A DNA stretch of 63,350 nt, counting the filler, from Reclinomonas americana ATCC 50394 (lineage: Eukaryota): assembly GCA_048213135.1 (NCBI GenBank). It is 7 parts of 3 records of this genome, joined end to end, with 100 filler letters (N's around TTAATTAATTAA, not from the genome) between each part and the next. Parts side by side here need not be neighbours in the genome. Positions count along the whole stretch, not along the records: positions 21,548 to 30,616 come from PS015052.1; positions 30,717 to 39,311 come from PS015052.1; positions 39,412 to 53,693 come from PS015052.1; positions 53,794 to 61,088 come from PS015053.1; 3 more parts are not named here. One strand, written 5' to 3'. Under the pieces are notes generated by a model. That model made no database searches and had not been told where the DNA came from. It saw only the letters and a program-made list of their open reading frames with translations. The position numbers were made by a program, and so were the translations under genes. This document shows, in pieces, positions 1 through 63,350 of the stretch; position 1 is the first letter of the stretch, and each line of letters begins with the position of its first letter.

Positions 1-105
1 TTCGTTTCGTTCGTCTCTCTCTCTCTACTTACTTCCTCTCTCCTCCTCTCTTTTCTCTCTCTTCTCTTCTTCTTCTCCCTTCCTTCCTTCCTTCTCCTCC
101 TCCTC

Positions 106-136
<31 letters not shown>

Positions 137-395
137 TATTTCCCCTCCTGCTCCGATTCTTTCTTCCTTTGTTTCCTTGCTTGTCTTTCGTTCCTGTGTT
201 CCTCTTTGTTCTTAAGCTCCACTCTTACTCCCGTCTCGTTCTTCCAGTCCCCGTGTCTCTCTCTTCTCTCTCTCCCTCATTCCTTGCTTCCTCCCTCTCC
301 CTCCCTCTACCTCCCTCTCCCTTTACCCTCCCTTCCCCTTCTCCCCCCTCCCTCCCCCCTCCCTCCCCCTTCCCTTACAGCCTTTTCCTTTTAGG

Positions 396-2568
396 ATGGT
401 CCGCCGGAGCAAACCTAAGCGCCTGGAAGCCGCCGAAACCAAACACTGCGACACCGTACGCCACCTCCTCGCCTCCAACTACTCCCCCGCCGCCACCGCC
501 TTCCTCGAGTGCTTTCGCGAATTCCAGAGCCTGCGCGGCCTCGACGACCCCTGGACCCTCACCTCCTGGCACTTGTACTTTGCATGCGCCGCGCACGTCG
601 CCAAGCTCCGCTCCCAGGCGCTGTCGGTGCTGCAGGAGCAGACCCTGCCGGCGTTTCGGCGCGTCTTTGGCCAAGCACACCCGAGCACCCTGGCGGTGAC
701 GGCGACACTCGGTGGCCTGCTCACGGCGTTGGATCGGGGCGATGAGGCCGCGCGCGTGCTGCAGGAGGCGCCGCCTGTGGAGGACGCGGTGGTGGAGAAG
801 GAGGCGTGGGCCGCGGACGCGGAGCAGGCGCTTCTCGCGATGCACAATGTCGCCGCTGGCCTGGTGGCCTACAAGAGCGTCAGCCGCGGGGCCGAGCAGA
901 TCAGCTCGCTGCGCGAAAAGCTGCAGCGCGGGCGAATGGCGCTCGGCGAGGATCACAATGCGGTGTTGGAGACGGCGCGGTGCTTGGGCGTTGAATTGGC
1001 GCGCAGTGGCAGTGCCGAGAACGTGCAAGAGGCGCTTGCGCTGTTGCGCGACACGCACGAGCGGTGCAAGCGAGTGCTACAGGCCAACAGCCTCGTGGCG
1101 GTCAACACCGCGGCGAGCCTGGGAGTGGCGCTACGCGCTGCCGATCAGGTCGACGAGGCCATGCCACTGCTCGTCAGCGCGCTGCGCCTGATGCCGCCTG
1201 ATGCAAAGTTCACCGCAGAGGCGTCGTACTGTGTGGCGTGCATGTTGTGCGGAAAAGGCCGGCAAGCGGAGGCCTTGTCCTACTGGAAAGAACAGCATCA
1301 TCGACTGTGGAAGCCGCGCTACACGCCGGGTTCCGCTGCTCATCTGGAGTACCTGCTACTGTGTCACATGTTGGGCGAGAATCTCACGAGGACCAGGCTC
1401 TACGCCAACGCCGTGCAGTTGTTGCAACCGGTGTTGACCGCACGGCGGCAACACCTCGGCCACGACCACGTCGATACGCTCGCCACCGCATACTGTGTGA
1501 GCAATGCCCGGTGCTTGGCTCGTCAGTTCAACGAGGCCACTGTCACGCTGTTGCGCGACACGCTGGAGCGCTGGCAGCGAGTGTTCCCGGGTGAGGCGGA
1601 GGATACAAAACTGGTGACCATCAAGCACAATCTCGCCGTGGCTCTTGGCGCCACTGGCAAGCACCAGGAGGCGGCCGAACTAGGTCGGTGGGTGCTGGAA
1701 CGACGGCGACAGGTACTCGGTGGCGATGCGGATCTCACTTTGCTGAGTGCCTCCAACTTGGCCCAACACCTCACACGGGCCGGCGGCGAGGAGAATTTAA
1801 ACGAGGCAGTGACTGTGTTGGAGGACCTGCTAGCGCGCCGCCGACGCCTCCTCGGTGTCGATCACACAGTGTCGCTCGACACGGCGCGCACCCTCGGCAA
1901 CACATTGCGTGCTCATGGCCGGTATGACGAGGCCGTCGCGCTGCTACGTGAGACGCTGGAGCGACAACAACGCAATCAACTACACTACGCGACCGGCGGT
2001 ACGATGCTGGAGACGATGGAAGCGCTCGTTCTCGCCCTCGACAGCATGGGTCGCAGGGACGAGGCGATTGCCATGGGTCGCGATCTCCTGAAGCGACGTC
2101 GGTTCACGTACGGCCTCGAGCACACACTCACGCTGGCCTGTGCGCACCGCCTCGCGGTTCAGCTGGTGGCAGCTGGCGCGGCGAGCGAGGCGGTGCCGAT
2201 GTTGGAGGACACGCTAGCGCGTCGGCGGCGAACACTGGGTGCCGAGCATGAGGACGCGCAACGGACGGCGGCGGAGTTGGAGAAGGCTCGGGAGGCGGTG
2301 GCTGCCGCCGCTGCACGGTGCATGGAACGCAAGCGTTCTGCCTCGCCAGTGGGTGCGTTGACTCCCCTCACTGTTGATATTTGTTTCTTTTGTTGGTTTA
2401 CTCACCGCATGCATGCATGCATGCATGCAGGCGTCGAGTCGTCGCCACCGCCGGCACAGAGGCAGCGAGTTGCGTGTAGTATGTGTGCAGTGGGGTATTT
2501 GGCACGAGTGTGGTGCTCACTAGTTGCATTGGCAGCCTTCTTCGCCGCCTGTTGGTGGCCTGGAGATT

Positions 2569-2600
<32 letters not shown>

Positions 2601-2616
2601 CGAGGCGCAGCAGTGA
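396..2616 (+). CDS. TPR-repeat protein (42-aa TPR_10/TPR_12, kinesin-light-chain/NPHP3-like repeats), paralog 1; exons 396-2352, 2431-2468, 2536-2616
   Basis: Long ORF with recurring 'RR.LLG.DH..TL....LA/LG' repeats. The two 3' introns are inferred by aligning with paralog 2, which shares the exons GxxSSPPPAQRQR and PSSPPVGGLEIQ. The ATG follows a polypyrimidine tract and TTTTAG acceptor, so an upstream exon probably exists. Confidence 0.85.
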
Positions 2617-2671
2617 GGTAGTGGAGAGAGGAAATGTTGGTGGTAATGGAGAAGGGTGAAGTATGTGTGTG

Positions 2672-3990
2672 TTAAGTTAAGTACAGGCAGTGTTTCATAT
2701 TGTACAGCGGGGTTAGTGATGGAGGCAAAGGATCTGAACACGTACAACAGTCGGCGAGATTGTTGATCAGGGTGGTGAAGAAGGGCGGTGCATTTGAAGC
2801 AAGGTAAGTGTACACAATCCATGCAGTTTGTGAAGCAGCGTGTGGTCCGATCAGCACCTGGACAGGATAGGGTGACGGTGAGGCAGTCTTTACATTCTTG
2901 TGCAACAATGTGTGTCACACGATCAGCACTTGGCACTGTTGGCTGAAGCGAAGCGCTTGCTCACTGCCTTGGAGGTGAGCACGCGCTTGTGCGATGCTCG
3001 GCTGTGGCAGCGCTGCTTGGGTACAGTGATTCCCAGCATCCGGGCAACCGTGTCCCACACTGCTCGCAAGTGGTTTCCCTGCTTGCACGAATCTGGGTGA
3101 GTGGTGTAGCGAACGCGATGCAGTCTGTGCAACAAAGCACCTGCTCGGGCCGCAGATGGATCGGAACAGACTTTGCGCCTGCGATGAAGACATTGTTCGC
3201 GCGCCCCAAGCAGTCAGTGACGATCGACGTGCTCGTGGTGGCAGGCGTGCACGTGGTCCAGAATCGACGGTCCTTGGCCACGGGGTTTGCTGGAGGCGCG
3301 AAGGTGAGGAGGAGGGAGTGTGGGAGAGAAAGGAAGAGAGAAAGAGATAGCGAGAGACGATCTGAGAGGAAGACGTCACATTCGTGATGTGCGATCCCGG
3401 AGACAGCTGCGCTATTCTCCTTACCTGGGAGACCATCAAGAGCCATATGCATCACCTTCAACGGTTGCTTGGGGGGCAGCTTTGGGAGGACAAAGCTGTC
3501 GTCCACGAAGACCCTGGCCATGGTGTCGTATGGCCTTGCAATTGGAAAGTGAGTAATCAACACATGCATCGTCGGCAGTACATAATCGCCAAGGAAAAGG
3601 GAATCCCACAGGGAGATCAACTATCCCCCACACAGAACCGCACGCGCGACACACCGCAGCAGAGTGTGAGATCGTGTGCGCAAAAAGCAGCAAATTTAAA
3701 GTGCACAACAGCGCACACGCTCACCGGCAACCGGAGTCGAGGACGGTATGGCCGAGGCCACACGGGCGATGCCGAGAGACCCATAGTTGGAGGGAGGGGG
3801 AGAGCAGACGAGCACGCGACCCGCTCCCTGACAAGAGAAACACGGCAAACAAAAAACTTGTCAATAGTCGTCGGGTCTGTGAAACAAGACAACAACCGCG
3901 TCCACTGTTGTGGGAATAATGTCGCCGCGCATTGTCAGTCGTCAACGCACACCTGGAAGCTGCTGACCTCGCCAGAGGAGATTTGAGGCC
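2672..3990 (-). CDS. Uncharacterised multi-exon protein (orphan family U, copy 1); ends uncertain
   Basis: Exons '...RRFWT...VPIHLRPEQ' and 'GNHLRAVWDTVARMLGITVPKQRCHSRASHKRVL' are separated by a GT-AG intron at 3140-3079. The sequence is clearly homologous to 9118-10069, with the same intron position. Confidence 0.5.
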
Positions 3991-4263
3991 AAGTGAATCA
4001 CTTTGATGTGCGTCGAAAACATCGCGATTGTCGCACGCGCACATCACCGTTCGTTTCTCCGACAAAGGCACGCTTGCGTCACTCTCTCTCTCTCTCTCAC
4101 ACACACACGCACACTCACATGCGCATACATGTTGCTCTCGTGCTCTCTCTCTCTCTCTCTCGTTGTTTATCTTCCTTCTTTCTCCCCTTTCCCCTCCCGC
4201 CCCCTCTCCCCTTTCCCCTCCCCCTCTCACCCCTTCCCCTCTCACCACCCTTCCCCTTTTAGG

Positions 4264-6700
4264 ATGGTCCGCCGGAGCAAATCCAAGCGCCTCGAAGACG
4301 CCGAAACCAAACACTGCGACTCCCTCCGCCTCCTCTTCGCCCTCAACTTCTCCACCGCCGCCACCGCCTTTCTCGAGTGCTTTCGCGAATTCGAAGAACT
4401 ACGCGGCCTCGACAACCCCTGGACCCTCACCGCCTGGCACTTGTACTTTGCATGCGCCGCGCACGTCGCCAACCTCCGCACGCAGGCGCTGTCGGTGCTG
4501 CAGGAGCAGACACTGCCGGCGTTTCGCCGCGTCTACGGTGACGCGCATCCGAGCACCTTGGCGGTGACGGCGACGCTCGGCGGCCTGCTGACGGCGTTGA
4601 ATCGGGGCGACGAGGCTGCGCGAGTGCTGCAGGAGGCGCCGCCTGTGGAGGACGCGGTGGTGGTGAAGGAGTCGTGGGCCGCGGATGCGGAGCAGGCGCT
4701 GCTGGCGATGCACAATGTCGCCGCTGGCCTGGCGGCCTACAAGGCAGCGGCAGTGGTGCCGGCCTCTGCTGAGGTCGGCACACTGCGCGTGCAGCTGCAG
4801 CGCGGGCGATTGACGGTCGGCGACGACAATCAGGCCACGTTGGAGACGGCGCGGAGCTTGGGAGTCGAATTGGTGCGAGTCGGCGGTGCGGAGAATGTGC
4901 AGGAGGCGATTACGCTGCTGCGCGACACACACGAGCGCTGCAGGCGGGTGCTGCAGGCCAACGACCTGGTGGCAATCAACACAGTGGCGAGTTTGGGAAT
5001 GGCGCTGCAGGCCGCTGATAGGATCGACGAGGCCATGCCGCTGCTGGTGAACGCGCTGCGCCAGATGCCGCGTGAGGCGCCGTTCACCGCAGAGGCGTCG
5101 TACTGTGTCGCGCGCATGCTGTGCAAGAAGGGCCGGCGAACCGAAGCCCACACGTACTTGCAGGGACTGCATCAGCGACAGTGGAAGCCGCGCTTCACGC
5201 CGGGTTCCGCTGCTCATCTCGAGTACCTGTCGCTGAGTCACGTGTTGGGCGACGAGCTCAAGAATCACGGCCACCACGGCGACGCCGTGCAGGTATTGGA
5301 ACCCGTGCTGGCCGAACGGCGGCAACTGCTCGGCCACGATCACGCCGACACGCTCGCCACGGCGTTCAGCCTGAGTGTGGCGTTGGGTTTGGCGCGTCGG
5401 TTCGACGAGGCCACTGTCGCGCTGCTGCGCGACACGCTGGAACGCCTGCAGCGGGTGAGTGCGGCCGGCAAGGAGGACGCCAACGTGGCGACAGTCAAGC
5501 ACGATCTNNNNNNNNNNNNNNNNNNNNGTGACAGCATGGTCTACACCGAGCACGTAGCCACGACGGCGCACGAGATCTCGACCCATCGCAATCGCCTCGT
5601 CCGTGCGACCCACGTCGTCGAGTGCGAGAGCGAGCGCATCCGTGGTTTCCAGTAGGCGATAGTGGTCCTTGTAGAGCGTGCGCTGCTGTCGTTCCAGTGT
5701 GTCGCGCAACAGCGCGACGGCCTCGTCGTGTCGGCCGAGAGCGCGCATGGTGCTGCCGAGGGTGCGGGCCGTTTCGAGCGTCGTCGTATGATCGACACCA
5801 AATCGGCGTCGTTGGCGCGTCAGAGTGTCCTCCAAGAGCGCCACGGCCTCCTTCAGATTCTCCTCGCCGCCGGCCAGTATGAGATGTTGAGCCAGGCTGA
5901 CAGCACTCTGCAACGTGCGCTCCGCATCGTCGCCGAATTCATGCCGCCGCTGCTGAAGCACCCACCGGCCGAGTTCTGCCGCCTCCTGGTGCTTGCCCGT
6001 GGCGCCGAGAGCCAGGGCGNNNNNNNNNNNNNNNNNNNNNNNNNNNNNNNNNNNNNNNNNNNNNNNNNNNNNNNNNNNNNNNNNNNNNNNNNNNNNNNNN
6101 NNNNNNNNNNNNNNNNNNNNNNNNNNNNNNNNNNNNNNNNNNNNNNNNNNNNNNNNNNNNNNNNNNNNNNNNNNNNNNNNNNNNNNNNNNNNNNNNNNNN
6201 NNNNNNNNNNNNNNNNNNNNNNNNNNNNNNNNNNNNNNNNNNNNNGCTGACCAGTGCACACCACCTCGCGGTCCGGTTACTGAGAGCGGGCGGTGCGGCG
6301 AGCGAGGCGGTATCGCTGTTGGAGGACACGCTGGCGCGTCGGCGGCAAACACTGGGCGCCGAGCACGAGGACACGCAGCGGACGGCGGCGGAGTTGGAGA
6401 GGGCGCGGGAGGCGGTGGCTGCCGCTGCTGCACGGCGTATGGAACGGAAGCGTTCTGCCTCGCCAGTGGGTAAGTGATGGTGCTTCCCTTGTCTTGTGAT
6501 TGTTTGCTGAAGTCTATTCAGGTGATGCGTCGTCGCCACCACCAGCACAGCGGCAGCGAGTTGCGCCCACTCAATTTGTGCATGGCGGTACGTTGAGCGC
6601 GGGTGGTGTCATTGATAATCATCGGCAGCCGTCGTCGCCACCCGTTGGTGGCCTGGAGATTCAGCCGTCGTCGCAGCAGGCGGAGCAGGCGGAGCAGTGA
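4264..6700 (+). CDS. TPR-repeat protein, paralog 2; its middle part (5528-6019) is a flipped contig reading on the minus strand; 3' exons 6246-6469, 6522-6559, 6629-6700
   Basis: Colinear with paralog 1 from 'MVRRSKSKRLEDAETKHC'. The sequence 'VKHDL' | (minus) 'ALALGATGKHQEAAELG...DHAV' | 'LTSAHHLAV' matches the uninterrupted paralog 1 sequence. Confidence 0.85.
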
Positions 6701-6880
6701 GGTAGTGAAGAGAGGAAAGGGTGGTGGTGGTAATGGTGGAGAAGGGTGAAGTATGTGTGTTTTAAGTTGAGTACAGGCAGTGTTTCATGTTGAACAACAG
6801 TAATTCGCGGGGTTGGTGGTGACTGCTGTGACATTCTCGTTCCCTCCCTCTCTTTCTCTCAAACGCCGTCGACCGCGTTT

Positions 6881-8511
6881 TCACTTAGCCCCCTCGAGCT
6901 CATCAGCGGGATCAACATCCACACACAAAACAAACTGCCGCAGTCGTCTGCTCAGCTCCTGCTCTTCTTTCTCCTCCTTCTCCTCCTCCTCTGGCTTCTT
7001 CTTCTTCTTTCCCGACGGCGTCACAGCCGCCGGCCTGTCCATCACCTTGAACACGTGTGCAGGCACCACCCAATAAAACCTCACGGGCTCATTCTCCTTG
7101 CAGCCCAGTGCTCGCAGCATCGCCGCCAGACCGCTCCTGCCACTCTTGGTCACTGCCTTGATGGTGTGGTCTTCGTTGACGGTCATGTTGCCGACAGTGA
7201 AGGCGGCAGATCCGTCGTTGACCGACAGCACAAAATGCACGGCAGCAAAGTTCTTGGCCAACGGCCGCCAGTAGTGAGGTCCGCCGCCGCCCGCAGCCGC
7301 CGCCACCACCTGCGCCACATCGTCAAAATCATGCATCGTGCACCGCGGAATCTCCACCTTCGTCTCCACAACATCACCGCTGGTGAGCAGCTCACGGCAT
7401 GCAAACTGGCCTCCGGCAGCCAGCACGCCATGCGCCATCTCCTCAAACACATGACCAGAGAGCACCGAGCCGACAGCACCCAGCATGCGCAGCCTCGACA
7501 GCAGGAACTTGACGTTCTGCCGGGCGGAGACGCGCCAGAGCCGGAACAGCTCCTTCATCACGTAGTGTGACGCAAAGTCGACGCTGGTGAGCCTAAAGTC
7601 ATCGCGGTTGACAACGAGGTGCAGGAGGCGGTGTGAGATGGTGTCCTCGCGGTCGTTGAGAGTGCCCGCCGCTCGGAAAAGGTCCTCGGGCATGAAGCAG
7701 GAAAAGGCGCGCTGCAACCCTAGTTGCGCGTCAGCGCCGACGTTGGCGAGCACCATTCGTGCCGATCCGCCCCACTTGAGGTACCGCTGCAGCACCTCGT
7801 CGCGGTCTTGACTGGGGAATGCCACTTGTCGCAGCAGCTCGATTTCCTCATACTCATACGTTGGAAAATACAACGGCACCGCGCCGCGCTTCTCATAGGT
7901 CTTCCAGAGCAGTCGGTTGGGCGACGTGATGAGCAGTGACATGGTCACCTCGTCGGGCTCGTACAGGCCGGGCGCCGTGCCGTCCACCAGATACAGGTCG
8001 ATGTGGTGATCCTGTAGAAAGTAAGCCTCGTCGCGGGACCGCCACACTCGATCGCCAACGATGAGGTAACGCGTGTAATTGTAAACGTCACCATGACAGA
8101 GCAAGATCGTCTTCTCCGCCAGCAGGGCGCGGTAGAGCACATACATGCCGAATGCCGACTTGGAGCTGGCACAAGAGAGAAGAGAAGAGAGCAGTGAGGG
8201 AGTGAGGAGTACTGCGGACGAACCACGGCACATCAACTCAACACGCCAGGCGTGCCCGTGATGAAAAACTTGGACAGCTTTCCACGTGACCGAGCAGGAT
8301 CCAAGCCACCGAGACCGGCAGATGAGGAGTACAGGCGGTCGTAAAAGTCACGCACGAACAGAATGGGTGATGCAGTGCCGGGCCACGTAAAGCCCTCCTC
8401 CAACTCGATGTAGGTGGCGTGTGTAATGTCGTTCGTCTTGGTGCGTGTGGAGGTTACCGGGTCGACGTGCCACAGAGCGGCACGGCGCATGGCAGCGATG
8501 CGCTTCTCCAT
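6881..8511 (-). CDS. Crinkler (CRN/CR)-type P-loop NTPase + restriction-endonuclease-fold protein; exons 8511-8243 and 8165-6881, possibly a short upstream exon near 8650
   Basis: Motif order matches CR-NTPase+REase proteins: LFVRDFYDRL, ITGTPGV|SKS (Walker A), YLVDG (Walker B), ITSP, YFPTY..EEI, WGGSARMVL, SHRLLHL, FAS, G.VFEEMAH..L..GG, YWRP..KNFAAV, MTV..DH.I, FYWVVP...F, QFVL. Confidence 0.8.
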
Positions 8512-8553
8512 CGCCGCTGCAGGTGCTTGAGGGGCGGAGAGAGTGAAAGTGTT

Positions 8554-8586
<33 letters not shown>

Positions 8587-9117
8587 AGACCAGCATCGCG
8601 CACTGCACCACCAACACGATGACGACGCACCAGCACGAAAGTACATAATGCCAGCAACTTGCGGCTCGCTCACTGCCGTGGAGGAGGCGAACGTGCGACT
8701 GTGAGAGGACAGAGAGAGAGAGAGAGTGAGTTGTCAGAATCTGATTCTCTTCATCATCTCTCCCTCACCTTTACACATACTCTCCTCCGATCTCTCTTCG
8801 TCTCGCCTCTCTGGCTCTCTGTCACTGTCATTGGCGCAACTCTATTCTCGTTGCNNNNNNNNNNNNNNNNNNNNNNNNNNNNNNNNNNNNNNNNNNNNNN
8901 NNNNNNNNNNNNNNNNNNNNNNNNNNNNNNNNNNNNNNNNNNNNNNNNNNNNNNNNNNNNNNNNNNNNNNNNNNNNNNNNNNNNNNNNNNNNNNNNNNNN
9001 NNNNNNNNNNNNNNNNNNNNNTTCCTCTCTCTCTCTCTCTCTCTCACCCCGACACACAGCCTCACCTCTTGCTGACAAGAAGCGGCGAGAGCACAGTGAG
9101 AGGGCGAACACATGTGC

Positions 9118-10069
9118 TCACTCCAGCAGCAAGCCGACCTGTGGTGGTGTTGTGAAGAAGACCTCTAATGAGCAGTGGAGAAAAAACAGAGAAAAAAGGG
9201 AGGGAGGGAGATGGAGACGCACCGGTGCTGGCAAGAGCGGCAAACATCGTTCTGCTGCAGGCCTTGGGAAACACAAAAGTAGCACAACTACATAAGCGAA
9301 GAAACACGGCAAAAGCTGTCATCTGCAGTCCGCGACCCCGACACTGTGTGCCAGCGAGACTTCAGTACATCGGAGGCTTACCCAAACACTCTGTGACCGC
9401 TGGCGAGAAAGATGATGTGTTCAAAATTCTATACTTCGCATCCACAACAGTGAACCTCTTGTCCGCGTCCTTTCTCAAGTGCACCACACCGTAGTTGAGC
9501 ACACGCTTGTGCGACATCGAGCTGCGCTGGCACTGCTTCGGCATCGCAGCTCCCAGCAACCTGGCGACGGCATCCCACACCGCTCTCGAGTTCTTTCCCT
9601 GCACTCCCCATACATTGAAGTGAGTTGAGGCGGACACTGCGCAGTCCCTCTTCATCGCGCCACTCACCTCCTTTGGCCTCAGGTGGACAGGAACACAATC
9701 CAATGGCGCAGTGTTGTCGGTGGCGAGAAAGTCAATGTCGAATCGCCAAGTCCAGAATCGCCGAGCCTTGTTCTTGGCCCTCCAGATGCCCCGGTTTCGT
9801 TCCTCTCTCCGCTGCCGCTCCTCTTCTTGCAGCCGACGTAGCTCTTGTTCTCGGAGGAGATCACGACAATGCTTAAGGGAAAAAGTTCGTCGATTCCGGT
9901 ACTCGAGATAGTACTCGAGATAATCCGGCTGCAGCATTCGTTTCCTTATGTCTCGCAGCTGGCGCCTGAAATCCCTGTCCATAATGTGCCGTGGAAAGAA
10001 GGGCGATCGTGACATCCCCATGTCTGCGCAGATCGAAACGGACCGGGGTGGTCTTGTCTCCACAAACAA
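9118..10069 (-). CDS. Uncharacterised protein (orphan family U, copy 2); 5' end in the gap, 3' end uncertain
   Basis: 'RRFWTW...VPVHLRPKE' and 'GKNSRAVWDAVARLLGAAMPKQCQRSSMSHKRVL' flank an in-frame GT-AG intron at 9667-9599; homologous to copy 1. Confidence 0.55.
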
Positions 10070-10474
10070 TCAGAAAGACAACTACCCGTCCCGTCGGACA
10101 ACACCGACGGGNNNNNNNNNNNNNNNNNNNNNNNNNNNNNNNNNNNNNNNNNNNNNNNNNNNNNNNNNNNNNNNNNNNNNNNNNNNNNNNNNNNNNNNNN
10201 NNNNNNNNNNNNNNNNNNNNNNNNNNNNNNNNNNNNNNNNNNNNNNNNNNNNNNNNNNNNNNNNNNNNNNNNNNNNNNNNNNNNNNNNNNNNNNNNNNNN
10301 NNNNNNNNNNNNNNNNNNNNNNNNNNNNNNNNNNNNNNNNNNNNNNNNNNNNNNNNNNNNNNNNNNNNNNNNNNNNNNNNNNNNNNNNNNNNNCTGTCCC
10401 TTTTTCGCCTCCCTCACCCTCTCCCCCTTCCCCTTCCCCTTCCCCTTTGCCTCCCTCCCCATTCCACTCTTCAG

Positions 10475-10847
10475 CGACGCTGTGGACGAGGAACTCACCA
10501 AGGAGGAGCTGGCGCATCTGGACGGCGAGGAGGGCGGCGAGGGCAGCGCCGGCCGCAAGAAGCGACCAAAGCGAGCCGCGGCCGCTGCCGCCGACGTCGC
10601 CTCGGCGCAGGATGCGGCAGAGAAGCAAAAGAAGAAGGAAATGGAGAAGAAGTCGAAGAGCAAGGGCGAGAAGCGCGCCAAGGACGACGGCGAGGACGCG
10701 GACGGTGAGGAGGATGGTGCGCCGGCGGAGAAACGACGAAAGGCATCACCAAAGGCGGCTGATGAGGAAGAGGATGACGATGATGACGATGAAGAGGAAG
10801 AGGAGGAGGAGGATGCAATGGCGGTGGATGGAGGAGATGACGAGTGA
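10475..10847 (+). CDS. SSRP1: Terminal acidic/basic exon of SSRP1/Pob3 on a flipped contig
   Basis: The phase-2 acceptor (CAG|C GAC GCT) matches the phase-2 donor at 11344 of the minus-strand SSRP1 exon. The exon is D/E/K-rich and ends at TGA 10845-10847. The contig is gap-bounded on both sides. Confidence 0.65.
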
Positions 10848-11157
10848 AGGTTGCGGGCATGAGTGTGGTGCATTTNNNNNNNNNNNNNNNNNNNNNNNNN
10901 NNNNNNNNNNNNNNNNNNNNNNNNNNNNNNNNNNNNNNNNNNNNNNNNNNNNNNNNNNNNNNNNNNNNNNNNNNNNNNNNNNNNNNNNNNNNNNNNNNNN
11001 NNNNNNNNNNNNCAGGGTGCAACGAGGAACCGAGCGAGGACACAGATAATACTGTCAGGTTTGGCCTCATACTGGTGCAGAGCCAGACAGATGCTTGCAA
11101 AATGCAGGCTCAAATGACTCTCTCTGTCTCTTTCTCACTCTTTTCCCCTCCCTCTCT

Positions 11158-11194
<37 letters not shown>

Positions 11195-11344
11195 GGACGG
11201 AGACTTTCTCTCGACTCAGGAAACCTGCTGCAAGTAGGCAGAGCAAAACACACTACAGACAAAGAAAACAACGGTAACATTCAAGTGCAACAGGCACACC
11301 GACATAAATCAAGAAAGCTTGCGCATGCTACAATTTCACGCAAC

Positions 11345-12821
11345 TCGTCAGAGTCGGTGCCTGAGCCGCCCGCAAAGTCCTCATCGTCGGACTCGGTGGC
11401 CGCCTCATCCTCCTCCTCTTCGTCGTCGTCCTCGCCAGCGAGTGCGTCCAGCTCCTTTTGGCGCTCGAGTTCCTACAATGGAGGGGAAGGAGAAGGGCAA
11501 GAGAGGTGAGTGAATCAGAAGGGAGATAGGAAACAAGAGAACGGTAAGGAATCAAAAGGCAAAAGAGACAAGGAAACGGAAGAGAAAAAGGTGAATCACT
11601 GGGGAACGATACCGAGAGTGAACGAAGACAAGAGTGGAATGAGAACGCCCCGATAGATGAATGGACAAGAAAACGAAATGGAAGCGAATGGTGACAAGGA
11701 AACGAAGAGTAAGCGAAAGCAAGGGAAACTGAACGGCAAAATACAAGGAAACGTAAAGAGAAAGGGAGGGAATGGCGAACGGACAAGAAACTGGAAAGAG
11801 AAAGGAGACAAGGTTTTCTCGCTTCTCGCTGCTCTCGCTGCTCTCCACATCTCGCTGCTCTCGCTGCTCTCTTCTATCGCTGCTGCTCTCTTCTCTCGCT
11901 GCTGCTCTCTTCTCTCACTGCTGCTCTCTTCTCGAAAGAATGAGACAGGCGAAAGAAGGGCGAACGCGCAAGCAACCAGCTGCAGAAAGCCAATGCGCTA
12001 CAACGAAAAAACAAGGAGAGGCGACTTGTATACAATGAAAGGAAAGAAAGAGAGAATAGAAAAGAAGCATGCAAAACAGAAGGGATGAGTCTCTTCTCTT
12101 TCCCTCGTTGCCTCTCTTCCCCTCCACCCTTTCCCCATTCCCACCCTTTCCCCTTTTCCGACTCACCGACTTGGCCCTCTGCATCTGAATATTCTTCTCC
12201 TTCAGATAGTTGGCCAGCGGCTCATACTCATCCTTCGCCACATTATTGAAGAGGTACGACTCGCCCGTGGTGGTGGTGACGCTAAACTCGAAATGCTTGC
12301 CCGAGCCGGCACCCTCCGTGCGCTTGAACTTGACGGCGCTAATCGCCTCGTGGCGAATAATCAACACCGGCTTGTGCAGGAAGACCACGTTGCGCTCCAG
12401 CGGGAAGAAGGAGCCCTCGTCGGCCTTGTACGAGCAGCGGATGCACGAATGGCCGTCGGCGCTGTGCACAATGTGAGCACCAAGGTTGGAGTGAGGGCAA
12501 GGGCAACTGAGTGAAAGCGTACCTCTTGAAGTGACCCGGGCCAAGAATCTTCTTCTTGGTGAACGCACGCAGTGTCTGGCCGAGAATTTCGTAGAAACGG
12601 CCGCTGATCGTGTGCGACAGACCCATTTCCTTGAGCTTTTCTCTGCAAGAGGGGTGAGTGCAGGAGATGAGAGAGCCTGTCTTCAGTCGCGCACATAAAC
12701 GCAACTCGGGCAGGTGGATGACCAGTGGATCACTCTCGTCAACCACTTCCTCCTTGTCGAGGTTGAACACCAGATTCGGGTACATGGTTTGGCCGAGACG
12801 CACGGCGGGGTCCAGCGAGAC
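11345..12821 (-). CDS. SSRP1: FACT complex subunit SSRP1/Pob3, middle PH (Rtt106-like) domains and start of the acidic region; exons ~12821-12706, 12642-12523, 12461-12167, 11472-11345; 5' exons missing
   Basis: VSLDPAVRLGQTMYPNLVF, KKILGPGHFKS, CIRCSYKADEGSFFPLERNVVFLHKP, FEFSV and YLFNNVAKDEYEPLANYLKEKNI match the SSRP1/Pob3 consensus (LDPPIRQGQTRY; CSYKA..G.LYPLE..F.F..KP; F..I.KEEY..L..F...K). Confidence 0.92.
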
Positions 12822-14271
12822 CTGTGTGGCAAATGGGGGAGAGGGAGAGGGGGAAGGGAAGGGAATGAGGGGAAAGGGAATNNNNNNNNNNNNNNNNNNN
12901 NNNNNNNNNNNNNNNNNNNNNNNNNNNNNNNNNNNNNNNNNNNNNNNNNNNNNNNNNNNNNNNNNNNNNNNNNNNNNNNNNNNNNNNNNNNNNNNNNNNN
13001 NNNNNNNNNNNNNNNNNNNNNNNNNNNNNNNNNNNNNNNNNNNNNNNNNNNNNNNNNNNNNNNNNNNNNNNNNNNNNNNNNNNNNNNNNNNNNNNNNNNN
13101 NNNNNNNNNNNNNNNNNNNNNNNNNNNNNNNNNNNNNNNNNNNNNNNNNNNNNNNNNNNNNNNNNNNNNNNNNNNNNNNNNNNNNNNNNNNNNNNNNNNN
13201 NNNNNNNNNNNNNNNNNNNNNNNNNNNNNNNNNNNNNNNNNNNNNNNNNNNNNNNNNNNNNNNNNNNNNNNNNNNNNNNNNNNNNNNNNNNNNNNNNNNN
13301 NNNNNNNNNNNNNNNNNNNNNNNNNNNNNNNNNNNNNNNNNNNNNNNNNNNNNNNNNNNNNNNNNNNNNNNNNNNNNNNNNNNNNNNNNNNNNNNNNNNN
13401 NNNNNNNNNNNNNNNNNNNNNNNNNNNNNNNNNNNNNNNNNNNNNNNNNNNNNNNNNNNNNNNNNNNNNNNNNNNNNNNNNNNNNNNNNNNNNNNNNNNN
13501 NNNNNNNNNNNNNNNNNNNNNNNNNNNNNNNNNNNNNNNTGGGGGAAGAGAATGGGGGAAGCGAATGCGGGAAGGGAATGGGGGGAGGGAAGCGGGAGGG
13601 AATGGGGGATGGGAATGGGGGAGGGAAAGAGGACGCGAGAGATGAGAATGGTAGTGAACAACAGAAGGAGAATAGAAAGAAAGCGGTGGAAATGCGGGGG
13701 TGGCAGACAGTGCACACGATACGAGGGACAACAAATGTGGGGGTAAGCAGAAAGGGCTCAGAGGGAGCATGAGAACGAACAGCAACTAACAGATCGCATT
13801 CAATGCACAACTGCGAGAAAGCGCTGCAAAGTATACAAATAACGCAGACTTGCAGATCACGGACTTACAGAGAACAAACACACGAGTTGACGCACGGCAA
13901 TCGAGAGTCAACGCACAACGACAAAAGCGAGAGAAATACAGAGAAGATGCAGCGTGAATCAGGCTAACATCTGAGGAGGGACAATCGAGAGTCAACACAC
14001 AACTGCAACGGTGAGAGAAGCACAGGAGATGCAGTTGAAACGAACAAGTATGAGAGGGAGTCAGACAGACAACACAGGAGAGAGAGAGAGAGAGAGAGAG
14101 GAGGAGAGAGAGAGACGTCACACCGACGGAGGAACGTAAAGTAGTAGTACTCTCGTAGGAACGAACCGTCCCCTACCAAACCGTAACCCGTCCCCCTACT
14201 AACGTAACCCGAAACCCAAACCGAAAGNNNNNNNNNNNNNNNNNNNNNNNNNNNNNNNNNNNNNNNNNNNN

Positions 14272-14283
14272 TTAATTAATTAA
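14272..14283. other. Artificial scaffold spacer (six-frame stop TTAATTAATTAA within Ns)
   Basis: An identical 12-mer centred in ~100-nt N blocks occurs at 14272, 21492, 30661, 39356, 53738 and 61133. Confidence 0.97.
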
Positions 14284-14464
14284 NNNNNNNNNNNNNNNNN
14301 NNNNNNNNNNNNNNNNNNNNNNNNNNNTTCCGTCTTCCCCCTTCCGTCTTCCCCCTTTCCGTCATCTTCCCTCTCCCCCCCCCCCTCCCCTGCTTCCCCG
14401 TCCTCCTTCCTTCCTTCCCCTCTCACCCCTTTCCCTCATCCCTTTCCCCCTGTCCCCCTCACAG

Positions 14465-16100
14465 ACGGCTCAACATGCATTCACGTCTGCGCTCGCCTCA
14501 ACGACGTCGACTCACTCCGCACGCTCCTCACCTGCGTGCGCGACGCCGCCAACCGCCACAGCCCGCAGCGCTTCATGCACCTCGTCAACGCCAAGGACTT
14601 CAAGAACGGCAGCACCGCAATGCACTACGCCACCGACTCGGGATACGATCGCATCGTTGCTCTCTTGCTGGAGGTATTTTTGTTACAACCCATCCCCTTC
14701 GCCTCTCCCTTTTCTCACTTTTGTCCAGAATGGCGCCGACCTGTTCGCCCTCAATCGCGCCTCGTGCACACCGCTGGACCTCGCACCCGCCAGTCTGCGA
14801 CGCAAACTCGGCCTCAGCACGAGTCCCACCGCACTACCGGTGACGGTGGCGCTGAGTGCACCCGTGTCGCGCTCCCGTTCTCCGATTCCAATGCGCTCCA
14901 TGACGCCACCGGCACAGGGGGGCGGCTTGCGCGCCGCTCGTTCCGTCTCGCCCTCGTCGCTGGTGTCGCCGTCGTCGTCGCCCGATGAGGGTGGCATGCG
15001 ACTCGCTTTCCAGCAGCAACTGCAGATGCAGCCGCGACACATGGTCCGTCGTGCCGCCTCCGCCACTGCTGCCTCGGCGGCTGCGGCAGCAACGACAGCT
15101 ACAACAGGAGGAGGAAACGGGAGCACCTCGGCCAGCGGCGCCCCCAGTGCACATTTCATGGTGTCGCCAAACTCGGAGCTGCAGGAGAAGCTGCGGCTGG
15201 CGCAAGTGAATGCCGAGTGGGATGCGGCGGTCACCGATCCAGTGTCACGCAGCGTCAGTCGCACGCCGGAGGAGCCGCTGGTGGTGCTGAGTCCCGTCTC
15301 CACACCCTCGCTGTCGCCCCGCTCCGGGCACGGCGGCAGTCAGGACCAGGAGGACTTTGAGCGAGTGCGAGCAGCCATTGATTCGTCGTTCAACAGCATC
15401 GGCTCGGCGAGTCACTTGGTCGGTCGGTCGTTGCACATGACGGTGAGTTGTGGTGGGGGGAAACGGAGATGTGGAGGGGATCAGAGGGCTGACAGCGCAG
15501 CGCAGGACCTCGGCTTTCNNNNNNNNNNNNNNNNNNNNNNNNNNNNNNNNNNNNNNNNNNNNNNNNNNNNNNNNNNNNNNNNNNNNNNNNNNNNNNNNNN
15601 NNNNNNNNNNNNNNNNNNNNNNNNNNNNNNNNNNNNNNNNNNNNNNNNNNNNNNNNNNNNNNNNNNNNNNNNNNNNNNNNNNNNNNNNNNNNNNNNNNNN
15701 NNNNNNNNNNNNNNNNNNNNNNNNNNNNNNNNNNNNNNNNNNNNNNNNNNNNNNNNNNNNNNNNNNNNNNNNNNNNNNNNNNNNNNNNNNNNNNNNNNNN
15801 NNNNNNNNNNNNNNNNNNNNNNNTGGATGGACCGGTGTTGGTGCCTTCCGAGTTTGATTCCGACACGGAGACGCCGTCGGCGCACCAGCAGGAGCTCACG
15901 CCATTTGGTGGAATCGGGAATGGCCTCGGCGTGAATGGTAATGGCGGTGGTGGTGACTCGCTGACCGTGCCGGCGCCGTCCACCGACGCCACAGACAATG
16001 TCTCGTCGGAGATCACGCCGCGGCCGATGGGTGCGCACGAGTCGGCGTTGGAGGCGTTTCGTGCGGAGCGCAGCATGCATATCCTCATGTCGCCGGATGT
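14465..16100 (+). CDS. Ankyrin-repeat protein with long S/P-rich low-complexity region; exons 14465-14673, 14729-15442, 15824-~16098; 5' end missing
   Basis: DGSTCIHVCARLNDVDSLRTLL and VNAKDFKNGSTAMHYATDSGYDRIVALLLE|NGADLFALNRASCTPLDLA are ankyrin repeats, joined by a GT-AG intron at 14674-14728. Confidence 0.85.
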
Positions 16101-17096
16101 TAGTGCCATGTTTCATGATGAGGAGAGACCAGTTGCGCGAGGGAGGGGCAAGGGGGCGAAGGGGNNNNNNNNNNNNNNNNNNNNNNNNNNNNNNNNNNNN
16201 NNNNNAAGGAGGGGAAGGGAAAAGGGGAAGGGAAGGGGGAAGTGAAGGGACGAGTGAGAGGAGGAATCGGGAGGGAAGAGCGGAGAAGAGGAAAGCAATG
16301 AGATTGTGAAAGTTCTCTATCACTCTTGTTGCTCTTCTCTCTCTTTGTCTTGCTTGTTTCTTACCTCTTTTTCTCCTCTCCTTCTCTGATTTCCTCTCTT
16401 CGTCTCTTGATTCCTTCTATCTTTCTCTGTCTTGTCTAACTTTCTTCTCCTGTTATTCTCTCTCTCTCTCTGTTTTCTTTCATCTCTCCCGATCTCTGTA
16501 GAGCTGTCCTTCTTTCTTTCTATCTTTTCGTGTTCCATTCTTCTGTCTTCCCTCATTCTCTCTTCTCTTATTTTCTCTCTTTCTCTCACACACACGCACA
16601 CACACACATACTCGCTCTCTCTCAATCTCGCTTTCTGTTTCTGCCTGACTTTCTTTCCCATTCTGTCTCTCGTTGTGTCTGTGTCTCTCTCTCTCTCCGT
16701 TTTTGATCTGTATCTCTTCTCTCTCTTGTCTTCTTTCGCTCTTTCTGTTTTTTCTGTTTCTCGTCTTCCTCTTGCTGCCTCTCTTCGCTCTCTGTCTTCA
16801 TCTCCTTTTCTCTGCCTCTTTTTGTCTTTCTTGTTTATGTTCTCGTCTGACCTAGTGCAAGAAAACTTGGTGCAGTTGGTACTCGTACGTCACTCTATGA
16901 ATGCTTGATCACACGAAGCTGTGCACCCTTTGAATGACGGCACGAGTGTAGCCTTCCTCGGCTCGCTTTCTCTCTTCTCTCTCGGTCTCTTTTTTTCGCT
17001 GTTTTCTTTCTTTTAGTTCTGTGTGTTTCTCTCTCCCTCCTTTTCTTCTTTTCTCCTTCCTTCTCTCCCTCACCCANNNNNNNNNNNNNNNNNNNN

Positions 17097-17794
17097 GACC
17101 GACACCGGCACCGACGCGTGACCGTCGACCAGCGCTGGCACGACAGACAATTCCTCCTCTCCCCCCACTTCCTCCATCTCCTCTCCCTGCCCCTCTCCGG
17201 TCTCGAGTTCCACTCGTCGATCGGGCGACGTCGGGCTGCTCGCATTGCTGGCGCTGCTCGGCGTTACCACCACTCGCGGGACCGCACTGTGGACCACCGG
17301 TAGCCGCCGCTGATTGAGGGGCGGCGGTGATGGGCCGGCAGTGGCGGTGGAGTGTGCGGTGATCTCGGGTTCGGAGGGGGGTGACATGACGATGATGGCG
17401 TCCTGTGGGTGGGGTGGGNNNNNNNNNNNNNNNNNNNNGGGGTGGGCGCGGATCCCGGACGATCGCCACTGGCCGTCAGCGAGCCGGCGCAGTCGGTGTT
17501 GCATTTCTCCCCTGCGCGGTCAGAGTTGGGTGCGAGCTCGGCGCGCTCGTCGCCATCGCAGTCGACGGCGCCGTCGGTGGCGGTGACAGGTGAGAGGAGG
17601 ATAGGGGAAGGGTGGAAAGGGAGCGGGGAGGGAAGGGAGGAGAGATGCAACGTCTGGGAGGTGGCAGAGTTGAGGGAGAGGAATGTGTGAGATGTCAATC
17701 GAGTGTGTGGATGCATGCAAGTCCAAGAAAGGAAGAAGAGAGAGTTGCTCTGTGGCATTGCGACTGATTTCAGTGTCATTACGATGTCTGTCGA

Positions 17795-17828
<34 letters not shown>

Positions 17829-19054
17829 AAGAGTGAGTGAGTGTGTGTGTATGCGAGGCCAAGAAAGGAGAAGAAAGAGAGATGCTTTGTGGGATTGCAG
17901 TTGTTTCCTGTGTCATTACGATGCCAGCCGAGTATGCGTGTGCATGCATGCGATTCCAAGGAAGGAAGCAGAAAGAGAGTTGCTGTGTGGGATTGCGACT
18001 GCTTCTTTGCGAGACACACGGAAGAGTGTCCACGGGATGACAGAATGAACTCTCTCTCTCTCTCTCCTTCTTTCCTTGCCGCTCTCTCGACTTCGCGTGC
18101 TTGGCACTCACTCTTTCCCCACTCACACAGGCTTGAGTGACTCGGCGGTATTCATGTGGCTCCACCCTGGGTCTCTCTCGCGCGAGAAGAAGCTCGTGCG
18201 CAGTGCCTTCGAGGTGGTCGCGCCGTTGTCGTCCACATCTCGCGTGGTTCTGCGGAATCTGCGAATTGCGCAGACGAGGAGGAGCAGCCGTCGGCCGCTG
18301 TTTTACATGGTGAGTCCGTCTCACGAAGACTCGTGTTTATGTTGTCGTCGTTCCGTGTGTATCCTTCAGGCTCGATTATTGCATTCTGTTTTTTAGTGCT
18401 TTTGTCCGCACCATTCCACTCTCTTGTTACAATCCGTCTTCTTCTCCCTCTGCCCCTCCCCTTATGCTCCTCTCCTTGTGCCCTTTTCTTACACCCTTCC
18501 CCTTGTGTCTCATTCGCCACCGCAGCTATCCCGCACGGAACTCCTGACGTCACCCTCGCTGGACGTGGACATTCTGGAGGGCTCCCGTGTCACCTTCCAC
18601 CTCGACGTGATGGTGTGCGGCACCGCGCCAATCCACGACGTGTTGTGCGAGCTCGTGGTGGAGAAGCGAGCGGGTGAGTGTCGGTTTTGTTCATCGAAGA
18701 GTGGCGCGTTGCTGACACACACGGGCAGACATGTGCACGTCGGCGCGATGGGTGGACCTGGTGCCGCCGTGTGAGAAGACGCTGACGCTTCCCGAGGTTT
18801 GAGTCTGGGAGAGAAGAGAGGCGAATGCTCTCTCTATCTCATCTCATCAATCGTCATCTCGCAGATTACTGTCCCGTCTGGTGTCTTTAGTCGTGGTCAG
18901 CACGTGGCCGTGGTGCGAGTGGTGGATGGCGCTCGCGAGGTGCATTTTGAGACGGAATTAATGCTTGGTACGTGTCCGTCCCATGCTGCGTGGTGCCACT
19001 CGCCTCCACTCACGCATCCCCTCGACAGGAATCAAGAAAAAACTGTCGGGATAA
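17097..19054 (+). CDS. Low-complexity exons followed by a RhoGDI-like Ig-fold domain; exons 17097-17410 (flipped contig), 17439-17589, 18131-18309, 18526-18673, 18729-18796, 18865-18967, 19029-19054; probably the 3' half of the ankyrin gene
   Basis: The spliced product ILEGSRVTFHLDVMV...ELVVEKRA...ITVPSGVFSRGQHVAVVRVVDGAREVHFETELMLGIKKKLSG* resembles the RhoGDI C-terminus (LKEG..Y...F.V; APKGMLARGSY......D....HL.WEW.L.IKK). All introns are phase-compatible. Confidence 0.6.
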
Positions 19055-19169
19055 AAGAGTAAAGAAATTAATGATGCGAGAACAACCAACCATGGTCGTC
19101 TTAGTCTTATGCATACACTGGTGCATGCGTGCTGCCGCGGGTGACGGCAGCAGCGCGACGCACGGAACA

Positions 19170-20703
19170 TTATACAAATGGACTAAAATTGCCGCCCTTG
19201 CGCTCCATCTCGTTGATCTGGTCGCGCAACTTGGAAGTCAGCTGGATGGTCTCCAGCAGCACGGCTCGCAGTTGGTCCTTGGTCTCTTGGCGCAACACGT
19301 GGGGCGCCTGCACGGCGCGTGTGTTGCGTGTGGCCCCACCGGGGGGCAGCCTAGATAAGGGGAAGGGTGGAGTGAGAAACGTGACAGAGATACAGGAGAA
19401 ATGAAAGCAAATGTACTGAGAAAAAGAGAAAGACATGGGGAGAAGTGAAGAGTGAGAAACGGAAGAAGTTGAANNNNNNNNNNNNNNNNNNNNAAAGGGA
19501 AGAGGGAAGGGAACAGAGTTTGAATGGCTCCATGTCTCTATCGTCCTTGCTTTGTCTCACCACCTCTCTCCCTTTCCCATCACAGACCTCATGAAGCTGC
19601 TGAAGAAAGTCAACCGCTCCTACCGGCTGCAGTCGACGACCACAAAAGGGCGTGTCGACATTGACCAGCTGCGCGTGGAGGTGATTGAGGGCGACAAGGT
19701 CGTCAAGGAGCTGTCGATGAACATGTTTGAGCGGGAGTTCCGCTCGCTCAAGGAAAAGGAGCGCGCGAGGTCACGGAAGGCCAAGTTGAGTGGGAAGAGG
19801 GAGAAGAGAAGGGAAGGAAGGAGAAGGCGGTATGAGAGAAGAGCAGAGGTGCGAAATGGAAAGAGAAGGGAGCGCGGTGAGAGAGAGGGTCAGTGTTGAC
19901 GAACCATCTCTTTTCACTGTTTCTTGTCGTTCGTTTCGCTGNNNNNNNNNNNNNNNNNNNNCCCCACCCCCCTTTCCCCCACTCACCATTCGCCTCCTCC
20001 ACCTTCCTCGACGTACTGGCCAGCATCTCCGCCTCCGTGGCATTAATCTCCGCATCCACTCGTTTCCTCTCATCCTCCGCCTTGGAGAACATGCCACGAA
20101 TGCGCTGCGCTGCCTTGGCGGTGCCGGAGGAATCGGGACTGCTCGGCGCGTGCCGGTAGTGTGCTTGCTGCTGGTGGTGATCCATCGAGTCCATGGTGGA
20201 GCCGGTGGCGCCGAGCGAGCCAATCTGATTCGACGGTGCCGAACGCGGTCGACCGCCGCTGGAGGCCGACAGAGGTCGCTGCGAGCCGCCGAGACTCTGC
20301 CGTGACCCGGGCCGGTTCATGCGATGCGGCGGGAGAATCGGCGGTGGGGTGGCCACCACACCGAGACTGCCGCTGCTCTTACGCTTGCCGCCCTGCCCGA
20401 ACTGATTGACCGGCTGCGAGTAGGGCGAGGTGGCGAGCTTGTCGCGCATCGACGGCAGCGTGCCGCTGCCGAGTGGGCCCGATGAGCTGAGGACGGGGTC
20501 GGGGAGGCGCGAGAGCACGCGCAGTTGGTCCATTAGTTCGTTGGCGTAGCGGTCGGCACGCATGCGGAGGGACGAGGAGGAGCCGTTGGTGGCGCCGGTG
20601 GCGGCCAGCGCGGAGGCGTGGAGGCCTTCCTGGGCGTAGTTGTGCATGGTGGTGTGCATGAAGAATTCGTCGTGGGCGGGGCCGGAGGGGGCGTGCCGGG
20701 AGT
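19170..20703 (-). CDS. Uncharacterised coiled-coil protein, 3' exons 20703-19987, 19586-19784 (flipped contig, + strand), ~19350-19170
   Basis: Phases join cleanly as ...KVEEAN|DLMKLLKK...RSRKAK|LPPGG...SPFV*, with high-GC3 coding bias. Confidence 0.7.
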
Positions 20704-20842
20704 CTGATTCGAGGGGAAGGGGGGAAGGGGAACGGGGGGTGAGGAGGAGGGGAAGTTTGGGGGAAGAAAGAAAGGCAATGAACAATGAGTGGGAAGAGGA
20801 GTGAGGATTGGGATGAGAGGGAGGAGAGATGCAAAGGTTGCA

Positions 20843-21370
20843 TGCACATCACAGAGGCGAAATGTGGCACGCAGAACAGGAAAAGCAGAGAGCGGAGAAC
20901 AAGATGAGTGCGGAGGAGGAGAGTCGTAGAACGGAGAATGCAGAGAAGGAGCTTTGGAGAACAGCACCGAAGTGGAATGCACATCACAGAGACTTGACAT
21001 GAATAAAGGGCAAAGAAAGCAGAGATCGCAGAACAAGATGGGTGCGGACGAGGGGAGTCAAGGAACGGAGAATGGAGCACGAGGTGGAATGCATATCACA
21101 GAGGATTTGAATGAAGAATGGCAAAGAAAGCAGAGATCGCAGAACAAGATGGTGCGGACGAGGGGAGTCAAGGAACGGAGAATGCAAAATGGATATGTGA
21201 AGAGCAGCACGAAGTGGAATGCACATCACAGAGAATTGACATAAATAAAGGGCAAAGAAAGCAGAGATCGCAGAACAGGATGCATGCGGAGAGGAGAGTC
21301 GTAGGACGGAGAATGCAACACGGAGCTGTGAACAGCAGCACGAAGTGGAATGCGCATCACAGAGAATTGA
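20843..21370. repeat. Intronic minisatellite, ~4-5 degenerate units of ~110-135 bp
   Basis: Recurring GAATGCACATCACAGAG...AAAGCAGAGATCGCAGAACAAGATG...GGAACGGAGAATG...AGCACGAAGTG. Confidence 0.8.
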
Positions 21371-21384
21371 AATGTCAGGATATA

Positions 21385-21440
<56 letters not shown>

Positions 21441-21547
21441 GAGAGTANNNNNNNNNNNNNNNNNNNNNNNNNNNNNNNNNNNNNNNNNNNNTTAATTAAT
21501 TAANNNNNNNNNNNNNNNNNNNNNNNNNNNNNNNNNNNNNNNNNNNN

Positions 21548-22046
21548 CTATCGAGAGACCACTGATTGTGATTGACGAACGTGGTCACTCTGAGGCATGT
21601 ATCCTGGATGTGTGGTTCTGTGAATCGATGTTAGCTTGCTCACTTTGCGTACTCTGGCAGGAGTCAGCAAAGTTGACGAAATACAGCGATCGAAACGCTC
21701 TTCTGCCATTCATCACGCAGGCCATGCATCTGCTCCACGATTGCCCAGGTCTGCTGGGCACGCTGCTTCGTGACGGGTGCCTTTCGAAGGCGGAGATTGA
21801 GCGTGCTGGTGAGTGCTCCAAATGGAAAGATCTGGAAGCACCTGCTGCTGTTGCGTATCGTGCCACCATCGACTCTGACTCGCATGTTGCAGTGCTGGAT
21901 GACAAGAAGCCAAGGAAGATGGCAGTGGTGAAGAAAAAGGAGGAGGACGAGAAGGAGGAGGAGGAGGAGGAGGAGGAGGAGGAGGAAGAAGAAGAGGAGG
22001 GGAGGAGGAGGAGGAGGAGGAGGAGGAGGAGGAGGAGGATATGTAG
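21548..22046 (+). CDS. Five-module repeat family, copy A (last exons of module 5 only)
   Basis: ERPLIVIDERGHSE | ESAKL...LLPFITQAM...CPGLLGTLLRDGCLSKAEIERA | VLDDKKP...poly-E...DM*. An apparent frameshift lies in the GAG run. Confidence 0.75.
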
Positions 22047-23680
22047 AACAAGCAATTCAAGGTGGCGGTAGAGGAGGAATGGATGTGGAGAGGAAGACAC
22101 TGCCGTGGATGGAAGACGGTATANNNNNNNNNNNNNNNNNNNNNNNNNNNNNNNNNNNNNNNNNNNNNNNNNNNNNNNNNNNNNNNNNNNNNNNNNNNNN
22201 NNNNNNNNNNNNNNNNNNNNNNNNNNNNNNNNNNNNNNNNNNNNNNNNNNNNNNNNNNNNNNNNNNNNNNNNNNNNNNNNNNNNNNNNNNNNNNNNNNNN
22301 NNNNNNNNNNNNNNNNNNNNNNNNNNNNNNNNNNNNNNNNNNNNNNNNNNNNNNNNNNNNNNNNNNNNNNNNNNNNNNNNNNNNNNNNNNNNNNNNNNNN
22401 NNNNNNNNNNNNNNNNNNNNNNNNNNNNNNNNNNNNNNNNNNNNNNNNNNNNNNNNNNNNNNNNNNNNNNNNNNNNNNNNNNNNNNNNNNNNNNNNNNNN
22501 NNNNNNNNNNNNNNNNNNNNNNNNNNNNNNNNNNNNNNNNNNNNGTTGCACCGGTGCGTGGTGAGGGAGTGAGAGTCAGGCAGAAGGGGGAAAGAGAGAG
22601 GGTAGAGATTTCGCTGGGCTAGCAGCACATGCAAGTTGTATGCGAGATCAATAGAGCTTGTCGAAAGAGAAGAAGAAGAAAGCAGATTCGCGAAGCACCA
22701 AGAGGAACACTTCTGAGCAGCAGCCTGGTGCTGTGAGGGCTGGACTTTGCATGTGAGTCGTGTCTTCGTGCACCTGACTTGTTGTTGTCGTAGGAGGAAG
22801 AGCAAGGCGAGGGGAGGAAGATTGGAGCCGGGGACCATCATGCAACTTGCGAGGCGAATGAATGCTGGTGTACGTGGAGCCGCCCGGAGGCATCCATTTG
22901 CTCTCGTGCGTGTTGCTCACTCGCACCTACAACAAACACCAAACGGCTGTCTTGTTCACCCAAGTCCAGCCATATTCGACGACAAGAACACCTGCTTCTT
23001 CTGTGTTCATGGCGGCGACAGAGCAGCACGCTACTGATGCATGATGGCCCACCGCCAGCTGCGAAGACGGGAGTACCCATCGTGTGTTATGTGAAGATGA
23101 CTCATGCACTTGTGCATCGATGTCGTTAACCAGAAGAGAGCGTTGCCTTTGTTGGGTCTGTTGATACTCATGCACCTACACTTGACCACCACCTCAGCGG
23201 GTGCGCTTGGAATGCCGTCTCGATGACGATCAGGGTTGGTGGTTTTCAACGAGTTCGTAACCTTCTCGTTGTGTTTTTTGTCTGCGTCTCTTCCTCGGTG
23301 TCCATCGCCATGATGCAGCTGCTCATGTGCTCTGTTGTACTCTGTGCGGAGTTGTTGTCCATCATCACCTCAGCACCCAGCTTCCCCTGATCCATGTTCT
23401 CGAGCTCTCCAGGATCCGGAGAGAGAGAGATTCAGAACAAAGAGGCATGCATGCTGCTGGTCATGGAGAACAATCGCAGCTGACGATGCACCCAAGGTTG
23501 CCCGGTTCTCTGACACTCCCTCTCTCCTTCCTCCTCCTCCTCCGCACTTCACATCACGACTTGTCATTTTTCATCTTGCTGTTCGGATCAACGAATCTTC
23601 ATTGCTTCTCTTCTCTCTCTTCGTTTCTTGCGTCACGCAGTGTGCGCGTGTGTGCGAAACAACAGCAAAGACACACACGA

Positions 23681-26600
23681 ATGGCCTCTCGACCTCCCCC
23701 TCCACCTCACTCAGCAACAACAACAACAACTCCTTCGCTGCCAATGTCTGCCTTTTCTCCGTGCGACGACGAGAAAGCAGACATGATGCTCGTCGACAGC
23801 AAGCAGCATGTGACGACGATGATGATGATGCATTCCTCCTCTCCATCCATCAACAGCAACGATGATGAGGAGAAGAAGAAGAGTGCATCGGAGTCGTCTG
23901 CTCATCGTGGTGTGCCTGCGATGGCGAGGCGACGAGTGCCTGTCTCTTCCTCCTCCTCTTCTTCTTCCACGTCTATCNNNNNNNNNNNNNNNNNNNNNNN
24001 NNNNNNNNNNNNNNNNNNNNNNNNNNNNNNNNNNNNNNNNNNNNNNNNNNNNNNNNNNNNNNNNNNNNNNNNNNNNNNNNNNNNNNNNNNNNNNNNNNNN
24101 NNNNNNNNNNNNNNNNNNNNNNNNNNNNNCTGATTGTGTGTCGTCCCAAGATTAGCATGTATCTCACTGAATTCTCTCTCTCTCTCTCTCTCTTGGCATG
24201 ATTGCGCAGCAACGCGCGAGGAGGCGGCGAGTCGACTCGTCTCAGGTGGATCACAGCGAGGACTTGCTTGCACGTGATTCAGTTGAGACATCGGTCCGCA
24301 AGCGTTCTCTGGAGGTGAGCTTCTTTGAGGCATGCGTTTCAGTTGCCTCTCTCTTGTGCATCGCAGTTGACAGCTGATGCTCCCTTCATTCTCTGCAGGT
24401 GGATGCATCCAGCGACGATGAGATTGCACCGCCGAAGAAGAAGAAGAAGGTTGGATTCTCTGTCATTGTCATTGTTGTGTTCGTTCATCGATCTGCCTGT
24501 GGGTTCCATGTGTCAATGATTCATGTTGTGATTCACAGCGTGGCAAGACTCTAGCTGCGAAAGAGCCAGTGGAGTTGAACACAGACGAGAGGCTGTTGCT
24601 GAACAAGCTGCTTGTTGCGTGTGCTTGTCACTCTGTCATCATTGCAACCCAGCTCTCTCCTCCTTCTCCTTGTTGCACTCACCATTCTATCTGTGTCACT
24701 TGTAGCGATTCAATCGAAAGAGAGTTCTGGTGAAGGCATTCGGGTTGATGGCACCCATTGTTCGGGAATCCACTGTCATCCACCATCAGAGTGTTCTCTT
24801 TGATATTGCCTGGGACGACTGCGGGATTCCATTGTCGGAGCCGAATCGCGCGTCGTCTGCAGTCAAGTGTGCGATTGGCAAGAGCCTCGGTGAGACTGCC
24901 AGTCATTCACGCGCCAAAACGCCCAAATCAGTGGAGAGTGTGCTCAAGAGCGTGAGCAACTACATCGAGGTGAGCAAGCATGTGTGCGTATGAACGACCA
25001 TGACATGTGAACCAACATGCAGATGATTGTAATCCTGCAGATGAGCCAGCTCAGTGGCGCGGCGCTGGTGGATGCTGTTGAGAGACCACTGATTGTGGTG
25101 GATGAGCGCGGGTATTCGGAGGTGAGTTTGTTTTTCGCGATCCCCTGTATCTGCTGTGATCACGTCTACTGATCTTCGCTCACTTGGCTTGTATGTGCCA
25201 GGGATCGTGGGAGAGATTGCCAACAGGATTCAAGAACAAGAAAGATCATCTTCTGCCATATGTCGAGCCGGCCATGGATGCATTACGCGAATGCGATGGT
25301 CTCATGACTGCTCTGCTTCGAGACAATCACCTCACTGAGGTTGAGATAGCACGTGCCGTCACGTGGTGCCGATCGAAAGGTCTGCAATCTCATACCGCTG
25401 TTGGTGTTGCTGGTGTTGGTGTTGACCAGCACCACGCAGAGTATGGCGATGTGAAGATGGAGGTGAAGAAGGAGGAAAATGACGGAGAGGGTGATGTCGT
25501 CAAGTTCGAAGACGATGACATCAAGGTACGGAGCAATAGTGTGGGAGCATCAAATGCTGCGGGCGCGCTAGTCTTCGTGGACTTGGTCGACCATCGATAT
25601 CTTTCTTGTTCACAGGACGATGACGGAGGAACAAAGCCGAGCAAGGTACGGCGATGCCCGATGTTTGTGGATGGTTGGTGAGGCAGGTGTTGATTGTGAA
25701 TGTTGGATGGGGTATGCACTTGCAGCGCGTCAAGAGTGGTCGCCGCGTGCCGGATGTGGATTTGAGCAAGGACGAGCAGATGGTGCTGGACAGACTGCAT
25801 GTTGCGTGTGTATGTCCACTGCACCTCAGCAATGCAGAGTGATTGACTCTGCCATGTCTTTGCCTGTCATAACACCTGACTTGTGCATGTGTGTGAATAG
25901 CGATGCAACAAGAAGAAGATACTGGTGATGGCATTCGGCATCATGGCGCCCATTGTGAAGGCATCCACAGTCTTGCATCATCAGCGGGTTCTGTTTGAAC
26001 TCGCCTACACGGAGTGTGGCATTCCTTCGTCAGGAGCTGGCAGTCCATCGTCCGCAGTTATGGAAGCATTCAGCAAGAGTCTTGGCTGTTTCGTCCAAGG
26101 CGCACGCACCAACACACCCAAGTCTGTTGAAGGAGTGCTCCAGAGCATGAGCAACTTCATCGAGGTGAGCATCTGTCTGTTCTGTCTATCTCTCACGCGG
26201 CTAGAAAGTAAGCCAATATCGATGCATGCGCAACTGTGCAGAAGAGTGAACTGCGCGGTGCTGCTCTGGCAGATGTCATTGAGAGACCACTTATTGTGGT
26301 GGATGAACGGGGCTATTCAGAGGTGTGCCGACTGTCCTTTGTGCTATTCGCATTTCTTGGTTTGTGTCGACTCACTTGCTTTGTGCAGGAATCATGGAAA
26401 ATGATGGAGATGAAGCAGAAGAAAAACGACCAACTCCTGCCGCTTGTCATCCAAGCCGCGCAGGCCTTACGTGACTGTCCTGGCTTGCACGCGTCGCTGA
26501 TTCGAGACGGCTGTCTCTCCGAGGAGGAGATCGAACGGGCCGTCGAGTGGTGTGGCGAAAGAGGTTTGATGGCGTCGGATGCGTTCTACTGTGTGCATTG

Positions 26601-29600
26601 TGTTAGGACTGACAGGCGAGATGCAGCACTGCTGGAGGCGAAGGTGGTGAAAAAAGAGAGATGAAGGTGGAGAAGGAGGAATGGGTAGATGATTCAAGGG
26701 TCGATGGGGAAGACGATGCAGACGACGACATGGATGAGGCTGACAGGAGCAAGGTATGATCATGGATGATCGGGCAGGTGCACGTTGTGGCAACATCTCA
26801 TCTGTACATGCTCAGCGACGAGGGACTGGTTCTGTGACAATGAGCAAGGACGAACAACTGATGCTGGCAAGGCTGCTTGTTGCGTGTGTTTGCAGTCGAG
26901 TGTCCTTGCGTAAGTCGTCTTGCTCATTGTGTGTTAATCGCACCATCCATGTGTTCCATGCGAGAGCAGTGCTGCAACAAGAAGAAGATACTGGTGACGG
27001 CATTCGGCATCATGGCAACCGTTGTGCTGCCAGGCACTGTCCGTCATCATCAGCGCGTTCTTGTTGAACTCGCCTGTGAGGAGTGTGGCATCCTTTCATC
27101 GAAAGCAGGACGGCTTTCGACGGCAGTCGTGAGCTCATTTGGCAAGAGTCTTGGCACGTTTGTCAGTATAGCACGCACCAAGACGCCCAAGTCAGTTGAG
27201 GGTGTGCTCCAGATGATGAGCGACTTTATCGAGGTGAGCAGCGATCATCTTCTTGCGCAAGTCTATCAATGATGAGCGCTAACATATGTGCCATTATGCA
27301 GAAGAGTGAACTGTGCGATGCGGCTCTGGCGGATGCCATTGAGAGGCCGCTGTTTGTATTGGATGAACGTGGTCATTCGGAGGTGTGGCTTACCCGCGCT
27401 CAGTGAGCTCTGCGCACGCGTTGTTTCTCACGTTCTGTGCTTTTGCAATTCGGATGTCAGGAGTCGTCACGCTTGGCGAGGGCGCAGCACATCAACAAGC
27501 ACAGTCCCTTTATGCCGTTCGTCACACAGGCTGTGGATGCTTTCCACCACTGCCCGGGTATGCAGGCCACTCTGCTTCGAGATGGATGCCTTTACGAGGC
27601 GGAGATTACTCGTGCCGTCAAGTGGTGCCGTGAACGAGGTTTGGTTGCGTGACACACATTGTTGCAATTTGTGAATACTCTGACGAACAGGCGACAGCTC
27701 TGAGGGAGATGGAGACGGCGAAGAGAGAGAATAAGAAAGAGGACGACGATGATGATGACGGCAGCGAGAATGAGGACGATGGCGGGAAGGGAAACAGGAG
27801 ACACAAGGTACGTTCGTCACTGCTATCTATATAATGAGACGTGAATGATGCAAAAACTGCGCGGTACTCAATCGCAGCGCCACAAGAGTGGTCTTTCGAA
27901 ATTGAGCATCAACGAGCAACTTGTGCTGGCGAAACTGCTTGTTGCGTATTGTTGTTGTTGCTTCTCTGCTCGGCTCCTCATTCCCACTCACCCAACGAAC
28001 ATGCGAGCAGGGTTGCAACAGGAAGAGGGTTCTGGTGAACGCATTCGGTCTCATGGCACCTGTGGTTATGGGATGCACAGTCCTCCATCATCAGCGCCTT
28101 CTCGTCCCGCTTGCCTTTGACGAATGCGGAATACCCTCAAGGGGGCCTGGCTGTCCGTCATCCGCAGTCTTGTCTGCATTCAGCAAGAGCCTTTCAGGCA
28201 GTGCCGACGCTACACGCAGCAAGACGCCCAAGTCAGTGGAGGGCGTGCTTGAGAGTGTGAGCAACTTCATAGAGGTACGTGTCCCTGTGTTGACATTCAA
28301 CAGTGACGTACCTGCCAGCTGACCTGACCTGCCTTCCATTGCGTGCATGTGGAATCATTAGAAAAGCGGACTTCGAGGAGCTGCACTGGTGGATGCTGTC
28401 GAGAGACCACATATTATTATTGCCGACCTTGGCCATTCTGAGGCATGCGGACTGTGATTTGTGCATTGATGTGCATCAATGATGTTGTCTCACTTTCTCG
28501 TTTCTCGGGTGGCAGGAATCAGCCAAGCTGACGCAGATAAACGGCAAGCAAAACGTTCTTCTGCCGTTCGTGACACAGGCCATGCAAGCTCTTCGCAACT
28601 GTGCTGGCCTGCTGGCTGCTCTGCTCCGAGACGGTTGTCTGTCTGAGGCGGAGATTGCACGTGCCGCCGAGTGGTGCAGTGAGCGAGGTTTGGCTGCGTG
28701 ACACACATTGTTGTACAGTGTGAACGGTGCTGACAAGCAAGTGACCAGTCATCAGGGAGATGGAGATGAAGAAAGAGGAGAAGGGAAAGGACGACGAGCA
28801 GGCGGATGATGATGACGACGGCAGCGAGAATGAGGACGATGATGGGGAGGGCAACAGGAGCCACAAGGTACGCCCGTCTCTCTTTCTATGAGATGTGAAT
28901 GATGCGTGCATTTCAAAACTGCATGGTTCTCAACCACAGCGCCACAAGAGTGGCCCTGCGATATTGAGCATCAACGAGCAGCTACTGCTCACGAGACTAC
29001 ATGTTGTGTGTTGTTGTTACCTCTCTGCTCGGCTCCTCCCGCCCACTCACCCCCCGCACTTGCAAGCAGGGTTGCAACAAGAAGAGTATACTGGTGAAGG
29101 CATTCGGTCTCATGGCATCCGTGGTACTGAGAGCCACTGTCCTCCATCATTGGCGAGTTATCGTTCAACTTGCCTGTGACGATTGCGGAATACCTTCAAA
29201 GGGACCGGGCAGTCCTTCATTCGCAGTCATGTCAACATTTGGGAAGAGTCTTGCCAAAAGTGCCAACGCGGCACGCAACAAGACGCCCAAGTCAGTTGAG
29301 GGTGTACTAGCGAGCGTGAGCAACTTCATCGAGGTGAGTGTAGGTGTCCTGTGCTGTTTCACCATCAATTGATACGTGGCTGGTGACTGACTTGAGTTCA
29401 ATATATGCGAGATTATCAGAAGAGCGGTCTTCGAGGAGCTGCGCTGGTGGATGCTGTCGAGAGACCACTGATTGTGATTGACGAACATGGCCACTGTGAG
29501 GCATGTCTTCTGGATGTGTGGTTCTGTGGGTCGATTACAGCATTCTCACAATGCGTACTCTCGGGTGGCAGGAATCGGCAAAGTCGTTGAGGGGAGGCCA

Positions 29601-29824
29601 TCAAAATTCTCTTCTGTCATTTGTCACGCAGGCCATGCAGCTGCTCCATAACTGTCCCGGCCTGCTGGCCGCTCTGCTTCTTGACGGGTGCCTTTCAAAG
29701 GCGGAGATTGCGCGTGCTGGTGAGTGCTCCACATGGAAAGATCTCGATGCACCTGCTGCTGTTTCATGTCGTGCCATCACCCGCACTGACTCGTATGATG
29801 CAGTGCTGGATGACAAGAAGCCAG
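23681..29824 (+). CDS. Five-module repeat family, copy B (modules start ~24539, 25725, 26815, 27878, 28940); 3' end in the gap; frameshifted linker in module 2
   Basis: Begins MASRPPPPP, followed by an NLS-like PPKKKK exon and five iterations of the same 5-exon cassette. Confidence 0.75.
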
Positions 29825-30317
29825 NNNNNNNNNNNNNNNNNNNNNNNNNNNNNNNNNNNNNNNNNNNNNNNNNNNNNNNNNNNNNNNNNNNNNNNNNNNN
29901 NNNNNNNNNNNNNNNNNNNNNNNNNNNNNNNGTCTGCGTCTCTTCCTCGGTATCCATCGAGGCGATGGTGCCATGATGCAGCTGCTCATGTGCTCTGCTG
30001 TTCCCAGTGAGGTGTTATTGTCCATCAGCATATTAGCACCAGCTTCCCCTGATCCATGTTCTCTCCGCAAGAGAGAGATCTAAAACTAAGAGACATGCGT
30101 AGCTGGTCATGGAGAACAATCGCAGCTGACGATGCACCCAACATTGTCACGTTCTCTGACCCTCTCCCCTTCTCACCACTTCTTCCCCTCCCTTCATATC
30201 ACGACTTGTCACCTTTTCATCTTGCTGTTCGGATCAACGAATTCTCTGTCACTCTCTTCGTTTCTTGCATCACGCAGTGCGCGCGTGTGTGCGAAACAAC
30301 AGCAAAGACACACACGA

Positions 30318-30616
30318 ATGGCCTCTCGACCTCCTCCTCCGCCTCCACGCCCTCACTCAACAACAACAACAACAACTCCTTCGCTGCCAATGTCTGCCTT
30401 TTCTCCGTGCGACGACGAGAAAGCAGACATGATGCTCGTCGACAGCAAGCACCACGTGACCCGTACGATGATGACGATGCATTCCTCCTCTCTCTCCATC
30501 AACATCAACGATGATGAGGATGAGATGAAGAAGAAGAGTGCATTGTGGTCGTCTGCTCATCGTGGTGTGCCTGCGATGGCGAGGCGACGAGTGCCAGTCT
30601 CCTCTTCCTCTTCTTC
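30318..30616 (+). CDS. Five-module repeat family, copy C (first exon, cut by scaffold end)
   Basis: MASRPPPPPPRPHSTTTTTTPSLPMSAFSPCDDEKADMMLVDSK..., ~500 bp downstream of copy B in tandem. Confidence 0.7.
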
Positions 30617-30717
30617 NNNNNNNNNNNNNNNNNNNNNNNNNNNNNNNNNNNNNNNNNNNNTTAATTAATTAANNNNNNNNNNNNNNNNNNNNNNNNNNNN
30701 NNNNNNNNNNNNNNNNG

Positions 30718-30719
<2 letters not shown>

Positions 30720-30798
<79 letters not shown>
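30720..30798. repeat. (GT)n microsatellite in the first intron of the repeat family
   Basis: Perfect GT run. Copy E's first donor also runs into GT repeats at 46749. Other microsatellites lie at 21387, 44810, 49040 and 63191. Confidence 0.95.
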
Positions 30799-30801
<3 letters not shown>

Positions 30802-31057
30802 ATCTCTTTCCTTGTTCCTGTTGCACTTGCGTGTTGCCGCTGTTTCTCTTTGTGCCCTTCATGTGGCCACAGCTGTGCGTGCTTTTTCTCACTCTCCCCT
30901 GCGTGTGTTTTTTGGTGACTGTGTCGAGCTCCGCATCTGCTTTCCTCTCAATGTGATGATGATGGAGAGTGCAACGATTCTCTCCTCCTCCTCCTCCTCC
31001 TCCTCCTACCTCCTACCTCCTTCTCATGAATTGTCGTTGTTTCATTTTCTGTTGCAG

Positions 31058-34000
31058 AACCAGCTGGCTTCCTGAAGGACAAGAAGAAGAAGAAGTACAC
31101 CGACGAGACCACAGCCGCCATTGCCGCTGCCCGACGTGACGCTGAGCAGGGTGCGTCTCTCTCTCTCCCTCCTTCTTGCTGTCTGTGGTGTTCTCGCGTC
31201 ACGTGTTGTCTCAGCTGGGCCGTGCATGTACACAGCTGCTGACCAGGAGCAAATGGAGCACACATCGATGGAAGGCATCGTCGAGGTACAGTGATTGTTT
31301 GTGTCATCCCAGATCGGCATGTATCTCACTTTTCTCTCTCTCTTTCTCGCTCATGGCATGATTGCACAGCAACGCGCGAGGAGACAGCGAGTCGACTCGT
31401 CTCAGGTGGATCACAGCGAGGACTTGCCTGCACGTGATTCAGTTGACACATCGGTCCGCAAGCGTTCTCTGGAGGTGAGGTCCGACGAGGCACGCGTCTC
31501 ACGTGCCTCCCGCTTGTGCATCGCAGTTAGCACCTGATGTTTTCTCTTCATTCTCTGCAGGTGGATGCATCCAGCGAGGACGAGCTTGCACCGCCGAGAA
31601 AGAGCAAGAAGAAGGTTTGGATAGCTTCATTGTCATCTCTGTGTTCGCTCATCGATCTGCCTTTGGGTTCCATGTGTCAATGCTGCATGCTATGAATTCT
31701 CAGCGAGGCAAGGCGCAAGCTGCGAAAAGCTCAGTGGAATTGAGCGCAGACGAGAAGCTGCTGCTGAACAAGCTGCTTGTTGCGTGTGCATGCTCTCTGT
31801 CATCTTTTTAACCCATGGCCACCTTGATCCTCCTTCTCGTCGATGTACTCACCATTCTTACTGTGTCTCTCGCAGCGATGCAATCGGAAGAGGATTCTGG
31901 TGAAGGCATTCGGCCTGATGGCATCGATTGTTCAGCAATCCACTGTCCTCCACCATCAGAGTGTTCTCTTTGAGCTTGCCTGCGACGAATGCGGGGTTCC
32001 ATTGTCGGAGCCGGGTCGCACGTCGTCTGCAGTCAAGAGTGCATTTGGCAAGAGACTTGGCTGGACTGCAAGTGATTCGCGCAGCAAAACGCCCAAATCT
32101 GTGGAGGGCGTGCTGAAGAGCGTGAGCAACTACACCGAGGTGAGCAAGCATGTGTAACTGAATGACCATGGCATGTTGAACCAACATGCAGATGATTGCA
32201 ATCTGCAGATGAGCCAGCTCAGTGGCGCGGCTCTGGTGGATGCGATTGAGAGACCACTCATTGTGGTGGACGAGCGCGGGTATTCGGAGGTGCGTTCTTC
32301 TGTGTCTGTTGTGATAATGTCAGCTGACTTACGTTCACTCGGCTTGTATGTGCCAGGAATCGTGGGAGAGATTGCCTCTTCATTCCAAGACCAAGAAGGA
32401 CCACCTTCAGCCATTTGTCAAGCACGCCATGAAAGCGATGCGCGAGTGCGGTTGTCTCATGGCTGCTCTGCTTCGAAACAATCACCTCACTGAGGCCGAG
32501 ATATCACGCGCCGTCACGTGGTGCCGATCGAAAGGTCTGCAATCTCATACCGCTGTTGGTGTTGCTTGCACTGGTGTTGACCAGCACCACGCAGAATATG
32601 GCGATGTGAAGATGGTGGTGAAGAAGGAGGAGGAAAATGACGGAGAGGGCGATGCCGTCAATTTCGAAGACGATGACGTCAAGGTACGAGCAACAAAAGC
32701 TGCGGGCGCGCAAGTGTTCGTGGACTTGGTCGACCATCGATATCTTGTGCGTTCATAGGCGGATGCGGAGAGTGACAATGACGGAGAAACAAAGCCGAGC
32801 AAGGTACGGCGATGCCCGATGTTTGTGGATGGTTGGTGAGGCAGGTGTTGATTGTGGATATTACACGGGGTATGCACTTGCAGCGCCTCAAGAGTGGTCG
32901 TCGTGTGCCGGATGTGGATTTGAGCAAGGACGAGCAGATGGTGCTGGACAGACTGCTTGTTGCGTGTGCGTGTCCACTGCACCTCAGCAAGGCAGAGTGA
33001 TTGACTCTGCCATGTGGCTGCCTGTCATAACACCTGCGCGTGTGTGCGTAAATGCGTGCGAACAGCGATGCAACAAGAAGAACATACTGGTGATGGCATT
33101 CGGCATCATGGCGCCGATTGTGAAACGAAACGCAGTCTTGCATCATCAGCGGGTTCTGTTTGAACTCGCCTGCACGGAGTGTGGCATTCCTTCGTCAGGA
33201 GCTGGCTCTCCGTCATCAGCAGTAATGGAAGCATTCGGCAAGAGCCTCGGCAAGCTCGCACGCACCACCACACCCAGGTCAGTTGAAGAAGGGCTCCAGA
33301 GCATGAGCAAATTCATCGAGGTGAGTATCTGTCTGTTCTGTCTATCTCGCGCGACTGGAATGTGAGCCAACATCATTGCATGCACAACTCTTGCAGAAGA
33401 GTGAACTGCGCGGTGCTTCTCTGGTGGATGCCATTGAGAGACCACTGATTGTGGTGGATGAACGTGGGCATTCAGAGGTGTGCCGACGTTCTCTTGTGGT
33501 CCTTGCATTTCGCGGTTTGTGTTGACTCACGTGCATCTTTCACGATGTCGGTCGTGTTGCAGGAATCATGGAAAATGATGGAGATGAAGCAGAAGAAAAA
33601 CGACCATCTCCTGCCGTTCATTGTGCAGGCCGCGCAGGCCCTGCGTGAATGTCCTGGCTTTCGGACGATTCTGATTCGAGACGGCTGTCTCTCCAAGGAG
33701 GAGATCGAACGGGCCGTCGAGTGGTGCAGTGAAAGAGGTTTGATGGCATCGGATGCGCTTCTACTGTGTGCATAGTGTTAGGACTGACGAGTAAGATGCA
33801 GCTCTACTTGAGGCGACGGTGCCGAAGAAAGAAGAGATGAAGGAGGAAGAGGAGGAGGAGGAGGAGGAACAGGAGGATGATTCAAGGGTCGGCAGGGAAG
33901 ACGATGAAGACGACGACATGGATGAGGCTGACAGGAGGAAGGTATGGTCATGGATGATGGGACAAGTGCACGTTGTGGCATCATCTCATCTGTACATGCA

Positions 34001-37000
34001 CAGCGACGAGGGAGTGGTCCTGCAACAATGAGCAGGGACGAACAACTGATGCTGGCAAGGCTGCTTGTTGCGTGTGTTTGCAGTCGAGTGTCCTTGCGTA
34101 AGTCGTCTTGCTCATTGTGTGTTAATCGCACCACCCATGTGTTCATGCGAGAGCAGTGCTGCAACAAGAAGAAGATATTGGTGACGACATTCGGCATCAT
34201 GGCGCCGTGTGTGATAGGATCCACGGTCCGTCATTACCAGCGCGTTCTTGTTGAACTCGCCTGCAAGGAGTGTGGCATGCCTTCATCGAAAGCAGGACGG
34301 CTTTCGTCGGCAGTCGTGAGCCCTTTCGGCCAGAGTCTTGGGCATGTCGTCGAATCTGCACGCAGGAAGACGCCCAAGTCGGTTGATGGAGTGCTCCAGA
34401 TGTTGAGCAACTTTGTCGAGGTGAGTATCGTCTATATCTCTCGACTAAATCGAAGGCCATCATTTCTAATGTATGTGCCACTATGCAGAAGAGTGAACTG
34501 CGCGATGCGGCTCTGGCGGATGCCATTGAGAGGCCGCTGTTTGTGTTGGATGAACGTGGTCATTCGGAGGTGTGTAGCTTCCCCGCGCTCAGTGTGCTCA
34601 GCGCACCCGTTGTTTCTCACGTTCTGTGTATGTGAATTCGGATGTCAGGAGTCGTCACGCTTGCCAGGGATGAAGCGCAACATACAGAATCCTTTTCTGC
34701 CATTCGTGACACAGGCCGTGGATGCTCTCCACAACTGCCCGGGTCTGCTGGCCATTCTGCGTCGAGACGGTTCTCTTTCCGAGGCGGATANNNNNNNNNN
34801 NNNNNNNNNNTTACTCGTGCCGTCAAGTGGTGCAGTGAACGAGGTTTGGTTGCGTGACACACATTGTTGCAAAGTGTGCATACTCTGACGAACAGGCAAC
34901 AGCTCTGAAGGAGATGGAGATGATAAAGAGAGAAGAGAAGAGGGATGACGAGCAGGAGGATGATACCGGGAGCGAGAGTGAAGATGTCAACTCGGGAGAG
35001 AATGGCAGGAGCAAGGTACATTAGTCGCTGTGGCACGCAAAAGGTGAGTATCTAAACAATTCATTGTGTGCATTTCGCAGAGCCACAACAGTGGTCCTGG
35101 GAAGCTGAGCATCAACGAGCAACTGATGCTGGCGAAACTGCTTGTTGCGTGTTGCTGTTAACTCTGCACATGGCTGATAAAACAGTCGTGAACTCCTCAC
35201 TCCCATCTACCCGCATTTCTGTTGAGCAGGGTTGCAACAAGAAGAGGATACTGGTGAAGGCATTCGGCCTCACGGCACCCGTGGTGATGCCATCCACAGT
35301 CCTCCACCACCAGCGCCTTGTCTTTCAGCTTNNNNNNNNNNNNNNNNNNNNGCCTGTGATGAATGCGGAATGCCGTCAGAGGGACCTGGCTGTCCGTCAT
35401 CCGCAGCCATGTCTGCATTTGGCAAGAGTCTTGCCAATAGTACCAAAACGGCACGCAGCACGACGCCCAAATCAGTGGAGGGCGTGCTTGAGACAGTGAG
35501 CAACTTCATAGAAGTGAGTGTCTCTGTGTTGACTTTGTTTTTCATTCGACTGTGCCGCGCCTGCTTGCTGATCCGACATTCATGTGTATGTGGAATCATT
35601 AGAAAAGCGGTCTTCGAGGAGCTGAGCTGGCGAACGCTGTCGAGAGACCAATAATTGTGATTGACGAACGTGGCCATTCTGAGGCATGTGGACTGTGATT
35701 GTGTGCATCGATGTGCGTCAATTATGTTGTCTCACTTTCTCAATTCTCGGGTGGTAGGAATCAGCCAAGCTGACGCAGACAAGCAGCACGCAAAGTCCCC
35801 TTCTGCCGTTCGTCACTCAGGTCATGCAGGCTCTCCGCAATTGCCCTGGCCTTCTGGTCACTCTGCTGCGAGACGGTTGCCTCTCTGAGGAAGATATGGA
35901 GTGTGCTGTCGAGTGGTGCAGTGAACGAGGTTTGGCTGCGTGATGCGCATTGCTGTACAGTGTGAGCAGGTGCTGACAAGCAATGGACAGCTCTGAGGGA
36001 GATGGAGATGGTGAAGAAAGAGACGAAGGAAGAGTACGACGAACAGGCGGATGATGATGATGACGGCAGCGAGAATGAGGACGATGACGGGGAGGGGAAA
36101 AGGAGACACAAGGTACGCCCGTCACTGCTATCTACATAATGAGACGTGAATGATGTGTGCATTTCAAAAGCTGCGCGGTTCTCAATCACAGCGCCACAAG
36201 AGTGGTCTTGCAAAGTTGAGCGTCAACGAGCAACTGATGCTCATGAGACTACATGTTGCGTGTTGTTGTTGCCTCTCTGCTCGGCTCCTCACTCCCACTC
36301 ACCCAGCGAACATGCGAACAGGGCTGCAACAGGAAGATGGTGCTGGTGGAGGCATTCGGCCTCATGGCTCCCATGGTTGTGGCATCAACGATTCTCCATC
36401 ATAAGCGTGTTCTCTTCCAGCTTACCTGTGACGAATGCGGAATACCGTGTGAGGGACCGGGCTGTCCATCATCCGCAGTCATGTCTGCATTTGGGAAGAG
36501 TCTTGCCAAAAGTGCCAATGCGGCACGCTACAAGACGCCCAAATCTGTGGAGGGAGTGCTCAAGAGTGTTAGCTACTTCATCGAGGTGAGTGTCAGTGTT
36601 CTGTTTCTGTGTCGCCTCCGAACGCGACGTTCTGTTGACTGACTTGAGTTCAATATATGCGGGATCATCAGAAATGCGGTCTACGAGGAGCTGCGCTGCT
36701 GGATGCTGTCGAGAGACCACTGATTGTGATTGACGAACGTGGTTACTCTGAGGCATGTCTTCTGGATGTGTGGTTCTGTGGATCGATGCAAGCATGCTCA
36801 CAATGCGTACTCTCGGGTGGCAGGAATCGGCAAAGTCTTTGAGGGCAGGTCCTCCAAATTCCCTTCTGCCATTTGTCATGCAGGCCATGCAGCTGCTTCG
36901 CAACTGTCCAGGTCTACTGGCCACCTTGCTTCGAGACGGTTGTCTTTCGAAGGCGGAGATTGCGCGTGCTGGTGGGTGCTCCAAATGCACCAGTCTGGGA

Positions 37001-37123
37001 GCTTCTGTTGTTGTTGCATATCGTGCCACCTTCAGCACTGACTCGCATGATGCAGTGTTGGATGACGAGAAGCCGCTGAAGATGAAACTGGTGAAGAAAA
37101 AGGAGGAGGAGGAGGAGGACTAG
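31058..37123 (+). CDS. Five-module repeat family, copy D (exon 2 onward; modules start ~31703, 32884, 34003, 35081, 36192)
   Basis: EPAGFLKDKKKKKYTDE exon onward. Module-1 core exon 31876-32139 (88 codons), next exon 32209-32289 (27 codons); stop TAG 37121-37123. Confidence 0.8.
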
Positions 37124-37737
37124 GAGGAGGAGGAGGACTAGGAGGAGGAGGAGGAGGAGGACTGGGAAGAAAGGAGACTGTGTAGAGTATGCAATTCATG
37201 TTGGTGATGGAGGAGGAACTGGATGCGAAGAGCAACACGCTGTCGTGGATAGACGATAACCAGCCTATCGGTGCGTATGGGCAGGAGGCAAGAGGGAACA
37301 GAACGATATGTGCCGGTTTCGATGATTATTAGAAGAGAATGCAACGACCCAATGCACTGGAGTGCAGAGCGAGCTCCTTCTGTGGCGATGTGAGAAATGA
37401 GTGTCTCTCCGTGGTCTTCCCATTCATGCGTGCCATCGCAGGAGGAATCTCCTTGTACCACTGGAGAATTGACGTGGGCGAGCTCTCGAGCATGAATGAA
37501 AGAGATCGCTTATTTGTTACACTCCGTACAAGGCCACAGTTCTGTAATCCTCATCATCGCTGATCCCGAAGACGGCAGCTGAGCGCTGCGTGAACAAACA
37601 ATACAATTCATTTTCCAATAGTGCGATAAATGTCCACAAATCCCTCTCCGTGATCTTGATGACGATCCTGGACGGGGAGTCGCTCTCAACCACAAGCGCA
37701 TGTTCATTGATTCCCCGACACCACCGCCACTTCGCAT

Positions 37738-38318
37738 TCAGTCGCACGCCAGATTCATGCGCCACACTGGTGTGCTGGACGCGGGATTGTCGGTGTACAT
37801 GGCAATGCTGGGCACGGTGCTGGCCAAGTCGATGAGCACCGTGCATTCGGTGCACCGCGAGCTCGGATCGGCCGTGTTGTCGGCATTGTACACTGGATAC
37901 TGCTTGTTCGCCGTGTCACCGAGGGCGGCAAGCAGGTCGCCAGCCGAGGTGGGCGCGTGCTGTGCAAACAGCTCCTCAATGCGCACAAAGCGACCATCGG
38001 AGTTTGGAGTGTCTTCCTGGGGCACGTCGAGGTGCAGGTAGCGATTTTCGTGCTGGTAGAACGAGGTGACGGTGTAGACGGAGCTCTGCGTGGGGCTGAC
38101 CTCGACATTGACACTGCGGCAAGCATGAGAGGAACAAACACTCTTGCGGCAGCGGCTCCAGCAGACGACTCACACTCGTGGGTCGGCGCGACTGCGACTG
38201 CACGAGCCGACATTCATGGAGAATCCGGAGGCGCGCTTGTCGGGATTGGCTGTCAGCAGGGTAATGGCGTCATCGATGGTGGAGGCGCTCAGAGCGCTGC
38301 GGACCATCCAGTCGCGAG
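37738..38318 (-). CDS. Peptidase C45 (AAT/Ntn-hydrolase, Tan-like), C-terminal exons
   Basis: RDWMVRSALSASTIDDAITLL...ASGFSMNV, VNVEVSP, HENRYLHL, S.GR...I and LLAALGD..NKQYPVY follow the C45 beta-subunit pattern. Confidence 0.7.
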
Positions 38319-38670
38319 CTGCGAGGGGGAGAAGGTAAAAGCGGAAAAGGTGAGAGGGAAGAAGGGGGGAGAAAGGGGTAGAATGGGGAAGGAAAGAGGG
38401 AGGAAAGGGGGAGAGAAAGGGGGAGAGAAAGGGGAGAAGGAGGGGGAGAAAGGGGGGGAAAGGGGNNNNNNNNNNNNNNNNNNNNTTCCGGGGATTTGTA
38501 AGTGACAAGAAAGAAATGGAATCGAAGTCCGAGATAACTTCCACGCACGTGCTGGGAGGGACAAGTGAACTGCAGCAGATGATGAGCAGACGTCCCCCTA
38601 CGGCGGAGGAGTGTTAAGTCACTTTACCTCTGTCCCACGCGTGTGTCCGCCAACTTGTATCGTCCGCATC

Positions 38671-39311
38671 ATGCGCACACACAACCTCCTCCTCCTCCTC
38701 CTCTGCCTGCTCGCCTGCACCTTTGCAGCAGCACACTCGACCATCATCGTGCCCACGTTTGTCGCGCAAGGCAGCACACCATATGCGGTTCATATCTCTC
38801 TTCTCTTTCTCTGTCTTCGCTCACTCTCTGCTCACGCTCACATGCCTGCAGGTGGGGCAAAGCATCGGCGAGCACTTTGCCGATCGCATTCAGATGTACT
38901 TGTGCGTCTTCCCTCCCCTCTCTCTCTCTCTCTCTCTCTGCAAATCCGAACACACTCTCACTCTCATGATTATCAATCAATCACTCGCCGATTTCTCCGC
39001 GCGCGCGCAGTGGCAACTACACGTTCCTGCAGCAAACCCTCCTGCCGTACTACGCCACCGCCAGTGGCAAGGCTGTAGTGGACGCCATGGTCAGCGCCGG
39101 ACGCAGCGCATTCCCTCAGTATTACGAGGTGCATGCTGTCGATACAGGCTTTTTTTCTTTGCAGACTCATTGCATATCGCGAGTAGGAGCTGATGGGTCT
39201 GTCGGATGGCGCCGGTGTACCTCTGGTGCAAACGTTGCTGATGAGCATGGAAGAGGACTTGGGCTTGTTGCTGGGCGACGACAACAGCAGTGTCGGCGGC
39301 GATGCCGAGAT
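38671..39311 (+). CDS. Peptidase C45, N-terminal exons with signal peptide (misordered/misoriented relative to its C-terminal part)
   Basis: Signal peptide MRTHNLLLLLLCLLACTFAAA; GSTPYA|VGQSIGEHFADRIQ and FPQYYE|ELMGLSDGAGVPL match the C45 alpha-subunit (G..Y..G...G..F...I; FP.Y..E..G.ADGAGV). The sequence is cut off before the catalytic Cys. Confidence 0.75.
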
Positions 39312-39411
39312 NNNNNNNNNNNNNNNNNNNNNNNNNNNNNNNNNNNNNNNNNNNNTTAATTAATTAANNNNNNNNNNNNNNNNNNNNNNNNNNNNNNNNN
39401 NNNNNNNNNNN

Positions 39412-40062
39412 GACGGCTCCGACCGCCCGCCCATGCCACCCGGTGCCTACGACAGCGACGTGCACCAGCCGTTGGGTGCCTACACAACACCACGTGGAGG
39501 TTTGAGTTCCCTACTCTCCCTCTTTCTCCCTTTATCCTACCCATTGCTCACCACCCACGCAGGAGACGACCGGCCGCGACGACGCGGCAGCCCGGACCTC
39601 CGCTCCCCAGTGCCAGACGAGCGAAGTCGCGAACGAGGCGATCGCGGTGAGCGTGAACGAAGCGACCGGGAACGAGGCGATCGGGATCGGGAGCGCGATC
39701 GTGAGAGGGAGCGAGATCGGGAGCGGGAACGCGAGCGCGAGAGAGGTGGTGGAAGCAGCAGTGGTGGTGGTGGCGGTGATCGCGAGAGGGAAAGGGATCG
39801 CGAACGGGAGCGCGGTGGCGATAGGGATCGCGACAGGGAGCGCGAACGAGAGAGGGAACGCGACAGAGGGCGCAGTGATCGTGATCGTGGGGAGCGGGGA
39901 GGTGAGCGATCAAGCAGCAGCAGCAGCAAGGCTCCGGAGGCCTCACCAGGGCCTCAATCGCCGTCCTCTGCCGCCGCCTCCTCAGGCTCCAAGAAGCGCG
40001 CTCGGTCTCCCGAGGGCGGCAGCGACGATGAGCATAGGAGTTCTCGACGCAGTCGGCGGTGA
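39412..40062 (+). CDS. FIP1: RD/RE-dipeptide-rich C-terminal exons, most likely of FIP1, on a flipped contig
   Basis: Arg-Asp/Glu repeats like the FIP1L1 C-terminus. The minus-strand FIP1 exon ends '...FDDRGRR' at the gap and this contig begins 'DGSDRPP'. Confidence 0.6.
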   Translation, partial: DGSDRPPMPPGAYDSDVHQPLGAYTTPRGGLSSLLSLFLPLSYPLLTTHAGDDRPRRRGSPDLRSPVPDERSRERGDRGERERSDRERGDRDRERDRERERDRERERERERGGGSSSGGGGGDRERERDRERERGGDRDRDRERERERERDRGRSDRDRGERGGERSSSSSSKAPEASPGPQSPSSAAASSGSKKRARSPEGGSDDEHRSSRRSRR

Positions 40063-40609
40063 TGATGGCCAGGGGAGAATGCAGCGAAGAGAATGTAATC
40101 CGACACTTAAGGGGGAGGACAGTGAGAGCGTGTCACAGGGGGAAGGGAGAGTGCTAGATAGGGGAAGGGGAGACAAGAAAGGAAGAAGGAGATGAAGAAG
40201 AAGGAGGAGGAAGAAGAAAAAANNNNNNNNNNNNNNNNNNNNNNNNNNNNNNNNNNNNNNNNNNNNNNNNNNNNNNNNNNNNNNNNNNNNNNNNNNNNNN
40301 NNNNNNNNNNNNNNNNNNNNNNNNNNNNNNNNNNNNNNNNNNNNNNNNNNNNNNNNNNNNNNNNNNNNNNNNNNNNNNNNNNNNNNNNNNNNNNNNNNNN
40401 NNNNNNNNNNNNNNNNNNNNNNNNNNNNNNNNNNNNNNNNNNNNNNNNNNNNNNNNNNNNNNNNNNNNNNNNNNNNNNNNNNNNNNNNNNNNNNNNNNNN
40501 NNNNNNNNNNNNNNNNNNNNNNNNNNNNNNNNNNNNNNNNNNNNNNNNNNNNNNNNNNNNNNNNNNNNNNNNNNNNNNNNNNNNNNNNNNNNNNNNNNNN
40601 NNNNNNNNN

Positions 40610-43600
40610 GCGTCGGCCGCGGTCGTCGAAGGGGGGTGGAGAGCGGCGGCCGCCCGGGGGCATCCATTTGACGGGTGGATTGGGACTGAGAGGCAAAGGG
40701 GGATTAAGGGAAAGGGGCAGAAAGGGAAAGGGGGTTTAAGGGAAAGGGATAGAAGGGAATAGGAGGAGAAGAAGAGAGGGGAAAGGGAAGAGGGGAAAGG
40801 GGATAGAGAGGGGAAGAGAAGAGGGAATAGGAAGAGAAGAAGAGAGAGGGGAATGGGATAGAAGGGGAAGGGATAGAAGGGGATAGGAGGAGAAGGAGAG
40901 AGAGGGGAATGGAAAGAGGGGAAAGGAAAGAGGGGAAAGGGGATAGAGAGGGGAAAGAGAAGAGGGAGCGGTAGAAAGAAGAGAGCAAAAGAAATGAAAT
41001 AAGAGGGCGAGTATGCACTAACCGCATCATTCCCGGACCGCCAAATCCAGGAGGTGGCGGCATGTCGGGGTAGAAGGGTGGTGGTGGCATATCTCGACGG
41101 CCTGCGAAGACAGCGCATGAGCCGCAGACATCAAATACGTCGCACTTTCAAAAATGTAGCCCACCTGGTAGTGACGGCGCCGGCAGCACACCACCCGCAC
41201 CACTGGTACCGCCCGGTGGCATGCCCATGGAGGGCGGCGGTGGTCCGCCGTTGCCGCCCATGGACGCCGGTGGCATGAGAGGGTAGCCCATGCCGGGTGG
41301 GGGTGGTGGGTAGCGCATGGGTGGTGGCTGCTGCTGTTGCTGCTGCTGTTGTTGTTGCTGTCGCATGTTGTCGTTGGGGGCGGAGAGGTGCTCGCGGCGG
41401 AACTTTTCCGAGCGGAGCATCTTTTGCAGGGCGGCGTATTGCTTGAAGGTTTGTGAGTTGAAGCCGTAGTTGAAGAAGTCGGAGATGTCCACGCCTAGTA
41501 GGGGGAAGGTTTGAGGCAAAGGTGGGGAAGGGAGAAGGGGGGATAAGGGGAGAGGAGAGAGAAGGAAAAGAGAAGGAACAGAAGAGAGAAGGAAAAGAGA
41601 GAGAGAGAGAGATGCAGAGAAGAATGTGGCAAAGGGCGGAAATGGGGAAGGGAAGGGGGTGAAAGAAAATAGAGACAGAGGAGAGAGAAGGAAAAGACAG
41701 AGAGAGAAGAACATATACACATACGGGTTGAGAGAGATGTAGAGAAGTAGAATGAGGCAAAGTGGGGATATGGGAAAGGAGCGAAGGAAAAGAGAGGAGA
41801 GAAGGAACATATGCACAAACGGAAAGAGAGAGACATGTAGAGAAGTAGAATGAGGCAGAGGAGAAAAGGGAAGGTAGCGAAGGAAAGGAGAGGTGAGAGA
41901 GAGAAAGAACACATACAAAAACGGAAAGAGAGAGATGTGGAGAAGTAGAATGTGGAAGAGAAGGGGGTGAAAGAAAAGAGAGGAGAGAAGGAAAAGAGAG
42001 AGAACATATGCACAAACGGAAAGAGAGAGAGATGTAGAGAAGTAGAATGAGGCAAAGGAAGGAAGCGACATAAAAAGAGAGAGGAGAAAGGACGGAATGG
42101 AGAGAGAAGGAACCCCACAAACAGAAAGAGAGAGTGAGAGATGAAGAGAAGTAGAATGAAGCACAGGGGGAAAGGGAAGGTAGCGAAGGAAAGGAGAGGA
42201 GAGACTACGATGAAAAAGTTTAATGGAGAGAGAAGGCACCCCACAGAAAGAGAGAAAGAGAGATGAAGAGAAGTAGAATGCGGCAAACAGGGGAAATGGG
42301 GAAGAGAAGGGGGCGAAAGAAATAGAGAGAAGAGACTACGATGAAAAAGTTGAATGGCGAGAGAAGGACCCCCACAAACAGAAAGAGAGAGAGAGAGAAA
42401 GAGGTAGAAAAAGGAGGGGAAGAAAAACAACAACTGAAAATTGAGCGAGGGAAGAAACAAACCTGGCTGCGTCCACGGCTTGTCGACCTGCTTGTCCGGG
42501 TCCTCGTCCCACATGTCCATGTTGACAAATGGTCCGCCCGTGAAGTGCGCCGCCGAGAGACTGGCGACGTTGCCTTCCACTGTGTGGAGAAGAGGTCAGC
42601 CGACAGACTCCCGTCACCTCCTCCTGTTCCTTCGAAAGACGCAACTCTGCGGTCCCTTCAATGCCGCTCCCGCACCACCCTGCGCACCGCGCCCGCCGCG
42701 GTCGCCGTACGCGATGCTCATTTGGCCGCCGCCCTGGCGACCACTGCCGCCGCTGGGGCCGCCAGAGGGGGCGCCGAAGCCCGGGCCGGTGTCGTTGATG
42801 ACGAATTCGACGGATTCCTCGCTGAAAAAGGAAAAGGGGAAGGGTGAGGGAGGGGGAAGAAAAAGGGAATGGCGAGGAGAAGAGAGAGGGGGGATAGACG
42901 GGTGCAAGACGGAATAGAAGAATGCGCAGAAGAGAGCTGGCATCCATCGGAAACAAGTCCAACAGAGAGGTGGACAAATGAAACGGCACGCGGAAGGAGA
43001 GAAAGAGAGAGAGAGAAAGTGGTCGTGAAGTATGAGAAAAAGGAGAAGGATTGGCGTGTGAGTGCAGTGTCCAGCAGCACAACAACAGTAGCAATGTGAC
43101 GGGAGAGAGAGAGCGTGCGCGGAACCAAGACCCTGTGCAAGACGATCGAGAAGGAAGAGAGCGAGGGAATCAAGACAAGGGAAAGCGCAGAGGAAAACCC
43201 CCCAGTGGTAAATCAGAAAGAGAGAGAACGATTGCGCGAGAGATTGTATGAGAAGTGGAAAGAAAGCAGGAGTTCAGGAATACAATAAAGAGCACAAGGA
43301 TACCAGACTCCGCACGGAAAGTGTGTGGGACAGAGAGGGAGAGAGAGCAAGAAACCAAACACTGCATGACAAGATATTGAGAACATTTGTGCGATAGACA
43401 GGATGGAAAGGGAGAGAAAGCAAGAGTCGAGCAATACAACGGAGAGCACACGGAGGGATACCAGATTCCGCACGGTGAGAGAGAGAGAAAGAGAAACCAG
43501 ACACTGCATGAGAAGGAGAAAGAGAGCGAAGGAAACAATGCTTAGAATAGAAACGAGACAGATTGTGTAAGAATGAGAAAGAAGCATGCGGAGCGGGAGT

Positions 43601-44451
43601 CGGGGAATGGGAGAGACCCTGACGAGCAGACAGCCCTCGTGTAGACTCGGCGCGCTATTGCACCCACAACAAACCTTTCATCACTCTCATACTCCTCCTC
43701 CCCGTCTGTTACTGCTTGTACACCACCAGCAAGCGGATCCCCCTCATTATCATCGTCACCGATTGCATTCCCATCGCCAGCATCAGCACTCCCATCAGCC
43801 TTGCCAGCACTTCAGACAAGACAGTCAATGACCCGAACGTTGAGCAATGCGTGGTGAGAGGATTGTGAGACCTGTGCTCGTCAAAGCCCATGGCAGCGTC
43901 GACAGCGGCAGTGGATCCAGCTGGGAAGGGAGACGGGGTGAGTGGAGAAAGACAAGTAAAGACAGTCGAAAGAGAGAAAGAAGGGAGGAGAGAGAGAAAT
44001 GGAGAGCGAGAGAGAGAGAGGGAGAGAGCGAGACAAAGAGAGAGAGAAAGAGCGAGACAAAGAGAGAGAGAGAGAAAGAGCGAGACAAAGAGAGAGAGAG
44101 AAAGAGCGAGACAAAGAGAGAGAGAAAGAGAGTCATGGAGAGAAACAGAGAGAGAGAAAGAGCGAGACTAAAGAGAGAAAGAGCGAGTCATGGAGAGAGA
44201 GAGAAAATAATGAGAGAAATGGAGATTGAAAGAGAGAGAGANNNNNNNNNNNNNNNNNNNNNNNNNNNNNNNNNNNNNNNNNNNNNNNNNNNNNNNNNNN
44301 NNNNNNNNNNNNNNNNNNNNNNNNNNNNNNNNNNNNNNNNNNNNNNNNNNNNNNNNNNNNNTATTTCGCCCCATTTTTTTTTTCGTTGTCTGTGTTGCGC
44401 GCGCGTACCAGAGCCAAAGAGCGCGGCGTAATCGTCGTCATCGTCGGCCAT
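40610..44451 (-). CDS. FIP1: Pre-mRNA 3'-end processing factor FIP1 (FIP1L1); ATG at 44451, about 8 exons
   Basis: Acidic N-terminus (MADDDDDYAALFG; EEEYESDES|EESVEFVIND), the Fip1 motif DEDPDKQVDKPWTQP|GVDISDFFNYGFNSQTFKQY, then a Pro-rich region. Confidence 0.9.
41520..42420. repeat. Degenerate purine-rich minisatellite (~100-bp period) within a ~1-kb FIP1 intron
   Basis: About six recurrences of GAGAGATGTAGAGAAGTAGAATG(A)GGCA-like cores. Confidence 0.7.
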
Positions 44452-44808
44452 TTAGCGCTCGCTCACTTGCAGAGATGAAAGGGACAGATGCGCGTCCTGT
44501 GCGTGTCCTGTGCGCGGGAAACTCAAATTTGTTTTTTGTGTGTCGCGATGGTGAGCGCGTGCAGAGAGTAAGAGAGGGAGGAAAAGAGAGACAAAGGGGG
44601 TGCGCTGTGGGTGAAAGAAGAGAAAGAGAGCAGTGAAATTGAGTTGTTTTTTCTCTCACAGACAGGTGTTCACTGTGAGAGTGAGTGAGTGAGTGTGTGT
44701 GTGTGTGTGACAGAGAGGCAGAGGCAGAGGGAATGCGTGCTGTGCCTGAGAGAAGAAGAAAAACGCGCACAATTTGAGTTGTTTTTTCTCACTGACTGTT
44801 ACTCATTG

Positions 44809-44898
<90 letters not shown>

Positions 44899-45503
44899 GA
44901 CGACGACGACGTACGTACGNNNNNNNNNNNNNNNNNNNNGAAGGGCGATTTGAGACAAGGGCGGGGAAGCAGAATGGGAAGACTTGGATGTCATAGAGCG
45001 AGAGAATGCGCCTTCTCGTTCTGTTGTCTTTTGTTCTCTTCCCTTGTCTTGGAGAGAGGGAGAAGAGGAGGGCGATCTGAGACAAGGGAAGGCGAGGATT
45101 CGTGCTCTCTTTTTCTTGTCCTTTGGTCTCTTACCCTTGTCGGGGAAGGGGAGGGCGTGTGTGTGTATGTGTGAGAGAGAGAGAGAGGGAGAGAGACGCA
45201 CGAGCGATTGTCTCTCTTCGGCGATCTTGTGCACTCCCTTCTGTCTGTTCTCTGGTGTTCCCTCCTCCTCCGTTTCTTCTGCGTATTGCTTTCTCTCTGC
45301 GAGAGAGAGAGACCCACGAGCTATTTACTCTCTGCGGCGATATTGTGCACTCCCTCCTCTCGTTTATCTGGTGCCCTCTTTTCTTCGTATCCTTTGTGTG
45401 CTACATTGTCTGCCAAACCTGCAGTGCGTGTCTCTCTTTCTCATTCTAATATCCCTTTCCCTCACCCCTTCCCCTTTTCTCACCTCATTGCCCCATCCCA
45501 CAG

Positions 45504-45847
45504 CTACGCCAGCCTCTTCTTCATCTTCTGCGTCGACAAGAGCGACAACGAGCTGGTGTCGCTGGAGCTGATCCATCACCTCGTCGAGGTACTAGACCGG
45601 TACTTTGGCAACGTGTGCGAGCTCGACCTCATCTTCAACTTCCACAAGGCGTACTACATTATCGATGAAGTTGCGGGGGTGTGGACGGAGGGTGTGGGGG
45701 AAGGTATCTTTGGCCTTTGCTCATTTGCGACTGCAGATGTTCCTCGCCGGCGAAGTACAAGAGAGCTCCAAGAAGAGCATTCTGCGTGCCGTTGCCGCGC
45801 AAGATCAACTGATGGACAGCTTCTCCGACCCGAAGACCGAGACGTGA
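45504..45847 (+). CDS. AP1S1: AP-1 adaptor complex sigma subunit, last two exons 45504-45669 and 45737-45847; 5' exons missing (probably in the 44920 gap)
   Basis: [80 protein letters not shown] is the AP sigma consensus; YASL, LDRYFG.VCELD and KAY indicate sigma-1. Confidence 0.9.
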
Positions 45848-46435
45848 TGGGAGTGGTGGGAGAGGAAAAACATGTCCGCCGGGGTGGCAAGGATGCGGAG
45901 GTGTTGAATGTACCGATCCGTAGTCAAAGGAGGCTAAAGGTGAATGGAAATGCATAAAGTTCCGAGAGAAATTATGAGAAGAAAGGAATATGACCCTGAC
46001 AAGAAGATTCGACGTCCGCTGCGCCGCCCTAATTGCAAAAAGAACAAAATTAAAAGATAGAGTCAAGGAAATGCATCAAGGTGCTGCCATGATGCTTTCT
46101 TGTACTCTGTGTGGAGTTGTTGTCCATCATCATTTTAGCACCCAGCTTCCCCAGATCCATGTTCTCTCTGTGAGAGATGCTGAAAACAAAGAGACATGCA
46201 TTGCGCATGCGCATGCTGGTGATGGAGAACAATCGCAGCTGACGATGCACCCAAGGTTGCCCAGTTCTCTGACACTCCCTCTCTCCTCACTCCTTCCTCC
46301 TCCTCCCCCTTCACATCACGACTTGTCACCATTTTCATCTTGCTGTTCGAATCAATGAATCTTTCTTCTCTCTCTTCGTTTCTTGCATCACGCAGTGCGC
46401 GCGTGTGTGCGAGACAACAGCAAAGACACACACAG

Positions 46436-49038
46436 ATGGCCTCTCGACCTCCTCCTCCGCCTCCACGCTCTCACTCAACAACAACAACAACAACAACAAC
46501 AACCCCTTCGTTGCCAATGTCTGCCTCTTCTCTGCCTGACGAGAAAGCAGACATGATGCTCGTCGACAGCAAGCAGCATGTGACACCGACGCCAGTGATG
46601 CATTCCTCCTCTCCCTCTAGCAACATCAAAAAGAGCGCATCGGGGTCGTCTGCTCATCGTGGTGTGCCTGCGATGGCGAGGCGACGAGTGCCTTTCTCCT
46701 CGTCCTCTTCCACGTCTGTCACCACCACCAGTGTCACTGCCAAGAAAGGTGTGTGTGTGTNNNNNNNNNNNNNNNNNNNNNNNNNNNNNNNNNNNNNNNN
46801 NNNNNNNNNNNNNNNNNNNNNNNNNNNNNNNNNNNNNNNNNNNNNNNNNNNNNNNNNNNNNNNNNNNNNNNNNNNNNNNNNNNNNNNNNNNNNNNNNNNN
46901 NNNNNNNNNNNNNNNNNNNNNNNNNNNNNNNNNNNNNNNNNNNNNNNNNNNNNNNNNNNNNNNNNNNNNNNNNNNNNNNNNNNNNNNNNNNNNNNNNNNN
47001 NNNNNNNNNNNNNNNNNNNNNNNNNNNNNNNNNNNNNNNNNNNNNNNNNNNNNNNNNNNNNNNNNNNNNNNNNNNNNNNNNNNNNNNNNNNNNNNNNNNN
47101 NNNNNNNNNNNNNNNNNNNNNNNNNNNNNNNNNNNNNNNNNNNNNNNNNNNNNNNNNNNNNNNNNNNTGCGTCTCTCTCTTGCTGTCTTTGATGTTCTCG
47201 CGTCACGTGATTTCTCACCTGGGTGGTACATGCACGCAGCTGCTCACCAGGAGCGCGTGGAACCCTCAGCGATGGGATACATCGTCGAGGTACAATAATT
47301 GTGTGTCATCCCAAGATAAGCATGCCTCTCACTTGCCTTCTCTCTCTCCCTTGGCATGATTGCACAGCAACGTGCGAGAAGGCAGCGAGTTGACTCGTCT
47401 CTGGTGGATCACAGTGAGGACTTGCCTGCACGTGACTCAGTTGAGACATCATCCCGCAAGCGTTCTCTGGAGGTGAGCTCCGATGCGGCATGCGTCTCAC
47501 TTGGCTCTCTCTTATGCATCGCAGTTGGCACCTGATGTTTCATACATTCTCTGCAGGTGGATGCATCCAGCGATGACGAGATTGCACCGCCGAAGAAGAA
47601 GAAGAAAGTGAGGATTCTCTGTCATTGTCATTATTGTGCTTGTTCATAGATCTGCAGTTGGGTTCCATGTGCCAATGATGCGTGTTGTGGATTCACAGCG
47701 TGGCAAGACTCGGGCTGCGAAGAAGCCAGAGGAGTTGAACACAGACGAGAAGCTGCTGCTGAACAAGCTGCTTGTTGCGTGTGCTTGTCACTCTGTCATC
47801 ATTGCAACCCAGCTCTATCCTCCTTCTCTTTTTTGCACTCACCATTCTTACTGTGTCACGCAGCGATGCAATCGGAAGCGGATTCTGGTGAAGGCATTCG
47901 GATTGATGGCACCCATTGTTCAGGGGTCCACTGTCGTCCACCATCAGAGCGTTGTCTTCGAGATTGCATGTGACGACTGCGGGATTCCATTGTCGGAGCC
48001 GGGTTGTACGTCGTCTGCAGTCAAGTGTGCGTTTGGCAACAAGCTTGGCGTGAGTGCCAGTGCTGCACGCAACAGAGCGCCCAAATCAGTTGAGGGTGTG
48101 CTCCAGAGCGTGAGCAACTACATCGAGGTGAGCGAACATTCTTGGCGACGACCATGACATGTGAACCAACATGCAGATGATTGCAATCTGCAGATGAGCC
48201 AGCTCTCTGGCGAGGCTCTGGCGGATGCTGTTGAGAGACCGCTGATTGTCGTGGATGAGCGCGGATATTCGGAGGTGCATTGTTTTGCATGATCTTTAGT
48301 GGCTGTTACGATCGTGTCCATTGATCTTCACCCTCGACCTCGTGTGGCAGGAATCATGGGCGAAACTGCGTTCGCAGAGCAGGAACATGATTGACCAGCT
48401 TCTGCCATTTGTCAAACAGGCCATATATGTGATGCGCGAATGTGATGGTCTCATGGCTGCTTTGCTTCGAGACAATCACCTCACTGAGGCCGAGATATCA
48501 CGCGCCGTCACGTGGTGCCGATCGAAAGGTCTGCAATCTCATACCGCTGTTGGTGTTGCTGGTGTTGGTGTTGACCAGCACCACGCAGAATATGGCGATG
48601 TGAAGATGGTGGTGAAGAAGGAGGAGGAAAATGACGGAGAGGATGATGTCGTCAAGTTCGAAGACGATGACATCAAGGTATGCAGCAATAGTGTGCGAGC
48701 AACAAAAGCTGCGGGCGCGCAAGTCTTCGTCGACCATCGATATCTTGCGTGTTCACAGGCGGATGCAGGGAGTGACAATGACGGAGGAACAAAGTCGAGC
48801 AAGGTACGGCGATGCCCGATGTTTGTGGATGGTTGGTGAGGCAGGTGTTGACTTTGTGGTTGTTGCACGGGGTATGCACTTGCAGCGCGTCAAGAGTGGT
48901 CGCCATGTATTCGATGCGGAGATGAGCAAGGACGAGCAGATGGTGCTGGACAGACTTCATGTTGCGTGTGTATGTCCACAACACCTCAGCAAGGCAGAGT
49001 GATTGCCCTCTACCATGATTTTGCCTGTCATAACACCT

Positions 49039-49108
<70 letters not shown>

Positions 49109-52100
49109 GACGNNNNNNNNNNNNNNNNNNNNNNNNNNNNNNNNNNNNNNNNNNNNNNNNNNNNNNNNNNNNNNNNNNNNNNNNNNNNNNNNNNNNNNNN
49201 NNNNNNNNNNNNNNNNNNNNNNNNNNNNNNNNNNNNNNNNNNNNNNNNNNNNNNNNNNNNNNNNNNNNNNNNNNNNNNNNNNNNNNNNNNNNNNNNNNNN
49301 NNNNNNNNNNNNNNNNNNNNNNNNNNNNNNNNNNNNNNNNNNNNNNNNNNNNNNNNNNNNNNNNNNNNNNNNNNNNNNNNNNNNNNNNNNNNNNNNNNNN
49401 NNNNNNNNNNNNNNNNNNNNNNNNNNNNNNNNNNNNNNNNNNNNNNNNNNNNNNNNNNNNNNNNNCGAAACGCAGTCTGGCATCATCAGCGCGTTCTTTT
49501 TGAACTCGCCTGCACGGAGTGTGGCATCCCTTCGTCAGGAGCTGGCTCTCCGTCGTCCTCAGTCATGGACTCATTCGGCAAGACTCTTCGTAGTGTCGCC
49601 CACTATTCACGCCAAGAGACGCGTAAGTCAGTTGAAGGAGTGCTCCAGAGCATGAGCACCTTCATCAAGGTGAGCATCTGCCTCTGCTGCCCATCACGCA
49701 CGACTGGAAAGTGAGCCAACATCATTGCATGCACAACTCTTGCAGAAGAGTGAACTGCGCGGTGCTGCTCTGGTGGATGCCATTGAGAGACCATTGATTG
49801 TGGTGGATGAACGTGGCCATTCAGAGGTGTGTAACAGTTCCTTTGTGCGCTCTTGCGTTTCCCGGTTTGTGGCGACTGACTTGCTTCTTTTATTATGTCG
49901 GTCGTGCTGCAGGAATCATGGAAGATGATGGATAGGAAACCGTATATCGACAATCGTCTCATGCTTATCGCCCGAGCCACGCAGGCACTACGGGGGTGTC
50001 CTGGCTTTCAGGCGTCGCTGATTCGAGACGGCTGCCTCTCCGAGGCAGAGATTGCACGGGCCGTCGAATGGTGCAGCAAAAGAGGTTTGATTACAGCGGG
50101 CGTGTTCTGCTGTGCGTGTGTTGTGTTAGGACTGACGAGTGAGATGCAGCTCTAGTGGACGCGACGGTGCTGAAGAAAGAAGAGATGGAGGAGGAGGATG
50201 AGGAGGAGGAACAGGAGGATGATTCAAGGGTCGACGAGGAAGATGGTGAGGACGACGACATGGGTGAAGGTGGCGGGAGCAAGGTATGATACGCTAATTG
50301 GTGGAGTGGGTTCTCACTGTGACAGCAGTTCATGACGCGCATTCACAGCGACGAGGGAGTGGTTCGACGACAATGAGCCACGACGAACAATTGGTGCTGG
50401 CACGTCTACTTGTTGCGTGTGTGCTGCAATCTTGTCATTCTTTGGAAATCGTGTGGCTGATTGAATGTTCATTGCGCCATACATGTGATTCATGGCGAGC
50501 AGTGCTGCAACAAGATGAAGTTACTCGTGACGGCGTTTGGCATAATGGCTCCGATGGTTATGGGATCCACAGTCCTCCATCATCAGCGACTTCTTGTTGA
50601 ACTCGCCTGCAAGGAGTGTGGCATCGTTTCATCGAAAGCAGGCTGTCTTTCGTCGGCAGCTGTGAGCTCATTTGGCAAGAGTCTTTGCGACTTCGTCAGG
50701 ACAGCACGCAGCAAGACGCCCAAGTCGGTTGAGGGAGTTCTCCAGAGCATGAGCAACTTTATCGAAGTGAGTATCGTCCATGTCGCGCGACTGAATCAAT
50801 ATCATCGCTAACATATGTGACATTATGCAGAAGAGTGAACTGCGCGATGCGGCTCTGGCGGATGCCATTGAGAGACCACTGATTGCGGTGGATGAACGTG
50901 GTCGTTCGGAGGTGCGGCCGCCTTGCGTTTCTGTGTTCGTTGTATGTACTCAAGATCTCAACATGGCTGGTGTTTTCTCATGTTCTGTGTTCCGGAATTC
51001 GGGTGTCAGGAGTCGTCAAACTTGCCGGGACTGCAGCACTACAAGCAGAGTCCTCTTCTGCTGTTCTTGACACGGGCTGTGGATGCTCTCCGCAACTGCT
51101 CTGGCCTGCTGGCCACTCTGCTTCGAGACGGTTGTCTGTCTGAAGTGGAGATTGCACGTGCGACAGAGTGGTGCAGCGGAAGAGGTTTGGCTACGTGACG
51201 GTTGATAGATAGATGCAGTGTGTACAAGCGCTGACAATTAGGCACAGTTCTGAGAGAGATGGAGAATGTGAAGAAGGAGGAGAAGATGGAGGATGAGCAG
51301 GATGAGGATTTCATCGAGAAAGAACGCGACGACGAGAAGCGAAGTGGGAAAAGCAAGGTACATCATTCAGTAAGCTGCAGGATGCTTGAGCATCCCAAAT
51401 TACTGGACTTTCGTTCCACAGCGGACCAGGGTTGGTCATTTAAAGCTGAGTGTCAACGAGCAACTGACGCTGGCGAAACTGCTTGTTGCGTGTTGTCGCA
51501 CGTCTCCAACTATGTTATCAAGAAATCCTCACTTGTATCTGCTCATCGCATATGTGAACAGGGCGGCAACAGGAAGAGGATGCTGGTGAAGGCATTTGGC
51601 CTCATGGCACCCGTGGTACTGAGAACCACTGTCCAACATCATCAGCGCCTTCTCTTTCAGCTTGCCTGTGATGCATGCGGAATACCCTCGAAGGGACCTG
51701 GCAGCCCGTCATCCGCAGTCATGTCTGCATTCGGCAGGAGTCTTGCCGGTAGTGCCAACACGACACGCTGCAGGACGCCCAAGTCAGTGGAGGGCGTGCT
51801 TGAGAGAGCGAGCAACTTTATCGAGGTGAGTGTCAATGTGTTGTTTCTCTGTCACATCTGCTTGTGCTGTGTGCACGGCTAACGACCTGCCTTCCATTGT
51901 GTGCATGTGGAATCATTAGAAGAGCGGTCTTCGAGAAGCCGAGCTGGTGAATGCTGTCGAGAGGCCAATGATTGTGATTGACGAACGTGGCCATTCTGAG
52001 GCATGCGGACTGTGATTGTGTGCGCTGTTGTGCATCAATGATGTTGTCTCACGTTTTCAATCCTTGGGTGACAGGAAACAGCCAAGCTGACGCAGATAAG

Positions 52101-53486
52101 CAGCAGGCAAAATCCCCTTCTACCGTTCGTCACACAGGCCATGCAGGCTCTTCGCAACTTCCCTGACCTGCTGACCACTCTGCTTCGAGACGGCTTTCTG
52201 TCTGAGGCGGAGATTGCACGTGCCGCCGAGTGGTGCAGTGAGCGAGGTTTGGCTGCGTGACACACATTGTTGTACAGTGTGAACGGTGCTGACAAGCAAG
52301 TGGCCAGTCATCAGGGAGATGGAGATGGTGAAGAAAGAGACGAAGGAAGAGTACGACGAACAGGCGGATGATGATGATGACAGCAGCGAGAATGAGGACG
52401 ATGACGGGAAGGGAAACAGGAGACAGAAGGTATGCCCGTCACTGCCTTCATGAGACGTGAATGATGTGTGCATTTCAAACGGCATGGTTCTCAATCGCAG
52501 CGCCAGAAGAGTGGCCCTGTAAAGTTGAGCATCAACGACCAGCTTATGCTCCTGAGACTACATGTTGCGTGTTGTCGTTGCCTCGCTGCTCGGCTCCTCG
52601 CTCCCACTCACCCACCGCACATGCGAACAGGCATGCAACAAGAGGAAGATACTCGTGAAGGCATTTGGCCTCATGGCACCCGTGGTGCTGGAATCCACAG
52701 TTCGCCATTATCAGCGCGTTCTCTTTCAGCTTACCTGTGACGAATGCGGATTACCGTCCGAGGGGCCAGGCTGCCCGTCAACCGCAATCTTGTCTGCATT
52801 CGGCAGGAGTCTTGCCGGTAGTGCCGGCACGGCACGCAGCGACACGCCCAAGTCAGTGGAGGGTGTGCTGGCGAGCGTGAGCAACTTCATCGAGGTGAAT
52901 GCGTGTGCTGTCTCTGTGTCGCCTCCGATCGTGACGTTCTGTTGACTGACTTGAGTTCAATATATTCGCGCGGGATCATCAGAAGAGCGGTCTTCGAGGA
53001 GCTGCGCTGGTGGATGCTGTCGAGAGACCACAGATTGTCATCGACGATCGTGGCCACTCTGAGGCATGTCTTCTGGTTGTGTGATTCGGTGAATTGATGT
53101 TAGCTTGCCCACTATGCGTACTCTCGGGTGGCAGGAATCAGCTAAGTCCACGCATAAAAATGGCTTTCCAAATGCTCTCCTGCCATTCGTCACGGAGGCC
53201 ATGCATCTTCTCCACAATTGCCCTGGCCTGCTGGCCACTCTGCTTCGAGACGGGTGCCTTTCGAAGGCGGAGATTGCGCGTGCTGGTGAGTGCTCGAAAT
53301 GCAACAATTTGAGTGCACCTGGTTGTTGTTGCGTGTCGTGCCAACATCAGCACTGACGAGCATGATGCAGTGGTGGGTGACGAGAAGCCGGTGAAAATGG
53401 AGGTGGTGAAGGAGGAGGAGGAGGAGGAGGAGGAGGAGGAGGAGGAGGAGGAGGAGGAGGAACAGGACGAGGACGAGGATGTGTAG
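46436..53486 (+). CDS. Five-module repeat family, copy E (ATG to stop, two internal gaps; modules start ~47699, 48885, 50350, 51422, 52501)
   Basis: Runs from MASRPPPPPPRSHS through five cassettes to poly-E and TAG 53484-53486. Confidence 0.8.
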
Positions 53487-53902
53487 AACAAGGTGGTGAT
53501 GGGGGAGGAACTGGATGTGGAGAGCTCGACACAGCCGTGGATGGACGATGGCATGCCTGCATCGGTGCGCGGCGAGGGAGTGAGAGTGATTGGTAGAAGG
53601 AGGGATGAGACAGAGAGAAGGCCAGCTATGTTGAGATGCAACGCGGATCAACGGGGGAATGGAGCGGTATGTCGCTCAATCTCTCTCTCTCTCNNNNNNN
53701 NNNNNNNNNNNNNNNNNNNNNNNNNNNNNNNNNNNNNTTAATTAATTAANNNNNNNNNNNNNNNNNNNNNNNNNNNNNNNNNNNNNNNNNNNNTCTTCTT
53801 CTTCTTCTTCTTCTTCTTCTTCTTCTTCTTGTTCTTCTTCTTTTTTCTTCTTCTTGTTCTTGTTTCTCATGGATTGTCGTTGTGTTTCATTCCCTGTTGC
53901 AG

Positions 53903-56900
53903 AACCAGCTGGCTTCTTGGAGGACAAGAAGAAGAAGCACACCGACGAGAGCACAGCCGCCATTGCCGCTGCGCGAAGTGACGTGGAGAATCGCACTGAG
54001 GACGGTTCGTCTCTCTCTCTCTCCCTCCTTCTTGCTGTCATTGGTGTTCTCGCGCCACGTGATTTCTCATCTGGGCGGTGTATGCACACAGCTACATACC
54101 AGGAGCACATGGAACACACAGCGATGGAAGGCATCGTCGAGGTACTGTGACTTGTGTGTCGTCCCAAGATGAGCATATCTCTCACTGTATTCTCTCTCTC
54201 TCTTGGCATGATTGCACAGCAACGCGCGAGGAGGCAGCGAGTCGACTCGTCTCTGGTGCATCACAGCGAGGACTTGCTTGCACGTGATTCAGATGAGAAA
54301 TCGGTCCGCAAGCGTTCTGTGGAGGTGAGTTGTGATGAGGCATGCGTTTCACTTGCCTCTTTCTCGTGCATCGCAGTTATCACCTGATGTTTCATACATT
54401 CTCAGCAGGTGGATGCATCCAGTGATGACGAGCTTGCCCCGCCAAAGAAGAAAAAGAAGGTTTGGATTCTCTGTCTTTGTCATTGGTGTGTTTGTTCATC
54501 GATCTGCACTTGGGTTCATTTGTGTCAATGATGCGTGTTGTGGATTCACAGGTTGGCAAGACGCAAGCTGCGAAGAAGCCAGAGGAGTTGAGCGCGGATG
54601 AGAAGCTGTTGCTGAACAAGCTGCTTGTTGCGTGTGCATGCTCTCTGTCATCACTTTAACCCATGGCCACCTTGATCCTCCTTCTCCTCGATGTAGTCAC
54701 CATTCTTACTGTGTCTCTCGCAGCGATGCAATCGGAAGAGGATTCTGGTGAAAGCATTCGGGTTGATGGCTTCCATTGTTCAGGAATCCACTGTCATCCA
54801 CCATCAGAGCGTTTTCTTCGAGATGGCCTGTGACGAATGCGGGGTTCCGATGTCGGAGCCGGGTCGCGCGTCGTCGGCAGTCAAGAGTGCATTTGGCAAG
54901 AGTCTTGGTGAAACTGCCAGCTATTCACGCTGCAAAACGCCCAAATCAGTGGAGGGTGTGCTACATCGCGTGAGCATTTTCATCGAGGTGAGCGAACATA
55001 CGTGGTGACGACCATGACATGTGAACCAACACGCAAATGATTGCAATCTGCAGATGAGCCAGCTCAGTGGCGCGGATCTGGTGGATGCTGTTGAGAGACC
55101 ACTGATTGTGGTGGATGAGCGCGGGTATTCGGAGGTGAATTATCTGCATGTTTGTTGCGATCATGTCCACAGACTTCGCTCACTCTGCTTGTGATAGGAG
55201 TCTTGGAAGGGATTGGCACCGCAGAACAAATCGCAGAAAGACCGTCTTCAGTCGTTTGTCACGGAGGCCATGGATGCATTGGGCGAGTGCGATGGTCTCA
55301 TGGCTGCTTTGCTTCGAGGGAGCCGCCTCTCTGAGGCCGAGATGTCGCGCGCCGTCACGTGGTGCCAATCAAAAGGTCTGCAACTTCATGAGACTGTTAG
55401 CGTTGCTTGCGTTGGTGTTGACCAGCACCGCGCAGAATCTGGCGATGTGAAGATGATGAAAGAAGAGGAAGAGGAGCAAGAAGAGGATGATGGCATCAAA
55501 GATGAAGACGATAACAATAAGGTATGCCAGAATAGTAGAAAAATGACACTGGCTGTTTCGCGTTTTCACGTACTTGGTCGACCATTGATGCCTTGTGCGT
55601 TCACAGGTGGATGCAGGGGGTGACGATGACAAAGAATCGAAACCGAGGAAGGTACGGCGATGCCCGATGTTTTTGGATGGTTGGTGTGGCAGGTGTTGAT
55701 TGTGGATGTTGCACGGGGTATGCACTTGCAGCTCGACAATCGTGGTCGCCCTGTAGTCGATGCGGATTTGAGCAAGGATGAGCGAATGGTGCTGGACAGA
55801 CTGGTTGTTGCGTGTGTGTGTCCACAACACCTCAGCAAGGCAGATTGATTGAGTCTGTCTTGTACCTGCCTATCATTACATCTGATTCGTGCTCGTGTCT
55901 GTGCGAACAGCGGTGCAACAAGAAGAAGATTCTGGTGATTGCATTCGGCATCATGGCGCATCTATTGAAGCCATTTGCAGTCTGCCATCATCAGCGGGTT
56001 CTGTTTGATTTCGCATGCAAGGAGTGTGGCATCCCTTCGTCAGGAGCTGGCAGTCCGTCGTCCGCAGTCGTGGACTCATTCGGGAGGAGCCTCGGCAAGC
56101 TCGTCCAAAATGCACGCGCCGAGACGCCCAAGTCTGTTGAAGGAGTGCTCCAGAGCATGAGCAACTTCATCGAGGTGAGCAAATGTCTGTTCTGTCTATC
56201 CCGCGCGGCTAGAAAGTGAGCCAACATCATTGCATGCACAACTCTGCAGAATAGTGAACTGCGTGGTGCTGCTCTGGTGGATGCAATTGAGAGACCGCTG
56301 GTTGTGGTGGATGATCGTGGGCATTCAGAGGTGTGCAAACTTTCCATTTGCCTATGTTTTCATCCTTTGGTTTTGTGTCGACTCACATGCTTCTTTCACG
56401 ATGTCGATCGTGCTGCAGGAATCATGGATGATGATGGAGTACAAACGGAAGAGCAACGATCCTCTCCTGCCGCTCATCGCCCAAGCCGCGCAGGCCCTAC
56501 GTGAGTGTCCTGGCTTGCAAGTTTCGCTAATTCGAGACGGCTGTCTCTCCGAGGAGGAGATCGAACGGGCCGTCGAGTGGTGCAGTGAGAGAGGTTTGAT
56601 GGCATCGGATGCGTTCTACTGTGTGCATCTTGACTGAGCTGACAAGTGAGGTGTAGCTCTGCTGGAGGCGATTGTGCTGAAGAAAGAAGAGACGATGGAA
56701 GAGGAAGAAGAGGAGGATGATTTGAGGGTGGACGAGGAAGACGATGAAGACGACGGCACGGCTGAAGGTGACAGGAGCAAGGTATGACCATGGATGGTGG
56801 GACGGGTGCACACTGTGGCATCGACTTATGGAGCGCATTCGCAGCGACGAGGGAGCGGTTCTACGGCAATGAGCAAAGACGAACAACTGCTGCTGGCGAA

Positions 56901-59900
56901 GCTCTTTGTTGCGTGTGATTTGCAGTCAAGTGTCCTTCTTTGGTAATCGCCTGGCACTCATGTGTTTCATGCGAGAGCAGTGCTGCGACAAGCGGAAGTT
57001 ACTGGCGAAGGCGTTTGGCATCATGGCGCCGTTCGTGATGGAATCCACAGTCCGTCATCATCACCGCGTTCTTGTTCACCTCGCATGCAAGGAGTGTGGC
57101 GTTGCTTTATCAAAATCGGGCTGCCTTTCGGCGGGAGTCGTGAGATCATTTGGCAAGAGTATTGGTCGTGCTGTCCGAGAAACACGCACCAAGACGCCCA
57201 AGTCGGTTGAGGGAGTGCTCCAGAGCATGAGCAACTTTATAGAGGTGAGCAACGCCCGTCTCATTCGACCTGAATCGAAGGCCATCGCTCACATATTTGC
57301 TATTGTGCAGAAGAGCGAACTGCGTGGCGTTCCTCTGGTAAATGCCATTGAGAGGCCACTGGTTGTAGTGGATGAACGTGGCTGTTCTGAGGTGTGGCTC
57401 TCTTGCGCTCCGTGTGTGGTGTTTATGCTGGGTGGTGTTTTCTCACATTCTGTGCTCCGAAAATCGGATGTCAGGAGTCGTCACGCTTGCCAGGGATGCA
57501 GCACAACAAGCAGATCCCTCTTTTGCCATTCATCACACAGGCCGTGGATGCTCTGACCAACTGCCCGGGTCTGCCGGTCACTCTGCTTCGAGATGGATGT
57601 CTGTCCGAGGCGGAGATTGTACGTGCCGCCGAGTGGTGCGGTGAACGAGGTTTGGCTGGGTGTTTTTTGTGATTGCTGCACTGTTTGTGCACGTACTGAC
57701 AATCTGGCCCAGCTCTGAGAGAGATGGAGATGATGAAGAAGGAGGAGAAGAGGGAAGAAGATCAGGAGGATGCTAACGACAGCGAGAATGAGGATGACGA
57801 CGCGAGAGGGAATGGCAGGAGCAAGGTACGCCCGCCCGCCACACCTTTCTGAAAGATGCAAAGAAAAGTGTATCTAAACAATTCATTGTGTGCGTTTGCA
57901 GCGCCGCAACAGTGGTCCTGCGAAGCTGAGCATTAACGAGCAACTGATGCTGGCGAAACTGCATGTTGCGTGTTGCTGTTATCTCTGCACGTGGCAGACA
58001 AAACATTCGAGAACTCCTCACTCCCATCTACCTGCATTTCTGTTGAGCAGGGTTGCAACAAGAAGAGGATATTGGTGAAAGCATTCGGCCTCACGGCACC
58101 CGTGGTGATGCCATCCACAGTCATCCACCACCAGCGCGCTCTCTTCCGGCTTGCCTGTGACGAATGCGGCTTGCCTTCCGAGGGACCTGGTTGCCCGTCT
58201 TCCGCTGTCTTGTCTGCACTCGGCAAGAGTCTTGCCAGTAGTGCCGGCATGGCACGCAGCCGGACGCCCAAATCAGTGGAGGGCGTGCTCAAGAGTGTGA
58301 GCAACTTCATCGAGGTGTGTGTCAGCGTGTAGATTTTGTTTTTCATTCGACAGTGACTGCCTGCTTGCTGATCCGACATTCATGTGCATGTAATTATCAG
58401 AAGAGCGGTCTTCGAGGACCCGAGCTGGCGAATGCTGTCGAGAGACCAATAATTGTGATTGACGAACACGGCCACTCGGAGGCATGTGGACTGTGATTGT
58501 GTGTATCGATGTGCGTGTCTCATTTTCTCGTTTCTCGGGTGACAGGAATCAGCCAAGCCAAGCGGCAAGCAAAACGTTTTTCTGCCATTCGTCACACAGG
58601 CCATGCAGGCTCTCCACAACTGCCCTGGCCTGCTGGCCACTCTGCTTCGAGACGGATGTCTGTCCGAGGCGGAGATTGCTCGTGCTTCCGAGTGGTGCAG
58701 TGAACGAGGTTTGGCTGCGTTTCGATCATTGCTGGAGAGTGTGTGCAGGTGCTGACAAGTAGGCGACAGCTCTGAGGGAGATGGAGATGATGAAGAAAGA
58801 GAAGAAGAGCGAGGACGACGAACAGGCGGATGATGATGACGACAGCGAGAATGAGGACGACGACGGGGAGGGGAAAAGGAGACACAAGGTACGCCCGTCA
58901 CTGCTATGTGTGAGACGTGAAAGATGTGTGCATTTCAAAACTGCATGGTTCTCAACCACAGCGCCGGAAGAGTGGCCCAGCGAAGTTGGGCATCAACGAG
59001 CAACTGATGCTGGCAAGACTGCTTGTTCCGTGTTGTCGTTACCTCACTGCTCGGCTCCTCACTCCCGCTCACCCAACAAACATGCGAACAGGGGTGCAAC
59101 AAGAAGAGGATCCTGGTGAAGGCATTTGGCCTCATGGCCTCTGTGGTACTTAGATGCACAGTCGGTCATTATCAGCGCCTTCTCTTCCAGCTTGCCTGTG
59201 ACGAATGCGGAATACCTTCAAAGGGACCGAGCTGTCCATCATCCGCTGTGATGTCTGCATTTGGCAAGAGTCTTGCCAAGAGTGCGACTTGGACACGCGG
59301 CACGACTCCCAAGTCAGTGGAGGGCGTGCTCGAGAGCGTGAGCAACTTCATCAAAGTGAGTGTCGATGTGCTGTTTCTGTGTCACAATTACTTGATACTC
59401 GCCTGGTGATGACTGAAGCTCCATGACTGTGCAATCATCAGAAGAGCGGTCTTCGAGGAGCTGCGCTGCTGGATGCTGTGGAGAGACCACAGATTGTCAT
59501 CGACGATTGCGGCTACTGTGAGGCATGTATCCTGCATGTGTGGTTCTGTGAATCGATATTAGCTTTCTCACTTTGCGTACTCTCGGGTGGCAGGAATCGG
59601 CGAAGTTGCCGAAGAACAACCATCCAAATGTTCTTCTGCCATTCGTCACGCAGGCCATGCACTTACTCCACAACCATTCTGGCCTGTTGACCAGTCTGCT
59701 TCGAGACGGTTGTCTTTCAAAGGCGGAGATTGCTCGTGCCGGTGAGTGCTCCAAGTGCAACAGTCTTGATGCACCTGCTGCTGTTTCATGTCGTGTCAGT
59801 GTCAGTACTGACATGCGTGATGCAGTGGTGGGTGACGAGAAGCCGGTGAAGATGGAGGTAGTGAAGCAAGAGGAGGAGGAGGAGGAGGAAGAGGAGGAGG

Positions 59901-59923
59901 AAGAAGAAGACAAGAATATGTAG
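53903..59923 (+). CDS. Five-module repeat family, copy F (exon 2 to stop, gap-free; modules start ~54552, 55732, 56845, 57902, 58962)
   Basis: EPAGFLEDKKKKHTDE exon onward, five cassettes, stop TAG 59921-59923. Confidence 0.82.
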
Positions 59924-60789
59924 GGCAAGGAATTCAAGGTGGTGGTGGAGGGGGTGATGGATGGGCAGTGCAAGACACTGCCGTGGATGGATTACGGCAT
60001 GGCTGCACAGGTGCATGGACAGTGACTGGGAGCGAGTAGCAGCGGAACTTTCGTTTTGATAGAAGAGGGTGAAGAAGGTGTGAAGTGAGGGATGGAGGAG
60101 CAAAGTGAGTGCTTGTGTTTATCGCGCTGCTCGTCCGCGTTTGATTGAGTCAGAGAAGTTTCGTCGCCAGTTTGTGGTGAGCTGAGGGTGCGACGAGGAC
60201 GTGACGGAGGCAGGGAGGGCGGTGCGTTCACGTAGTCGCCACAAGTACAGAGTACCGACAACGCGGCTTGCTCGCAGAAGCGACGAAGGAGAACAGACAA
60301 TCACCAGCGTGTCCGCGACTTACCGTACTCTCCTCTTCCGCCATTATAACTGCAGTCCCTTGCAGCCAACCAACAGCGTTGCGATTCTGTCATCCTGCTC
60401 TTGCTCTCGATCGGTGTCCAGCGAGGTGATGCTGCCCTGCTGCAGCTGTTCATGTGCTCTGTTGTACTCTGTGCGGAGTTGTTCTCCATCATCACCTCAG
60501 CACCAGCTCCCCCTGTTCCACGTTCTCTCCGCAAGAGAGAGATCCAAAACTAAGAGACATGCATTGCTGGATATGCGGAACAATCGCAGTTGACGATGCA
60601 CCCAAGTTTGCCCAGTTCTCTGACACTCCCTCTCTCCTTCTTCTTCCTCCTCCTCCCCTCACATCACAACTTGTCACCTTTTCATCTTGCTGTTCGGATC
60701 AACGAATCTTCATTGCTTTCTCTCTTTCTCTTCGTTTCTTGCATCACGCAGTGCGCGTGTGCGTGAAACAACAACCAAGACACACACAA

Positions 60790-61088
60790 ATGGCCGCTCG
60801 ACGTCCTCCTCCTCCACCGCGCCCTCACTCAACAACAACAACAACAACAACTCCTTCACTGCCAATGTCTGCATCTTCTCCGTGCGACGACGAGAAAGCA
60901 GACATGATGCTCGTCGACAACAAGCAGCATGTGACGACGATGATGACGATGATGCATTCCTCCTCCTCGCTCTCCACCCACATCAATGATGATGATGATG
61001 AGGATGAGATGAAGATGAAGAGTGCATTGGGGTCATCTGCTCATCGTGGTGTGCCTGCAATGGCAAGGCGACGAGTGCCTGTCTCTTA
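60790..61088 (+). CDS. Five-module repeat family, copy G (first exon, cut by scaffold end)
   Basis: MAARRPPPPPRPHSTTTTTTTPSLPMSASSPCDDEKADMMLVDNK..., tandem to copy F. Confidence 0.7.
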
Positions 61089-61188
61089 NNNNNNNNNNNN
61101 NNNNNNNNNNNNNNNNNNNNNNNNNNNNNNNNTTAATTAATTAANNNNNNNNNNNNNNNNNNNNNNNNNNNNNNNNNNNNNNNNNNNN

Positions 61189-61231
<43 letters not shown>

Positions 61232-61594
61232 GGTTGTGCAGACTCACAAACTTGACAACGGAGAGTAGCACATAGCACACAAAGAAGTGGCGAATGCTCA
61301 CCGACTAGACTACGTGAGATCGAGTAGAGTTGATATATATGATCTAGAGACTCCGTCGATCGATTCCGTCCGCCAACTATACGATGATTATCTTCCACTG
61401 ACACTGCGCAAAACCAGTGCGACAACTGGTGGTGATTCGCTGTGCTAAACCCCTAATCTGCTAGTCGGCGTCAGTAATAAGACTCGCTCACCTTCGGTTC
61501 ACTCGAAATCAATTACGATCACCAGGGGTACTCCTGGCCTCTCAGAATCCACACAGCATTCACCGGCAATGTTGGAGCCTCGCAGTGCAGTTGG

Positions 61595-61639
<45 letters not shown>

Positions 61640-62198
61640 ACTCACTCACTCACATAATACAGCACTAGTACTCTCATGCAGCTGACCAGCTGACCTCTCA
61701 AGATTCCACACAGCGTTCATCGGTAACATCGGTTCATGATGTCTGCAGCAAAGAGTAACATCAGCTTTCCGTCTTCCAGCAACAATCACGACTAGTCTCA
61801 AACCTCGCGCTGACTCTGTTCTCCAACCTCCCTCGGTGCGAAACAGCGCCTCCCTCCGTTGCCTCGCCATCTCCGGACCCGTTCTTCTGACATTCCTCGT
61901 GACAGCAGCCACCTGCACCATCTCACTCTTGAGAGGAAACGAAAGGACGAAGCTCACATCTCAGTGAATGACCTCTCTCTCTCAACAGCACTCATGTCCT
62001 CCAGTCGACTGACACTCAGCGGAGCAGTCGGGTCGTGCGGAGCATGAGAGGAAGGACAAAGGGCACAGGCTAATGTAATAGAGACAGCAAGCGTGTGTGT
62101 GTGTGTGTGTAAGAGTGTGAAAGAGAGACTTGTTTTCTCAAACACGGCATCAGCACAATCGACATCAACTATCTGCGGACACACAGCTCAGCATTCTG

Positions 62199-62230
<32 letters not shown>

Positions 62231-62930
62231 CCAAGAAGCGCTCAATGAACTTGCTCTTCTCCTCCAGCGACAGGCACGGATGCTCAATGAAGCACAGTAA
62301 CGCTCATCACACTGTGCGAAGGACTCACTATCTCTGACGTATCTTCTCCACACAACTCACTCCGTCGCCTTCACTCTGTCCTGTTTGTCCTTCTTGCAGC
62401 CAAGTTTCGTTTCAGGCAGCCGTCTGTGCGTAGCCGCGATTGCTTAGTATGCAAGGCGTCACTACACTAGGTACCGCGATGCCCCAAGCAACTCTGTGCA
62501 CAGGTTCGAATTCGACGTCACACGAAAATCGATATCGAATACTAATCCTTGCCAAGCGCCAGGTCACAGTTGCGAGTGTCAGGAGCAAGGCACAGGGTGA
62601 AGGGAGTGAGCGCAGAAGGTCACCACAGGGGGGCGCAAGGGAAGCATGTTGACATCGAAGTTCGAATTCGCGCAAATGCATACGAGCTCGCTATCGATTG
62701 CGACGTCGAGAGTTCAGGGAGCGGCAACTTCCGGCCGGATCCGGATCCCTGCCTCCAATCAGCTACCAGCGGTACAGATACGCCCGCTCGGACTCCCTTT
62801 GCATCGACATCGGCGTCGCATTACCAAACACGGAGATTATTGGCAATAACGCCCGTTGCAATTTTCACGAGAATTGAGCTGCGTTTTAGTCCCGTGTTCG
62901 CGTGCGTGCGTGTGAGAGAGAGCAAGAGAG

Positions 62931-63093
62931 ATGATCAGTGCTGCCAGTGGCGATGAGGACGCGAGCAAAAGCAGACAGGAAGAGGAGGAAGAGGAAGAGG
63001 AAGAGGCCGTCACATGCGCCGACTTTGACTCCATGTGGCGCCTGCTGTCGCCGGGGTTGGAGGATGGCACCGGAGTCTGGTTCTTTGCCTACG
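62931..63093 (+). CDS. Possible first exon of a gamma-glutamylcyclotransferase/ChaC-like protein
   Basis: The exon ends 'GVWFFAYG|gtaag', resembling the N-terminal W.F(G/A)YGS motif of GGCT/ChaC. Only one motif is visible. Confidence 0.4.
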
Positions 63094-63184
63094 GTAAGAG
63101 CGAGGGAGAGAGGGAGAGGGGGGGAGGGAGAGGGGGGGAGGGAGAGAGAGAGAGCAATGCACGAGCGCATGCATTGTCCACTCC

Positions 63185-63260
<76 letters not shown>

Positions 63261-63350
63261 AGAGAGTAGAGTAGTAGTACGTACGGACCGGTAACCGGAA
63301 ACTAACTTAACTTACGTTAGTTCGGTTAGGTACGTTACGGTTAGTTTCGG

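Follow-up and report, generated by a model that had tools for sequence, protein, structure and literature searches.

Human 5' splice sites used in a +1 'shifted' register were described by Roca and Krainer in 2009, as related by Tan et al. 2016 (PMC4856993), and the latter give a share of 2.1% of 201,541 sites for all curated human non-canonical registers together. The test oligo printed there for the shifted register is ACA/GUCAAGUAUA, where the slash, as elsewhere in this text, marks the splice site. Two other human registers, the bulge +2/+3 and +3 registers (Roca et al. 2012), are predicted for 68 and 51 of the 201,541 sites (PMC4856993, Table 3). Roy and Bowser (bioRxiv 10.1101/2022.06.08.495308) report GUUUGU donors in Entamoeba, which has few introns, a changed U1 and almost no other kind of donor, and a GYGCGY donor preference combined with a standard U1 in the Mamiellales green algae.

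In the window, that is, the whole stretch of DNA analysed (63,350 nucleotides, filler included), introns that start with GTTGCG or GTTGAG resemble the human shifted sites. In both, a GU and an extra pyrimidine precede the usual consensus core, cleavage falls (here by prediction) at the GU, and the exon end plus the +1 G replaces the usual ...AG (PMC4856993). The human oligo is laid out like GA/GUUGCGU of the window, with a core of AAGU in human shifted sites and of G(C/A)GU here; human shifted sites are rare exceptions, whereas the window class, known here from sequence alone, accounts for 6 of 23 curated donors in genes partly chosen for the motif (PMC4856993). The class appears to be of the +1-shifted kind already known from humans, differing in core sequence and in share of donors. 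A GTTGCG or GTTGAG start is a form very rare in humans, yet it begins about a quarter of the border-fixed introns in the window.

The human bulge registers share with the window class an extra U directly after the GU and identical downstream pairing (PMC4856993). Unlike the normal -1 G preference expected from the bulge model, none of the six introns of the class has a -1 G. Mamiellales share GTGCG-type cores whose pairing with a standard U1 is imperfect, and no one-base shift is reported for them (bioRxiv 10.1101/2022.06.08.495308). Entamoeba donors share the departure from GURAGU and the U at +3 (bioRxiv 10.1101/2022.06.08.495308). Unlike those donors, the window class coexists with an ordinary majority (17 of 23) in an intron-rich genome. 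A lineage of the Entamoeba type, with a nearly universal atypical donor, does not fit the window, as these 17 curated donors are ordinary GTNNG with a -1 G.

Introns of the minor spliceosome (U12-type) have the donor consensus /RTATCCTT and a TCCTTAAC-like branch site, and they too form a second donor class alongside the main one. They were ruled out as an identity for the class: both U12 motifs are absent from the GTTG(C/A)G-class intron sequences examined.

GTTGCG and GTTGAGT donors in unrelated genes

The initial annotation proposed GTTGCG and GTTGAGT as donors in several unrelated genes. The sites 45670+, 2469+, 6560+, 42645-, 8242- and, with moderate confidence, 12705- stand up as donors, whereas 11344- and 19785+ stay candidates. 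The supported introns are as follows.

45670..45736, plus strand: AP-1 sigma intron, 67 nt, gaa/GTTGCGGGG...CTGCAG, homology-exact
2469..2535, plus strand: last intron of TPR gene 1, 67 nt, cga/GTTGCGTGT, from paralog alignment and in-frame tail
6560..6628, plus strand: last intron of TPR gene 2 (paralog), 69 nt, cga/GTTGCGCCC, from paralog alignment and in-frame tail
8166..8242, minus strand: intron of the P-loop (GTPGVSKS) gene, 77 nt, cgt/GTTGAGTTG, clean ORF
12643..12705, minus strand: SSRP1 intron, 63 nt, in frame, cga/GTTGCGTTT, CTCAC branch site, CAG acceptor
42580..42645, minus strand: intron 3 of the Fip1-motif gene, 66 nt, aga/GTTGCGTCT, from reading frame

The AP-1 sigma donor had been described as fixed by homology, and the junction is indeed exact against solved AP-1 sigma chains. 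Residues 1-55 of exon A correspond to PDB chain residues 62-116 and residues 3-33 of exon B to 119-149, so that the two matches abut and leave no gap at the junction. All seven reference proteins placed the 45670-45736 intron with a spliced aligner requiring only GT. In the best relative, P0003 (91% identical), a single ORF spans the junction, suggesting that this relative may lack the intron and that the intron may have been gained or lost recently. The TPR donors, said to be fixed by alignment of the paralogs, are so: the exon is conserved and divergence, including a 2-nt indel, begins directly after GTTGCG, while in both paralogs the spliced tail stays in frame as far as a conserved stop.

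In the P-loop gene, reading the unspliced sequence meets an in-frame TGA at +8 of the donor 8242-. The claim that this donor is fixed by the Walker A motif stood in part; it belongs to the sole in-frame GT-AG solution keeping the Walker lysine, although two in-frame solutions exist. The donor 42645- is common to both in-frame GT-AG solutions found for the Fip1-motif gene, whose spliced ORF is clean from the ATG and whose Fip1 motif is present in the exon after the intron. Retention of the 63 nt of 12643..12705 adds 22 extra residues in the PDB alignment of SSRP1. The intron is in frame and stop-free, and of 10 distant SSRP1 references only 2 chose this exact form; we assign 12705- as an SSRP1 donor with moderate confidence, the junction being ambiguous.

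Three sites, the last of them outside the list of the initial annotation, are kept as candidate donors.

11338..11344, minus strand: candidate donor past the SSRP1 acidic tail, cga/GTTGCGTGA
19785..19791, plus strand: candidate donor, caa/GTTGAGTGG
16132..16137, plus strand: candidate donor, cca/GTTGCGCGAGGGAGGGG

At 11344- the ORF reads through to a TGA 20 codons on, and a search for an exon downstream of this site identified none; 5 of 10 SSRP1 references used the site, but with meaningless low-complexity acceptors. The ORF also continues at 19785+, with canonical GTGCGA and GTGAGA downstream and an assembly gap from 19942. A G-run block directly follows the 19785+ candidate, as it does other donors. 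An open frame of 102 codons terminates at the 16132+ candidate; beyond it lie a G-run block and a gap at 16165.

The tandem repeat family

A GTTGCG donor had been claimed for the first intron of nearly every module of the tandem repeat family, and it is present before exon 2 in 18 of 20 modules. All entries below lie on the plus strand.

24614..24705: intron, type A, ctt/GTTGCGTGTG, supported by the open nine-exon frame
25801..25900: intron, type B, cat/GTTGCGTGTG
26879..26969: intron, type C
27941..28010: intron, type D, GTTGCGTATT
29003..29069: intron, type E, variant donor GTTGTGTGT
31779..31875: intron, type A
32959..33065: intron, type B
34067..34156: intron, type C
35144..35229: intron, type D
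36255..36321: intron, type E
47774..47863: intron, type A
48961..48966: donor only, cat/GTTGCGTGTGTA; the remaining intron and exon 2 enter the gap 49113-49465
50412..50502: intron, type C
51485..51561: intron, type D
52564..52630: intron, type E
54627..54723: intron, type A
55807..55910: intron, type B
56908..56980: intron, type C
57965..58050: intron, type D
59025..59091: intron, type E, variant donor GTTCCGTGT

The donor before exon 2 is used in all 14 module alignments that reach the junction, and the nine-exon frame 24210-25800 is open only with the splice 24614..24705. Among 17 copies from five old module types, each position from +1 to +9 is conserved in 16 or 17 copies, falling to 9 of 17 at +10; conservation of the two ordinary donors of the family drops after +5. 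In the shifted register the U1 5' end reaches exactly as far as +9. The two variant donors, GTTGTG at 29003 and GTTCCG at 59025, depart from GTTGCG only at +4 and +5, which in that register are the wobble and the mismatch.

Composition of the curated donors

Six independent introns have GTTGCG or GTTGAGT as their 5' splice site, namely those of AP-1 sigma, the TPR paralog pair, the Fip1-motif gene, the P-loop gene, SSRP1 (12705) and the tandem-family position. The class makes up about a quarter (6/23) of the independent curated donors, a set taken from one 63-kb window and from genes partly picked by the initial annotation for carrying the motif. The six introns and all 20 family copies have the form GT...YAG. 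Intron lengths in the class are mostly 63-107 nt, and a YTNAY motif lies 15-30 nt upstream of the acceptor in most.

The curated donors are diverse, with 13 hexamers among 23, including GTCTCA, GTCTGC and GTTGGA, and GTTGCG is the commonest of them (5/23). Seventeen have the ordinary GTNNG form and a -1 G. Three are GTTTG donors, which we assign to the ordinary register because they retain both -1 G and +5 G. Outside the class, +5 G is also missing from GTCTCA (Fip1 gene) and probably from GTGACA (family types C and D, by eye), suggesting that the splice signal is loose in general. Probable GC-AG introns also occur.

The class differs from the other curated donors at three positions. Exon -1 is G in 0 of 6 compared with 17 of 17 (Fisher p = 1e-5), +5 is G in 0 of 6 compared with 16 of 17, and +6 is G in 6 of 6 compared with 2 of 17 (p = 3e-4). 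The last exon base had been described as A or T and never G, which is true at every site. The triplet formed by -2, -1 and +1 reads GAG in three of the six introns and AAG, GTG and TTG in one each; it is GAG or AAG in all four non-family A-ending cases, matching the usual exon end GAG/, AAG/ or CAG/. The exon-end consensus is thereby displaced by one base, with +1 G in the slot of the -1 G and -1 in that of -2.

Pairing with the U1 5' end

Pairing was evaluated ungapped against AUACUUACCUG, a standard U1 5' end (printed in PMC4856993) that may differ from the host's own U1. All 11 GTTG(C/A)G sites evaluated, verified and unverified together, form more Watson-Crick pairs in the +1-shifted than in the canonical register (4-6 versus 2-4), the opposite of all 10 ordinary donors (5-7 pairs canonical versus 2-4 shifted). 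The proposal of a GTGCG/GTGAG signal one base out of register fits these data: +5 G is gone, +6 G is gained, -1 G never occurs and shifted pairing is better at 11 of 11 sites. Predicted duplex energies with the standard U1 are -1.4 to -5.1 kcal/mol for the class, -2.0 or weaker in 8 of 11, compared with -5.4 to -9.7 kcal/mol for other donors, and pairing alone may not suffice for such weak predicted duplexes.

We take GTTG(C/A)G for a genuine donor class of GT-AG spliceosomal introns, with the shifted register as its best reading, to which we give about an even chance (roughly 0.5). In this reading the class is a recurrent and distinct 5' splice site, N(A/T)/GUUG(C/A)GU, equivalent to an ordinary NAG/GUG(C/A)GU with U in place of the canonical +1 G and cut at the GU one base upstream. 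A U1 snRNA with an ordinary end would pair in the +1-shifted register, with exon -1 A opposite U10, intron +1 G opposite C9, +3 U opposite A7, +4 G in a wobble with Psi6, +6 G opposite C4 and +7 U opposite A3; family copies could add +8 G opposite U2 and +9 U opposite A1. The later spliceosome (U6/U5) would set the cut at the only GU available. The U rather than A at -1 in the family and in the P-loop gene counts against the shifted reading. In favour of it, the family donor, which has T at -1 and does without the exon A:U pair, is the one to keep +8 and +9.

Alternative explanations

The extra U might instead bulge. U1, and later U6, would pair with +1 G and +2 U normally, one U of +2/+3 would be extruded, and GCGU would pair as the usual +3 to +6. 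Pairs downstream of the extra U are the same as in the shifted register, and the conservation of +6 G, +7 U and +9 fits equally; the +2/+3 bulge has been validated by experiment in human cells (PMC4856993, Table 3), and U6 would probably need such a bulge anyway, keeping the GU at the catalytic centre. With a bulge, however, exon -1 would stay opposite U1 C9 and G should be preferred there just as it is in ordinary donors, which is contrary to the 0/6 and 17/17 observed, and the GAG/AAG triplet straddling the junction is left without explanation. RNA duplexfold, which allows bulges, chose no bulged structure at GTTGCG sites. We regard a bulge as rather unlikely.

It is unlikely, too, that there is no special class, and that GTTGCG is a tolerated variant of a loose donor signal which recurs through paralogy and gene selection in the initial annotation. 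The reported motifs are all present, GTTGCG at 2469+, 6560+, 11344-, 12705-, 42645-, 45670+, 24614+, 25801+, 26879+ and 27941+ and GTTGAGT at 8242- and 19785+. Their raw numbers favour such a view: the window holds 53 GTTGCG (37.0 +/- 6.3 expected) and 29 GTTGCGT (8.2 +/- 2.9 expected), of which 18 are the repeat-family donor, paralogous copies of one site, so the raw excess is mostly the family. Non-family GTTGCGT is near chance (6 seen, ~4.8 expected by scaling for length) and GTTGAGT is not enriched in the window (6 versus 10.3 expected), so that the signal lies in motif placement and not in motif count. The spread of 13 hexamers over 23 donors and the probable GC-AG introns also fit a loose signal, as does the gene 18154-19055, the only one curated regardless of motif, with no GTTG(C/A)G among four donors. 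Against this, GTTGCG heads five unrelated introns, and a position-independent model expects only 0.32 GTTG(C/A)G donors among the 23 curated compared with six seen; if positions were loose and independent of one another, -1, +5 and +6 would not be expected to switch together.

The weak predicted pairing with the standard U1 5' end could also point to a dedicated variant snRNA that matches GUUGCGU directly, whether a second U1, a modified ACAGA box in U6 or a U1 protein that has changed. Conservation of the hexamer is strong (18/20 family copies, both TPR paralogs, five independent genes), and Entamoeba GUUUGU is a precedent for co-evolution of U1 and donor (bioRxiv 10.1101/2022.06.08.495308). 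A search of the window for snRNA genes (Rfam, at gathering score and at E <= 1) found none. The majority donors (GTGAG, GTACG, GTGCG, GTTTG), however, fit a standard U1, the -1 and +9 patterns agree with the prediction for a standard 5' end in the shifted register, and lineages with GYGCGY donors retain a standard U1 (bioRxiv 10.1101/2022.06.08.495308), which makes a dedicated snRNA distinctly unlikely.

Mis-placed boundaries are very unlikely. True donors might lie a few bases off, for example at GTGTG at +5/+7 or in frame at +9, +18 or +21, or the segments might not be introns; in-frame alternatives exist at +9 (AP-1 sigma, family types B and C), +21 (TPR1) and +18 (TPR2), the P-loop gene has GTGTTG two bases upstream, and the SSRP1 intron can be read through. 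These offsets vary by gene and paralog, whereas all share GTTGCG; the AP-1 sigma junction is residue-exact, the TPR paralogs differ by their 2-nt indel just past the hexamer, and no in-frame alternative exists for family types A, D and E. An origin of the introns as relics of a single mobile family with a GTTGCG 5' end, to which the possible recent gain or loss of the AP-1 sigma intron would be congenial, is extremely improbable, since the TPR and family introns are older than old duplications and a blastn-short all-against-all comparison of 11 introns found shared only the first 9-11 bases and chance matches of 8-12 nt, except in the paralogous type D/E pair.

Implications

Beyond the window, the +1-shifted U1 register could be a routine genome-wide 5' splice-site class, used by at least 10% of introns and held by purifying selection out to +9, with either a standard U1 aided by G-run enhancers or a second U1 variant. 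On the sequence at hand this extension is tentative, at somewhat below even odds. If it is true, no organism before this protist would have had a non-canonical 5' splice site/U1 register as a bulk genomic feature and not as a rare exception.

GTTG(C/A)G donors at six independent introns

Introns that begin with GTTGCG or GTTGAGT, the GTTG(C/A)G class, resemble ordinary GTGCG or GTGAG donors displaced by one base. The initial annotation had reported them from several unrelated genes; the motif was present at every position it listed, and the observation proved largely right, with donor use of GTTG(C/A)G supported at six independent introns, moderately so for the one in SSRP1. The window is a draft eukaryotic pseudo-scaffold with 35 N runs, and its introns are frequent and short, mostly 60-100 nt. 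Pfam matches were few: two TPR paralogs, an SSRP1/Rtt106-like middle domain, a clathrin-adaptor small chain and a Fip1 motif. The spacers, whose insert TTAATTAATTAA carries stop codons in 6/6 frames, join contigs, so genes flanking a spacer are not necessarily neighbours.

Features referred to here:
14228-14327, 21448-21547, 30617-30716, 39312-39411, 53694-53793 and 61089-61188: spacers N44-TTAATTAATTAA-N44 at contig joins (n=6)
6884-8511 (-): P-loop gene with GTPGVSKS, Ser in the usual Walker A Gly place
43810-43871 (-): first intron of the Fip1 gene, unusual donor/acceptor cag|GTCTCACAA ... TCTGAAG, required to connect the ATG exon with the acidic frame
18154-19055 (+): compact gene of five exons, donors GTGAGT, GTGAGT, GTTTGAGT and GTACGT, ORF ending in TAA
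24200-37100 and 47300-60700 (+): tandem family, ~20 modules of ~1.1 kb in long multi-module open frames

In AP-1 sigma, the exon ending in IIDE aligns with residues 62-116 of solved AP-1 sigma chains, and the following exon, MFLAGE..., resumes at residue 117 (aligned 119-149), leaving no gap to the preceding one. The intron between them, 45670-45736, was placed by 7/7 reference proteins with a custom-written spliced protein-to-genome aligner whose sole splice-site demand is GT and AG. Exon identity was 91% to the protein record P0003, 84% to Plasmodium, 82% to Vitrella and 80% each to Cryptosporidium and Chromera. The exon thus has its nearest matches among apicomplexans and chromerids, and on this ground we took the source for an alveolate related to the apicomplexans. 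Upstream exons were not found in the window and may fall in gaps. P0003 (115 aa), aligned to 45505-45844 (+), is a single ORF across the corresponding ILDE|LF junction that reads into the apparent upstream intron. Because this ORF spans the junction, the relative it represents may be without the GTTGCG intron.

In the TPR paralogs, a 38-nt exon and the GTTGCG are conserved, after which the sequences part at once, a 2-nt indel included; when spliced, both tails read ...QRQR|PSSPPVGGLEIQ... up to a conserved stop. The Fip1 gene is a clean ORF from ATG with four introns. Its third intron has a GTTGCG donor in 2/2 in-frame GT-AG solutions, and the Fip1 motif runs on into the next exon. The P-loop gene matches no Pfam family at E <= 0.1. 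Its frame meets a TGA at +8 of the intron, and of two in-frame solutions only GTTGAGT preserves the Walker lysine and takes the first AG.

In SSRP1, the segment at 12705 (-) is 63 nt long, in frame and free of stops, and its retention would add 22 residues relative to human SSRP1; CTCAC offers it a branch site, and its acceptor is CAG. Against 10 distant homologues (30-45% identity), spliced alignment picked this exact intron with 2/10 references and scattered the junction over five solutions, the intron at 12522 being the sole reproducible one (10/10). On these features we assign 12705 as a probable GTTGCG donor with moderate confidence. Two further sites are candidates: at 11344 (-) the frame reads through to a stop 20 codons beyond, and at 19785 (+) it continues, with canonical donors downstream and a gap intervening. 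Protein searches with the SSRP1 exon and with exon 2 of the tandem family matched no same-species or transcript-derived proteins.

Several features lie beside these genes. Two long introns, 42822-43674 (-) of 853 nt and 11473-12166 (-) of 694 nt, are largely CT-rich low-complexity sequence, and the strong plus-strand purine skew at 40-45 kb is due to these two. Another gene, in which (AAC)n encodes a run of Thr, occurs three times (30000-30500, 46000-46760 and 60200-61000), each time after a tandem-family block or after AP-1 sigma. GGG/GA-rich blocks directly follow several donors of both classes (12166-, 17590+, 16138+, 19792+, 45676+) and may be intronic splicing enhancers.

A conserved donor in the tandem family

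The tandem family comprises five old types, A to E, which are 56-82% identical in amino acids and each present in some four recent copies; neither a Pfam match nor a long homologue among the collected proteins turned up. The nine exons of 24210-25800 stay open as a single frame only if spliced as proposed. As had been claimed for nearly every module, GTTGCG opens the intron before exon 2 in 18/20, the variants being GTTGTG at 29003 and GTTCCG at 59025. Of 19 module alignments made, 14 extended as far as the junction, each of them with this donor, and an alternative in-frame GT is lacking in types A, D and E. The family donor is one ancestral event and not twenty, kept although the remaining intron has diverged beyond recognition. 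Modules of types D and E also seem to contain GC-AG introns (gag|GCATGC or GCATGT) at 28441 (+) and at homologous sites near 35680 and 58478; by eye, the site at 28441 is the only phase-0 site ahead of an in-frame TGA.

Motif counts

GTTGCG occurs 53 times in the window against 37.0 +/- 6.3 expected, and GTTGCGT 29 times against 8.2 +/- 2.9, whereas GTTGAGT shows no enrichment (6 against 10.3). Of the 29 GTTGCGT, 18 represent a single paralogous site of the tandem family, and the 6 outside it compare with ~4.8 expected by length scaling, a frequency near expectation. Raw counts are only mildly informative, and the non-random feature is position: four of the six non-family GTTGCGT lie at coding-exon ends, three as confirmed donors and one as candidate 11344 (-). 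Other occurrences were rejected as donors. Comparison with type D by eye favours GTGACA, 5 nt downstream, over the donor-like GTTGCG at 27644+ and 34849+; GTTGCGC at 1043+, 1550+ and 5710- lies inside TPR coding repeats; and GTTGAGT at 30361-, 46479- and 60833- is antisense to a coding strand.

A distinct class of donors

Our curated set of independent donors numbers 23, with paralogous copies entered a single time: TPR 2, P-loop 1, SSRP1 3, Fip1 4, AP-1 sigma 1, the tandem family 8 and the 18154-19055 gene 4. The latter, a clean ORF of no assigned family, was picked regardless of motif. Three other approaches proved of limited use. An ab initio gene finder of our own, indifferent to donor type and built on 3-periodic Markov models that it trained itself, was too noisy: it called genes on both strands, found just 5 GTTGCG donors in a region where paralogy indicates ~18, and was discarded. 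Pairing GT with AG wherever the frame between coding cores forced an intron gave a list dominated by spurious pairs, and the high-scoring subset alone was used. A local intron scan (branch site plus first-AG rule) chose long wrong introns greedily and was kept out of the counts.

GTTG(C/A)G accounts for 6/23 curated donors, with GTTGCG the most frequent hexamer of all (5). The remaining 17 follow G|GTNNG (GTGAG, GTACG, GTGCG, GTTTG, GTCTG, GTTGG), GTCTCA being the sole exception.

Donor positions in the GTTG(C/A)G class and in the other curated donors
Exon -1 G: class 0/6; others 17/17; Fisher p 1e-5
+5 G: class 0/6; others 16/17
+6 G: class 6/6; others 2/17; Fisher p 3e-4

With positions treated as independent, a model of these 23 donors predicts 0.32 GTTG(C/A)G against the 6 seen. 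Plain looseness of the donor signal would give independent positions, which do not produce coupled switches at -1, +5 and +6; together with the expectation of 0.32, this makes looseness alone insufficient. GTTGGA at 24450 keeps both the +5 G and the -1 G and behaves as an ordinary donor, which argues that the changed behaviour tracks the shifted core and not the T at +3. Boundaries of TT...AG type, or shifted at both ends, would yield non-AG acceptors; U12 donor and branch motifs are absent from the introns; and, apart from the paralogous type D/E pair, an all-against-all blastn-short comparison of 11 introns gave no common body sequence that would mark them as introners.

Pairing register with U1

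Written out, GA|GTTGCGT equals GAG|GTGCGT once a T replaces the canonical +1 G and cleavage shifts upstream by a base. In the four cases whose exon ends in A, positions -2, -1 and +1 read GAG, GAG, GAG and AAG. Scored against the standard U1 5' end from PMC4856993, which may differ from the host U1, 11/11 verified and candidate GTTG(C/A)G sites form 4-6 Watson-Crick pairs when shifted by +1 against 2-4 in the canonical register; for 10/10 ordinary donors the canonical register pairs better. The family donor is conserved through +9 in 16-17/17 sequences, coinciding with the limit of the U1 5' end in the shifted register, while in the two ordinary family donors conservation drops after +5. Its -1 base is T, so the exon A:U pair is missing, and changes in the two family variants are confined to +4 (wobble) and +5 (mismatch).

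The initial annotation had proposed a shifted or bulged register. Its shift agrees with both the pairing and the -1/+5/+6 pattern, and we regard the shifted register as the best-supported reading, with a probability of about 0.5 judged from sequence. What is left would be spread over three alternatives. A bulged-U register, with one U looped out, accounts for the intron side as well as the shifted register does but leaves the absent -1 G unaccounted for. A possible variant U1 snRNA fits the weak predicted pairing with standard U1: duplex energies run from -1.4 to -5.1 kcal/mol in the class and from -5.4 to -9.7 in the ordinary donors, and such weakness would leave room for a variant U1 or for help from other elements, perhaps the G-run blocks behind several donors. 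An Rfam search found no snRNA genes in the window, which also lacks tRNA genes. Plain looseness takes the rest.

Relation to known systems and significance

To our knowledge, the only shifted or bulged 5' splice-site registers on record are rare exceptions among human genes, whereas here the class makes up 6/23 curated donors. In the open-access literature and bioRxiv we found no report of a GTTG(C/A)G-like class outside human genes. According to PMC4856993, the shifted and one-base bulge registers are experimentally established in human and rare, with bulge +2/+3 at 68/201,541 sites, bulge +3 at 51/201,541 and all curated non-canonical registers at 2.1%. Lineage-wide donor changes are described in bioRxiv 10.1101/2022.06.08.495308, with GUUUGU donors and a co-evolved U1 in Entamoeba, and GYGCGY donors with a standard U1 in Mamiellales. 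The available parts of the papers on Porospora (PMC9250747), Amoebophrya (PMC7789003) and chromerids (PMC4501334) describe no such donor class.

If one such register is common in this genome, it would provide a test bed for uncoupling U1 binding from later cleavage-site choice, for the true extent of the donor signal (+9 here) and for the co-evolution of snRNAs with donor classes. Gene finders trained with donor models of the six-base GTRNGT-like form would get an appreciable fraction of the introns wrong, both here and in related genomes.

Follow-up and report, generated by a model that had tools for sequence, protein, structure and literature searches.

The analysed window, a stretch of 63,350 nucleotides of the genome of Reclinomonas americana ATCC 50394, is composed of seven scaffolds chained via artificial N44-TTAATTAATTAA-N44 spacers. 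Four of these scaffolds (S3-S6) carry a family of related + strand sequences, comprising four near-complete genes (B, D, E and F) and three fragments (A, C and G) (Table 1). The array unit is ~7.3 kb long, at least five copies of it are present, and wherever copies adjoin they are arranged head-to-tail. This arrangement, as well as the numbers of genes and fragments, had been proposed in a preliminary description, and was seen here both in a motif scan and by tblastn over positions 21548-61088. In the six-frame regular-expression scan of this region, the + strand matches formed a ~1.05-kb periodic series; those on the - strand were few, isolated and confined to short motifs.

The exons were mapped by tblastn, using the five exon peptides (e1-e5) of module 4 of gene F. 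The large exon e2 was located in 20 modules, with e1, e3, e4 and e5 placed between the e2 exons in constant order. Each gene contains five such cassettes with a period of 1038-1192 bp and conserved intron positions and phases, in agreement with the ~1.05-1.2-kb cassettes originally described. On the scaffold of gene E, ordinary genes (a Fip1 motif and a clathrin adaptor small chain) were found upstream of this gene. The window was also scanned for Rfam families and tRNAs, with no matches.

Table 1. Positions of the gene copies, exons and other features of the array (numbering of the whole window).
Feature	Position	Strand	Remarks
Scaffold S3	21548-30616		
Scaffold S4	30717-39311		
Scaffold S5	39412-53693		
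Scaffold S6	53794-61088		
Fragment A	21550-22046	+	3′ end of a further gene copy, start of S3; poly-Glu exon from 21893
Gene B	23681-29824	+	first exon from ATG 23681 into N gap; five modules; C-terminal exon interrupted at 29825 by N gap
Gene B, e2 starts, modules 1-5	24712, 25904, 26973, 28011, 29070	+	
Fragment C	30318-30616	+	first coding exon of the unit after B
Gene D	31058-37123	+	second exon from 31058; five modules; stop TAG 37121-37123
Gene D, e2 starts, modules 1-5	31879, 33069, 34160, 35230, 36322	+	module 4 e2 split by 20-N gap
Gene E	46436-53486	+	five modules; stop TAG 53484-53486
Gene E, first exon	46436-46748	+	104 codons + 1 nt
Gene E, e2 starts, modules 1-5	47867, 49469, 50506, 51562, 52634	+	module 2 e2 partial (N gap)
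Gene F	53903-59923	+	reference hand model; phase-1 acceptor 53901-53902
Gene F, N-terminal part	to 54459	+	four short exons, the last ending PPKKKKK
Gene F, e2 starts, modules 1-5	54727, 55914, 56984, 58051, 59092	+	
Gene F, module 4 cassette	57902-58888	+	e1 57902-57964; e2 58051-58314; e3 58401-58481; e4 58546-58708; e5 (acidic linker) 58770-58888
GC-AG donor after e3, F module 4	58482-58487	+	GCATGT
GC-AG donor after e3, F module 5	59523-59528	+	GCATGT
Gene F, C-terminal poly-Glu exon	59826-59923	+	stop TAG 59921-59923
Conserved non-coding stretch	60411-60789	+	upstream of first exon
Fragment G	60790-61088	+	first coding exon of the unit after F

All of the gene models are predictions, made by hand on the basis of paralogue homology and splice consensus. 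The model of gene F comprises 30 exons and 1277 codons with no internal stop, and its 29 introns (60-104 nt, mean 76.6) are of the GT-AG (27) or GC-AG (2) type. The cassette of its fourth module is in phase 0 at both ends, with a phase-1 junction between e4 and e5. At the sites projected by homology onto the module exons, the acceptor AG was present in 26/26 cases in D, 26/26 in B and 25/26 in E (the single miss falls in an N gap), and all projected donors were GT or GC (25/25 in each of these three genes). In all four genes, modules 4 and 5 have kept the GC donor following e3 (8/8); in modules 1-3 the e3 donors are GT (12/12).

A conserved first exon lies upstream of the modelled part of the genes. 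After its ATG it has undergone in-frame indels only, and its phase-1 donor matches the phase-1 acceptor of the second exon. The model of gene F does not reach its 5′ end, as the scaffold stops at a break within a microsatellite. The ATG at 53869 was rejected as the start of F, since D is out of frame at this point and the upstream first exon fits the acceptor of gene F. If 11 probably intronic residues are subtracted from the 1277 and the 104-codon first exon is added, the predicted protein is ~1370 aa long, encoded by about 31 exons, which fits the earlier estimate of 1300-1400 aa.

Fragment A retains, from a module 5, part of e3 together with e4, followed by the poly-Glu exon of the C-terminus, and is 78.8% identical to positions 59481-59910 of F. 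Because its (GAG)n run switches frame once, only the shifted frame leads to the TAG at 22044-22046. In gene B, module 2 carries a 13-nt deletion relative to D within its acidic linker (exon 26627-26753), which results in a frameshift. Scaffold S4 begins within (GT)n of intron 1 of gene D, and this gene contains two 20-N gaps, in exons m3e4 and m4e2. The first exon of gene E has the donor G/GTGTGT, and the gene is interrupted by N gaps at 46761-47167 and 49113-49465. Fragment C forms a 99-codon open frame, and the scaffold ends while this frame is within a (TCT/TCC)n run that encodes Ser. Fragment G, which contains runs of Pro, Thr and Ser, is likewise open to the scaffold end. The conserved stretch preceding fragment G recurs at about 29947, 23307 and 46088; its copies are 82-89% identical, compared with 76-83% for introns, and differ by indels that are not multiples of three. 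It probably constitutes a promoter or 5′ UTR.

The predicted protein opens with a low-complexity N-terminus of ~230 aa, containing Pro, Thr and Ser runs together with basic clusters (KKKK, RARRQR, PPKKKKK). Five copies of a ~190-aa module follow, each encoded by e1-e4, mainly alpha-helical and mildly basic; the consensus first given for this module agrees with the module alignments A1, A2 and A3. The linkers encoded by e5 (~40 aa) are strongly acidic (pI 4.1-4.6) and close with a K/R cluster that leads into RRxSG, and the C-terminus of the protein is a poly-Glu tail. The net charge of the module cores ranges from -3 to +12; in 14/17 of them the pI is 8.6-9.9, and the remaining three are not basic (pI 5.9, 7.1 and 7.7). 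Conservation across the paralogues extends to the basic clusters (PPKKKKK, KRRHKRRK) and the long acidic runs. The PPKKKKK motif, said to occur in each gene, was found in F, B and E, but D has PPRKSKKK instead. The highest 19-residue Kyte-Doolittle window (2.08; e2 helix of F module 2) is nominally in the membrane-helix range. A membrane helix in e2 was rejected, as K or E occupies the same position in other modules and the AF2 model packs this segment in a bundle. The encoded proteins appear to be soluble, with no convincing membrane segment within the modelled region.

The copies bear clear, though relaxed to moderate, signs of coding constraint. The dN/dS ratio was 0.37-0.46 over 734-966 codons of e1-e4, rather than near 1, and below 0.6 in each exon class. 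Gap runs in pairwise alignments were divisible by three in 44/49 cases in exons versus 31/246 in introns. These values bear out the constraint that had been deduced from preserved frames. At ~20% divergence, all e1-e4 exons without N gaps are in frame and stop-free in the four genes. The only true frameshift in a module exon of these genes is that of the acidic linker B m2e5; a further frame difference was seen in the 5′ exon n1 of gene D, and all other breaks fall at N gaps. Exon identity (81.6-85.5%) exceeds intron identity (75.8-83.2%) by just 2-6 points. The pattern of a pseudogene array (frame disruptions scattered over the exons, exon indels without regard to length, a dN/dS ratio close to 1) was not observed, but the frameshift in B and the frame change in A mean that some copies may be decaying, or that the draft is wrong at microsatellites.

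The modules cluster by position in the gene (m1, 100/100; m2, 99/96; m3, 100/99; m4+m5, 99/97), which implies that the five-fold structure is older than the gene duplication. The alignment of module 4 with module 5 extends over 1.2 kb, including the introns, at 74%. Gene structure, selection and module clustering thus agree with the proposed tandem family of five iterated five-exon cassettes. Its description as expanding was not supported: the paralogues are old copies (dS 0.29-0.41) and gene B is frameshifted. According to the history that we propose, the cassette would have multiplied first, at the DNA level and with its introns, via unequal crossing-over, in the order (m1,((m2,m3),(m4,m5))); because phase-0 introns bound the cassette, such events could multiply it in frame. 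The whole five-module gene would then have been duplicated in tandem, and divergence under relaxed purifying selection would since have brought the gene copies to ~80% identity.

We also performed searches for relatives of the encoded proteins, and in the libraries covered these revealed no match to a described domain or transposon protein, in line with the initial description of the family as unrecognised. Ten exon peptides (6 single exons and 4 two-exon read-throughs) matched no Pfam-A family in hmmscan at E values up to 10; the sole sub-threshold match (Sarcolamban, E 0.19; 12 bits, the cut-off being 27) is due to chance. The best match of an e2 profile among PDB sequences (hmmsearch) was also at chance level (sarcospan, E 0.31, 14.7 bits), and a word-indexed homologue search with this profile against longer proteins found none. 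An exhaustive search with the e2 profile of 1.84 billion representative proteins, a library in which neither this genome nor its near relatives are represented, gave no credible match. The only two matches (E 4.8e-6 and 1.6e-5) were rejected: they concern internally repetitive proteins, aligned over 5 and 3 short segments that account for 36/87 profile positions, and are treated as repeat-inflated chance. Metagenome contigs searched with e2 and e4 profiles, viral contigs, and full-text literature searched with words of the module peptides likewise yielded nothing. Consistent with this sparse coverage of the lineage by the protein library, for a control gene of the same window, encoding a TPR protein, the matches were to bacterial-type NB-ARC/TPR proteins only, with 32% identity for the top-scoring one and up to 42% over short stretches; for a 488-aa ORF of the window, no homologue was found.

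The AF2 model of e2 is composed of five helices (pLDDT 86.4, pTM 0.72), and Foldseek with this model retrieved no matches at E <= 0.001 from PDB and BFVD. This exon therefore has a confidently predicted five-helix fold with no significant structural match. A complex prediction with e2, e3 and e4 as separate chains scored 0.01 in a run that did not use alignments, a value that carries no weight either way. The HH-x8-C-x2-C motif, put forward as a possible zinc ligand set, does exist, but is complete in only 12/18 full e2 exons. Among 19 e2 peptides, H26 and C39 are invariant (19/19 each), H27 is kept in 16/19 (Y in 3), and C36 in 16/19, with W, Y and F in the other three, all from gene B (3/5 of its modules). 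In the AF2 model, residues 28-39 form one helix, with H26/H27 preceding it and C36/C39 at its end, which would make a shared metal site unlikely. The case for zinc binding by the module is weak.

On balance, the locus as a whole is best explained as a head-to-tail array of paralogous protein-coding genes encoding a putative nuclear multivalent binder. We are confident that the genes constitute a real, selected, orphan coding family, which is directly supported by the structure of the genes, the history of the repeats, the signs of selection, the absence of relatives and the (predicted) helical fold of e2. The proposed function is put forward only tentatively. The protein would bind a polymeric partner multivalently in the nucleus; its basic helical modules may contact chromatin or nucleic acid, and/or its acidic linkers may contact basic proteins such as histones. 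We infer that the genes are expressed and that their products are located in the nucleus and have a binding partner. The nuclear, chromatin- or nucleic-acid-binding character claimed in the preliminary description has composition behind it (basic clusters, acidic linkers and the mostly high pI of the cores), and the structure searches lent it no support; basic clusters and acidic runs occur in non-nuclear proteins too. It is speculative that the ~190-aa module represents a fold class not described before, with nucleic acid or chromatin as its ligand and perhaps stabilised by the conserved His and Cys residues, within a lineage-restricted multivalent chromatin-architectural family that two nested rounds of duplication (of cassette and gene) created in a eukaryotic lineage scarcely represented in sequence databases.

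The evidence of structure and selection would be identical for a real orphan family acting outside the nucleus, as a cytoplasmic scaffold or chaperone-like protein in which the helical modules bind proteins and the charged segments are spacers. Such a role, which we regard as rather unlikely, accords with the variable charge of the cores and with the lack of a detectable DNA-binding fold or family. It is at odds with the classical-looking PPKKKKK and KRRHKRRK clusters and the long acidic runs kept across paralogues, with the lack of a convincing membrane segment in the modelled region, and with a first exon that opens on runs of Pro, Thr and Ser, not on a hydrophobic signal-like stretch.

Origin from a mobile element or virus, either as a diverged DNA-binding domain of a transposase or viral protein, captured and multiplied, or with the 7.3-kb unit itself being mobile, would suit a multi-copy, fast-evolving family without cellular homologues. 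By eye, e1 together with the beginning of e2 may resemble the spacing of helix-turn-helix/homeodomain-like DNA-binding domains: both parts have predicted helices, and a short conserved segment containing G separates hydrophobic helices. This origin is nevertheless improbable, given that (i) the scanned exon peptides contain no transposase, reverse transcriptase or integrase domain, (ii) an inverted-repeat scan of the whole unit found no terminal inverted repeats, only low-complexity (CTT)n versus (GAG)n pairs, (iii) the copies in the window, strictly head-to-tail and with a conserved upstream region, resemble a local array, (iv) no viral-contig or BFVD match was obtained, and (v) the positions of the 29 spliceosomal introns are conserved. 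That the array consists of decaying pseudogenes, or of satellite-like repeats keeping old open frames, is already disfavoured and highly improbable: the close exon and intron identities and the frame changes in B and A would suit it, but the intact e1-e4 frames, the exon indels in multiples of three, the dN/dS of about 0.4 and the conserved splice sites all oppose it.

If the reading as a nuclear multivalent binder is true, the array defines a new protein domain family, for which a helical structure is predicted with confidence and very large libraries contain no relative by sequence or structure. The array also illustrates with unusual clarity how a gene can grow by in-frame duplication of a five-exon cassette bounded by phase-0 introns and then itself be duplicated in tandem, both steps being still readable. 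In addition, it points to a eukaryotic lineage from which hardly any proteins have been sampled, as the best match of the control gene also indicates. Taken alone, the family is one among many lineage-specific families of protist-like genomes.

UBF-type proteins are nuclear architectural proteins with several HMG boxes (three-helix domains of about 75 aa) and an acidic tail. The family resembles them in having tandem small, helical, basic domains in one chain, with acidic segments and basic clusters. It differs in that its exon peptides match neither the HMG box nor any other Pfam domain, its module is far larger (about 190 aa, at least 6 helices), and its acidic segments separate every pair of modules instead of being only terminal. 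Proteins of the nucleolin, Nopp140 and nucleoplasmin types, which are nucleolar or histone-chaperone-like, contain alternating acidic and basic stretches. Similarly, D/E runs with Ser (SENEDDD-like) alternate with K/R clusters in the family, which also has the poly-Glu tail. In contrast to these types, its charged stretches link conserved, confidently predicted helical modules, and domains of the RRM, nucleoplasmin or NAP type were not detected. Genes are generally known to grow by duplication of exon cassettes of symmetrical phase and to form tandem arrays. The family follows this principle, with a phase-0-flanked cassette copied together with its introns, and subsequent tandem duplication of the whole gene. 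It differs from the general case in that the duplicated unit encodes a domain without a detectable relative, and in that two nested levels of duplication have both been preserved, with positional orthology of the modules.

A six-frame motif scan revealed that the matches on the + strand form a periodic series within positions 21548-61088; those on the − strand are few, isolated and confined to short motifs. Module 4 of gene F was read by eye as the reference cassette, and the peptides of its five exons (e1-e5) served as tblastn queries. The large exon e2 was found at 20 sites, five in each of the near-complete, + strand genes B, D, E and F. Between the e2 copies lie e1, e3, e4 and e5, always in one order, and the cassette period is 1038-1192 bp. 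The same search picked up a 3′ fragment (A) at 21550. Across about 4-6 kb, B, D, E and F align collinearly at 77-81% DNA identity, and their internal cassettes share 64-77% DNA identity with each other, introns included. A stretch located 3′ of F (60411-61085) recurs upstream (23307-23948) and downstream (29947-30601) of B, as well as upstream of E (46088-46698), so the units are arranged head-to-tail. Scaffold S6, broken at microsatellites, corresponds almost exactly to a single 7.3-kb unit, and fragments C and G each represent the first exon of a next unit. The tandem, head-to-tail family with five five-exon modules per gene, proposed in the preliminary description, is thus confirmed. Since A has a 3′ end of its own, unlike those of the four genes, there are at least five copies; draft breaks at microsatellites make the exact number uncertain, together with the 5′ end of F and two frameshifts.

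Coordinates of the scaffolds and annotated features
Feature	Position	Strand	Remarks
S1	1-14227
S2	14328-21447
S3	21548-30616
S4	30717-39311
S5	39412-53693
S6	53794-61088
S7	61189-63350
Spacers	starts 14228, 21448, 30617, 39312, 53694, 61089
F module 4 exons	e1 57902-57964, e2 58051-58314, e3 58401-58481, e4 58546-58708, e5 58770-58888	+
GC-AG donor sites in F	58482-58487, 59523-59528	+	equivalents in B, D, E
Fragment C	30318-30616	+	first exon of next unit
Fragment G	60790-61088	+	first exon of next unit
Arg/Asp/Glu/Ser-rich frame	39412-40062	+	S5, upstream of E
Fip1 motif (PF05182)	41148-42335	-	E 2.1e-9; S5, upstream of E, within very GA-rich repeats
Clathrin adaptor small-chain exon (PF01217)	45175-45957	+	E 5e-23; S5, upstream of E

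The exon boundaries of gene F were all set by hand. The resulting model comprises 30 exons (1277 codons, no internal stops) and 29 introns, which range from 60 to 104 nt in length and average 76.6 nt, with AG at every acceptor and 27 GT and two GC donors. When these sites were projected onto the other genes through a four-gene alignment, AG acceptors of module exons were present at 26/26 positions in D and B and 25/26 in E, where the missing one falls within an N gap; GT or GC donors were present at 25/25 positions in each. Cassette boundaries at both ends are in phase 0, the junction of e4 with e5 in phase 1. The 60-nt e4-e5 intron of module 1 (F 55376-55435) can be read through in frame in all four genes; its retention would insert 20 residues and leave the protein unbroken, which may reflect chance or an alternative isoform.

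An ATG at 53869 was considered as the start of F, but it probably lies within an intron, since D loses the frame at the corresponding position. Further upstream there is a conserved first exon, whose copies have their ATG at 60790, 30318, 23681 and 46436; all of its indels after the ATG are multiples of three, and those before it are not. The E copy of this exon extends for 104 codons and 1 nt, up to G/GTGTGT (46748), a donor compatible with the phase-1 acceptors of F (53901-53902) and D (31058); scaffold S4 begins within this (GT)n run. With the first exon added, the predicted full-length protein is about 1370 aa, within the 1300-1400 aa estimated previously. The 340 nt preceding the ATG show 82-89% identity among copies, above the intron level, which suggests a candidate promoter or 5′ UTR.

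Three measures are decisive for coding: (i) in each of the four genes the module exons stay in frame, except for those with N gaps and for e5 of B module 2, where a 13-nt deletion in the acidic linker shifts the frame, (ii) among pairwise gap runs, 44 of 49 in exons have a length divisible by three, compared with 31 of 246 in introns (pairs not being independent), and (iii) dN/dS, whose determination had been proposed earlier, ranges from 0.37 to 0.46 across the 734-966 codons compared in e1-e4 (Nei-Gojobori; dS 0.29-0.41) and is below 0.6 for every exon class. Exon identity among genes (81.6-85.5%) exceeds that of introns (75.8-83.2%) by a small margin. The coding constraint claimed from mostly preserved frames is real but relaxed. 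A pseudogene array is disfavoured, because reading frames are kept across genes and dN/dS is low. Gene B, in which the conserved Cys36 of e2 is gone in three modules (W, Y or F; 3/19 sequences, all from B) and dN/dS is slightly higher in pairs, may be decaying, or the draft sequence may be wrong there. Fragment A carries a frame change within a (GAG)n run.

A maximum-likelihood tree was built from e1-e4 of all 20 modules, with masking of three N-gapped exons. In this tree, modules cluster by position (m1, 100/100; m2, 99/96; m3, 100/99; m4+m5, 99/97), with m5 nested in the last group (82/93); the five-module gene is therefore older than the gene duplications. The branching order of the modules is (m1,((m2,m3),(m4,m5))), via cassette duplication at the DNA level. 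The donor after e3 is GT in m1-m3 (12/12) and GC (GCATGT or GCATGC) in m4 and m5 (8/8 across B, D, E and F). Since GT is kept in the older m1-m3, the GT-to-GC change predates the m4/m5 duplication, and the GC donor has been stable ever since.

The 63,350-base window does not represent a single locus: it strings together seven small draft scaffolds by means of spacers (N44-TTAATTAATTAA-N44), so adjacency of two scaffolds is no evidence of linkage. The gene family occupies S3 to S6. It contains 4471 N in total, with many internal N gaps, and the scaffold breaks fall at (CTT)n, (GT)n, (GA)n and (CT)n microsatellites. The region 39412-46000, 5′ of gene E, contains ordinary eukaryotic gene pieces, which places the array in a normal chromosomal context. 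GA-rich tandem repeats (periods 96/197, 131 and 26 bp) at 41683-42409 and 43988-44183 overlap the Fip1-motif frame. Scaffold S1 contains two tandem, apparently intronless TPR_10/TPR_12-rich genes (216-2621 and about 4258-6470, both +; E 1.8e-43 and 1.9e-18). Their best library matches are bacterial-type NB-ARC/TPR ("FxSxx-COOH system") proteins, the top scorer being only 32% identical; the pair represents a lineage-specific expansion or, alternatively, an old transfer. S1 also carries (i) an uninterrupted 488-aa open frame (6881-8347, −), for which Pfam gave no family and the word-indexed protein search no homologue and which may be another orphan gene or no gene, and (ii) a frame (11915-12682, −) that probably represents one exon of a gene of the SSRP1/FACT type, with a match to the histone-chaperone Rtt106-like middle domain (PF08512, E 6e-21).

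The N-terminal ~230 aa of the array proteins are of low complexity, with the basic clusters KKKK, RARRQR and, as already described, PPKKKKK. The cores (e1-e4) comprise 185-199 aa, with a pI of 8.6-9.9 in 14/17 (5.9, 7.1 and 7.7 in the remaining three), the linkers 36-46 aa, with a pI of 4.1-4.6 and K/R clusters at the end, and the protein tail is poly-Glu. Judged from this composition, the favoured but tentative reading, which we rate somewhat less likely than not, is a nuclear protein that would bind chromatin, nucleic acid or basic proteins multivalently.

Folding and searches used single exons or accidental intron read-throughs. The AlphaFold2 model of e2 (19-sequence alignment) has five helices (pLDDT 86.4, pTM 0.72). 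In module 3 of D the e1-e2 intron is by chance open and in frame, and the read-through model is of lower confidence (pLDDT 67.5), with e1 helical and the intron-encoded part disordered. Zinc binding had been suggested from the e2 motif HH-x8-C-x2-C. H26 and C39 proved invariant, but H27 is replaced by Y in 3/19 sequences, the full motif occurs in only 12/18 e2 exons, and the H26/H27 and C36/C39 pairs would lie at opposite ends of one helix in the model; zinc binding is thus a weak proposition.

Pfam assigned no family to six single-exon and four two-exon peptides (one chance sub-threshold match only), and the e2 profile gave no accepted match among 1.84 billion representative proteins, two weak matches being rejected as repeat-driven. 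The word-indexed protein search, PDB sequences, and metagenome and viral contigs yielded no relatives, nor did Foldseek against PDB and BFVD (E ≤ 0.001); the profile, Pfam and structure checks proposed earlier thus matched no described domain with the exon-level peptides, e2 profile and e2 model. As a control, the protein libraries gave no self-matches, and the Pfam-confirmed S1 TPR gene reached a top match of only 32% identity. These libraries are without this genome, and "no relatives" therefore means none in sampled life. Origin as a mobile element is disfavoured, since the searched exon peptides contain no element domains, terminal repeats were not found and the copies are organised as an array. 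What is secure is that these genes are real and under selection and form a tandem array with repeats nested inside it, an orphan family among known proteins.
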